Origin: Ruditapes philippinarum
Lineage: Eukaryota
Length of the DNA stretch: 64,000 bases
Direction: 5' to 3'
Assembly: GCF_026571515.1 (NCBI RefSeq)
Contig: NW_026864538.1
Span: 248,001-312,000 of the forward strand
Shown in pieces: positions 1-64,000 of the stretch. The position numbers were made by a program, and so were the translations under genes. The notes beneath the pieces are model-generated. The model had not been told where the DNA came from and made no database searches. It saw only the letters and a program-made list of their open reading frames with translations. How positions within the stretch are numbered: position 1 is the stretch's first letter; the number at the start of each line of letters is the position of its first letter.

Positions 1-387
1 AAGAATACATTCTTCAGAAAAGACTGGGAAAAATTGGATATTCCTTTTGATAGCAAGAAATTAGCCGATAAATTTCGGCTTGTAACATTACAAAGATTTC
101 AACACGAAGCAAAGATATTTCCAGGAAAGTCAAGATCCAAATATATCGCGAAAACTGCAGATATTGACTACATGTTGGTACATGAAGTTCCACGTTCTCG
201 TTGGGTGACTGTACCCACAGACGTTAGTTTATTACACCATTATCGAAATTGGGAGAACCCAAAGGACAAACTCAAGAGAGTTACTGACACAACTGTAATG
301 GAAAAGTTTAGAACATCACTTACAAAAAATGTTCAAAAAGTATGGATGGACCTTTCACACGTTAAGATGGATATACCAATAACTTAA
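1..387 (+). CDS. GT92/DUF23 glycosyltransferase copy A, 3' end of catalytic exon (5' part outside window)
   Basis: Frame 1 reads KNTFFRKDWEKLDIPF...RSKYIAKT...LVHEVP...LLHHYRNW...MDIPIT*. Near-identical to 24402-24788 of copy F. Confidence 0.9.
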   Translation, partial: KNTFFRKDWEKLDIPFDSKKLADKFRLVTLQRFQHEAKIFPGKSRSKYIAKTADIDYMLVHEVPRSRWVTVPTDVSLLHHYRNWENPKDKLKRVTDTTVMEKFRTSLTKNVQKVWMDLSHVKMDIPIT

Positions 388-2992
388 AATGATATAAATG
401 TTAAATCGAGCAAAATAACAGTTTTACAAGGGCATGCTATGACACAATAATTTCTGTTACATGTAAAATATAAGTATTTGTACGAATGAATGCATTCATA
501 GTTTAAAGGAATTCAACTGATCACTTCTAATCAACTAATATACAATCTTTTTATGTAGCTGATACGTTACGTCCTGTTTTCATTGATCAAAATTTAAGCT
601 TGTCTCTGTAGCATCAAGTATTATTTTCAACTCCACCCGTCTCCGCTTGAGCGGTGCCCTACTGCAACATTTTATTGTCATTGAATGACGCAGGCGGTAT
701 CTGGTACAGAGTATATTTTAACCTTTCAAAATAGCTATCATTACAGGTGATAAATGTCCCGCAGAAAAGTAATTTGACTCAGAATGTTCAAGAAGTTTTT
801 ATCTCAAAGAAAAATAAAGGCAGATAATTACTAAACAACATCAGTCCGAATTTTTCCTTTGTTCTTACTTACCCATTATACCCAGTACACTTCAATTAGC
901 ATTTGATAACTGTATTGATATATAGCAGTACAGTTATTTCATTGATTCATATAGTAAAAGAATCGACTGCTATATAGCGGTTGAGTTTTTTTTTCGCACC
1001 TTGTATGTATCAGCGTAGTTTTTTTTCACAGAGGCTTTATTTATTTATTTATCTATTTATTTATTTCTATTTCAAAAAAGAGAACATTATGCCATTGCAA
1101 TTAAACAGTTATAGTACATGAAACTCGTTAGTTACGAGGATATAACACTGGCTGGGTGACATCTCGAGATGTTTCTGCAAAAATTTGTCTCGGCCTTACG
1201 GTCTCGCCATTTCTTTAGTAGAAACATCCCTTGACTATTATTTATCAACGTATAGAATTTAAGTATGTAGTTTAAATACCTCACTTTTGAAAATGTCGGG
1301 AGTATTTATCAACTGATTTTAACCTTTTTCGTCGGAAACTGAAAATAAACTGGAAAAAAAACAGTAAAAGGAAACGAAAAATATTTCTGTTTTTCTTTGC
1401 TTTTTGAACTATAATGTCCATGTATTTTCGAAATTTTAGTTAATCAGCGATTGCTTGTATGATTTGATGTAACTGATAATTTTTTTCTGGTTGAGTTATT
1501 AAGACAGGAACTGCCAAAATAATGTTTTTGATTTCAAGTCTGTTTCTGGAAGAGGATTATACTGAGGAAACGATAGAAAACGACCTAAAACTCCAAATCC
1601 ATCCAAATCATAACCAAAGCTTGGCTTCCATTTTTTTTTTATATAATTATAATATACCTGCCTGTCTAAGCTGGACAAAAAATTTATTATCTTACATAGC
1701 GGCTAAAAACCGTCAATTTTAACGCCATTTTAAAAAGAAGCAAGTATTGCTTTAAGCGCAAAGATATGATGATGATGATAAAAATGTCAGTTTTCATGAT
1801 GTCTTTAAAAATTAATTATATTTACACTGACGTTTGAAGGAATCAACAGATGGTAATAATTGATGGTATACATTTGATACATTGTAAAATAGAGATCATT
1901 TTCGAATTCGGGTTCACACTACTAACTATTTACAGTGGTATGTCCCTTTTCATCTTCAGATTTTCGAGAAAAATAAGGTTTCAGATGATAACTTCTGAAT
2001 GAGTCGATGGCTTGTTATAATTATTAATATGCACTGATGTAATATCATAAAATACTCGTCAATTTTGGTTCGGACCCATAAATGTTTGCATATTGATGTC
2101 TCCTTTTTACCTGCAATTTTGCACAAAATAAGATTTTTAGATGATATTTCTTAAAGTAGTCAATTCATTGAAATTATTTTAGGTAGTTTATTGAAACATC
2201 ATAAAATACAGGTCAAGATCTGAATATCGATTAACGCCTAAATATTTTACAAAGTCATTGTTCATATTCAACTTCAGTTTAAAACAATGAACATAAACAC
2301 CTCTGACAAGTTAAAAGCACTTTTATGTACATGAATTTCATACTTTTAGAATCTAGCAGTTTTTCCAAAATGTCCTACGAAAGATACAAAATTTTGCTCA
2401 ATTTTACGTATTTTTCCGAAAGAAAATAAATCTTGTCAGAATATTAAAATAAATAGACCGAATAAATAAACATGTATAAACCGTGGACCTTGTTTCGCCT
2501 GTGTGATTATTATTCATCACCGGATCTTTAAATAGGGATTAGATTTAGGGCATTTAAAAACGAAAATGTGTCAATAAACGTTTTATCTTATCTTTATTTC
2601 ACCGTTTTGTAATTTCTCGTATATTACTTCCAGGAAATTACATTGGGAACTGGTATCCTATTTCATCGCACATAATCATTTGGCATTACATTCAGTATAT
2701 ACATAATACACACCTAGTTTCTTTCTTTACATTAGAGTTTTTACAAACATGCCGCGACCGGTCAGCAAAATCAATTTATAGCTTGTAGTAATAATATTAT
2801 TTCATTACAACTGTCCATTATTCAAACTTACCCTCAATTTAAAATCAATATGTTTTGTCACCAATATCGAGTTTCTTTTTCTTTTTATTTTTGAAAAAAT
2901 AATCCCGTAAAATCTCGCTTGATCATTGAAACATATAATTGGCACTACAGTTTACAATAACTTTTGCTATAACACGGAAGGAGAAATAAAAC

Positions 2993-4692
2993 ATGAAGGG
3001 GAAAGTTAAATATCTAATCGTTGTTCTTGTTGTGTTGCAAGGAATTTTATTATTTATCTATGTAATGTTTTATCAGAGTAGTGGTTATTCCGCCAGTGTT
3101 TCTGATGTGCATACGCCTGTCGGGAAAACAGACGTTGTTTCTAATCGTGATCAAATTAAACAATTGATACAACCAAAACTGAAATCAAAACAAGCAGGTA
3201 AAAGGAAAGATGTAGGCGTTCAAGTTCTGAATAAAACAATGTTTGTTGATGAACGCAACGACGAATGTAATGGAACCAAATTTCAGTATGAACAAGTTGA
3301 TGAGATATCCTGGTTCCCTGTAGACAAAGGGAACAGTCTGTTTGTTTTCACAGTCTATTACATTAAGGCAAGAAGAAAAGTGTTTTTATAGGCACAAAAC
3401 ATAAATCAACACCAAGGTGTGTATGTCAATTCTGGTACCCATATGGAAGTAAAGGAAATATGCGCATGACTGAACATCCGGCGCTTTCCAAAATGCGATC
3501 GGAGGGCAAAGGTAAACTGTAAGTTATCATGTAAATTAATTATTCGTTCATACCATATTTCAGTTAAAATGTCGACCATAAGTTATATATGATATTAAAC
3601 CCACACGGCTAGCGAACCTTAGATTACTAGTTTGACGCGTTATGAGTAACCACTTGGCCATGCCGCCACCACGTGGGATTCTCAGTCAATGACTTTAAGT
3701 TAAAAAATGCCACTGTCCGAAACATTTAGCCTCAAGTCTGTTTAAATGTAAAATTTCTCGTCAGAGAGGAATCAGTGTTAACAGTAATCAGATGCATAAT
3801 GATTTCCAATGTCATGTTTTACATATCAATAAGTTTCTCTTGATTTGATTCATGCCTGTAAATAAATAATGAATGTTGCTATATATGCACATTTTCGTCC
3901 TTTGCAGATATTTAGCGACAGTGTTTGAGTGTTTTCTTGGAGCAGATCAAATACCGTCTTACATCTCGCTTGTAATGAGATCATGCGAGACTCCACTAAA
4001 CATTCTTGCCGTGAAAAATGTATCAAAACCTATCAAATATAAAACGCGTTTTTCAGTATGCCTGTCTTCGCTGTATTTTAACTACAGCCGGGCGTATGAA
4101 CTTGTGGAGTGGATTGAACTGAATAGAATACTCGGTGCCGAAAAAATCACTATTGATAACATTTCGACTGCAATCAATGTCGATAAAGTGCTTGAATATT
4201 ATTCAAAACGAGGCTTGGTGGAAATTGTGCAATGGAGATTACCAATGAGAGTAAGTAAATGTCCCGGTGACCAATCGGACATTCATTACTTCGGACAAAC
4301 AGCTGCTTTAAATGACTGCCTATTTCGAACTAAGCGTGACTCGGAATATTTAGTAAACGTGGACTTAGATGAGTTCATTATTCCCCATGGTGAAAACCTG
4401 TTTAACTGAACACAAACAATAAAACCATATGAAGACATTTACAATGTTTTTATGTTTAAAAGTACATATTTTAGAAAAGAATGGAAAAGTATTAAAAATG
4501 ACTTTCCTGAACAAGATCAAGCGGAAAAGTATCAGCTGGTAACGCTTAAAGTAATATAGCGAGAAGGTAGGATATTTCCTGCAAAACGCCGAACCAAATA
4601 TATTGCACGGACAGCTTCAGTTGATGTAATACAGATTCACGAAGTTCCGGGTTCACATACGGCAATTATTCCTCCCTCTGTTGCTCTTTTAC
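2993..4692 (+). pseudogene. GT92 copy B pseudogene (exon 1 2993-3518, intron 3519-3907, exon 2 3908-~4692)
   Basis: Basic tail plus TM helix (MKGKVKYLIVVLVVLQGILLFIYV). -1 frameshift near 3378, after which the frame continues SVFIGTK...CVCQFWY...SEGKGK to a GTAAGT donor. Exon 2 has RAYELVEWIELNRILGA, IHYFGQTAALNDC and NVDLDEFIIP, then TGA at 4407-4409 (Trp in paralogues) and TAG at 4557-4559. Homology stops just before the HHYR motif. Confidence 0.88.
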
Positions 4693-4992
4693 TGAATATC
4701 TGCACACTTGCTGGTCCTGTCGTCGTGCCCTTATTAGCGGGGTCGTTTCTTGCAGAGTCTTTCTTTACAACGTTCTTCGTTCAGTGGTGGTCAACAAACG
4801 ACAATACCGCCAAAACATCATCTAACAAAAACTGCCCTTGTTGACGCCGACTTCCCGGTTACAAACGATAATTCAACCAATCATCCCTGATATTTGTGAT
4901 GATTTGACCTTGACCTGGGAATGTTTGTTACTTTCATTTACACGACCTCCCCAAGTTCCTACGTAGTTGTCTCCCTTTTCTTTGCTGCAACA
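4693..4992. mobile_element. 300-bp TG...CA insert truncating copy B, possible solo LTR
   Basis: Paralogue homology ends at ...GCTCTTTTAC|TGAATATC, and the GC-richer block ends ...GCTGCAACA. No matching TSD is visible. Confidence 0.35.
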
Positions 4993-5962
4993 GACCACTG
5001 CCATTAGAAGTGTTTTATAAAAATTTTGACAAAATTTAATAAAAAATAATTATTTTGATAGGGATATATTTTCTTGTTTATAATTGAATGATAACTAACG
5101 GCAACTAGAGTGTTTAAATTGAACAGACAAAAAATATATTATGGATGCGTTCGGTCCTATACATAACAGGTTGTTAGTAAAGCGAAAGTAGAATGTTTGC
5201 AGCAATCCACAAAGCAACGAAACGTTCTCAGTGTTACATAAAAATCGAAACTGTTTCGCCCGCGTGACATGTTGGGTATGGCGAAAGTCTACTAATAGTC
5301 TTCTTTTGGCGTAGCCTCCATTTTGAAGTAACGTGCCTCTCTTTACAGTCATGTGACATTTGTTAAGCGTAAATGGTCCCATACCGTTTTTGGATTATAG
5401 CCGAAATGGGCTCTGACTTGATAATAAGTCAAAGATGACCCTCTGAAAAAAGTTTGTGATATGGTTGAGTGTACAACTGCCTTCATGTCTATAAGTGCAA
5501 GCTCAAAATCAATTCCGTGGTTCAGAGCGTTGTTACTTCGCAAGTTCGAATCCCAGTCAATACTGTATTTTTATATGCTGCATTTGTACCTGTTACGAGC
5601 AGTTATGTACAAGGTCAGTGTAAGCTAAAGGTAATTGAACATTTATCAAATGCTGATTGCCCACATGCTTAAACTAGACATATAAAGTTACTATTTTGTT
5701 TAAAAAGTTGGATGATTATCAATAGGTCAAATAACTAAATGATAACAATTCTTTGTTTACTTTCATACTGATATTTACGATAAGTTAGATAGTTGGTTAC
5801 TAAAAATAAACTAAATTATTATCAATATGAGATATGTAAATGTTGATGTGCTTCTCTTGTACAGGACTTATATACGGATATGTTTACGCTATAATATGAA
5901 AATATGTTGATTGCTTTCAACGCTTGAATTTTAATTTAAAGAAGTCAATAAGTTATGAAGAG

Positions 5963-7709
5963 ATGAAAGACAGTGAGGCACACAATATGTCTAGTAAAAT
6001 ACGGACTAATTTGATATGGATATTAATCGTGAACATTGCTTTGGTTATTCTCTACATGTCTGTTTCTAACAAAATACATCCTTCCGATTTTGAGAAATCT
6101 TTACATCACGAAACATACAACAATAAAGGTATTATACATGAAAGCAACCAGACGGTAAACAGACGAATAAAACCCGAAACTTATCCAGATAAGGTTGTTA
6201 GCGGTGATTGTACCGGACTACTTTTTCCTGCGCATTTATCACCGGAAGTAACATGGCGTCCAGTAAACACAGAAAACTCGGCTTATGTATTCTCTATGTA
6301 TCATTTAAAGGAGAAAAGTAAACTGGTTATCATCGGAGCTAAAGTGAAAGATTATGCAACTTATTATTGTCAGATGTGGTACAGTTTGACTACAAACCGT
6401 ACTTATCACATGGTCCAAAACCCAGCTAGAGCGGCTGCTTTGCCAGAAGGCCACGGGAAAAGGTGCTTTTGACTTTTTTAACAAAAATTTTCTTTTCATC
6501 ATGCTTATATTGAAAATATTTTTAAACGTTTATATAACTTTATTGATCATATATATACGTGTGGCCTCATTTCAAAATGTATTGAACTAGTTTGAATAAT
6601 TCAGTGCTGAACCTACACTCATTCAATATCCTCTTTTTAACAATTATTTGGTATTAAAACAGACTGATTCTTATGTGTTTTTGAAAGATGTCTTACAGAA
6701 AAGTAGATTCATGTATGTAATTAATATCTTTTATATAAAATCTACATGCTTTTTTCAGGTATTCTGCATCAATATTCGAATGTCAGCTGCAATCATCTAA
6801 TCTACCAGACTATGTTTCCGTGGTCAATGAAAGTTGTGGAATTCCACTTCATATTCTAAATGTTGTCTCAACAGAAAAGAAAGTTGCTCAAAAAAGACTG
6901 TTCACAGTATGCCTGGCCCCTTTTAATTTTAATTACGATGATGATTCACAACTTATTGAATGGATAGAACTGAACAGAATTCTCGGAGCGAAAAAATTTA
7001 TAATATACGACTTTTCATCTTCCGTTAGCGTCAAGCGCGTGCTTGAATTCTACTCAAAACGAGGCTTAACGGAAGTGGTGCCGTGGCAGCTACCAATGGC
7101 GGTTGATACCTATCCAGCACAAAACATTTCGGCCGATATTCATTATTTTGGCCAGCTCGCTTCATTAAATGACTGCTTATACAGAAACAAAAACATCTCA
7201 GAATTTATTGTTAATTTAGATCTTGATGAATTTATAATCCCGCAGTCGGAGGAAATATTTACTTGGTTAGATATGTTAAAACAATTATACCAACAAGAGA
7301 GACATGCATTTTCAGCATATCTATTTAGAAACACATTCTTCTGCTTGGAATGGAATAATTCACTTATATCCACATTAAACACATCTTTTATAAAACATTA
7401 CAACTTGATTACGCTTCAAAAACTTGAACATGATAAAAATATTTTTCCAGCAAGAATAAGGTCGAAGTATTTTGCACGAACTTCTCGTGTATCAAATATA
7501 ATGATACATGATATTCTTATGATACCGTATAAACAGCATTTTGTCGTTCCTCCAACTATAGGACTTCTACATTATTACAGAAATTGTGAAGATTTATTCG
7601 TTTCTTCGAATGAAAGAAAACTCGTCACAACAGTAATGGATAGTACGGAAAAACTTTAATTCATAATGTTTTAGGTATTTGGAACGAGTTGGGGGAAAGT
7701 AATAAATAG
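5963..7709 (+). CDS. GT92 copy C (exon 1 5963/5987-6462, intron 6463-6758, exon 2 6759-7659; ancestral stop at 7707-7709 after a -1 frameshift)
   Basis: TM helix LIWILIVNIALVILYMSV; LPEGHGK-R|YSASIFEC across a phase-2 GT/AG intron; LIEWIELNRILGA, IHYFGQLASLNDC, NLDLDEFIIP, RSKYF, LLHYYRN. After GATAGTAC (~7642) the shifted frame gives YGKTLIHNVLGIWNELGESNK*, matching the C-terminal helix of the paralogues. Confidence 0.85.
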
Positions 7710-10520
7710 CAAATAATGATTATCTTCCACAGTAAAGAGTTGTCATAGAAATTATGAAATCAAGCAATGAGTGGTTAAGTATATTCAATGTTTTTATAAA
7801 CTGTTGAATACACTGAATTCGTTTGTGGCAGTATAGGTGTAGTCATGTTTGCAAGGATGGCTCGTTGCATGGTATTATTATGAAATCTTTCAATAGTAAC
7901 AATTTGTTGGTAAAATATACTTAACTTGTGAATGGTTGGCAAAAGATATGATGGCTGATAAATGCAAATCATAGTAATTCTGTATTAATGATTACAAAAT
8001 TATTTTACATGAAACAGCTAAATATTGTATATTATTAGAAAGATCTGTAAACTCATATTTTACACATTAAAAAATAAATTTTCAAAACATTTTCCATTTT
8101 CCATAGTAAAGGGTTGAACTTGGCCCTTTCCGTCAAACTTCGGACAAGAACATCAAAAATAAATTCAATAGTTTTTTGAACATCACAAAATAAATTTATG
8201 CTAAAGAGGTACATTTATTAATTATATAAATAGTGATAATATATTTTGTCGATTTTCGTCGCGCAGGTTTTCAAAACGGTAAGACGGTAGGGGGAAATCC
8301 CGGGATCCGCGACACCTAGGATCCGGGATCGTATTAAATGCATAGAGAAAACTAATAAACTACATTTGTGTTGATATTAAATTTTGTCGCAATGAAAGGC
8401 AATTAAACGTTAACTTTTTATATATCGTATGTAACGACGCGTATGTTTATTTCAATTAAAGACTTAAATATATTCTGAGCTATTTATTAACAAACATGAA
8501 ATGCGGGAATCACAATACTTGAACGAGTACTTTTATTGAATACACTGAATTTGTTTATAGCATTATACACGTGTAGAAAAATAAAAGTTTTTGTTAACAC
8601 ACAATATTTGCCTAAGTTTATGTTCATGTATATAATTGTTATTATTAGAATTTTGTAGTCAGTATAAAATTACACTAGAATTGCATTGTTTCATAAAATC
8701 ATTAAACATTGCAAAAAATCTGGAAAGAAAGTGATCCCAAGGAAGCATTAATCACAATAAAATTATAAGAGAATTGCAGACTCGGTTTGAATGAGTCTGT
8801 ACATGAGTTTGTTAATTCTTTACTTTTATTGTTTTCTTTGTTTATCTGAACTTAGTGTTATCACTTGCTTATTTCATAATGTTCACAGTTTTTTGACAAT
8901 ATTGCTTATTTTAAATATGATGTTTTATTGTGAATAAACAGTAACTAAAAATAGTGCTCCTCTTTTCTTTATACATGAACCATTAAATCATATATTTGTC
9001 CTACATTTATGATAATATAACCATTTTACTATCCGGCGACCTGACGCTTTAGCACCAAAATATCTACTTGTTTTCATTGTTTTCAGAAATAAACTCAATG
9101 CCAGCTTCTGTCGTTACGTTCTTCGTTTAAGAAATTCATTATTAACCGTTGAAAGATAACTATGGTACCTGGTCTATGTCTTTATGTATAATAAATTGTT
9201 TTGATTTTATGTACCGAATTTTAACATTACTGTAAAACATAAGTTTTTCGTATCTCACGTTAACAATATATTTATTTACATGTATATGTATAAACAAAAT
9301 GGTAAACTATGTACAAATCTATGTGTGAATAAATTATCTGTTCTGCTCTGTTTTGTTCTTGCAACAAAGTCCAGCGAAAAATGTTTTGGCAACTTTCCCC
9401 ATTTCTGTTTCGTTTCTCTAGCTGCAAGATATTGTAGGAAATGTGTTCTTTGAACCTTGCATTCTCTTCCCCCCTTGATTGCTTTATCCTCTCAAAATCA
9501 TCATCATAAAATAAGTCAATACTTAAAACTACTTGGGAAATGTCCTAATGAAAGAACTAAAACAGGTAAATTACTTGCTTGCGACGGTAATTACTTGCGA
9601 AACACGGGTATCAGATATTGACATCTGTTTGTATACTGATTGGTACAGTTACATATGAAACTGAAAGATAAATCTAGCAAACCTTAATTAAAGATGAAAA
9701 CAATTAATCTTCTATTCACGATGATGAAAGAAATGATCTATTGACTTTACAGAGAATAATTGTCTACATAATCGACCTGCAAAGATGCTTGAAACATTTA
9801 CAAGGAAAAGAAAAGTAAAAAGAGTAGTCAGCTCAACATATGTACGTGTCTACGTGCCAATGTTAATATTTGATTTTTTAGAACAAACTTAAATAAGTTT
9901 ATTTTTCATAATGTAAGCGTATAATTATCGGTAACTGCCTTTGTATAATCCTAATAAAATCCGGAAACACATAGATACCTATGATACAGGTTCGACCTCA
10001 AACCGGAAATGGCGTACATGTATCACTTAGTAAAATATTGAAAGTTCATGATAACGATATTTTGCAGTGTTTCTCGGAATAAAATTTGCATTTACTACAT
10101 ATCAGGATGAACTTAAGAAAATTCTGGCTGTAACCTATTGTTATATTTTGTAGGAATAAGTACTTTCAGACGTTCAGAAGATCAAGGAAACAAAATTTGC
10201 ATATCTCATTGTACCGGCTAAGTCCTCTGTCTAAGATGTCTATAATTATTCCACCGGACTACGGTCAAACTGCATGTGTTTATGTGTTTTATAAGCAAGT
10301 ATTTAGTTGTTAAACTTTTATTTTTAGATACAAAAAAACAACAACAATATACATGTACTAACAGTCTAGGGATCAAATCATTCATATATAATATATTTTA
10401 TATACATTCTGGAAGCATATACATGGATCATTCTCTAATAATTATTATCATAAAACTTAAACGAGATGCGTTTATGAACGTCATTTTCACTATCCCTCCA
10501 TTTAAAGTAAAAGCAATTCA

Positions 10521-12998
10521 CTAGTTAACTGCATCCATCTTTACATCTTTCAATATTGACCAAATTTTAGCCACCCTTTCGATCAGGGTTTTACTGTATT
10601 TGCGCGGTATTGTGTCATCAAACACTTTTATCTCAGGAAGAGACATTTCATTCTCCCAGTCTCTATAGTGATGAAGAAGGCCAACTTCAACAGGTACAGA
10701 ATGAGCTTTTTTCTTCGTCGGCAAAAACTGAACACCGTGAATCATAACCTGTCTAACATCAAATGTTCGAGCAAAGTATTTTGATCTTCGTTTACATGGA
10801 ATATATGTTCTTCGTGGTTTAACTTTTGTAGCGTTATAAGCCTGTATTTATCAACTAATTCCTTACTTGACAGATACATATTTTCCCATTCTTTCCTATA
10901 AAATGTGCTACGAAAAATGTAAGCACCTGGTTCCTTTGGAAGTTGTTTAATCATATCACCCCATTCACTAACATTGTCGTCATGGGGAACAATAAACTCA
11001 TCTAGATCTATGTTGACTAAAAATTCGGATTCAGCTTTGTTTCTATATAGGCAATCATGAAGTGCAACTATCTGACCGAAGTAATGAATTTCTGGAAGCT
11101 TTGTTCCGTTTTTAGTGTCAGTATTCATTGGTAACCTCCATTGAACAATGTCTACTAAATGTATACCCCTGTAGTAGTCCAGAACGTTTGCTATATTATC
11201 TGATATAGAATGGTTATAAATTATAAATTTCTCGGCGCCCATTATTCTGTTCAATTCGATCCACTCAACTAACTCATAAACACGACCGTAATGGTGTTTA
11301 GTGGGGTTAGACAAACAGTAAAGCGACGTGGGTACTGCTCTGGTTGCACTGTGCCACGTACCTTCAGTATATTAGCTGGTTTTGAACAAGGTGCCCTTAC
11401 CACGGATACATGTGATGGTAGGATATTGTGTGATGACAGTTTACACTCGAAGAAAACGGCTGAATACCTGAATTATCAAATACGGTTCATTATATTTCAG
11501 CTCCATATCATAAATAACTAATGGGTGAATGTTTTTGTTTATAATGATTTTTTCATGGTAACGATTGTATGTAAGTTGTTATATATTAGACTATTTTCAG
11601 CTATTTGGTAATCAAATAAATCACATAAATAATTGACAGAGTGTCTCGTAAGACAGATTTTTAATCATGAATCTAGACAATTAAGTTAACTTGACGTCGT
11701 CTGCTTTATCATAATCAGACGCCAGTTCCGAGTCAAACGAGATCAATACAAATGCTTTTGAAATACCTAAGTAATCTATTTAGGGAAAATTGAACAAAAC
11801 ATATAGGGAAATAATTTCATTGCCTTTATACTGAGTTACATACCTACTGAAATGCAATAATCTTATGTGTGCATCATGGTAGTGTATTTTATTTATGCTG
11901 TAATTAAGGATGTAACAACACTTAAGTGAAATCTTATATACATGTATGTATATAATTATTCTTCTTAAACAATTTCCAAACATCCAAGACTATGTTAAAT
12001 ATGTGTTGCAAATGTTACTGCACATTGTAAGTAAAATGTAATCATTAAAATATATGCATTCATTTCATATTGAAAAATTTGGCTTAGACTTTATCAAAAA
12101 TAAATTTCAATTAACTCCCTTTATTTACATGGAGTGTAAATTTGGTAATATCTTTACAAATTATGGTTTTGGAACTTACAATATTGATAAATCTTCATTT
12201 GAGCATCATGTTTATGATATAAAACCATAAAAAAAATTGATTTACATGATTTTTAACTGAAATGAAATACTAAAAGTAATATAATCTAAACTGTACAAGA
12301 GAACCTAAAACGGGATATAAATATCAAACCGGTTCTCTAAAGATCATATAAAGACAAGTTAGAACTATAAAATACTTGACATACCATAGATCATGACCTT
12401 CTGGGAGCTTTTTAACGCTTGCATCAACTTGTTCCGCAGTATGTTTCCCATTGTTGTCATGCCAAAGGAGACAGAAGTATCCCAAGTGATGCTGTGACCT
12501 AGCCCCGATAATGATGATAGTTTTAGTTTTCTCCACATAATACGAGGAAAACACAAACGCTGTATTACTGTCAACGGTCTGCCAATCATCATTTTCTTCT
12601 ACACGAGCATCAAATTCAACATCGAGACATTTTCTTCCGAGAGACATCATTTTCCTTTTTCGTGTTTGACTTGTGTTATGAGCAATTTTTTCCACCTTTT
12701 GCCTCGTTGTAACTGTAGTTTGTAGTAGTTTAGTAAATATCCTACCTGGATTGTCACGGTCAGTTGCTCCATTCTTATCATTATGCTTGCCTTTCCTATA
12801 TTCAGTGTGTAGAGTTGTGTTATCTATCGTCTTATTTGTCGCCTGTCTCCGTACGTACGTGAATATATGCACATCTTTTTTTCTTGTTGATAAAGTGTTT
12901 AATCCTGTAAAATTCTGGTAAAATATCACATGAAGTGTTATCAGGAAAACTTGTACTAAAATAACACAAATGCATACTCTTCTAATTTTAAATCTCAT
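10521..12998 (-). pseudogene. GT92 copy D with two -1 frameshifts (exon 1 12998-12385, intron 12384-11468, exon 2 11467-10521); pseudogene or assembly errors
   Basis: MRFKIRR plus TM helix; LPEGHDL-W|YSAVFFEC splice. Exon 2 reads FTVCLTPLN, shifts near 11295 to YGRVYELVEWIE...IHYFGQ...NIDLDEFIVP, then shifts near 10799 to CKRRSKYFART...LLHHYRDW...MDAVN*. No in-frame stops otherwise. Confidence 0.8.
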
Positions 12999-13434
12999 AA
13001 GAGTGTTTGATATTACTGTTTTGTTTCATGAATTCCTTCAAAATGTAGCACTACGAGTATTATTATCCTTATACAAACAATGCATTATTTGTTTTAATAC
13101 GCATGGTACAAAATAAAAGAACAATAGTTCAATTCAATTATAGTAATTTTATCACATTATAACAGTTGAAGATACATGTAGTTAAACACACATTTAAAGA
13201 ATAACATTAATTGACATATACCCTTAATTGACATTCGTGACGCTTTTTTTTAATAGGTTAACACGTAATAATATTTCGTTTAAACATAATATATTTCGTA
13301 AAAATGTAATGATATTTCGTAAAAACGAAGTAACATTTCGTCAAAAAAAGGCAATTTTACTACGTTAATCCTTATTCTGACATAGTACCTGCGAAAGCTC
13401 TGCTTCAAAAGTGTCCTCGTGCCTCTGCAGATGT

Positions 13435-13690
13435 TAATAGATAGAGCGTTGGACTGTAAAACGGGGGACCCGGGTTCGATTCAAGGGCGGTGAAAGTTAC
13501 TTTCGTTGTGATTGATCATGAACTCCTTTCTACAGTAATTCGCACTTTACGTCTACTCTGGCTTGTACAGAAGTTATCAGTTCCTTGCAAAAGTGAAGCC
13601 AAGTAGTATTGCTAAACTGCTTGACAGCCTGTCCAGAAACGATTTGATGACTGAAGTGGGCACTAGCGCATTCAAAGTGGCTAACTTTTG
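13435..13690 (+). mobile_element. tRNA-derived SINE
   Basis: tRNA-like head (ATAGAGCGTTGGACTGTAAA...GGGTTCGATTC, B-box) followed by the core GATTGATCATGAA...TTCTACAGTAATTC, which I recall as typical of mollusc SINEs. Confidence 0.6.
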
Positions 13691-14925
13691 TGATCCTAAA
13701 AGAAACCTACCATCCTACTATTATATATCGGATTTTAAAATATGGAGATTGGGCACCGTATAAATTTATACTCAGTATTTTTAAGACTAAGAAATATCTT
13801 TCTCGTTGCTTAAGTATTATATTTGAAAAAAATAATCAAATAGTATCAAATTACATGGTTGATTTAATCTTAGTGAATATTTCCTGAAAATTTGGACATT
13901 AAGTTTTTTCTTAACAAAACATACTGTTTATTTTGGTTGTTAAAGATATTTTGATATACAAACGTTAGGTGCAGATGGGTTCTGTTTAAAGTCACAATAG
14001 AGCTTATATCAGTCTTTATATTGACTCATTACTTCAAGTTGTACAAACATTTGTCCGCTGTTGACACTAGTCTCAATTACAGATTTTATCTGAAATACCT
14101 TGAATATATCGCTGAACGAACGCTTAATTTTGTTTAACACTCCCAAAGTGACCACTTGACACAATGGGACAAAACCTTACAGCAACAAATATGTCTCATG
14201 GTGGGTGTTATTTCATTAACTAGTTGAATTTGGAGAAAAAATGCTTCATTACCACTGAAATCGATGCACAAAATTTTGCAAATGAACTATCAAATATTGC
14301 AAGAGAACATTGAACATGTTATATGTTTTGTCCGACGGGATGGAAGATAAATGAATGTTGTAATCTCCATTGACAGTTACCGAAGCCGTGTAGAGACACT
14401 CATGGTATTTGAAGTCTGTAGTGCGATATTTCACTGTAATGACATTGTACCACGAATTATTAACAGTTCATTTGTAGTCTGGGCATGTTCATGTTTGATA
14501 TGTGTCTTTGGTGCCATGTTTTATGTTTGATGTGCTTCTGTGCTCCTTTCTGGTGGTCCTATTTCGGGGATGCGTTCATGAGTTCCGCCTTACCTTGATG
14601 ATTTTTTATGTGTTTCATGCATGTATTTGTTTCACGGACTATACGAATAAGTAAAATCTTTTTTTATGAATTCAATTTCAAGATGTATTTCGTAATAAAT
14701 TGACGATGTTTCTAAAATGATTTGTCGGTCAAAAGAGTTTTGGAAAAAGTATTTATAAGATACTGTGGCCCAGTCCAAATAATCCTTAAATAATGCATGC
14801 TGTTTTTGCTTTAGTCCAAAGAGTTCTTGAACTTTCTGATTTAATATGTTTTAATTAAACCAGTCCAAATAGTCACTGTAAATCAGTCTTTCTTTTATTT
14901 TAATAACTCTCAAAACCAATGGATT

Positions 14926-15253
14926 TTAAAGCTCCAAATTCATACTAATTTTCATGAAAATTTTGAAAATGTGTTTATTACTATAATTTAGTGAAATTAC
15001 CAAAAGAAAGCAATTTAGAGATCATCAATGGCATTTACAACCCACGTTAATTACTATAAAGAGGTATAAATATGCAGTAGTAACGCAGTAGAAGTTAAGT
15101 TATTCATACTGAAAAATCAGTCATAAATTGCACATAACATATAAATTATTACTTGAGTCTTGAATATATTTACTTTTCCTTAAATCGTAGTACATTTTTC
15201 TCAAGTTTGATTTTATTGAAAAAATTTCTCTCATCTGGAGGCATGCAGCTTTG
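14926..15253. mobile_element. ~330-350 bp MITE with AAGC(T/A)GCA(C/T)GCCTCCAGAT ends (copy 1)
   Basis: Right end ...TCATCTGGAGGCATGCAGCTTTG, left end degenerate. The interior is the reverse complement of the copy at 51879-52230. Confidence 0.65.
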
Positions 15254-16204
15254 AATCTAACATTATTTGTTGTGTGAACACATTTTGATAGTCCAAGGAA
15301 TTCTGAAATTACTTTTGTTGTATGAATAGTCTAAAGATTTTCTGAAACTGTAAAGTTTAATATCTCAATATCTGGGAAAAAAGATCCATTAAAAGCATTA
15401 AAAAAAGCAAAATTACATGAAAATTACAGACGCGGTTTGATTGAGTCTGTACATGTGGAAAAATAAAAAGTGCAACATCCATCATGCCCCCTAACACCGG
15501 CTTGAACAGTACTCAATTCTCAACACTTAAAGTGCTGGACTCGATGATCTCGAAAAACCAGAAAAATACAACAGCAGTGAAGTACTCAAACAAAAATGAA
15601 ATTTTGTCAAAATTTATCTGGAAATGGGGAGGTCCTTCGCAAAGGCGTAAGAGTTTCTGAAATAAGTAAAGCACAGTGTTATGAATTTGAAAATTTTCTG
15701 GAAGTTTAAAATGATGTTTGAGACCAATGGAAAATGTTTCTAAAAATACTTATTTTTTATTTCAGAATCTTAAAAGGTTTCTGAAAATGTTAGTTATGAT
15801 TTATATCTAACCTGAAAGTGAGTTTCTGAAATAATGTATCAACAGCTTCTGATATGTTCATTTTGTTCATTCTTCATTTCAAAAAGTTTCTAATTTGTTT
15901 GTGTTAATTCTGTAAGTTGATAAGTAGAAATAGTTTCTGAAATCATCACGAGATGAAAAAATGAAAGAATATAATCAGAAGAAGGCATTGTTGACCATTT
16001 GTAAACAAAGCACGATATAATAACATGAAAATATTTATTATCTGTGGCAAAAATATATTCACTATATCATCATTACTATTAACTATCATTTAGTATTACA
16101 TCATCATTTTTTTATCTTAGGGAGTGCTTGCAATAATGCAAAATGTGGGAAAAAAATAAATCGCTTAGCTAAAACTTGAATAAAAAGCAACAAAAACAAA
16201 CATG

Positions 16205-19200
16205 TTAGGGCATTTTTTCAATATCACTCCGGACTTTAAGCACATTTTTCACTAGAGTATTACCAAATTTATTTGGTACAGTATTGTCTAGCACTCTGCT
16301 GCGTGGAGAGTCATTTTTAGTTCCCCAATCTCTATAATGATGAAGAAAAGCTAATTCTGGTGGCACGACCTTCGTGTTCACATCTGGTACTTCGTGTATC
16401 ATTAAATGTGAAACATTTGCAGTTTTGGCTATATATTTTGAGCGGCTTCTTGGCGCAAATAATTTCTTTTCATGTTGTAACTTCTGGAGAGTAACTAATT
16501 GAAGTTTGTCCACCAATGATTTGTTTTGTATATCAATATCTGAATTGTCCCACTCTTTTTTAAAGAACGTGTTTCTGAATAAATATGCGTTAAAGTTTTG
16601 TTTAACTTGTTGAATAATGTCTGACCATGACTTTGTTTTGTTATCATGTGGTATTATGAATTCATCTAGATCGAGGTTTACAATAAATTCCGAGATGCCC
16701 TTATTTCTGTACAAACAATCATGTAAAGCGGCAACTTGACCAAAATAATGAAGTTCTGGTTTATTATTAGACCTTGGCAAGGTATCTACTTTAACCGGTA
16801 AATTCCATGGCACTACTTTAATTATCCCTTGTTTGGAGTAATATTCTAGAACATTTTGTACGTCACTTCCGGAAGAGTAATTGTAAACAATGAATTGTTC
16901 TGCGCCGAGAATTCTATTCAATTCTATCCATTCTATGATTTCATAATCACGATTATATCGAAAATTCAATGGCGTTAGACAAACAGTGAACATTCTATGT
17001 GTGTCCCGATGTTGGTCATATTCAGTATTGACAATGTGGAGTTCCAGCAAATGTTCAGGCTTCCTGCATTTTTCTTGCACCATGGAGACGTGCGTAGGGA
17101 ATTCATGACCAGTTGATTTTGAAAGTAAGCATTGAAACAAAACAGGCGTATATCTGAAATAAAGAGAACAAAATATGCTTAAACAGTCGGTAGCAACATA
17201 ACTTGTATAACGTTATATGTTAATTGTCGTTTATATTACCACATCTGTGAAAATGGTTATATTGTAACAGTTAAAAATATTTCTGACAGATTTTATGACC
17301 AAATATGTACGGTTGTAAACTTATATAACCAGAGTCGCTATGCTATGGTTATATTGCAAGCAGCCGTTTTTACACTGACATATAATCCGTCAAAATCTTT
17401 AATACGAATTTATAGTACAGCAAAATTGCTTTATGTCAACATTTCAATTTGTTGTATATTTGTCTGAAGAAGTTTACTCTGTTTGATAATTGTCAAGAAT
17501 AACAACTACACTTTGAAAATTGAAATGACCATTTAATGATAATTGACAGAAAAACATACAAAACAATGTTGATATGAAATTTATAATATAACATAAAATT
17601 GTATACAAAGCAAGCAAACATTTCTGAAAAAATGTATATAAAATTATATGCACACATATCCCAAAAAATATCAAAGGTTGGGTTCTAAAATAGTGCTTAA
17701 AACTGCATATAAAAAAATATACACATGTCCTGAAGTTTAAAGAACAATCATTTGTATATAGAATTATATACATACACAAACACCCTATTGATGTGCATAA
17801 ATTTGTTATAAATTGAAAATGCTGAATGTGGGTGGAATGGTGGTTTATTGAAAATTGTTATGAATCTTTTTTCTTCTAAAATGGCCGACTTAATTAATCT
17901 ACAAAAATTAGCACATTGTACTTACTTGTAACGATAACCTTATTGTACTTACTAGTACGTACTAGTTTCGAACCCAATATATTTAGTCCTATGACTTGAG
18001 ACCTAATGAAACCCACCATCAAGCTTGTAAGTGACCATAAAAACATTTAATTTGCAGTAAATTCAGTTTTATGTCAGCATTTCAATTTGCTGTATTTTTG
18101 CCTGAAGAAGTTTTCTCTGTTTGATAATTTTCAAGAATAACAACTACGCTTTAAAAATTGAAATGGCCTTTTAATAATAAATGACGGAAAAACATACATG
18201 TATAAAACAATGTCGATATGAAGTTATAAAATAACATAAAATTGTATACAAAACAAACAAATATTTCTGAAAAATGTGTATAAAATTATATACACACATA
18301 TCCCAAAAAATATCAGAGGTTGGGTTCTAAGAATATTTCCACAAATTGTGTAAAACACACGTCGCGATTATCCAATAAGTTTTGAAGTAAAGTAATATAA
18401 TATCATCACACATCGAGTGAGTAAATCCCTGAAAATGATTGCTTAAAGCAGATATACATATAAACTGTTATTATACTAAAAATAAATATAACATAAACTT
18501 GTCCAAATTAATCTACATTTCGATTTTTTTTCTAAATGTACATTTTGATGTTGTAGAATTTTCTATATAGATTTCTATTACTGATATATAGGATGTAAAA
18601 GTTTGTTTTTTATAAAACAAGAATAATAAAATTATAAGATTTACAAGTTTGCTCTTTCAAAAAAATGACATTTTTATGAAAACCAAAGAGCTGCCTCGGT
18701 ACTTCAGTATATAATAGCACCACCATTTTTAGAGAGTACCAATAGTCGAATTTTTCACAAATACTCCAGTACAAGTTCCAGTAATACATGTCTGATCATT
18801 ACATACATGTTTATGTACTACTGATAAAGTATTTGGCTGACATTACTTTTTTCTCAAATTATAAAATAATGAACGAATTATTTAATTAAATAATTAATGG
18901 TGAATGAATGAATGAACAATAGTTTGATACCTTAAACCATGCCCCTCCGGTACGGTTATGATTTCAGCTTGCTTAATCTTCATTTCCATTTTTTGTTGTG
19001 TTTGATTTTGATACCAAATCTGACAATAGTATGGTTTAATGTTCATAGCTTTAATTCCAATTACAACAATCTTCTGTCTATTAACAAGATACGCTGAAAA
19101 CACAAATGCCGATCTATTTTTGTCTACTTTACTCCAACTTTCTTTCCGAGCTAATAAAACCGCGAACAAAACCTGACCACAACCACTAGCACTATGCGAA

Positions 19201-19454
19201 ATGGTTTTATTTAATTTCCAAATGCCGAATTTCCGATGCTCTAACAGTTTGTCCAAATGTTCCTTTCTGTTAGTATCCTGACGACTTAATGTTAAATTTT
19301 TAATCCTATTTTTAGGTTTATATTCAGATACGTTGCTTAAATTATTCACATAAAATAAATACAATAAGAACACTATAACAAAACATCCTGGTATTGTTTT
19401 AGAGTACTTTCTCAATCTTAACCTCATCTTTCTATTTTTCAATATTTTACACAT
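16205..19454 (-). CDS. GT92 copy E, intact (exon 1 19454/19427-18931, intron 18930-17154, exon 2 17153-16205; 481-490 aa)
   Basis: MRLRLRK tail plus TM helix; VPEGHGL-R|YTPVLFQC across a phase-2 GT/AG intron; VCLTPL, EIIEWIELNRILGA, LHYFGQVAALHDC, NLDLDEFIIP, RSKY, FLHHYRDW. No interruptions. Confidence 0.92.
17430..18330. repeat. ~260-bp direct duplication inside the intron of copy E (17430-17690 and 18070-18330)
   Basis: Both copies run TTATGTCA.CATTTCAATTTG...CTGAAGAAGTT...GAATAACAACTAC...GGTTGGGTTCTAA. Confidence 0.85.
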
Positions 19455-19585
19455 CTATAGCTCGTTCTCTTCTCTTGTATTGAAGCTATTAACAGCTCAT
19501 TTATCTTTACAGAGACAAACTGATACTACGGGGACATATTCCCTGCCTCTTGTTCTAGAACAATTTTGTTTGTCATTTTACAACA

Positions 19586-19588
<3 letters not shown>

Positions 19589-19669
<81 letters not shown>
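19589..19669. repeat. (AT)n microsatellite, ~40 units
   Basis: Pure AT run seen directly, ~135 bp upstream of the copy E start. Confidence 0.97.
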
Positions 19670-19670
<1 letters not shown>

Positions 19671-21332
19671 CGCATACCACAACGTTTATATCTGTATTAA
19701 TTATAGACTATAAGAATCTATTAGTGTATATAAATAATTAAGCGGCGTCCTGGAATAGCCTAAGGTTACTTAACAACAAAAGTCATAAATAGATCTTCCG
19801 CCTCTAAATTCAGCTGCTAAAGTGATAGCAAACTTTCTCTTTGTTGTCAATTATTCATGCATGTAGTGAAACTATTGATCTTTTAGGTGTCGCTTACACT
19901 GTCGGATAATTCAATTTTGGAATTGGAAATCTCACAGCAGATCCGAAAGTAATGACATCAAGCGACAACATTGTCTCCTTTTATCACTTGAGGCCAAAAC
20001 AATATTTTTCTCTCGCTTATTCCACTGTAATGAATATAATTGCAAGGAATTAAGAGTTTGAATACGGACAGTTTTTTTTCTTAAACAGTTATGCAGAACA
20101 TCGACATGGAGGTATTAAGAAGTGTTAAATGTAAAGAAATAAATCCAGGCAGCTATCATTTTACTTTTCGCCGATATAGAACAATTATATACCCAGTGAT
20201 ATTTATTATTTACTATGTCAACCATTTTGGTTATCCTTATGACAATTACTAGATTTTACTCAGGGGAACGAGCCTGAAATGAGGGTTTGGATATAGTATG
20301 TTTTTGCAAAAATGTCGGTTAAAAGACTCTTTGAAATTAACATTTCCCATACATCTTGTAAATGTAACTTGTTTCTTATATGATTAAATAAAAATGTTTG
20401 AACAGTTGTTTAGTGATTCTAGATTGGCTTAACACTGAAAATGAAAATACTGCCTACTGTTTAAAAAGAAAAATTATATGAACAAAACCAACAAATATTT
20501 TATAAACGCTATGTTTGGCATACGATATCTTTGTTGAACGGACGTAAGATATTCACTACCATATCTGGTAAAGTTCTTGAATAAAGTCATTTGCTATTAA
20601 TGTTTATTTCTATCTTTTGTTTAAGCAATGTACATTCTGAAGTAAGCGTAAGTACAAAAATTTAAAAGAACAAGAAGTTAATTAAAAATACATGACCAAA
20701 GAGAATAATATAGAAAATAGGTAAAGCTAAAAAAAAGGTGAACGGTTAATTTTTGCTGTTATTTAACTCTTCTACAGATCTTGTCACAACGATGCGATAA
20801 TATGATTTTGATGGAACAAATATTACCATGTTCTATCAAAGACATAATGTACACACGGAGCACGCAAAACTTCGCTTTTGTATATTCCGTTAAAACGTTG
20901 ATATGCGGTGCCTTAGGTGGACCAGTCAAAATTATCGGTCTCCACAGTTTAAATGTGACCATTAATTATTGACAAAAAAACAAGCGGCCAATACCTGTGT
21001 AAAATAAATTAATAAATACATAAACAAACAAACAAACAAACAAACAAACGTGATTTGTATTATCAACATATGTTCAATAACACATGCTACATATCTCATT
21101 TAAAAATATGTTTATCATTATAAAAGTAGTATAGAAGACATTTCAATAATTCAGTGATATGTTTTAGACAGCTCCGTTGATCGATAAATGTATATATTTT
21201 CTCTATTTTCTCGGACACAAATATTGTCGTTATAGTTTCACAATCGCTCAAATATACTGTGTATCAATAAGGAAGAGTGTTCATTTAATAACCTGCAAGT
21301 TCATAAAAGTTGTGAAATTTGGTTGTATAGAA

Positions 21333-24300
21333 ATGCGAGTTCATATAAAGAGACTGTGTTTGGGACTTATGTATATATGGGGAATTGCGCTCTTCATGTA
21401 CATCGCAAAGTTTAACAACCATAACAAATTTAAAACTTATTTCGGGAAACATCTTACAGATATTGAAAAGACTGCCAATTCGCATGCCGATAAATTGTTA
21501 ACCTCTGATCGTACAAATGATTATGTCGTTCAGACACCTAAAGGTAGACATGGAACTACCAGCAAAATTGATGACATTACAAGAAGCAAATACCTCGCTA
21601 GTCCTAAGTTTAGGCAAATACAGAAAGCCAAACAGAACGAAAAATTTGAAGCAAAGAATAAAGGAGGTTTATGCAACTTAACAATATTTCATGCTGATTT
21701 AGAAACAAGAGCAAACACCTGGCAGCAAGTTGACATGAAAAAATCCATGTATGTGTTTTCTGCCTATTATACTCAATCTAAGGTTTACATTATTGGAGTA
21801 AAACCCCGAAAATCAGTTCGAGTGATTTGTCAGCTGTGGTCATGGGATGTTAATGGGTATTTAACTGTAACACAAGAAACAATGGCAACAGAAACTGCAA
21901 TGCCGGATGGATATAATCAAACGTTTGTATCAAAGGGTTTTATTAACTTTTATATATGATTCAGTAAACGAATCACTATTTATTTCTTTATCAATTTGGT
22001 TAAACAAAAAAGTCTAAATACATGTATGTATTACACTTTATACAGGGGTTTTAATAAGATTTGTTTGTAATTGTTTCTGACCATACTCGTACAACTTTAC
22101 TATGAGTGACACATTTTAGATATCCTGACGCAAACTCATTACATCCCTTCCTGAAGGTCAATGTTCGGATTATATTTACTTATAATGTTTCCAGCAAAAC
22201 TTTTAACAAACAAGTTTTATATTAGTATTTGTTGTAGAGAAATATTATATATAATGATAAAGAAACATAACTAGGACATGATGTAACTGGTTAAGTTGAA
22301 GATTCTGTTCCAATATTTCCAGCTTGTTGTTAATTATTTTATAAGAATAACCAATGGGGAACAATACATATAGACATCTGTTTTTTTAACTGAACTATCC
22401 CAGGGTTCATATAGACAGTCAATGCAAAAATTCAAGCTTTTTTCCTCAACATAAATGTCCCATTTACATCATCAAACTAAACGTCCTCAGCCAATGTCAT
22501 ATCTTTAAATCAGTAGGCATGAAATTTAAAACTTGTCAATGGAAAAGAAAAGAAAAATAATTCAGTATCTTTCTACCCTTCATGATGATGATTGTCATCC
22601 ATATTTTATCAAATAGATCTAGTTGCTGTGCTTCTTTTTGACGTTTCTCGGATTTCACATATTCTGGGGCAAGACTGAAATGTCAACCTCTACTTTTCTT
22701 TTGTATAGATATGATCAACTGTATATACAAAATCTCGATCTTTCTGGGTGGTTGAGGACGATATGCTGTGATAATTGTTGTTCTATTTATTAATATTCTA
22801 ATGCCTTAAGCAAGAACGTTAATTTGCTACTCTATACATTGCTGAAACACCATGTTTATCTTTTCATTTGTGTACATAATCACCTAGTCGCGGGTTCATT
22901 AACAGAATATCAGGACCGTGATTTAATTTTCATTGTTTTATAAAACTAAAATTGATCGTATTTTCCTAGAATTAAATGGTAATGTAAAAAATGCTGATTT
23001 GCACAAAATGAAAAATTTGGAAACAAAGCATTAACCACAGCAACATTGCATGAAAATTGCAGACTCAGTTTTATTGAGTCTGTACATAATATAAAAAGAT
23101 CGGATCAATTTTATGATCAGGATCAATATTTAGATCAACTGTAAAATGCCGAAATCTTTTTAAAACTACGAAAAAATACCAAAATAGGTCGGAATATGCG
23201 AAAAATAGTCCGTACTGTGGTAGTAACGACGTAAAAATATGGTAATGAATACGCCAATGTCAGTTATAATTACATATGACATGTAAATTATTTCTTGAAT
23301 TGTCAATATTTTCATTTCTCTAAAAATTTTAGTACATTTTCGTCAATGTTGATTATCTTGAAATATTTTTGGCTCATCTGGAGGCATGCAGCTTTAAAAC
23401 TGGGATGAATAAAAATTAGATAAGCGGACACTATGATCGTTGAACCTATAATACATGTATGTCAAAGAATATTGGCAGAACTTTGCTCGTGTAAAACACA
23501 GAAACATGAAAATAAACCAAAGCAGTTTTGCATGTATAAACTTTAATAAGAATGTTAATTACCCATTTCTTGTAAAAAGAATAAAAAATTCTCAAACATA
23601 TGACTGATGATATTCTATGCAATAAATGTCATCTTAAATTTCATAACAGACTGAATATGAAATACACAATAGTTGTAAGATAGCGACTTCGTCGCCAAAT
23701 GAAACCACTTTGATAAAACAGATAAACGTTTTTTAGAATATTATTTATGTATAACACTGACATTGATTATATACGACAGTAAATAGCCTAATTTTCAAAC
23801 CACATGAGTTATATGGATTGGTGTTTACCATGACAACATGTATATTTTCAGATTTGCATCAACAATTTACAAATGTTCAATCAATCATCCAGACATACCT
23901 GCGTATGTATCAATGGTAATAGAGTCCTGTGACAGCCCTTTAAACCTGATCCGCGTACACGATGTGGCAACAGTGCAATACAATGCACAGTTCACTGTAT
24001 GTCTCTCTCCACTGAACTTCCGGTATGGTCGTGCATATGAATTGGTAGAATGGATTGAGCTGAATAAAATTCTCGGAGCAGATAAATTTGTAATTTATAA
24101 TTATTCCAGCGCTGTTAATGTAGCCCAGGTTCTAGATTATTATACCAAAAGGAACACGACAGAAGTTATACAATGGCAACTGCCAATGGGAGTTGATACA
24201 TTTCCAAAAACAAATCAAATAGTAGAAATACATTATTTTGGCCAGACAGCCGCTCTCAATGACTGTTTGTTCAGGAATAAGAAATTGTCTGAATATGTTG

Positions 24301-24788
24301 TTAACCTTGACGTAGACGAGTTTATAATTCCGCACTCTAAACATACAAATAATTGGAATGATATCATAAACCAACAAGGAAAATTTTCAGTATATTTATT
24401 CAAGAATACATTCTTCAGAAAAGACTGGGGAAAATTGGATATTCCTTTTGATAGCAAGAAATTAGCCGATGAATTTCGGCTAGTAACATTACAAGTATTT
24501 CACCACGAAGCAAAGATATTTCCAGGAAAGTTGAGATCCAAATATATCGCGAAAACTGCAGATATTGACTACATGTTGGTACATGAAGTTCCGCGTTCTC
24601 GTTGGGTGACTGTACCTGCAAACATTAGTCTATTACACCATTATCGAAATTGGGAGAACCCAAAGGACAAACTCCAGAGAGTAACTGACACAACTGTAAT
24701 GGAAAAATTTAGAACATTACTTACAAAAAATGTTCAAAAAGTATGGAAGGACCTTTCACACGTTAAGATGGATATTCCAATAACTTAA
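21333..24788 (+). CDS. GT92 copy F, intact (exon 1 21333-21922, intron 21923-23851, exon 2 23852-24788; 508 aa)
   Basis: MRVHIKR plus TM helix; MPDGYNQ-T|FASTIYKC across a phase-2 GT/AG intron; VCLSPL, RAYELVEWIELNKILGA, IHYFGQTAALNDC, NLDVDEFIIP, RSKY, LLHHYRNW. Confidence 0.92.
23150..23398. mobile_element. Partial copy of the same MITE, in the intron of copy F
   Basis: Ends GCTCATCTGGAGGCATGCAGCTTTAAA. The interior resembles 15080-15253. Confidence 0.6.
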
Positions 24789-27700
24789 AATGAAATAAAT
24801 ATTAAATAGAGCAAAACAACAGTTTAACAAGGGCATGCTATGTCGCAATAATTTCTGTTACATGTAAGATATAATTATTTGTACGAACGAATGCATTCAT
24901 AGTTTAAAGGAACTCCACTGAGGTCCAACACATAGAACAACTGGGACACTTAAAACAGAAAAAAATGCAAAAGTTAATTCCAATACTATATTGAAAAAAA
25001 TATTTTCATGCTCTCTTTTTTGTCCGATTTGTGTGAAAACGTTGCAACGTTTTTCAATTTTGTGTCAATTTTTATGAAGTGAAAAATTCAGAGTGATATA
25101 ATGATTAGAAATTTGTACAAAAGAAATTGCTCTAGACCTACATCAAACGGGATATTAATCTCGGAAAGTTAGTTTCAGTCCCGTCATGTCAAAGAAAAAC
25201 TTAGTGGTGTCCATTAAATGAGCGGCGGTATATAGTACATTTTCTCCACACTTAATGTATGACACAGTTTCAATAATAATGATTAATTGGAAATTCCCTA
25301 ATTAATGAATACATAATATTTTGTCTAGCCGATGCGTTACGTCCTGTTTTCATTGATGATCGAAATATAAGCTCGTCTCTGGAGTATCAGAAGTCTTTTT
25401 TTTCTCCCCAACCCCCTCTCCAACAATTTATTCAATCTTTAGCGGTGTCCTATTGCAATCGTTTAACTGTCATTGAATGATGCAGGCGGTATCTGATACA
25501 GAGTATATTTTAACCTTTAAAAATAGCAGGCGATATTTCCCAAACTGTAATTTGAGAAGTTTTCAACACAAATAAAATAAAGGCAGATAATTTCCAAACA
25601 ACATCAACCATTGTTCTTTTCCAGTAGCTTTTGTCATTAGTTAACTTTCAGCTCGATTTAATTAGAATCCAAACATCAAATTTAAGTTTAGAAAAGGATT
25701 TACAACAGTTCGTTTTATGACATTTTTTCGCACAAAAGAAAAAAAACGATGATTAAAAATATATTTATGAAATAAATTCTATCATAAACTAACTTTCAGT
25801 TTAATCGACAATTTCTCAATTTCTGTTACATTTTAACACCAGGTGTAAGCAGTATCCAGAATCCAAATCGCATTCAACGAGAAATACTGACGAGAAAGGG
25901 AAGAGTTGTGTCAAGGCACATGGAATATTAAAACAAGAAGTAAGGACATTTTCTTTGCAAAAGAAATTGAATTCAAATATATTCTGTTTGTTTTACATAA
26001 CTCGTTTTTGTTCCAAATACCGGGGGGAAAAGTGTTCTCGGTATCACAATTTTGAGGATCCGCGCGCATCGTATGACCCGCCACAAATATTTTTACAGTA
26101 CGATAATCCCAAAGAAAAGACACTTATTGATACTTATTGATTGTATATATACAATATACTTTAGATATACTTTTCAGTAATATGAACAAACGGGAGATAA
26201 TCGTTAATGGTGGTGAATAAAAAAGGATATACAGTTGTCAACCTTGATTTAAAAACTGAAATGCACGGTAGTGATACTATCTATTCGGAGGTCAAATCAT
26301 GTTTTCTTATAAAAGTATTTATCAACGTATAGAATAAAGGAAAAAATGTGAAATCAAAATGCCTCACTTATCAGAAGTCGTATTTATAAACTGATTTTAA
26401 CCATTTCCGTCAGAAAACTGGAAAAAAGTGAAAGGAAACGAAATATATTTCTGTTTTTCATTGCTTTTTCAACTATGATGTCCATGTATTTACGATATTT
26501 AGGTTAAGGCACATCAAACTTGTGAATGTTCTACTACTCAACATCAATTTAGAGTTGCTGAATTGCAAAATAGAGAAGAGTTTTGACTAAAAAAAGTTTA
26601 AAGTTAATAAATATTATATGGAAATGTAACCATTGGAGTGACTTATTGATTCCAAGTCAGTATGTGACAGTGTTGCACAAGTTTGAAACTGAACGTTACA
26701 CACATACTGCTATGTCAAAATTCTATTTTAAGACTAGGTATTAAATAAAAATATTTTCATAAATATGTAGTCAATATATCAATATTGTGCATCCGTGTAA
26801 TAAATTTGGGTTAAATACCCTACTTTACGTATTCAAAACATTTCACGTGTTTCGACATATATTTTTGACCCGCCATTTTATTCAATTTGTCTGTTTTCAC
26901 GTCGTTTTTCCCCCAAAGGATATTGCGTTTGTCAACTAGATTAAAACTGATTTATATTCCCATGAACAAAAATATTCATAGAACAAACCTTAATACATAG
27001 AATTAAAATTCGATCGCTTTATACCTGACATAGTAATATCTTTCTTGCATTTATTTACATTTGTCTGCTTTCTGTTGACCGCATAACGGAAGAAAGTAAA
27101 AAAAATCATACACTTAAGTAGACCTCACTTGAAAGATTGTGTAATTTTGGCGTATCTTAATGAAAGTGACATTTCTTTTATTATTTTGTTTTCGTCTTTG
27201 TTAAAAAATATCATTAAAACCAACGTATTTCAAATACACGTAATATATGAACGAACTATGAACAATCGCGTACGTTCTTTTAATTCCGTACAATTCCGCG
27301 GAATGCATTATGTATGGTTACCCGACTGTCGCAAGCGTAATAATACCTATAGTTTGTTAGAATGGGTACCAAGTAATCAAATCTGGCGGAGAAGTAGACA
27401 TGTTGCGGCGGAAAATCTTCTTTTCATATATTTTTAACTTATTACCTATAAGATCAGATGTATCAAGTATAATTTATATAGTGATTCTTTCTTTTCAATT
27501 TCTTTATTCCATAAATCATCGAACCGATCGGCCATGTTGTACGATGATTTAGAATTTACAAATAATTTTCATACAAAAACAACAGGTCTTGAATCCCCTG
27601 TAGAAACGTTTTTATTAATTCTAATTTATTTTTTTGGAATATTTCTGAAACTGTATTATTTTAATTTAGCCTTGTAGGTAAGTAAGCCTGAAACTTATAT

Positions 27701-28455
27701 TGATTTACAAAGATAATTTTCAATCTCATAAAGCGTAAAATGGCATGAATGAAAATGGATTTACAAGTTACTCGTTATGGTGTACTGATGTGCATTGCTG
27801 TATGAGTGTATTTATCATTTGAAAAACAAAAATCACCAAAAATACTATTTGGATAACTTGTGGTAAACCTATCGCTTGAAATTTATGAAAATATTGTTGT
27901 GTAATTTTTAGCCCTACAGCATGGGTAATTAAAGAAATAAGAAAGGGAAAGGACAATTTTTTAATAAGGCTACTGGAATTCATAGTTTGAAGTATAAAAG
28001 GAAAATTGTTATGAAAGACGAAAAGTTGAGAAAAAGCTGAGGAATCTGAAACATGTGGATCCATACTATATTAGGCATAAAAACAAGGTTTGAAATATAC
28101 ACTTAGTAAAATAATTTTCAGAGAGCAAGAAAATTTTAATGTTTGTTCGATAAAGAAAAAGAAAGATTTGTATAACTTCATTAAAAGATAATCTAGAAGG
28201 TTACAGAGTACTTTACAAGCATAAACTTAAAGATCATATTTTAGAAATATCTTCACATGTCAGAAGCTCACATTAAAGCTCTTTCAAATGACAATGTAAT
28301 TGTCCTAGAAATTGATAAAAAAAGGAATGGTTTTTATACAATCATTACCTGTAAATGCCCAGGATGTGGTGGTAAGACCTTTTAACTGGAAAACAGTGAC
28401 ATATCAATGTTCGTACTGTTTGGGGTAGCATGGTTGTAGGAGAAGGTTTACATCT

Positions 28456-29190
28456 GACGGACTAAGTGAGAGACTCTTTGATGGACAGTTCTTAAAGCCA
28501 TTTGGGGCTGAATTGTCTTATTGTTCGTCTTCTGTCTTGCTTCGTCGGGCCCTTGTAGGTGATTTTCTTGTTGCTCTGCCTTCCTTTAAGGCATCGAGTA
28601 CTTTGGTAATGGCCATTAGGCTGTACCTTTTTCTACATATTTACATAATTTTGTATGTATTTTATTTATTTCGTCTAATGTAACCATGACCATTGTTAGA
28701 ATTTCACTTGGCGTGGATTAATTTTATTTACACTTTCAGGAACATATTGGGGCTAAGAGTGAGGTTTGGCGCGCCTAAAACCGGTTTAAACTCCCCAGTG
28801 GTTTAACTACCACTGACCGTTCAAAGGCGGTACCCCTCTGTGTTCCTTCACGTGTTTTTCATGTCTGTATTGTTACTTGTTTTGGATGTTTACATTTTTT
28901 ATGATGTCTGTCTTGTTGGATTGTCGTTGACGGTAGGTATTTTCTCAATCCACCCCCTCACCAATTTTAACCCCCTCCCCACCTTTTCACCCTTGCAGCC
29001 CTTATCCCTTTAATTCCCTTATGGGCCCGTTTTAGTTGATATTATTTCACATTACATGTCCCACTCCTTTCACCCTTATGTCCACTCCAGGTTTTTGTTT
29101 GGTGCCTTCTGGGTGCCCTACTTGAGTGTGTTGGGGGCTGCGTCCTGTGAACGTTGCCTTTGCCTTGTTGATCTTTATTCTTGTTTTTTA
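28456..29190 (+). mobile_element. Nested ~730-bp insert splitting the Kolobok-like ORF, probably the 3' end of a Penelope-like retroelement
   Basis: Transposase motifs stop at ...GEGLHL and resume at GTIGFK (~29190). The insert begins with a decayed ORF tail (VRDSLMDSS*), contains a hairpin-rich block at 28747-28837 and ends T-rich. The family assignment comes from memory of mollusc repeats. Confidence 0.45.
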
Positions 29191-29787
29191 GGAACAATAG
29201 GTTTCAAGGCATTATCAAATCCTTTTCAAATGATACAGGAATTGGTCGTATGTGGAAGTTCCTTCTTTATCAAGAAATTGTGAAAGCAGGTCAAGAAGAG
29301 CGTGAATTGGCTGAAGAAATGACGATTATTTTCAAGGTATATGAGCAATAACTGTTATATGTGACTGGAGTAAGCGTAGTCACAAACATAGCTACAATTC
29401 AATGGCTGGAGTTGCCGTCATTTTTGGTAAAAGAACAAAGAAACTTCTCCATGTAGATAAAAAAAAAATTGTGATATATGTAGCCGTGCTGAAGTTGCAA
29501 ATCAAGAACCAGAACAGCATGAGTGCTTTAAAACTGGACTTTTCACAGGAAATGGAGATTGAGATCATTTTAGGTTTTTTTTTTTAAATTGTGAAAAAAA
29601 CATGGTGTGAGATACATGCAAATAATTGCTGATGGAGACAGTTCCGTCTATAGCAAAAATTATAAAGAATGTACCTGTTTTGGGGCAATTTGTAGAAAAC
29701 ATTGAATGTGCTAATTATGCAATTAAATGTCTAAGATCCAATTTAGAACGATTAGTATCTGAGAAATCACATTATAAAGAAAAAGGT

Positions 29788-32700
29788 AAACTCACGTGAA
29801 ATAACCTAAGAAATGACATAAGTAAGATGTGCAATTGTACTGCGAAGTTCAGAAACCAATAAAATGAAAGCAATTAAAAAACTTAAACAGGATACACGAA
29901 ATGCCGGGAGACATGTTTTTGGCTTACATGATTTATATTCAACAGATTTTTAAAAAAAATAAAGAAAACGAAACAAACATAACGTAATCAAATGTTAACA
30001 AAATGAAAAATACCAATAATGATGAAGAAGGCCTTATAATCAGCCGATGTGAGTACTGGACTGATTCTGTAAAAATATATTCTGAAACTGAAATTGAATT
30101 GTTAAGAATGAGTGGTTACACAATATCACAGAAAAGTTGTAATATTGAAGAGATGTTACGACACATTTTTCTATTTTTGATCCGTCTGTCTGAAAAGGCC
30201 TACAATCTGATTGGTAACTTTAATAGTAATTTAGCCGAGTCGTGGATAAGCATAAAATGTAAATTTGAGGTGGGGGGGGGTAAAATATTCAATAAATGCT
30301 TCCGTGATTCATTTTATGCAAGATGTTATGATGGAGCGTTAAGGTCTTTGCTCGTTCTAGGATGGTCTCCTCAAGTTTACGATCTGCTTACAGGTATACG
30401 CCCAGATAGAGTTTTCATTAATACTTACAGACAAAGGCTTGTACGCTACAGATGTACCAAACGTGCCAAAGGTAGTGAAATTAACAGGAATAAGAGAAAA
30501 TTAACGAAAATAAAATCATCTGTTGAAAGCAGCAGTAAAAAAGCAAATAAAAAGAATACGGGGAAACTGTGTTGCAAGATACAACTGATATCAGTCAATC
30601 AGAATTGAAAACGGAATGTGATATTGTTTATTAAACAACCATATGTAACTGCAATCATAAATTAATTGAACAACATACACGTGGTCGGTCAAGTAATCTA
30701 AACTGGTTTGTTGAAAGAAAGAAAAAAACTCACAAGTTCTGTATTTGAAGAAGTGATATTAAGATCTCAAAATTATAACAGTCCCAATTTAATTAAAAGT
30801 CTTCTATATTCCAACTTTAAAGGAAATATTAATACTCTGAAAGGCTTAAGTACAGAGGATAATGCAAGAATTGAGAACATTGATTTGAAAGAGAAAGAAG
30901 AAAATCTAAAGTACATAATTGATATTCCGGGTTTTATAGTTGACAAAGAGAATACTTTTTTGCAGCCTCCAGCGATGGTGTAGTGGTTGGATCCTTCGAT
31001 CCTGAAGGTCTCAAAGAAATTAAGTCTTTATTACAGAATAAAAAAAAAACAATGATCAAAGAATCTGCAGAAAATAATAAAGCATTTTGTTTGTCAGTTC
31101 AAGCTAGCTTGATGGCATAATTCAGCTGAAAAAATATATTACCAAATACCAGGTCAGATAAATATTATGAAATACAAATGGTGTAATTTAAAAATTTGAA
31201 GAAGAAATCCACATGATATGTTTTTGTTTTTCAATGCATATACTGTGATACAGAATAATGGAGAAAATTGATGATTTCCAAATTAAAGGCTTTCTACAAA
31301 AATGTATTTCATACACATGTTACCATAATTAGCAGTATCAAGACATGGTACTCTATCTGGAATAATAAAACCTGAATTACCATAGGTATGTTTCCAATAA
31401 ATGAGAAAACTCACGTGAAATAACCTAAGAAGAATTTATTTTGGACTAAGATGTGCAATTGTATTGCGAAGTTCAATAACCAATAAAATGGAAGCAATTA
31501 AAAACCTTAAACAGGATACACGAAATGCCGGGAGACATGTTCTTGGCTTACATGATTTATATACAACGGATTTTATAAAACATAAAGAAAACGAAACAAA
31601 CGTAACATAATCAAATGTTAACAAAATGAAAAATACCAATAATGATGAAGAAGGCATTATAATCAGCCGATGTGAGTACTGGATTGATTCTGTAAAAAAA
31701 TATTCTGAAACTGAAATTGAAATATTAAGAATTGGTGGTAACACAATATCACAGAAAAGTTGTAATATTAAGGAGATGTTACGAGACATTTTTCTATTTT
31801 TGATCCGTCTGTCTGAAAAGGCCTACAGACTGATTGGTAACTTTAATAGTAATTTAGCCGAGTCGTGGATAAGCATAAAATGTAAATTTGAGGGGGGGGG
31901 GGGGTAAAATAGTCAATAAATGCTTCCGTGATTCATTTTATGCAAGATGTTATGATGGAGCGTTAAGGTCTTGCTCGTTCTAGGATGGTCTCCTCAAGTT
32001 TACGATCTGCTTACAGGTATACGCCCAGATAGAGTTTTCATTAATACTCACAGACAAAGGCTTGTACGCTACAGATGTGCCAAATGTACCAAATGTAGTG
32101 AAATTAACAGGAACAAGAGAAAATTAACGAAAATGAAATCATCTGTTGAAAGCAGCAGTAAAAAGGCAAATAAAAAGAATACGGTGAAACTGTGTTGCAA
32201 GATACAACTGATATTAGTCAATCAGAATTGAAAACGGAATGTGATATTGTTTATTAAACAACCATATGTAACTGCAATCATAAAATTAATTGAACAACAT
32301 ACACGTGGTCGGTCAAGTAATCTAAACTGGTTTGTTGAAAGAAAGAAAGTTCTGTATTTGAAGAAGTGATTTCAAGATCTCAAAATTATAACAGTCCCAA
32401 TTTAATTAAAAGGCTTCTATATTCCAACTTTAAAGGAAATATTAACACTCTGAAAGGCTTAAGTACAGAGGATAATGCAAGAATTGAGAACCTTGATTTG
32501 AAAGAGAAAGAAGAAAATCTAAAGTAAAAAATTGATATTCCGGGTCTTATAGTTGACAAAGAGAATACTTTTTTGCAGCCTTCTGATATGGTGTAGTGGC
32601 TGGATCCTACGATCCTGAAGGACTCATAGAAATTAAGTCTTTATTACAGAATAAAAAAATGATCAAAGAATCTTCAGAAAACAATAAAGCCTTTAGTTTG

Positions 32701-33482
32701 TCAGTTCAAGATGGCATAATTCAGCTGAAAAAAATATATTACAAAATATAAGGTCAGATAAATATTATGAATAACAAATGGTGTAATTTAAAAATTGAAA
32801 GAAGAAATCCACATGATATGTTTATTCAATGCATAAACTGTGATACATAATAATGGAGAAAAGTGATGATTTCCAAATTAAAGGCTTTCTATTTCATACA
32901 CATGTTACCAGAATTAGCAGTATCAAGACATGGTACTCTATCTGGAATAATAAAACCTGAATTACCATAGGTATGTTTCCAATAAATGAGAAAACTCACG
33001 TGAAATAACCTTAGAAGAATTTATTCTGGAGTAAGATGTGCAATTGTATTGCGAAGTTCAATAACCAATAAAATGGAAGCAATTAAAAAACTTAAACAGG
33101 ATACACGAAATGCCGGGAGACATGTTCTTGGCTTACATGATTTATATACAACGGATTTTATAAAACATAAAGAAAACGAAACAAACGTAACATAATCAAA
33201 TGTTAACAAAATGAAAAATACCAATAATGATGAAGAAGACATTATAATCAGGCGATGTGAGTACTGGATTGATTCTGTAAAAAAATATTCTGAAACTGAA
33301 ATTGAAATATTAAGAATTGGTGGTAACACAATATCACAGAAAAGTTGTAATATTGAAGAGATGTTACGAGACATTTTTCTATTTTTGATCCGTCTGTCTG
33401 AAAAGGCCTACAGACTGATTGGTAACTTTAATAGTAAATAATAATAAAACCTGAATTACCATAGGTATGTTTCCAATAAATG
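29788..33482 (+). repeat. Head-to-tail triplication of a ~1.6-kb internal transposon segment (units start ~29788, ~31407, ~32991; third unit internally deleted)
   Basis: Each unit starts AAACTCACGTGAAATAACC. ORFs at 30003, 31626 and 33211 all begin MKNTNNDEE. Unit 3 jumps from AATAGTAA (~33437) to the unit end ATAATAAAACCTGAATTACC. Confidence 0.93.
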
Positions 33483-33859
33483 TACTACTGAAGTAATTGT
33501 TGGTATTTTTGTCATCATATTCACATGTGCTTGCATATATATCATCCTATGCAATAACTTTTCATGTATAATAATAAATAAATATGTGTTGGAAACAATA
33601 GAAAAAACCTAAAACCACAAAGTTATCCAAATTATAACCAAAGCTTGGTTTCCAGCTTTTTATATGATTTACCTGTCTAAGCCGGACTTCAAAGTTTATC
33701 TGGCCAATCAAATTTAATCTTACATAGCGGCTAAAAACCTTCAATTTTAACGCCATTTTTAAAATGCAGCAAGGATTGCTTTAAGAGCAAAGATATGATG
33801 ATGATAAAAATGTTAGTTTTCATGATGTCTTAAAAAATAATATTTACGTTTGAAGGAAT

Positions 33860-35400
33860 CAACAGATGGTATAATTTTAAGTACATTTGTGTAACATCAT
33901 TAAATGCAAGTCAAGTTAAAATTTGGGCTCAGATCCCTGATTTTTAACCTTAGTTATGCCCCTTTAAATCTCCAGATTTTGATAAAAAAATGTTTCAAGA
34001 CAATAACTCTTGATGGACTCAACAGATTGTAATAATGGTACACATATGTTACATTATAAAATATAGGTCATGTTCGAACTATTTACAGAGTTATGTTCAT
34101 TTTAATTTTCAGATTAAAAAAGAAAGGTTTCTAGATGATAACTTCTGAAAGAGTAGATGGATTGTTATAATATTTAATACACTGATGTTATATTATAAAA
34201 TAATTGTCAAGTTCAGACCCATAAATATTTACATAGTTATGTCTCCTTTTCACCTTCAATTTTCCACAAAATAAGAAATAAGATTTTTTAGTTGATATTT
34301 CATAAAGTAGTCTCTCTTTTGAAATTATTTTTGGTAGTTTGTTGAAACATCATAAAATAAAGATCAAAATCTGGAATATGGATTAACGCCAATAAATATT
34401 TAACATAGTAATTGCCCATATTCATCTTCAATTTAGGGGAAAATATGTTGCTTCCACTTGATTACTCTTCATATAGTCAATGTATTGAATTTATTTTTAG
34501 TACACAGATGTAACATGTTTAAATACAGGTGTTTAATTTTGGTTTCAAACCACTATTTTTTTTTTGTTTTTGCTCTTTTTCATCTTTAATTTTGCAAAGA
34601 AATAGTTAGCACATGAGTTTATTAGAAGTCATTTAATTTGAAATAGTTTTAAAACAAATGAAATACAGCTTGAATTATAATTAGAATTGTAATTTAGACC
34701 ACTAAATATTAACATAGATATTATAATCTGTTAAATATCAAAGAGATTGTTTCCAAATGATAACTTTAAGAAGACAAATGATTATACACTAATGGTACAT
34801 CATTTAATACAAGTTGAGTTCAAATTTTGGCACAGACCACTAAATGTTTTGATAACTTATTTTTATTTTCATTTACCTACTTCAAACTTGTTTTGATGAT
34901 TTAAGATGTTTCTTGATACAAATATCTGTACAATGTTGTCTTAGTTTTCTTTTTAAACAAACTCTACAGGAATTCGATGGTCCCTTTTTAAAGTTGTTCA
35001 AAAGGTACCGGTCTGTTGCATATGAAGGTCAAGGGGAAACTTTACTTATATTGGAATACAGACATTTAAGCCTTATTTTCTCAAACTAAAATGTCTAAAA
35101 CTTAAATATTTAGCATGTGGTTTTGCCTTGTGGACCACTACAAAATGTGTATGTATCTTAATCATGCCCCCCTGGGTCAAAATGTTCCAAAGGGGTCATG
35201 ATTTATATTAACCAGTATGGGAAAAATATTCTTATTTTATAAAACTTCAATGCCTGGAGCTTTGATATTGGATACGGAGCATTGCCTAGTGAGCTTATAC
35301 AAAACATCCTGACCAATGAGTGAACAATCATCCGACCCAAACCGGGAGGGTGTACCTGATTTATATTGACTTGTAAAGGACTTAAGGTTCAAATTGAATT
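33860..35400. repeat. Highly degenerate ~160-bp satellite-like array (remnant of a Helentron-type element); paralogous remnant at 1860-2280
   Basis: Recurring motifs GATGATAACTT, CATCATAAAATACAGGTCAAG, CAGACCACTAAAT and TTATGCCCCTTT at roughly 160-bp spacing. Confidence 0.5.
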
Positions 35401-35475
35401 ACCCTAGTTTAAATACAGTACAGGTGAACATTTGGCTTTCAGTTAACATTTGAGTTAACATTAGTATTTGAGATA

Positions 35476-37097
35476 CACGAGGACTGATCAAAACGTTTTT
35501 AGCCCGATGTACTTTCGGTAGTCAGAGAACCAAATTATAGGTCTTACTCATTTTTACTTTTAATCGCCCTCTATATCAATGCACTTTGCCCATCTGTGCC
35601 CTAACTTTTTTAACCCTTCAAAATAGAACTCTCTATTTTAGTCCTCAAATAACTCATTGACCGCCTCCATGACACCTCTATTGCTTCCAAAATGTACCAC
35701 GAAGCTTGGTTTTCAGTTTAGGAAACAGATAGATGTCAGAGGGGAATAAGTCTGAAGAAAATGGGGGTTGGGAAGGAATTTCAAAGCCACAGTCAGTTGC
35801 AGCAGCCATCACAACTAGGGATGTATGAGCAGGCGCATTGTCGTGCAGGAGCAGAACGCCTTGAGTCAGTTTGCCCCTCGTTTTTCGTGCGATTTCTTGA
35901 CGCAGACGTCTCGATTCGTCTGCATAGAACGTACCGTTTATGGTACGACCTTGCTCAAGATAGTCAATCATGATCATCCACTGACTATCCCCAAAAATTG
36001 AAGCTTTCATTTTCTATGCTGAGGGCACCCTTTTGAAATTCTTCGGAGTGGGTGAGCCAGGGTGCTTCCACTTTGAATTCTGGATCAAAGTGATGGACCC
36101 ATGTTTCAACCTTAGTTACGATCCGGTAGACAAAATCAAGTTCATCCTTGTAGCAAGACAAAGGATATCTTGAAATGTCAAGCAACTGTCTGGTGACCCA
36201 TCTAGCGGACACCTTTGGCATGCGATAGACATCAGCAGGATTGCATGAACTGAACCAAAGTTTATTCGCACCTCCCTTGCAATGCTTCGCTGGTCTCACC
36301 TTCTGTCGCACATGACCAGATCGTGCACAGCTTCGTCAGTTTCATCGTTGGTGGCCTCTTTTTTCCGCCCAGGTCGCTCATCACTTCCAATGCTCTCCCT
36401 GCCCCACTTGCATTCAGCAGCCCATTTTTCACAGTGCTATACGAAAGGAGTCTCCTTCCCAAGTGTATCCATGAAGTCTTCATGGATTTCCTTGTGAGAC
36501 ATCCCTTTCTTACAGGGGTACTTAACGACGGCTCTGATTTTAACTTTCTCCAATTGGTCTAAATGACACGCCCCTCTACTTATCAAAGTGTGTTTTAGGA
36601 CCTTTCTGTTGAAAATGTGTTAGAGTTAAATCGTATACATATACATGCACAGTGCGTTAACTGGAGTACATGTATATGTTACCCGCACTACAGATCATGC
36701 CCGTTGATTGCCTCATTTTTGCTGGGGTTTACTTATTGTGACGGCAGAGAAAGGGAAAGCGACAGAAATATCATATTCAGTTGCTCGTTCATTGGTCACC
36801 TTTTTCTGGATTTCATATTCCGGCAACAGGGAACGTGTTCTTATGTTTGACTATGATACAAAAGAGAAAGAACACAAAAACACTCGGCAATCTGATTTAT
36901 ACTAGGGGGCTACGCCCCCTCGAACAAATCAGATAGCCTCGTGTTTCGGTGCTCTTTCTATTTCTTAATCTGTGTAAAAGCGCGTGTAACTCGGTCAATA
37001 ATTTTCAGTAAGATATCGGTATCGACGTATTGTGTGTAAATGTCAATGTAGAGACTAGAAGTATATAGGGCCGAGAACTTTTTTATCATACCACGTT
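35476..37097 (-). mobile_element. Decayed Tc1/mariner element, DD34D, irritans/Himar1-like
   Basis: Minus-strand fragments EKVKIRAVVKY...KGMSHKEIHEDF, KVSARWV, WVHHFDPE and HDNAPAH...PPFSSDLFPSDIYLFPKLK (34 residues between the last two catalytic Asp). Degenerate TIRs: TA|CACGAGGACTGATCAAAACGTTTTTAGCCC and GGGCCGAGAACTTTTTTATCATACCACGT. Confidence 0.88.
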
Positions 37098-37277
37098 TTT
37101 AATTTCGAGTGAACATTTCGATCAATAATTTCGATGTAGACTGTTATATCAAATAAAATTTTGCATTAACAATCACAAAGTAGTGTCTGTTATGTTCTCA
37201 CTTATCATCAACATTTTGACTATTATAATTGAAGAGTATATTTAATGTTATCTTGGTATAGGTAGCACAATTGTTTT

Positions 37278-37490
37278 CTTTGTTTGTTTCATTTTAACGC
37301 CGTTTCCCAACAGTATTTCAGTCATATAGGCGGGTAGTTTCCTATCCATCGTTCCTGGAGAGTTACACCAGTACTGGACTACCTTCCTCCGCGCTAAACT
37401 ACCACAGCATCTCCCGGGGATAGAACCCACGTCAGAGAGGTAACTGGATTAGAAGTCATCGACTCTAACCCCTCAACCACGAAGGTAGCA
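37278..37490 (-). mobile_element. tRNA-derived SINE
   Basis: Reverse strand has head GTGGTTGAGGGGTTAGAGTCGATGACTTCTAATCC...GGGTTCTATCCC and tail ATATGACTGAAATACTGTTG...CGGCGTTAAAATGAAACAAACAAA. Confidence 0.65.
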
Positions 37491-37779
37491 CACATGTATG
37501 TAAACAAATATTCTACTAATTAATTAATGAAATCTTACTTCAGTCCGTAGTCTTTGGCCTTTTTATTGACACTAAATATTTGTATTTGTTAAATATGTTT
37601 ACGTGTTATCAAAATACATTTATGTAGTTTCAAAAGTTAGTAAAATGTTATAAATATTTGACAAGTTTGTTGACATACTTCTGTATTATGTTTGTTGAAT
37701 TGTCATAATTTTGTATATATGTGTGATATTTATGTATGCTTGTTCTGCTCTTCATTAAATGGAGGAATAAAATATATAT

Positions 37780-38150
37780 ATAGTTAACCTTACACTTCGA
37801 GTTAACATTTAACTTTAAGTGAACATTTGACTTCGAATTAACATTTGTCTATGAGTAAGCATTTTACTCCGAGTAAACAATTTGCCTTTGAATGAACATT
37901 ACACTTCGAGTGAACATTTGATTTCGAGTGAAAATTTCGATCCCAGTAAACATTTGTCTGTGAGTAAACTGTTGACATATCAATGCACTTCGAGTGAACA
38001 CTTAATTTGGACTGAATATTTGTTTTCGGGTGAACTTCAAGTAAATTTTTGACTTTGAATGGACATTAGTTTTTTAGCGAACAATTGACTTTGGGCATTT
38101 GAATTTGAGTGAACACTTGACTTCAAATTGATATATGACAGTGAACACTT
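37780..38150. repeat. Degenerate 18-bp minisatellite (consensus ~TTCGAGTGAACATTTGAC) downstream of copy G
   Basis: About 20 units visible. Remnants also flank the mariner at 35420-35470 and 37100-37135. Confidence 0.85.
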
Positions 38151-38402
38151 GGCATTGTTCATGATTAAATGTACACATTTATAGACAAATTTGTATTGAT
38201 GTAACGAAACATTAACAACACCATGAGTGTTGAGATACGTTTAAAACTGAAATAAGATTTGACCATAATTTGATCTCAGTCAAATGACGTCTACACGTAA
38301 AAGGCTTATTAACAAATGTTAAACTCTAACTTGGAAATAAGTTTCAACACTAACATATTTGGATTAGAAGAAAAATCAATTATTGATTCACAAATATTGT
38401 TT

Positions 38403-40085
38403 TCAAATTGGCATATCCAGTTTTACATTTCCTAGCCTTTCCCAGCGCTTCTGGACTCTGTGGATTAGTTTTTCTCCATATTTAATTAACACGGTCTTGT
38501 CAACTATTCTTCTCGAAGTATCTTTATAATTCTGCCAGTTTCTGTAATGGTGAAGTAGACCTAATTCTACAGGTACTATGTATGAACGACTTCCCGATAC
38601 CTCGTGAATCATCAAACTTTTGTCTTCTTTGATCGTCCTTGTAAAATACTTTGACCTTGACCAAGCAGGAAAAATGACATCTTCACGTTCAAAATATTGT
38701 AACGATATGATATTAAACTTTTGAGAAATATGCTTATTTTGAAACTCAGTAATATAACTGTTCCATTCTTTTCTGAAAAAAGTATTGCGGAAAATATAAG
38801 TATCATATTCCGACGGAATCTGTGTAAAGAGTTCAGACCATGTATAAGTATTATCAGAGCGTGGTATTATAAACTCATCTACATCACAATTGATAAGGAA
38901 CTCTGAATGCGCTCTGTTTCGATACAGACAGTCCTGAAGCATTGGTATCGTTCCCATAGAATGAATTTCTACAGGAGCTGATGTTTTCGGCCATGTGTAA
39001 CTCTTAATCGGTAAATCCCATTGTACAACTTCTACGATGTCTTCTTCAACATAATTGCTGAGCACTTGATCAATGTTCATTGCGATAGAGTAATTGTATA
39101 CAACAATCTTTTCTGCTCCAAGCATCTTGTTAAATTCTATCCACTCAACGAGTTCGTAAGCTCTACCATACCGGAAATGCAGCGGTCTCAAACAGACCGT
39201 GAACTTCCGTTGATACTTTTGTGGTACTATTCCATTTTTCACTTTCAGTAGATGAAGTGGCACCTTACATTGACTTGTAACCAATGAAATGTAATGAGTA
39301 TTGGTAGGTATACCAGGGCAAATAAATATAGCACCTGAGTATCTGAAATAAATATAAAAATCAGTGTATGACATGTATGATATTGGAAATGTCAAAGTAT
39401 TGTCTCTGAAGTTTTAATTTTTATTGGATAAGTGAGTGACTGTATCAATATGTAAGTGAATGAATAAATAAATGAATAAGTGAATAAATAAATAAATGAC
39501 TGAATGAATGAATGAATGAATGAATGAATAAATGAACGAACGAAAAAACGAACGAATGAATGAATAAACGAACGAATGAATGAATGAAGCTTACTTTTCC
39601 CCATGGCTCTCAGGAAGGACGTGTATATTTGCAGGTTTTTCATGCATTATAATTGTATCATTCGCCGGCATTACAAACCAGTACTGGCAAAATATTTTCG
39701 CTATCCTAAAAGTGCTTGCACCAACCACTTTGATTGTACCACTTTGATCAACAATGTATGCAGAAAACACAAACGCATTCTTCTTTTCATCCACTGCTCT
39801 CCATGATTCTTCATTCAGTAACTCGACCGGGTACATGATATTTACGCAATCACCATTTGTCACGTGCATTTCTTTCATTAGTTGTTTTGTTTGTAATGTG
39901 TGAATTTGATTGACCTGTTTCGTTATTTCCGATGACTGTGTCTGTGGGAGAAAGATGTCCGGACTCTTTGAATATAAACTGCGTTTTGGAAGCGAATCTT
40001 TAGAGCTTGATAACATATGATAACATATTAACAGAGTCTGTACTCCTAGAAATACTATCACTGTTCTACGGTATTTGATCCTCAT
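38403..40085 (-). CDS. GT92 copy G, intact (exon 1 40085-39595, intron 39594-39343, exon 2 39342-38403; 476 aa)
   Basis: MRIKYRR plus TM helix; LPESHGE-K|YSGAIFIC across a phase-2 GTAAG/CAG intron; VCLRPL, RAYELVEWIEFNKMLGA, IHSMGTIPMLQDC, NCDVDEFIIP, RSKY, LLHHYRNW. Confidence 0.92.
39430..39590. repeat. Imperfect (GAAT/AAAT/GAAC)n tetranucleotide microsatellite in the intron of copy G
   Basis: Seen directly. Confidence 0.9.
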
Positions 40086-41559
40086 CGTGTTTAAAAATTT
40101 AATCGATTCTATGTACTTTTTTTAAATCAATCTAAAAATGTAGACATATATACAAAAAGCACTGGTATTTTTTATTTAATATCCTGAAGTTTGCTTAAAA
40201 CATGCTTGCAAAAAGGAATTAGTTTATACAAAAAATTCCGTCATTATAAAATGTCTACATATGAATTCTTCTAAATATTACAGTCCTAATCATGGACTAA
40301 TAAACACAATTTTACGTATTAACCTAATGACAACTTCGAATGACAATAAGCTTAAATCCAGCAAAATCGATTTTTATCATTTTATTATATTTATTTCTAA
40401 TTAAAGCACAATATGTTACACACGCTATTACACACGCTGTTAGGAACATCTTGCTAGTAAACTGAAATGGAAAATATATAGATAACACAAAATTGATAGA
40501 TTAGGTAAAATAAAAAAAAACATTTATTATTGTGATATGTACGACTATGAATATTTGAATAACAGTAAGAAATATGGCGGACACAAAATATTTTCACTAC
40601 TCCTTAACGAGCATCATCGGATACCCATTGTTGATTAACATGTTACATGAGGGAGAAGTTTAAGTATAACAATAAAAACCCTACAGGTTTGCTCTCTTTA
40701 ATTTCTTATAAGATGAAAAATATCTTTAAAAGAATAAATAATGTTGTTAATAAGACATCTCTGTCACCAATGTAAAGAGTTATTCTTTTAAATCTCTAGT
40801 GTGTGTTTTTTTATTATGTAAAGAATATGAAAAATGAATGACCACCTGACTTCCAGAAAACCCATCTTAATTTCAAATCCAATGGTCCGACTGACCACCT
40901 GCTATACAAGTTAATGTCGAGATCGAGACATGTATTGGATCATGATACATATATATCATCATTTACTATTGTAGTTATTCATATCAATGTTGACAGTATT
41001 ATGTATCCATAAAACAATGACTAAGCTCGAAAATAATAAAATAGCCAGTTTAAAATTGGGTCATGAGAAATGTTTTCCTTTGAAAGAAAATGTGATATTT
41101 TGAAGCAAATCTATATGCGAATAATGTAAGTTTAAGGTGTAAAAATCTATACAAACATGTTTAAGAGATGAATAAAAAGAATGAAAATAAAAATATATCT
41201 TTAAAAATATATTTTTTAAACTTCGGATATCAATAAAATTAACAAAGAATATGCTTATTACTTTATTGCACAATAATGAAAGTGGTTTTATTGAAAAAAA
41301 AATTAAAACGTATCACACGGAGCAAAGGTTGCAATATTTGTATCATATAAAGCATGGTGATATGTACAAAAATGTATTTACATTTCTATCTTAAATAAAA
41401 CAATACATAGTGATATCTTGCATTGCTTACTTGATCAGGCTAATTACTTTACAATGAATTATAAATTTATAACGTTTGCATCTTTGAATGATGGTAATAA
41501 ATTGATCAAGTCGGTCGATGCAATTGCAAATTAAAACAAATACTTTCCTTATAACTATC

Positions 41560-41740
41560 GACACTATCCAGCAAACTTAAGGAATAATGGTAGTTCTACT
41601 TAGGTGCCCCGCCATCTCCGGCCTGGGATATTACAAAAAGGCACATGAGGTATTCCCTTACCAGTAAAGCTTGCGAGTCGCCGTATGACTTGCAGTGTGA
41701 GTGTGACTTAAAATCCACCAAAAAAATAAATAACAAATGA
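41560..41740 (+). mobile_element. SINE fragment (MetaSINE-like core); related copy at 47537-47700
   Basis: CTATCCAGC...GGTAGTTCTAC.TAGGTGCCC...GTAAAGCTTG.GAGTCGCCGTATGAC...GTGTGACTTAAA. The 47.6-kb copy has GAGGAAGCTACCCAG and an (AAAC)n tail. Confidence 0.5.
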
Positions 41741-41769
41741 TATAACTTTTATTATTGTAATCTATGTAA

Positions 41770-42010
41770 TTATTTTGTTGTTGCTGTTGTTGTTGTTGTT
41801 CTGGTTGATGATGACGACGACGATGATGATGATGATCAGAAGGACAGTGCTTATTACTATCGTTATGAAAATGACAATGATGCAAGTCATAATGATGATG
41901 ATGTTCACCTGGATGAAATTAAGTTGTTGATTAATTAAGGTGATGATGAAGAGTAGAAGAACGCTGATTTCGATAATGATGACGGTGATGTACATATTGG
42001 TTATAAATAT
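41770..42010. repeat. (GTT)n/(GAT)n low-complexity tract; paralogous tract at 47200-47345
   Basis: Seen directly. It produces spurious poly-Q/H/D ORFs. Confidence 0.85.
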
Positions 42011-42939
42011 CATGGTTGTCCAGGGACATAGTTTTGACTATAATTATGTTCAAGACAAATTCTACAAAGGTTTGTCAAGTTATTTGTTGTTGTAGGTTTT
42101 TTTATTCCTCCGACGGGAGCTTTCACATGGACGTGTCGGCATATACATGTACTAAGAAACAAGTAATTTGACTATAAATTGCAGGTACATAAATAAGGTT
42201 TTGTTGTTGTAGGTTTTTTTTATTTCTTAATTGAAATTAACGATTAATATGACATAACAAAATGTAGAGAGTAAAATATATAGTCCAATTTGAGGATGTG
42301 AATGATAAAAGTGTCATTGCAAGTGTATCAGGATCTATTTCATTTTTCTTATTAAAACTTTGTCATATTTGTCACATAATCTTTGTCACATGAATCATGA
42401 AATGCAAACATTGATAGCAATATAAGATACCCAAAATTTACGACTTCATAAACTTAACGCAAAAAAAACACACTGGCAGAAACATTAGTTATCAGAAGAA
42501 CTGTAGGACATCTTCAGAGTTATTAGAAAAACTCTAGGACTTTTGAAAAATCGGGCATAGATTTGTTAACTGGGTCTCTATGCTTGTTACTTTCCATTAT
42601 AATTAGATAATTAAGTATTGCAAGGAAGATAACAAATTAACAGGTCAATATGAACGAATGAGCAACTCCATCCTCCGAATAACAATTCATTTACCGCGTC
42701 ATTGGAAATTCGGGGATATTTCGGCATGTACGTGAACAAACTAGAGATAATCGTTAATGATAGGGAATCGGGAAGGTGAACACAGTTGTCTACCTTGATT
42801 ACATAAATGAAATGCATGGAATTGTTTAAATCATTTACATTAAATTAGATTTTTGTATACTCATTATCGATTCCCTTATTTCCTTTTCAAAAGAAAACAT
42901 TTTAAATAATTTTATTTTTAGATTCGATGTGTCAAGTTT

Positions 42940-43160
42940 TTCAGGGTAGGCGGCATGTTTGAGTGGTAAAGTCGTCCCGTCGGTCTTGTACTTTGAGGAT
43001 TGTTGGTACCCCGTTAGGGTCAAGTCGTTGTTTCCGTGAGCAAGAAACTTTACACTAATTGCTTAGTACTGGTTGGTTCCAGAGACAGATTCGAGGCTGT
43101 TTCAATAAGCTTATACCTTCCAACACAATTGAATTAAAATAATTCGACTAAACAAATGGT
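42940..43160 (+). mobile_element. CORE-type SINE fragment
   Basis: GTTGTTTCCGTGAGCAAGAAACTTTACACTAATTGCTTAGTACTGGTTGGTTCCAG resembles the CORE-SINE central domain and is preceded by a decayed tRNA-like head. Confidence 0.6.
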
Positions 43161-43699
43161 TGCAAAAAGTACGTTTCATTTTACAAAATGTGTCTTTGGC
43201 TAATATAACGCAAAAAGAAAAATATAATAACACCAATTGATACCACACTAATGTGGTTTATTTACACAAAACTACCAGCGGCTAATAAGAATAATATCGA
43301 ACATTGTGATGATCTAATGTTCTTTTTTATGGATCTTTTAAAAGTTAAACATTTCAGCTACTTATTAATTAATTGTACCAGTATGTACACGTATTTACAA
43401 TATTCTAGTCAACCAAGAAACCAATCAGCGATTGCTTTCAAGATTTAATGTACCTGTTGAATTTTCTGGTTGGGTGAGTAAGATAGGATTTGAATAATTC
43501 AACAGCCAAGTTTATGTTTTTGATTTCATGTATGTTTCCGGAACGGAAGAGAAACAAGGTTTCATACACTTTTCACTGAAACATTCTGAATATCCAATTA
43601 CAAGATATTATGCACAAGATTCGCATATTTCGTTCTTTGCTGAATTAATTAATCAAATACCGAGACGTCCAGATTAAATCATCCTAGTTTCAATACAGT

Positions 43700-44040
43700 A
43701 CAGGTGAACATTTGGCTTTGGCTTAACAATTGACTTAACTGACTTGAAGTGAAAATTTGCCTTTGAGTTAACATAACACTTCGTCTTAACATTTGATTTC
43801 GAGTTAACATTTAACTTTGAGTGAACATTTGACTCCGAGTGAACATTTGTCTATGAGCAAATATTTGACTTTAACATTTCACATCAAGTGAAGTCTTGAC
43901 TTGGAGTGAACAATTGATTTCGAGTGAACATTTGTCTTCAAGTGAACTTTTTACTTCGAGTGAACATTTGTTTTCGAACGAACATCTGCCTTCGACCATT
44001 TGACTTTGCGTGAACACTTGACTTGAAGTGAAGGAACACA
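43700..44040. repeat. 18-bp minisatellite downstream of copy H (paralogue of 37780-38150)
   Basis: Units ~TTCGAGTGAACATTTGAC. These cause the 6-aa periodicity in ORF 43871-44128. Confidence 0.85.
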
Positions 44041-44290
44041 TGGCATTGAATATTATCAAAGTAAGCATTTGAATACAACAAATTCTGAAACGTTGCAGAG
44101 ATGTAACATCAACATGATATAAAACCATGAATGTTAAGATAAGTTTATAACTGGAATACGACTTGACCGAAATTCGATTTTATTCAAATGACATGTATAT
44201 AATTGTATAATGCTCATTAACAATTCTTAATCAATAACTGGAAAAAACTTTCAACACTGTCATATTCGGACTGCTTCACCAAAATTGTTT

Positions 44291-46015
44291 TTAAACTGGC
44301 ATATCCAGTTTTACATTTCCTAGCTTTTCCCAGCGCTTCTGGACTCTGTGGATTAGTTTTTCTCCATATTTAATTAACACGGTCTTGTCAACTATTCTTC
44401 TCGATGTATCTTTATAATTTTGCCAGTTTCTGTAATGGTGAAGTAGACCTAATTCTACAGGTACTATGTACGAACGACTTCCCGATACCTCGTGAATCAT
44501 CAAACTGTTGTCTTCTTTGATTGTCCTTGTAAAATACTTTGACCTTGACCTAGCAGGAAATATGACATCTTCATGTTCAAAATATTGTAACGATATGATA
44601 TTAAACTTTTGAGCAATGATTTTATTTCGAAACTGATTTATATAACTGTTCCATTCTTTTCTGAAAAATGTATTGCGGAAAATATAAGTATCATATTCCG
44701 ACGGGAGCTGTGTAAAGAGTTCAGACCATGTAGAAGCATTATCAGAGTGTGGTATTATAAACTCATCTACATCAACATTGATTACGAACTCTGAATGCGC
44801 TCTGTTTCGATACAGACAGTCCTGAAGCATTGGTATCATTCCGATAGAATGAATGTCCACAGGATCTGACGTTTTCGGCCATGTGTAACTCTTAATCGGT
44901 AAATCCCATTGTACAACTTCTACGATGTCTTCTTCAACATAATTGTTGAGCACTTGATCAGTGTTCATTGCGATAGAGTAATTGTATACAACGATCTTTT
45001 CTGCTCCAAGCATCTTGTTAAATTCTATCCACTCAACGAGTTCGTAAGCTCTACCATACCGGAAATGCAACGGTTTCAAACAGACCGTGAACTTCCGTTG
45101 ATATTTTTGTGGTGCTCTTCCATTCTTCACCTTAAGTAGATGAAGAGGCACCTTACATTGACTTGTTACCAATGAAATATAATGAGTATTGGAAGGTACA
45201 CCAGGGCAAATAAATACAGAACCTGAGTATCTGAAATAAATATTAAAAACAGTACATGATAAAAGAAATGTTAAAGTATTGTCTCTGTAGTTATAATTTT
45301 NNNNNNNNNNNNNNNNNNNNNNNNNNNNNNNNNNNNNNNNNNNNNNNNNNNNNNNNNNNNNNNNNNNNNNNNNNNNNNNNNNNNNNNNNNNNNNNNNNNN
45401 NNNNNNNNNNNNNNNNNNNNNNNNNNNNNNNNNNNNNNNNNNNNNNNNNNNNNNNNNNNNNNNNNNNNNNNNNNNNNNNNNNNNNNNNNNNNNNNNNNNN
45501 NNNNNNNNNNNNNNNNNNNNNNNNNNNNNNNNNNNNNNNTGGCTCTCAGGAAGGACGTGTATATTTGCAGGTTTTTCATGCATTATAATTGTATCATTCG
45601 CCGGCATTAAATGCCAGTATTGGCAAAATATTTTCGCTATACTACGAGTGCTTGCACCGACCACTTTAATTTTACCACTTTGTTCAACAATATATGCAGA
45701 AAACACAAACGCATTCTTCTTTTCGTCTACTCTTCTCCATGATTCTTCTTTCAGTAACTCGGCCGGGTACATGATATTAATGCAATCACCATTTGTCACG
45801 TGCATTTCTTTCATTAATTGTAATGTGTTTGTTTGATTAACATTTTTCGTCATTTTGGAAGACTGTGACTGTGGGAGAAATATATCCAGACTCTTTGAAT
45901 TTAAATTCATGCGTTTGACAAGCGAATCTTCAGAGCTTAATAACATATGATAGCATATCAACATAGTCTGTACTCCTAGAATTACTATCACTGTTTGACG
46001 GTATTTGATCCTCAT
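44291..46015 (-). CDS. GT92 copy H, probably intact (exon 1 46015 into the N gap; exon 2 45230-44291)
   Basis: About 90% identical to copy G in exon 2; VCLKPL, IHSIGMIPMLQDC, NVDVDEFIIP, LLHHYRNW. Acceptor TTTCAG|A at 45231/45230. The donor lies in the gap. Confidence 0.88.
   Translation of the reverse strand: MRIKYRQTVIVILGVQTMLICYHMLLSSEDSLVKRMNLNSKSLDIFLPQSQSSKMTKNVNQTNTLQLMKEMHVTNGDCINIMYPAELLKEESWRRVDEKKNAFVFSAYIVEQSGKIKVVGASTRSIAKIFCQYWHLMPANDTIIMHEKPANIHVLPESXXXXXXXXXXXXXXXXXXXXXXXXXXXXXXXXXXXXXXXXXXXXXXXXXXXXXXXXXXXXXXXXXXXXXXXXXXXXXXXXXNYNYRDNTLTFLLSCTVFNIYFRYSGSVFICPGVPSNTHYISLVTSQCKVPLHLLKVKNGRAPQKYQRKFTVCLKPLHFRYGRAYELVEWIEFNKMLGAEKIVVYNYSIAMNTDQVLNNYVEEDIVEVVQWDLPIKSYTWPKTSDPVDIHSIGMIPMLQDCLYRNRAHSEFVINVDVDEFIIPHSDNASTWSELFTQLPSEYDTYIFRNTFFRKEWNSYINQFRNKIIAQKFNIISLQYFEHEDVIFPARSRSKYFTRTIKEDNSLMIHEVSGSRSYIVPVELGLLHHYRNWQNYKDTSRRIVDKTVLIKYGEKLIHRVQKRWEKLGNVKLDMPV
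45301..45539. other. Assembly gap
   Basis: Run of N at the position of the intronic microsatellite seen in copy G. Confidence 0.99.
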
Positions 46016-47344
46016 CTTGTTTCAAAATTTAATCGATTCTATCTTCTTTTTCTATTTGATATCTTTTTCATTAAATGTCTGTTAAGTTTGCTTAAACTTG
46101 CTGGCAAAATAGGGATTAGTTTATACAAAATCATCATAATAAATTTGTCTACGAAGATATTCTCTTAAATATTCTAGTCCTAATCAGAACATGTGAACAC
46201 CATTTACGTTTTTAACTCCAAGACAACCTATGTGAATGGCAATAAACTTAAATCCAGCAAAATTGATTTCATCATTTGTTTTATAACAGGTTATTTCTGA
46301 ATTTAAACAATAATGTTCATGCAAAATATGTTTCACACCCTCGTTGGTACATCTAGCTTGTAAGCTGAAATATGTACACACAACAAAAGTTGAATGATTA
46401 GGTAAACAATGGAAGATAAGTATTGATATTTTTTCATTAAACTACGTAATACTGTAGACATTAAAATTAATTTTCGCAATATCATGTAGACACGGAACAG
46501 TTATCTAACATCAATTTTACATGACTTTAAAAATAATTAAATTGTCGGCCATGAGAATTAAATGTTTACCTTTGAATCAGAATGTTTTAGTATTTCGAAG
46601 CAAATCTTCGGCGAATTATATAAGTTGTATGTAAAAAAAAATCTATCCAAACATTTATTAGAAATTAATAAAAAAAATGACAATAAAAGGATATTTTAAT
46701 ATTGAGTTAATATATAAACGAAAGATGAATAAACGCAATTTGGACATCAATAAAATTGAATTCGAATGTGCCTATTAATTTATTGCAAAATAATGAAACA
46801 GGTTTTGTATAAAATAATGACATATCGCAAGGAACAAATGTTTGAATATACAAAAATGTATTTACAATTCCATCTAAAGTAATACAATACATAATGACAT
46901 CTTACAATGCTTACCTTATCAGGTTTATCACTTTACAATGGAATAAAAATCTATAACGTTTGCATCTTTGAATGATGGTAATAAATCGATCGAGTTAATC
47001 GATGAAATTGCAAATTAAAACAGATCCTTTCCAGTAAAGTATCGACGTATAGAACGAATCATAACTGGAGAGAACCGCTGCCTCGCCTAATCAATAGAAG
47101 GCAGATTAATTCTCTTGTGGACAAGCATTGTTGGACCGTATATGTCACGGATCGAATATATTACATCAGTGAGAAAAATCATCCGAATAAAATGCAAGTG
47201 TGATGATATGATGATGGTCGCCATGTTGCAGCTCCTAGTAGGGATGATGATGATGATTGATGGTGATGATGATGATGATGATGATGATGGTGATGATATA
47301 GATGATATTGATGATATAGATGATGATAAACAAATATACGATGC

Positions 47345-47536
47345 NNNNNNNNNNNNNNNNNNNNNNNNNNNNNNNNNNNNNNNNNNNNNNNNNNNNNNNN
47401 NNNNNNNNNNNNNNNNNNNNNNNNNNNNNNNNNNNNNNNNNNNNNNNNNNNNNNNNNNNNNNNNNNNNNNNNNNNNNNNNNNNNNNNNNNNNNNNNNNNN
47501 NNNNNNNNNNNNNNNNNNNNNNNNNNNNNNNNNNNN
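47345..47536. other. Assembly gap
   Basis: Run of N following a (GAT)n tract. Confidence 0.99.
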
Positions 47537-48013
47537 TGGCTAAGTGTCTTAAGTCGCAGACTACAAATCATTTACCCCATATCGCTTTGAAAGGTTTTGT
47601 ATTCATTTATACGAGGAAGCTACCCAGTTAGCTTAATTAAGGAATGTCGGTGATTTCTTCGCAGTATTGGTGTGACATAAAATCAAACAAACAAACAAAT
47701 GAAAGCGATAACGATTATGATTGTAATCTTATTTATGATTTGTTGTTGTTTATGTTGTTGATTTCGATAATGATGACATAGATGATGATAGTGATAAAGA
47801 TCATGGTCGTCTAGGGACGTTGTTTTTGTCTAAATTTAGTTGAATGGTCAAATTCTATTTAGGTTTGCAAAAAAATGCCTATGCTCTTAACGGTCAGTTT
47901 GTCGTTTTGGCATTTACGAAGAAACAATAAATATAATCCAGAAGATAATTATATATACTGCAGGTACGAAACAAAGTTTTATTGGCTTTTTATTGTCGTT
48001 TTGTTTTTTGTTC

Positions 48014-49816
48014 TACGAAAGCCTAATAGTGTCAAATAAGATGAAAAAAATAAAAATGCAAAGGCGTTATAACGCGAATAAAGGCGTTATTACGCGAATC
48101 AAAAGGCGTAAATACGCAAATCAAAAGGCGTAATAACGCGAAAAAAGGCGTAGTAACGCGAATAAAGGCGTAGTAACGCGAACCAAAAGGCGTAATAACG
48201 CAAATCAAAATGCGAAGTAACGCGAATAAAGGCGTAGTAACGCGAAACAAAAGGCGTAATAACGCAAATTCAAAGGTGTAGTAACGCGAATAAAGGCGTA
48301 GTAACACGAAACAAAAGGCGTAATAACGCAAATCAAAGGGTGTAGTAACGCGAATAAAGGCGTAGTAACGCGAACCAAAAGGCGAATAAAGGCTTTATAA
48401 CGCAAATCAAAAGGCGTAATAACGCGAATAAAGGCGTTATAACGCGAATCAAAAGGCGTTATAACGTGAATAAAGGCGTTATAACGCGAATCAAAAGGCG
48501 TAATAACGCGAACCAAAAGGCGTAATAATGCAAAACAAAAGGCATTATAACGCTAATTTAATACCATATAAATTCCAAACAGTGGCCTAGCAATGTAAGA
48601 TAGGAATAACAATGTTGATCTAAATGAATCGATCAAGACGTACGTTTTATTTTCAATTCTATACGGATACGTCCTAAGGCCACAGTCTGATTTTTTTAAA
48701 TCTTTTATTAGGAAATGCTTTCGTCAGATTAGAGGTTAACTATCATCCAACTATAGATACTTTTCTACATAGACAAAGAAGGCAATGTCTCCTATATAAT
48801 TGTGACTTAACTGAAACACTACCCCCCATTTAAGCATACCTATCAATAATCACCCTAATGTGACTAACTTATACCTTACCTTTTCCCAAATCTTGTTACC
48901 TATAGCGTATTACCTATAACTTAATTAGGAATGGTTTTCACATAATTAGAAAATACTAGAGGTTATAAGGTAATCAAACAGGATATATCCGAAGATAATT
49001 GAACATATGACGCACATATAAGATAAGATAAGATAAGATATAATATAAGAAAAGAAAATAAATTAATTTACTATAGACGTGGCATGTGTAAAATCAATGA
49101 TGTGATACATGTGAATTCAGAGTAACTGTATTTACGTCCAGTCCAATGAACCTACAAGGCACCAAGTCACCTTATATTGGCAAATATTAAAGAGTCTTCA
49201 TTAGTTTATAACAAATAGTTTGCATTATTACTGCGCAAATGGAATGATAGTTATTGTAAATGTATATAATATTATTCTATACGAGTTTTATATCTTGAGC
49301 CATAAATTCAGATAAATATTGGTTTTCCTATCTCACGTTACCAGGCTATTTGATTAGTATAAATATGGTATTAAATTGGCATTATAATGCGTTTTAATTT
49401 GCGTTATTACGCCTTTTGGTTCGCGTTACTACGCCTTTTGATTTGCGTTATTACGCCTTTTGTTTCGCATTATAACGCAAATAAAGGCGTTATTACGCCT
49501 TTTAATTCGCGTTATAACGCCTTATTCGCGTTATTACGCCTTTTGATTCGCGTTATTACGCCTTTTGTTTCGCATTATAACGCAAATAAAGGCGTTATTA
49601 CGCCTTTTAATTCGCGTTATAACGCCTTATTCGCGTTATTACGCCTTTTGATTCGAGTTATAACGCCTTTATTCGCGTTACTTCGCCTTTATTTGCGTTG
49701 CTACGCCTTTTCGCGTTATTACGCCTTTTGATTTCCGTAATTACGCCTTTTGATTCGCGTTATAACGCCTTTGCATTTTTATTTTATTTTTCATTTGACA
49801 CTATTAGGCTTTCGTA
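48014..49816. mobile_element. Non-autonomous foldback DNA transposon, IS3EU-like (TAC...GTA ends, 6-bp TSD TTGTTC)
   Basis: TIRs TACGAAAGCCTAATAGTGTCAAAT and ATTTGACACTATTAGGCTTTCGTA; TTGTTC at 48008-48013 and 49817-49822. Inverted arms (~48014-48570, ~49362-49816) are built of 21-23-bp subrepeats AAAGGCGTAATAACGCGAA. The element is absent at the paralogous site ~42220. Confidence 0.88.
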
Positions 49817-51409
49817 TTGTTCCTTAATTAAATTTAACAATAAAAATGACATAAAAAAAAAGTATACATTTTGTTTAAAATAAAGCATAAATTTGAGGAG
49901 GTGAATAATCAGAGAGTTATTGTAAGTATAATTTAATGGGTTATCACACTGGGTGCTTTGACTACGTCTAACGAGATCCTGGACGAGTAAAATACACTCG
50001 ACTCAAATACAAGTTCCAAAATATGTTTTCCCATCCTAAAAACCTTATTATATTTGTCATATATTGTTTGTCACATGAAATCCAAACATTGATGGCAATA
50101 TAAAATACCTTAAATTCACGATTTTAACAACTTTCATATAAATGTTTCATCATGTTTTAAGATCGCAGTGTATTTTAATAAGTAAACAGTATAAACGTTT
50201 GATAGATCTGAGCTCTTTGATATTCAACAAGAACCTCCTTTTAATATATATGTTATTTTCGTTTCTTTTTTTATAACAGCTTGGCAATATTTACACTTTT
50301 TTTCGGTCATCTGTAATATGGCTATTAAAACGTTCTAGACGGTGCTGATAGAGTGGTTTTATTAGGTACTAAACGTTCTTCTGCGCGGTACATTCCAACA
50401 TTGAACAGAGATGTTACCTAGATATGTGATATAAAGCGTTTATACAACAAAAAGTAGATCGTAAATATGTACTTCACCAAATAGACTTTAATCACTTGGC
50501 AAATGCACAAAGTCGAAATGAACTTTAAAATAAGTTATAGTGTTTGCTGCGACTTTCTATATAACACTTTGAATGAATACTATTTAAATTGACTGTTATT
50601 TAACCACGTATTGATCTATGGATGTGTCTGTATATTGATTGGATCATGCAAGATCTAAAATTCAGACAGATCAACGCGGGTTGCAGAGATGTGCGGTCTA
50701 ATAAACAGTGAAAATTGCTTATTCGAAGTGTTAAAGAGATTCTGTTTTCAGAATCATGCACCATAAAAATACTCAATCTGATCAAACGGTGGTCCAATAA
50801 ACAGAATTCTATACAGATCAATCCGTGGTCCAGTAAACAGATTTATCATTGAGTGATCAGATAAAGATAAACGATTTACAGATCAATGGTGCTATAATTC
50901 CCAATTGCTCTTCGCCAATCATTGCCTCTCACGATCAAATTCAATGTATCTCAATTTGGAACCCAGGACTTATTTCATTGGCTGATAAATGTTTTTAAAA
51001 AGATGAAATCCGAAATCCGTGCAGTTTGTGTTAAATTAAAAATTTAAATTAAATTACAATCCCGAATACATAGATTTTTAACAAGTAGCATCATCTTAAA
51101 TCTACAAAAATATATATAACAGAGAGGAACAGTATCCCTAAAGAACGTCCAAAACAGGTAATAGAAATGTTGCTGGCTCCTATTGATTGAATCTGTTAAC
51201 TGACGGTACTGGAAAGTGCAAGTTACCGTCCACGCCCCGTAGCACCGGCTTAAGCATAAGTCAACATGTAACATGTAATGGTAAAGTTTTAAACATGTTT
51301 CTTTAAAACTATATATGCAATGCCTAGAATCTAGATGTTTGACATATAGCACCATCTTGTTGTCCTGTACAGAAGTTATATACAACATGTCCCCGGGGTT
51401 CTATTGATG

Positions 51410-52590
51410 TATAAAGACTAATATAGTAAACATGTCTAAGAATAATGTTTCCTATGATATTCTTATAAATGGAGCATAAATATTACGCATGAAGCACAAC
51501 TTTGTGGTCATCTACTAAAGTTTTATTCCAATGGTGTCAAAATTGGGTCCGTCCCGAGGGTCACTTAGTTTATGTAGCTTTGTATAGAAAACACATATAA
51601 GTTCTCGTATCTGAAACGTAATGCATACAGCTTAGATTTTTGGAATGAAGCGTTTCTTCGTGGTACTTCACAAAAATGACTTAAACCCTTGAGATAAAAA
51701 GTCCATCTTTTGGGTCACTTAGTTTGAAAAGATTTACACAGTTAAACACATTCAAGGATCCTTGAAAGAAACTACAATGCCATGAGTTTTGGTATTTGAC
51801 ATGTAGAATTTCGAACATCTATTAAAATAATGCAGCTTCTGTCAAATATGGTCGTCCGTCGTCCGTTGTTTGCCATAATTAAGCTGCACGCCTCCAGATG
51901 AGCCAAAATATCTCAAGAAAATGAAAATTGAGAAAAATGTACTAATATTTCAAGAAAGGTAAAACGAATCAAGATCAATGTTAAAGTTTACATGTTATTT
52001 GCGATTTAAGACTGATTTTGAAGTATTTTATCGCCATATTTCTACTGCGTTACTTACGCAGTAAGGGCTTTTTTGCACATTTTGACCTCTTTTTGGTTAT
52101 TTGCATGGATTGTTAGTGCCAATTGCAATATGTAAATAACTTTATTTGTTCACCTCACAATATTTTACTGTCAAATACATGATCAAAATTTTCATGAAAT
52201 TTAACACGAATCTGGAGGCGTGCTGCTTTACACAAAATCATTATCCTTATATGTTGCAAGAGAAATGAATCCAGTCTAAAACATCAGCAGGTCACAAGAG
52301 CTAAAACAAGCTTTAGAAATAAATCTTTAAAATCATTACCTCGAAAACTGCAATGCCAAAAACTGAGATATTTGCAAGGGGCAAAATTTGTCACGCCCCT
52401 GGGGTCACTTACTTTATATATAATTGTAAAGGACATAGAGCAATAAAGGATCCCTACTATTGAAATGTTGCAGCCATGGTTTGACTAAGCCTATTCGTGG
52501 ACATTATTTGTAATTGCATTATAGAATTGTGACCTTTTCTGGCAATATATCTCAAGTGAGCGATCCAGGGCCCTAGGTACCTTTTTACTT
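51410..52590 (+). mobile_element. Decayed Helentron-associated (HINE/pearl-like) element with degenerate ~165-bp repeats
   Basis: Repeats resemble those at 58375-59420 (GGGGTCAC, GATATTTG.CATG, GTCAAAATTGG). 3' end TCTCAAGTGAGCGATCCAGGGCCCTAGG. Confidence 0.55.
51879..52230. mobile_element. Full-length MITE with TIRs AAGCTGCACGCCTCCAGAT / ATCTGGAGGCGTGCTGCTTT
   Basis: Both TIRs are visible with TTAA/TTTA flanks. Other copies at 14926, 23150 and 55420. Confidence 0.78.
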
Positions 52591-54559
52591 AGCCTCACAC
52601 AGATGATCCTAAATCTAAAAACATTTTTACCTTAGCTTAGAATCGAAAGGGTATTTTAATTTAAATTAATTATATTTTTAGAATCATGAGAATCATTTTC
52701 AAGTACAAGCAAAATCACACATTCAAACACACTAGGCATATTTTTTTTTTCTTTTTGTATTTCCTATCCTGCAGGAAATCATTTAATGAAGATAACATGT
52801 AATTATTTATCATGATTTGATTTGTTTACAGGGCGGGTGATTTATGAAATGCTTTAATAATGTTTAATACATTATGGTGATAATTGTCCGAGTATTTTGA
52901 TTTTCTTTATTTTTGTTGGGTTTTACGTCGCTATAGGATCTTTACTGCATGAATTGACTCTTTGAGATCATGCCAGCTGACCTGACATTGAAGATGTACC
53001 AAGAAACTTTCAAGTGTGTCACTTTATATTATGAAACCAAATATTGACAGTTATTCTAATGGAAAGAATAGTATCTAACACCCTTTCCATGAATCCGAAA
53101 TTTTCTTGGGATAATACAAAACAACTTATTAGCTAATGTTTCTTGTAATATGTAAACCGACTTAAAATAAAGTTTCTTGTATCTTGTAACATTTTAAAAA
53201 GTATTGCAGGTAAACGTGCAGCCAGAAGCCACCAATTAACGTATTGCGTATTTTTTGTTTTCAACTAACCTCCATCCCATTACCCTCTTAACTCCTATGG
53301 CTAAACAATTTATAGATTTAGGTATTAAAGCCATGTTATATAAAAGAAATTTATTTCTCTCAAAAAAGCGACATATTTTTTTATATATATACTACAACTG
53401 ATAACATGACATAAGAGTTGGTCTATTTAAGCCTTTTTAAGTAAAACTAGTTATAAATATTATTACTATAAGAATATGGAAATAGTAAATTTAAGCTCTC
53501 TTTGATAATCCTTGCATTGATAGACCTAAGTAAGGGAATATATGTTGGTCGAAGATGGACATTTGTGAGAGGGAGTGTTTTGAAGACATGAAGTATATAT
53601 AAAAATCAAATTACATAAACAAAGATAATGGAAAAGGATTTTAAAATGATTGAGTCTGTTCGTAGACGGTAAACTAAAATGTGCAAGTTATGAAAATGGT
53701 AAAAATTTGGATTTAGAAACATGCACAGATGTGGTCATTCGTTGGTTATCATGAATACTTAAATATCAATGTGATAAAAAATATCCCTGATTCACCAAGT
53801 AAACGTCTATTTCTCCAGCATAGAATCTTTCAAAACATAAAAAATGAAGTGTAAAACAAACTTTCATTATGATACTATATTCAAAATATGTATATCAAGT
53901 TCTATTTTGTTAAATAATTGTAATTTGTAAACATTCATTGTGCCTTTTATACAAACATATCTCCAAATATTTTCGAAATTAACAAATCTTCGATGGCTGC
54001 AAAAAGGGCTCTCGAATTAAAGCAATCGGTTAGATCAATGTTCCTTTCCGTGAAACTTCGGATAATTTTGTCGCATATAGCCCGTAATGAAAATATATTT
54101 AGTCTCCTCAGACCTCATAATAAATATGTTACAACGCATTTTTCTCACACGTAACCGTTTAAAATACGAAATAAAATGATTTTTGTTTTTATCTAGCAAA
54201 CTGTCAGTTTCAAAGCTGACACCCAGTTTTGGTTTGTAAGAAATGAATACGTTATGTTTATTATTTGCATAGTTCTGTAATATGTCATTCCTGGTGATCA
54301 AGGGGATTGTCATCTTCTAGATTTTGACTCCCAAATGATCATATGAGGGAAATAAAAATGAACTGATGAATTTACATTGAATTTATCAGTGTTAATGAAT
54401 TTTCTACTGTGCTCCTCTTATACATGTACACAGGTTATCGGCATGGGACCAATACTACCCCCAGGTTATCACCCCCAAAATCCACTATACTCAGCAAACT
54501 ACTAAGCAAATATACTTCAACCCATTCAAAATACATCATAATATGAAATTAGGCAAAGC

Positions 54560-54780
54560 CTATGAACGGGGAAGTCGGTAAAAAATTCTTTCATTTTTTC
54601 CGTTTTAAAGGTGTCATTCGGTATTATATATACCCGCTTCCGTTTTCACTCGGAACACTCGACGATTATTCCGAAAAGTTGAGATTTGTTCCGTTATCGG
54701 AATACACCGCCTTTTATCATTGAGTTACATTGTAAATGGCGGCGCCTAACTAGAACTGACACTGAAAATTTCATTGATAG
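54560..54780 (+). promoter_or_regulatory. Putative promoter and non-coding first exon of ANKRD27
   Basis: CpG-enriched patch with ETS-like CCGCTTCCG and YY1-like AAATGGCGGC (54734-54743), ending at donor TAG|GTATAG (54780/54781), upstream of the first coding exon. Confidence 0.5.
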
Positions 54781-55853
54781 GTATAGAATTCTATATATTT
54801 TTTCATTGTTTTTTTAATTGATTTTCTTTTAAATATTCACGTGTAGTCTATAGCCGGGCAAGCCAAAGCCCGGACCCGCTTCGCGGGCCCGGTCTTTGAC
54901 TTCCCCGTATCAACACAAAAACAATTCTAACAAAAAATATACTAGTCTACTAGAGCTACCGATACTATCTGACTCTGAACTAATATCAGCTGGCCCCAAC
55001 AAATCCACCTGCCTGCTCGCATTTGCCAGTGAAAGTTTGGGTCAGGCGAGAAAAAAATTATCAAACTCGCCGGACATTGTAAGTGAGATTCTCCAAATCC
55101 AAATGATGTTTCTCTAAACATTTAATGTAAATGAAGTTCTTCCATAGCAAATCAAACTGCAGATGCCTTTTCAATCGCAATACTGTCAAATGATTTAATG
55201 AAAACCCGAAATTGGCCTTATGAATTATGACTAGGTGTAACACTTCACAAATGCGTATGATGAATTCATTCCATAATGACAACAGTATTTGACAATGTTT
55301 TATACATACACATTCAGTAACCTTTTATACTTAACCATGCGGTAGATATTTTACCTGAGTGCATGCATGGGTTAGAATTTAATTGAAATAAGTATTCAGG
55401 TTATGTTGAAGATTAAATGTTAAGCAGCACGCCTCCAGATTCATGTTTATTTTCAAAATGAATTTTATTAAGTAAAAGTTGTTAATAAAGAAAAATGGAC
55501 AAAGTATAATTGATCAGTTAATAGAATTCACATATTGGCAGGGACTACCTTGGACTGAAATTTAGGGAGAAGTGATTTCTCCCTTCAGGAAAAATAATGA
55601 GAAGTTTTGAAATTTAGGGAGAAGTGATCATCAAATCGAGTTATATCATTGGATTTCTTTTCTAATTTTATTTCACAAAATATACAATCATGTACACCAT
55701 AGATGTACATGCATATAAAATATACATGTATATGGCACGGAAAATAAACAAATGTGTATTTGAAAATGGCTATGATGATATTGAATGAAGTAATAGTTGA
55801 TTGTAAGCATTTGATTAACATCAACTCAACATTACATCAACACAACACTTTTT

Positions 55854-57020
55854 GGCCGGGTTGCACTGGTGCAAACCCGGGTTATAGTATGGTGAATGTT
55901 GGGCGCCGGGCGGGCGGCGGGCGGGGAAAAACTTTCGTAACAGTTTTCTCAGCAACTACTTATCACAGCCTTTTGATATTTGGTATACAGCATCAACACA
56001 TGGTCCCATACTGTGGGATTCGATTTCAGGTCTGTCGCTCATCCACTTCCTGTTTGCTGACCTAGTTAAATTTTCAACATTAATGGTCAATTGCAGGAAA
56101 TTTTCGTAACAGTTTTCTCAGCAACTACTTATCACAGCCTCTTGATATTTGGCATACAGCATTGACACATGGTACCATACCGTGGGATTGGATTTCAGGT
56201 CTGTCGCTCATCCACTTCCTGTTAATCCACTTAGTTAAATTAGTTAGATTTTTCGACATTAATGGTCAATGGTAGGAAATTTTCGTAACAGTTTTCTCAG
56301 GAACTACTTATCACAGCCTCTTGATATTTGGCATACAGCATTGACACATGGTCCCATACTGTGGGATTTGATTTCAGGTCTGTCGCTCATCCACTTCCTG
56401 TTTATCCACTTAGTTAAATTAGTTAGATTTTTCGACATTAATGGTCAATGGTAGGAAATTTTCGTAACAGTTTTCTCAGCAACTACTTATCACAGCCTCT
56501 TGATATTTGGCATACAGCATTGACACATGGTCCCATACTGTGGGATTTGATTTCAGGTCTGTCGCTCATCCACTTCCTGTTTATCCACTTAGTTAAATTA
56601 GATTTTTCGACATTAATGGTCAATGGTAGGAAATTTTCGTAACAGTTTTCTCAGCAACTACTTATCACAGCCTCTTGATATTTGGCATACAGCATTGACA
56701 CATGGTCCTATACTGTGGGATTTGATTTCAAGTCTGCAGCTCATCCACTTCCTGTTCACATTTATGGTCACTGGTAGGAAATTTTCGTAACATTTTTCTC
56801 AGAAACTACTAATCACAGCCTCTTGATATTTGGCATACAGCATTGACACATGGTCCCATACTGTGGGATTCGATTTTAGGTGTGTAGCTCATCCACTTCC
56901 TGTATACCCTACTGAATTAAATTTTTGACATTAATGGGTCAATTTTTTTTTTCGTAACATCACAGCCTCATGATATTTGGTGTACAAATGCAACCCGGCC
57001 TTTTCTGTCTTTGACCCATT
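55854..57020 (+). mobile_element. Helentron-associated element carrying ~6 tandem 160-180-bp repeats
   Basis: Inverted 12-mers GGCCGGGTTGCA (55854) and TGCAACCCGGCC (56989-57000), a (GGCG)n microsatellite, a central array with 179-bp spacing (56274 to 56453) and T-rich flanks. Confidence 0.8.
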
Positions 57021-57199
57021 TTTAATTTTTTATTTAGGTTCAACAATTTCTGACTGTAACTTTTAAATGCAATTAATTAAGAAGAAAATTTCTTTAATTC
57101 ATAATAATTATCCATATTCTATCAATTTACATCAGCTTCAATGATGAATATTAGATCTACTATCATAAATGTAATGGCGATAACAGGAATGGACCGGCA

Positions 57200-57385
57200 A
57201 ACATATATGGGATATTGTAAATCAAACAGGAAATATAGGGGAATTTTGAAAATCAAACAGGACATATAGGGGAAATTGTAAATCAAACAGGACATATAGG
57301 GGAAATTGTAAATCAAACAGTACATAAAGGTGATATTGTAAATCAAACAAAATGTACAGGGGATATTGTAAATAAGACACAAATA
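57200..57385. repeat. 30-bp minisatellite, ~6 copies
   Basis: Unit GGGGAAATTGTAAATCAAACAGGACATATA. Confidence 0.9.
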
Positions 57386-57919
57386 TAAGTTTGAGGTGAC
57401 TTAATTATCAATTAGCTAGCTTTTTATCATCTGCTGCATTCATATCAGAGTCTTTCACAGCTTTAATTTACCGTAAAATCAATGTGCTATTTTTAGCGAT
57501 GTGTATTTCCAATTGTGAATTCCAAATGTTGCTATGGCCACGCTTCAGGGCATGTGCTAATTACGTCAGATTACACAATTAAATCTGCCTCCAGGCAGTA
57601 TTATCGGGTGGAGAAATATACATGTCAGACTTTTCATTGAGATTTTAGGGCGACTAGAATTTCGCTTTTCTGATCATATAGGGCGAGGTGAAAATATTTA
57701 CGACGAGTTTTCGCCCGACTACGCCCTGAACGCAGTCCCTGATTTGGGTGTTTAAATGGTACTGAAAAATTACTTTTTTATAATCACATGTACAATTAAA
57801 TTTCTTGAAAACAGTGAAGTAACCACCATGTCATTTTTTGTTGCCATTTTGCCTTTTAGTTTCTAATGCATTTTGTTTTTAGATATAAAATCTGTGTTTT
57901 CAGGCATGTCAGTGATTGC

Positions 57920-60900
57920 ATGATGTCACAATATGATGAAGATATATATGAGAGTCCATTCTTTGTGGCCCTAGAGAAACAACACAAGTCTTTGTTTGAT
58001 AAGGCAACAGCCAATAGATGGGTGGTAAGAAAATTTTATAAATAACTGGTCACACTAAGTCTTACTTAGAAAACTCTGATACTGAAAAATATTTTCACAT
58101 GATTTTAGTGAAACTTAGTATTTTGTTGATTTTAATTATCATGATGCCAGCTAAATCAGGGCTTTATTAAGCTGTAGGACGCCTGCCATAAATTTTGTGG
58201 AAAGTAACATGGTACTTTTGCAAAGAAAGAAAAATAAGAACTTGATGTCTGTTGAATTTCAGAGATTGCAGGAGTAAGAAATTGCACGAGTGGTAGCAGC
58301 CATTAAATGGACCCTTCTATAGAAGTGAAACAAAGCCCTGTAAATTAGGATGTTTGATATTGATCTCTTTTTTTAGCTCACCTGTCACAAAGTGACAGCG
58401 TGAGCTTTTGTGATCGCTTTTCGTCCGGCGTCCGTCCGTCCGGCGTCCGTCATCCGTCCATAAACTTTTACTTTAAATGACATCTCCTCATAAACCACTA
58501 AGCCAATTTCATCCAAACTTCACAGGAATGTTCCTTTGGTGGTCACCTTTAAAAAATATTCAAAGAATTTAATTCCATGCAGAACTCTGGTTGCCATGGC
58601 AACCGAAAGAAAAAACTTTAAATATCTTCTTTTAAAAAACCCTATAAGCTAGAGCTTAGATATTTGGCATGAAACATCTTCTAGTGAGTGTCTACCAAGT
58701 TTGTTCAAATAAAGTCCCTGGGGTCAAAATTGGCCCCGCCCCGGGGGGTCATTGATTTTCCCTATATGCATATAGTAAAAACTTAAAAAATCTTCTTTGA
58801 AAGAACTCAAAGAGCTAGAGCTAAGATATTCAGCATGAAACATCTTCTAATGGGTGCCTACCAAGTTTGTTCAAATAAAAGCCCTGGGGTCAAAATTGGC
58901 CCGGCCCCGGGGGTTATTGATTTTCCTTATATGTGTATAGCAAAAACTTAAATAATCTTCTTTGAAAAAACCCAAATAGCTAGAGTTTAGATATGAAGCA
59001 TGAAACATCTTCTAGTGTGTGTCTACAAAGTATGTTCAAATAAAAGCCCTGAGGTCAAAATTGGCCCCGCCCCGGGGGGTCTTGATTTTCCCTATATGCA
59101 TATAGTAAAAACTGAAAAAATCTTCTTTGAAAAAACCTAAATAGCTAGAGTTTAGATATTAAGCATGAAACATCTTCTAGTAAACGTCTACAAAGTTTGT
59201 TCAAATAAAAGCCCTGGGGTCAAAATTGGCCCCGCCCCAGGGGTGTCATTGTTTTTAACTATATGTGTGTAGTAAAACCTTAAAAATCTTCTTTTAAAAA
59301 ACCCAATGAGCTAGAGCTTAGATGTTTAGCATGAAATATCTTCTTATGGATGTCTACAACAAAGTTTGTTCAAATAAAAGCCCTTGGGTGAAAATTGGCC
59401 CTGCCGGGGGGGGGGGGGGTGAAATGATAAAGAAGAGGCTATAGAATAATAGCCTCTTGATTTTGCTAAAATTTCTAATTTGGGAAGCTGGCTTTACCTG
59501 GTGTAAGTTAGGATTTTTGGGAAATCTGCATGAATTTAAAGAAAATTACAATTGATAAGAGGCCTTTTATGTTATAATGCAAAAAATCCCTTAAATTGTA
59601 TCATTTTTTGTTCAAGATTTGTGTTCCAAAGTTTTCTGCAGTGAAGAAAGATGAATTAGGAACAAAAGATTTTGAGGATCATATATTGATACCAGCAGTT
59701 GATAATGACAGTGCCTTTACTACAGTCTCTAAACATGTAAGTTAATTAACAATTTGTGGTCTGAGTTTCTGTGTTAACCCACATGAAGGTTATTAGATCT
59801 GTTCAGCAATTCATAAATGCAGTTCATGTGATCTTCCATATCTTCCTCAAAGTGCATTAGTAAAATAATAGGATAAGATAAATAGAAATTTTGCTGAACA
59901 CGATTTCATTGGTCAATATTTTATGCACCTGTTGCTGCATATTGAGGCAATTTGATTCATTTTACCAACAGTTGATTACATGTTATCATATGTTACATGT
60001 TAATCAACCGTGGGTATCCGATGATAAATGTACATTACAAAAATAATGGAAAGAAGATGAAAAATTGAATGTTTTTTTAACTTTAAACTATTTGACAGTC
60101 AAAAAGTGATTGATCTTGTCATGCTATATTCATTAACTGGGTTTCTTTTTGAAACAAAACTTGATTGCAATCATTAAAAACTTAAAATCTACAATCTGAT
60201 TACCAGGTACATAGGCTTTTATGCTGTCAAGTGTATTTTACATTTAATTTACAAAAGTAACCAAGTGTTTTATATTTGCATTGCTTCAATGGACATTGCA
60301 TAGTCAAAAATGTAGCAGTACCATATATGTGAACATTGTATTGTTGTATTTCTAGAAAGTTGAAATTCAGTCAGGTCAGATCAATCTTGCCTCAGGATTA
60401 AAAGCAGGAAAAGTGAGTATAAAGTTCAAAATGGTCATAGTAGTTGTATTGTAAAGTTGTTTGACTACAAGTTTAGTAGATGTGAATTTGATCCTTGCTT
60501 ACCACTATCAGCCTTTTTGATCAGCCATTTTGATTATGTTCCTGTTTATTTGTCATGTACTTGAATGAATGACAAAAACTGTTGAGCACCAAATGACTAA
60601 GATAATTCTGAAATAGTCACCTTTATAAATTTCAGAAGTTTACTCTTTTATGGACAGTTTATGTACCCTGAAGAAGGCTGTTCAGCCAAAATATTGGTGT
60701 ATTAAAGGGAATTTTAAGAAAATTGCTGTTGAATAATTCTTTTTAACTACCAGTATTTATGTATAATTAAGGGACTTAATGTTGGTAAATTAGTCTTAGA
60801 TTTTCAATTAATCAGCAGTTGTATTACTTTAATCACAGTCTGAATCCCAAATTCATTTCAATAACAGTAATGTATTGTGATGCTGTACGACTCAGAAGGT

Positions 60901-62694
60901 CTACGAAATATTATTTTCGTTTGTCGAAATATCTTTGGCTCTTTTGTACTTTACATAATTCACCTACCATAAATTTGTGCAAAGGCTTAAGATATGCAGC
61001 CATAATAAATTCAAAGCAATTGTATTTTAACTTAAGTGGCAACTCTTAAATGTTTATTATAAGTAAATGTTTGTTTTTACTTTGTAGGTAGATATTTTAT
61101 TTGAAGAGACATTCTACAACACAAAAGATGAAAGTTACAGGGTGGTCTGTGTATCAGGGTTCTTTAACAGGGAAATTACGCAAGGTACATCAGTCTTAAA
61201 TTATTTAAATAATACCATTACAAATTATTGTTACATTATTATAACATTTTGTAAAACTGTAAATACACAGCCATAGGTTAAACTGTCTCACACTGTGTGA
61301 AGAAATGTGACAGGAAAAATACACAAGATAGTACCATATAAATTTTATGTTTACAGGAACATGATCAGTAGATTATTTCAATTCACATTACAGGGAAAAC
61401 TCACCACATCAAGTTTCATTATTTTATGGAATAGTTTCCAGTTCACTTAAATAATACAATTTATCTTAGAGAATTGATTGAAATTGATGGAAGCTGCCTT
61501 AGGTAGTATCTCATAAAGAATACAGGGACATTGTATCTTGCTTTAAAGCTTTTAATGTTTTAATTCCCATTTTTATTGATTTCACACATATAGAAAGACA
61601 TGTAAGCAGTGATTTTGCTTTGCATAAAATAGATACAGAATATATAGGCCTTTTACAATTGCAGAGTGTTAAAAATTTCTATGTAAATTTGAAAATTTCC
61701 AAAAATATTTCATTTGATCAGCTGTGTCCAAACTTTTCATAATGCTTGGAGTGAAAATATCCTTAACATGTGTGCATTGTTAATCGGAAAAAAAAAAGAT
61801 TTTTTTTTAGATTACTGTACTAAATTTTCCCAATTTATAATGCATCTGTTCGTGCCTGTATGTCTTGTTGTATGTTACATGAATATGTTTTTTTATGTCC
61901 AAGTTTAAGGTATTAGGGGCTCATTTCCTCTTAAAGGCCTCGCTTTCTCTTAAATCAAACAACTTGACTTTTAATTTTACTTATGACACACAGAAATATT
62001 TTATGTTGTTTCACTGATGCAAAAGGTTTATAGTCAATTGATATGATAATACAGTGCAACCTATAAGGAAGGAAGTGCTGATTTGTTGTACACAATGAAA
62101 TGAGCCGCGTCATGACAAAACAAACATAACGGGTTTGCGACCAGCATGGATCCAGACCAGCCTGCGCAGTCTGATCAGGATCCATGCTGTTCGCTTACAA
62201 ACCCTATTACAAGTAAAGAAACTGATAGCAAACAGCATGGATCCTGATCAGACTGTGCTGTTGCACAGGCTGGTCTGAATCCATGCTGGTCGCAAACCCA
62301 TTATGTTGGTTTTGTCATGACGCGGCTCAAATTGATTGCTGCATTCTTAACTCTATCTATTTTTCTCATCTAGTCTGTCTAATATGATAAGGTTACATGA
62401 AGAAATATTTTTGATAAGGTTACTTGTCACTGAATTTGAAGATGGTCTTTACCTGCTTTGAATTTGATATTGATCATTGTTTGTTATACAGATTTTAAGA
62501 TCTAATATTTAAGCAGTTATACTGAATTAGCCTGCTTTGTTGTTATGTTGTATCAATGCCTATTTATGCCATTATTTTGAAAAGTTTATTTTTTATTGAA
62601 ATAGATGATTCATCAGATTCAGGGGTAGATTCAGACTGGAGCAAAATTCCTGTCACCTATGATGAATGTATACATATACTTTGGGGACATCAAG
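57920..62694 (+). CDS. ANKRD27: Ankyrin repeat domain-containing protein 27 (VARP) orthologue, N-terminal exons 57920-58024, 59617-59736, 60356-60412, 61088-61184, 62605-62694; continues beyond window
   Basis: All exons are AG/GT-bounded and phase-compatible (0,0,0,1,1). Spliced: MMSQYDEDIYESPFFVALEKQHKSLFDKATANRWV-ICVPKFSAVKKDELGTKDFEDHILIPAVDNDSAFTTVSKH-KVEIQSGQINLASGLKAGK-VDILFEETFYNTKDESYRVVCVSGFFNREITQ-DDSSDSGVDSDWSKIPVTYDECIHILWGHQ. This matches the human N-terminus as I recall it (MALYDEDLLKNPFYLAL...FESYILIP...VPILFEETFYNEKEESF). Confidence 0.9.
58375..59420 (+). mobile_element. Helentron-associated (HINE/pearl-like) element with a 165-166-bp satellite array, in an ANKRD27 intron
   Basis: 5' TTTTAGCTCACCTGTCAC...GTGACAGCGTGAGCT hairpin and (CGTC)n microsatellite. 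AGCTAGAG recurs at 58647, 58813, 58978, 59143 and 59309. Truncated at a poly-G run. Confidence 0.85.
62101..62329. mobile_element. 229-bp palindromic MITE in an ANKRD27 intron
   Basis: Arms of ~95 bp: TGAGCCGCGTCATGACAAAA...GGGTTTGCGACCAGCATGGAT...GATCAGGATCCATGCTGTT versus AACAGCATGGATCCTGATC...CCATGCTGGTCGCAAACCC...TTTTGTCATGACGCGGCTCA. Confidence 0.88.
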
Positions 62695-63004
62695 GTAAAA
62701 TTTGACCAAATTTATCTTAAATTTTTTGTTTTTCACATTTGCTTTGTAACTCTAAATTTATCTTATGAATCTTTGTTCTACCTATTCTGACATTTTCTCC
62801 ACAAGTAACAAACATGTTCATTAAAGGAATTTATAATTTAATGATAAACAAGTAGCTTTAAGCAAATTGTTTTCTACCAGACATTGTTATAAAGTTTGTA
62901 GACTGGCTATTAATTTATGAATTTAAAGTTTATTTTAGTTTGATTACAGAACAAGTTCTTGCAAGTTATATTTATCACATTCAAGTCTACTTTCTGGAAC
63001 TAAC

Positions 63005-63092
63005 CATGAGGAATCATGATCTTGACCTGAGTAGGGCTCGAACCCACCATCCCTTGGTTGAGAGGCAGACACCTTATCTATAAGGCCACCTC
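63005..63092 (-). mobile_element. tRNA-derived SINE head
   Basis: Reverse strand reads GGTGGCCTTATAGATAAGGTGTCTGCCTCTCAACCAAGGGATGGTGGGTTCGAGCCC (A and B boxes); the acceptor stem is not closed. Confidence 0.55.
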
Positions 63093-63180
63093 TTCTCTTA
63101 TATTTATTAATCTTGGGCATATATACATGAACATAATGCTGCTTTTACTGAGATATTTGTACAGACTGGCAACAGTGTTG

Positions 63181-64000
63181 TTAGCTCGACTATTCGATAA
63201 GAATAAGTAGAGCTATTGTTGTCACCGGAGCGTCGGCGTCGGCGTTGGTGTCCGCGTCGGCGTAACCACTTATGTTAAAGTTTTTGTAATAGTTCAAATA
63301 TTTTCAAAGTCCATTGACATATGGCTTTGAAACTTGGCACACTTGTTCACCATCATGACCCCAACCTGTAGACAGGAGGAGGTAACTGTATCAAGCATTT
63401 TGACAGAATTATGCCCCTTTTTCGACTTAGAATTTACGTTAAAGTTTTGTAATAGTTCAAATATTTTCAAAGTCCATTGACATATGGCTTTGAAACTTTG
63501 CACACTTGTTCACCATCATGACCCCAACCTGTAGACAGGAGGAGGTAACTGTATCAAGCATTTTGACAGAATTATGCCCCTTTTTCAACTTAGAATTTAC
63601 GTTAAAGTTTTTGTAATAGTTCAAATATTTTCAAAGTCCATTGACATATGGCTTTGAAACTTTGCACACTTGTTCACCATCATGACCCCAACCTGTAGAC
63701 AGGAGGAGGTAACTGTATAAAGAATTTTAGCAGAATTATGCCCCTTTTTCGACTTAGAATTTACGTTATAGTTTTTGTAATAGTTCAAATATTTTCAAAG
63801 TCCATTGACATATGGCTTTGAAACTTTGCACACTTGTTCACCATCATGACCCCGACCTGTAAACAGGAGGAGGTAACTGTATCAAGCATTTTGACAGAAT
63901 TATGCCCCTTTTTCGACTTAGAATTTACGTTAAAGTTTTTGTAATAGTTCAAATATTTTCAAAGTCCATTGACATATGGCTTTGAAACTTTGCACACTTG
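63181..64000 (+). mobile_element. Helentron-associated element with a young ~164-bp tandem array (runs off window)
   Basis: 5' TTAGCTCGACTATTC...GAATAAGTAGAGCTA and (GGCGTC)n, followed by near-identical units starting GTTA(A/T)AG at ~63274, 63438, 63601, 63765 and 63929. Confidence 0.88.

What the first reader, a model, noticed from the sequence alone, without database searches (positions are those of the whole stretch)
1..46015. Eight-gene birth-and-death cluster of GT92 (galt-1-like) glycosyltransferases: a candidate glycan-diversification locus
Seen: at least 8 paralogues in 46 kb in both orientations (+,+,+,-,-,+,-,-), with the same phase-2 intron wherever both exons are visible. They range from near-identical pairs (A/F, G/H) to deeply diverged copies, and include intact, frameshifted and dead members. 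Established: C. elegans GALT-1 (GT92) adds beta-1,4-Gal to core alpha-1,6-fucose; this Gal-Fuc epitope occurs on mollusc N-glycans and is the target of the fungal galectin CGL2 in nematodes. Plant GT92s (GALS) build beta-1,4-galactan. Inference: turnover like that of immune gene families suggests the locus varies surface or mucus glycans under pathogen/lectin pressure, or builds galactan-like polymers.
Basis: partly seen in the sequence, partly recalled or inferred. Interest (0 to 1): 0.8.

Follow-up and report, generated by a model that had tools for sequence, protein, structure and literature searches.

The report
Clam GT92 glycosyltransferase tandem gene cluster
Eight neighbouring copies of one sugar-adding enzyme gene in a clam genome are real and belong to a larger 15-copy array built by repeated block duplication; it is a tidy but ordinary gene-family expansion whose biological role is untested.

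Summary
The window carries eight GT92 (PF01697) genes in the stated order and orientation. All share one phase-2 intron, which RNA contigs confirm for copy C. The genome is almost certainly the RefSeq Manila clam (Ruditapes philippinarum), where most copies are already annotated as uncharacterised LOC genes.

New here:
- The eight copies are the right end of a 15-copy, about 114-kb array, plus one relic.
- The array is a tandem triplication of a five-gene unit, followed by a local G/H duplication.
- B is dead: one frameshift, two stop codons and a lost 3' end. D has two 1-nt deletions and C has one near its C-terminus. E, F and G read intact.
- H is interrupted by the assembly gap at the exon 1/intron boundary. 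The 574-aa ORF across the gap is an artefact.
- Five of the six subtypes have Mercenaria orthologues, with independent duplications in each lineage.
- Recent duplicates show dN/dS of 0.17-0.66.

So "birth and death" is supported as a pattern. An immune-like arms race and any glycan function remain untested. The G/H subtype replaces a glutamine that is invariant in 55 of 55 other sequences compared. The scan had noted the G/H motif before (s1-804040).

The parts
1..387 (+). Copy A: last 128 codons and stop of exon 2 of a gene that starts upstream of the window (contig copy 8, block II, F-type)
   Evidence: It is 91% identical in protein to F. The full gene (contig 244.5-248.4 kb) has open frames in both exons.
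2993..4692 (+). Copy B (B-type), pseudogene: exon 1 2993-3518, intron 3519-3907, exon 2 3908 to about 4692
   Evidence: It has a 1-nt deletion at about 3386, TGA at 4407 and TAG at 4557, and the last 47 codons have no homology. No RNA contig lies on it in 3 RNA-type runs.
5963..7659 (+). Copy C (C-type): exon 1 5963-6462, intron 6463-6758, exon 2 6759-7659
   Evidence: identical to RefSeq model P0034; spliced RNA contigs; 1-nt deletion at 7642 shortens the C-terminus; His to Tyr in the HHYR motif.
10521..12998 (-). Copy D (D-type), frameshifted: exon 1 12998-12385, exon 2 11467-10521
   Evidence: Exon 2 has two 1-nt deletions (about 11292 and about 10791). Exon 1 is open.
16205..19454 (-). Copy E (E-type), intact: exon 1 19454-18931, intron 18930-17154, exon 2 17153-16205
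   Evidence: Structure model of exon 2: pLDDT 82.3, best fold match GalS1 8d3t.
21333..24788 (+). Copy F (F-type), intact: exon 1 21333-21922, intron 21923-23851, exon 2 23852-24788
38403..40085 (-). Copy G (G/H-type), intact: exon 1 40085-39595, intron 39594-39343, exon 2 39342-38403
   Evidence: identical to RefSeq model P0055; altered HYFGQ motif.
44291..46015 (-). Copy H (G/H-type): exon 1 46015 down to 45540, where it runs into gap 45301-45539; 3' part of the intron 45300-45231; exon 2 45230-44291
   Evidence: The end of exon 1 and the donor site are unread. Exon 2 is open.
1708..24921 (.). Block III of the tandemly triplicated five-gene unit (B, C, D, E, F)
   Evidence: It is collinear with contig 180.1-211.0 kb (block I) at 85-94% DNA identity, and with 212.8-248.7 kb (block II).
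37895..46371 (.). Local G/H duplication: segments 37895-40468 and 43788-46371
   Evidence: DNA identity is 76-88% over exons, intron and flanks.

Best explanation
The locus is the right-hand part of a large tandem array of Golgi-type (type II membrane) GT92 glycosyltransferase genes in the Manila clam.

Shown:
- Six old subtypes (B, C, D, E, F and G/H types; 38-52% protein identity) share a two-exon structure with one phase-2 intron.
- A five-gene unit [B+, C+, D-, E-, F+] was duplicated in tandem into three blocks. These differ by about 6-20% in DNA.
- G/H was duplicated locally.
- Some copies then decayed: B, D, upstream copy 5, and the B- and C-type genes of block II.
- The remaining copies stay under purifying selection.

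Inferred:
- The intact copies are inverting, metal-dependent GT-A enzymes that add a sugar, probably galactose, to glycans in the secretory pathway.
- The old subtypes differ in acceptor or donor specificity.
- The recent block copies mostly add dosage or redundancy.
For: Family membership:
- PF01697 matches at E down to 4.3e-43.
- The conserved Cys residues and the D-x-D-E motif are kept in C, E, F, G, H and A.
- The model of E exon 2 (pLDDT 82.3, pTM 0.81) is closest to poplar GalS1 8d3t, with Foldseek E 4.3e-13 and TM 0.63.
- A single N-terminal hydrophobic 19-mer (Kyte-Doolittle 1.75-2.82) follows a 7-11-residue N-terminus holding 1-5 Lys/Arg in 13 of 13 exon-1 frames.

Array structure:
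- 15 of the 59 genome-wide PF01697 matches lie on this contig between 181.5 and 293.1 kb.
- Copy positions come, block collinearity, and a C-type relic in block II.

Orthology (careful IQ-TREE, 59 rows), given as ultrafast bootstrap / SH-aLRT:
- C-type with Mercenaria P0014: 100/98.
- D-type with P0015: 100/95.
- E-type with P0004/5/6: 100/98.
- B-type with P0092: 100/99.
- F-type with P0017/20: 95/80.
- Duplications occurred separately in each species.

Selection and expression:
- dN/dS is 0.17-0.39 (exon 2) and 0.29-0.66 (exon 1), with dS 0.075-0.225, over 7 intact pairs.
- C is transcribed and spliced as predicted.
- Seven copies are identical to RefSeq protein models.
Against: - No enzymatic, glycomic or tissue data exist for any copy.
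- Expression was examined only for B and C, and only from contigs, which cannot show absence.
- The 1-nt deletions in C and D were not verified by independent reads. The apparent differences in the DNA run proved to be paralogue cross-mapping. They could therefore be assembly errors, although they sit in runs of at most 2 nt.
- G/H has no Mercenaria partner.
- Pairwise dN/dS averages can hide positively selected sites.
Confidence: 0.8

Rival explanations
1. Immune-like glycan-diversification locus. Copy number and sequence of these GT92 genes are driven by pathogens, viruses or lectins that bind the glycans they make, as shown for several GT92 genes in nematodes.
For: - The locus shows gains, losses and pseudogenes, and copy number per subtype differs between Ruditapes (2-3) and Mercenaria (1-3).
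- In Caenorhabditis, GT92 genes galt-1, bah-1, srf-2 and gtnt-1 affect lectin, bacterial and viral susceptibility (passages of PMC13105082; PMC2727005).
- The G/H clade changes a motif that is otherwise invariant.
Against: - Subtypes are stable orthogroups across two venerid genera.
- Pairwise dN/dS is below 1 in 16 of 16 comparisons.
- The young copies came from a few block events.
- There is no population, infection or glycan evidence for any bivalve GT92 here or in the papers found.
Confidence: 0.15
2. Pathway cassette. The five old subtypes act in successive steps on one glycan or polymer, and the cassette is kept and duplicated as a unit because the genes work together.
For: - The five-gene order and orientation are preserved in blocks I and III, and partly in block II.
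- All five types have orthologues on one Mercenaria chromosome-scale record.
- Plant GT92 enzymes are processive galactan synthases (names; passages).
Against: - Collinearity of recent duplicates is expected from segmental duplication alone.
- Members of each block have decayed independently (B, D, copy 5), so the unit is not maintained intact.
- There is no co-expression or biochemical evidence.
- Mercenaria gene order was not examined.
Confidence: 0.12
3. Assembly artefact. The near-duplicate copies are two haplotypes of one locus placed in tandem by the assembler.
For: - Bivalve genomes are highly heterozygous (recalled, from no call).
- Elsewhere in this assembly, pairs of GT92 hits have near-equal scores on different contigs.
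- One gap lies inside the array.
Against: - The D-, E- and F-types each have three diverged versions on one contig, more than two haplotypes can give.
- Blocks differ by 6-20% in DNA and carry different lesions.
- No copy of E or G at 97% or above exists elsewhere in the assembly.
- An independent DNA run holds both B-specific and copy-1-specific contigs, and both C-specific and copy-2-like contigs.
Confidence: 0.04
4. Decaying array. Most copies are non-functional relics of a past expansion.
For: - Among the 8 window copies, B, D and C carry frame-breaking changes, and H cannot be judged.
- C has a unique His to Tyr change in the HHYR motif.
- No RNA contigs lie on B.
Against: - E, F and G, and upstream copies 1, 2, 3, 4, 6 and 7, keep open frames and splice sites.
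- dN/dS is well below 1.
- C is transcribed and spliced.
- Pseudogene-versus-partner dN/dS of 0.17-0.22 in exon 2 points to recent inactivation.
Confidence: 0.05

Closest known systems
RefSeq annotation of Ruditapes philippinarum (LOC132725993, 132725994, 132726000, 132726001, 132726005, 132726006 and a 'GT92 protein F13G3.3-like' model)
   Same: These models are 99.7-100% identical to copies 1, 4, 6, H, G, C and 7 on a contig of the same length, 448,805 bp. The genes are therefore already in a public annotation.
   Different: They are annotated one by one as 'uncharacterized protein'. The block-triplication architecture, the pseudogenes B and D, and the orthology with Mercenaria are not part of that annotation. 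Among the proteins returned, I saw no 100% model for E, F, A, B or D.
Mercenaria mercenaria GT92 genes (LOC123550291, 123550293, 123550295, 123550296, 123549585, 123549587, 123550658, 128557981) on one 91.3-Mb record
   Same: They are orthologous to the B-, C-, D-, E- and F-types with strong support, and they too form a multi-copy family on one chromosome.
   Different: Copy numbers per type differ: the E-type has 3 and the F-type 2 in Mercenaria, by its own duplications. No G/H-type partner was found.
Caenorhabditis elegans GT92/DUF23 family (61 predicted proteins; GALT-1, BAH-1, SRF-2, GTNT-1)
   Same: Both are large lineage-specific expansions of the same Pfam family, with N-terminal membrane anchors, conserved cysteines and an acidic motif (passages of PMC2727005; PMC13105082).
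   Different: The nematode genes have genetic and, for GALT-1, biochemical evidence (core alpha1,6-Fuc beta1,4-galactosyltransferase). The clam genes have none. One-to-one relation to GALT-1 was not tested.
Plant galactan synthase GalS1 (PDB 8d3t, 8d3z)
   Same: It is the only solved relative. The profile match covers the motif region through the D-x-D-E (E 0.0021), and it is the best fold match (E 4.3e-13, TM 0.63).
   Different: Sequence identity is 14-16%. GalS1 has an extra domain and makes a plant cell-wall polymer. The clam proteins are shorter and have an unrelated stem region.

Membership tests
GT92 (Pfam PF01697, Glyco_transf_92 / DUF23) | Profile match above the curated cut-off (23 bits) | tested here: met
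   7 of 8 window exon-2 ORFs score 102.9-148.1 bits. The in-window tail of A scores 20.3 bits, but the whole A exon 2 scores 133.2 bits.
GT92 (Pfam PF01697, Glyco_transf_92 / DUF23) | Conserved cysteines and the acidic (D-x-D-E) motif, named as the family's hallmark in PMC2727005 (passages) | tested here: met
   C8, C29, C58 and C146, and D161, D163 and E164 (numbering of E exon 2), are present in A, C, E, F, G and H.
GT92 (Pfam PF01697, Glyco_transf_92 / DUF23) | GT-A fold like the one solved GT92 structure | tested here: met
   The E exon-2 model has pLDDT 82.3. The top four Foldseek hits are GalS1 chains (E 4.3e-13 to 1.2e-11), followed by generic GT-A enzymes. Only E was modelled.
GT92 (Pfam PF01697, Glyco_transf_92 / DUF23) | Type II membrane topology (short N-terminal tail, one signal-anchor) | tested here: met
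   Hydropathy maximum is 1.75-2.82 at residues 8-30 in 13 of 13 exon-1 frames. This is a simple scale, not a dedicated predictor.
GALT-1-type core alpha1,6-fucoside beta1,4-galactosyltransferase | UDP-Gal donor and core-fucose acceptor activity | not testable with these tools
   This needs recombinant enzyme assays. The 'galt-1-like' names are automatic database labels.
GALT-1-type core alpha1,6-fucoside beta1,4-galactosyltransferase | Orthology to C. elegans GALT-1 rather than to other GT92 clades | not tested
Birth-and-death multigene family | Tandem duplicates of different ages, with pseudogenes | tested here: met
   Old types are 38-52% identical in protein. Block copies have dS 0.075-0.225. 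B, D and copy 5 are disabled, and one relic remains.
Birth-and-death multigene family | Paralogues group by type across species (no concerted evolution), with species-specific gains or losses | tested here: met
   Careful tree: 5 of 6 types pair with Mercenaria genes, and duplications are separate in each lineage.
Immune-type rapidly diversifying family | Excess of amino-acid change (dN/dS above 1), at least at some sites | tested here: inconclusive
   Pairwise dN/dS is 0.17-0.66 in 16 of 16 comparisons. One pseudogene pair reaches 1.01 in exon 1. Site models were not run.

The most novel reading that the evidence does not exclude
The G/H-type genes, together with two unnamed transcripts and a third copy on another contig, form a neo-functionalised GT92 subfamily. 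In them a glutamine conserved from plants to molluscs in the HYFGQ motif next to the catalytic D-x-D-E is replaced. This would give a new donor or acceptor specificity. On this reading the triplicated five-gene cassette plus G/H is a copy-number-variable module that tunes clam surface or mucus glycans against pathogens.
Probability: 0.12. Interest if true: 0.6.

Novelty: new member of a known kind. Interest (0 to 1): 0.33.

Why it matters
If the intact copies are active, this one contig holds 15 of the 37 strongest GT92 loci of the Manila clam genome (E of 1.8e-26 or lower). That makes it the main place to look for the enzymes behind mollusc-specific glycan features such as galactosylated core fucose.

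GT92 genes decide susceptibility to lectins, bacteria and a virus in nematodes. A farmed clam that suffers from Perkinsus and Vibrio disease (recalled, from no call) is a reasonable place to ask whether the same holds.

As it stands, the finding is a well-resolved example of segmental duplication followed by decay, not a new mechanism.

Tried and rejected
1. Polymorphic lesions. The DNA run X12 seemed to show that the TGA at 4407 in B and the 1-nt deletion at 7642 in C are polymorphic. I compared each variant with the upstream paralogues. The five differences on B 4171-4465 are exactly the five that separate copy 1 from B. The later differences listed on C (7155 to 7609) all carry the copy-2 letter, while three of the earlier ones in exon 2 do not. 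These contigs are therefore cross-mapped paralogues, and the idea was dropped. The frame-restoring inserted base near 7641 fits copy 2 as well.

2. Solved relatives by single sequence. The PDB search with E exon 2 alone found nothing. A 17-row profile found GalS1 only weakly, at E 0.0021.

4. Homopolymer errors as the cause of the 1-nt deletions. The contexts are runs of at most 2 nt. This is neither confirmed nor excluded.

5. Literature. Five searches found no paper that links a bivalve GT92 expansion or this cluster to function.
- One search returned 1 paper, a snail genome study with one mention of GT92.
- In one search, none of the 15 listed of 340 papers joins a clam name with a GT92 term.
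- Supplementary tables of bivalve genome papers were not opened and may list the family.

6. Other ORFs in the window. Of 7 scanned, 6 gave no Pfam family and 1 was a transposase remnant.

7. Rows left out of the trees:
- The Ruditapes database models that equal my own copies (P0001, P0002, P0018, P0034, P0047, P0050, P0055).
- Isoforms (P0090, P0099, P0101, P0117).
- P0120 and most unnamed proteins.
- Tegillarca P0115, dropped only.
- The pseudogenes B, D and copy 5.

Full report
WHAT THE WINDOW IS. The window is G000:C13025:248001-312000, on a contig of 448,805 bp in a 1.41-Gb assembly of 15,874 contigs. The best protein hits to copy E are Ruditapes philippinarum RefSeq models that sit on a contig of that same length. 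Seven such models match the contig at 99.7-100%. I therefore take the organism to be the Manila clam and the assembly to be the annotated RefSeq one. This is an inference from those matches.

THE OBSERVATION. tblastn with the window's own exons finds eight exon-2 homologues and, for the seven copies whose 5' part lies in the window, an exon-1 homologue. Order and orientation are A+, B+, C+, D-, E-, F+, G-, H-. PF01697 (Glyco_transf_92) matches the exon-2 ORFs of B to H at E 1.5e-29 to 4.3e-43. The 117-residue tail of A alone is below the cut-off at 20.3 bits, but the whole A exon 2 scores 133 bits. Two exon-1 ORFs (D and F) were scanned and neither gave a credible Pfam family.

All copies share one intron position. 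Exon 1 ends two bases into a codon just after a P-E-G-H-G-like motif. A GT donor follows, and after the AG acceptor one base completes the codon before a Tyr or Phe codon. This was read at both sites in B, C, D, E, F and G, and at the acceptor only in H.

For C the predicted intron 6463-6758 is removed in contigs of two RNA-type runs. In X15, one 342-nt contig has 231 and 111 nt on the two sides and no mismatch. In X19 the junction carries an allele-like two-letter difference. C and its paralogue, copy 2, differ at 10 and 2 positions in those two stretches, so the X15 contig comes from C itself.

THE ASSEMBLY GAP, CHECKED AS ASKED. Gap 45301-45539 lies inside H. Its flanks align to G on the same strand and in the same order: G 39604-40121 with H 45540-46051, and G 37895-39421 with H 43788-45300. 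The unread part therefore corresponds to G 39603-39422. That is 182 nt against 239 N written, made up of the last 9 nt of exon 1, the donor site and 173 nt of intron. The 574-aa ORF that the ORF listing reports across the gap is N translated as X and has no meaning. Both exon frames of H are open outside the gap.

STATE OF THE COPIES. I compared each suspect copy with its closest intact paralogue.
- B has a 1-nt deletion in exon 1 (about 3386), TGG to TGA at 4407 and GAG to TAG at 4557. It loses homology after about 4692, so the last 47 codons are gone. B is dead, and no RNA contig lies on it in the three RNA-type runs, although contigs cannot prove absence.
- D has two 1-nt deletions in exon 2 (about 11292 and about 10791).
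- C has one 1-nt deletion at 7642 that replaces about the last 20 residues, and a unique His to Tyr change in the HHYR motif. C is nevertheless expressed.
- E, F and G read intact.

The deletions sit in runs of at most two identical bases, so they are not classic homopolymer errors, but no independent read confirms them. I first thought a DNA run (X12) showed the TGA in B and the deletion in C to be polymorphic. A position-by-position check showed that those contigs carry the letters of the upstream paralogues, copies 1 and 2. This is cross-mapping at the 95% threshold, not polymorphism.

BEYOND THE WINDOW. The genome has 59 PF01697 matches, 37 of them at E of 1.8e-26 or lower. Fifteen of these lie on this contig between 181.5 and 293.1 kb. 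I fetched 148-248 kb and 312-322 kb and mapped 15 copies plus one 62-residue C-type relic at 213,913-214,098. No copies lie outside 180.6-294.0 kb within the 174 kb examined.

Self-alignment shows three collinear blocks:
- Block I, 180.1-211.0 kb: copies 1, 2, 3, 4, 5.
- Block II, 212.8-248.7 kb: the relic, then copies 6, 7 and 8, where copy 8 is A.
- Block III, 249.7-272.9 kb: B, C, D, E, F.

Blocks I and III are 85-94% identical in DNA. Comparisons with block II give 78-90%. The unit is [B-type +, C-type +, D-type -, E-type -, F-type +]. This explains why A and F are the closest pair in the window: they are the F-type genes of blocks II and III.

G and H are a separate local duplication at 85.7-88.1%. 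A third G-type copy lies on contig C304 at 88%. Upstream copy 5 has two nonsense changes. In total, after the triplication at least B, D and copy 5 were disabled, and the B- and C-type genes of block II were largely deleted.

ARTEFACT OR REAL. Three diverged versions of the D-, E- and F-types on one contig cannot come from two haplotypes. The blocks differ by 6-20% and carry different lesions. No copy of E or G at 97% or above exists elsewhere in the assembly. An independent DNA run contains both B-specific and copy-1-specific contigs, and both C-specific and copy-2-like contigs. Read depth was not available because all runs were held as contigs. A small doubt remains.

EVOLUTION. A careful IQ-TREE analysis of 59 rows was run: 12 exon-2 translations of my own, 38 named database proteins and 9 unnamed ones. 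The quick trees agree with it. Each of five types pairs with Mercenaria mercenaria genes (ultrafast bootstrap / SH-aLRT):
- C-type with P0014: 100/98.
- D-type with P0015: 100/95.
- E-type with P0004, P0005 and P0006: 100/98.
- B-type with P0092: 100/99.
- F-type with P0017 and P0020: 95/80.

The Mercenaria E-type triplet and F-type pair are its own duplications. All these Mercenaria genes lie on one 91.3-Mb record; their order could not be checked.

G and H sit on a long branch (0.40) with two unnamed transcripts, P0061 and P0067 (100/98), and no Mercenaria partner. A separate search with G found 78 proteins at E of 1e-10 or lower among 249 candidates, and the best outside Ruditapes was 50-55% identical.

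Nei-Gojobori estimates for seven intact pairs give the following:
- dN/dS of 0.17-0.39 in exon 2.
- dN/dS of 0.29-0.66 in exon 1.
- dS of 0.075-0.225.

Disabled copies against their partners give dN/dS of 0.17-0.22 (B, D) and 0.38-0.41 (copy 5) in exon 2, and 1.01 for copy 5 exon 1. This suggests recent inactivation. The pattern is gain by block duplication and loss by decay, on top of old, stable subtypes under purifying selection. It is birth and death in the formal sense, but slow and conservative compared with immune receptor families.

WHAT THE PROTEINS ARE. Thirteen of 13 exon-1 frames have one hydrophobic 19-mer at residues 8-30 after a 7-11-residue N-terminus holding 1-5 Lys/Arg, as in Golgi type II glycosyltransferases. 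The conserved cysteines and the D-x-D-E motif are intact in A, C, E, F, G and H. PMC2727005 calls these the hallmark of the DUF23 domain (passages). A model of E exon 2 (17-row alignment, pLDDT 82.3, pTM 0.81) matches poplar galactan synthase GalS1 best (8d3t, E 4.3e-13, TM 0.63), followed by generic GT-A enzymes. By sequence, GalS1 is the only solved relative, at profile E 0.0021; a single-sequence search found nothing.

Membership in GT92 is therefore secure. Activity is not. That GALT-1 galactosylates core alpha1,6-fucose, that this 'GalFuc' occurs in squid, keyhole limpet, planaria and nematodes, and that galt-1 mutants resist the lectin CGL2 is stated in passages of PMC6935376 and PMC13105082. 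An oyster N-glycome paper could not resolve whether its core Fuc-Hex is Gal-Fuc (PMC10301044, passage). Nothing links any bivalve GT92 gene to a glycan.

THE G/H SUBTYPE. I looked at columns where at least 90% of the 55 other sequences agree. G and H differ from them at five such columns. Three of these lie in the H-Y-F-G-Q motif, about 20 residues before the D-x-D-E: Tyr to Ser, Phe to Met or Ile, and Gln to Thr or Met. The Gln is invariant in 55 of 55 others, and P0061 and P0067 share the changes. The motif aligns with Y-Y-Y-N-Q of GalS1, so the Gln is conserved to plants. Because the rest of the catalytic signature is kept and the changes are shared within a clade, altered specificity is more likely than decay. 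This is inference.

LITERATURE. Five searches found no paper on a bivalve GT92 expansion or on this cluster. C. elegans has 61 predicted DUF23 proteins (PMC2727005, abstract and passages), so large GT92 families are known. A razor-clam study lists a 'galt-1' transcript as down-regulated after domoic-acid exposure (PMC12031274, passages). Supplements were not opened.

VERDICT. The finding is a new, already annotated member of a known kind of thing, namely a lineage-specific tandem expansion of a glycosyltransferase family. Its points of interest are the clean three-block architecture, the share of the genome's GT92 genes it holds, and the divergent G/H subtype.

Noticed in passing
window 17516-18245 (intron of E): A repeat of about 730 nt with more than 40 copies at 82-87% identity on many contigs of this genome. 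It is probably a transposable element inserted in the intron, and part of it is repeated within the intron (17430-17692 vs 18068-18335, 88.5%).
   Followed up: partly
window 6464-6787 (intron of C): Contig depth jumps to 1,320-1,722 in the DNA run and 12-192 in the RNA-type runs. A very high-copy short repeat sits in this intron.
   Followed up: no
window 29788-33437: A 1.6-kb unit is duplicated in tandem (93.6% identity). Each copy carries a 117-aa ORF on the minus strand (31436-31789, 33021-33374). One of the two was scanned and gave no Pfam family.
   Followed up: partly
window 35678-36311 (-): Remnant of a mariner/DDE transposase (PF01359, E 8.9e-07), split over two overlapping ORFs.
   Followed up: partly
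window 48060-48557 and 49374-49772: Two arrays of a 22-nt unit in opposite orientation, about 800 nt apart (an inverted pair of minisatellites). Further satellites lie at 55929-56903 (179 nt), 58611-59413 (165 nt) and 63270-64000 (164 nt, 96% matches, running off the window).
   Followed up: no
window 47345-47536: A second assembly gap (192 N), outside the finding. It follows an acidic low-complexity ORF.
   Followed up: no
G000:C304:51268-52971: A third G/H-type GT92 gene, 88% identical to G over its whole 1,683 nt, on another contig. C2856 and C11069 have open frames of the same 346-aa length as C304 in the Pfam scan.
   Followed up: partly
window 6230-7196 (C) in runs X19 and X12: Some contigs are mosaics: mostly C-like, but with patches carrying the letters of upstream copy 2, including the codon at the splice junction. 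This could be gene conversion between blocks, divergent alleles or chimeric contigs.
   Followed up: partly
contig C13025 about 247.9 kb (copy A, upstream of the window; L010): Copy A reads Pro where the other copies have the His of the E-I-H-Y-F-G-Q motif. Its frames are otherwise open.
   Followed up: no
contig C13025 227152-233091 (L009, L004): A block of tandem and inverted repeats (80-90% identity) sits inside block II, where the B- and C-type genes are missing. It may mark the rearrangement that removed them.
   Followed up: no
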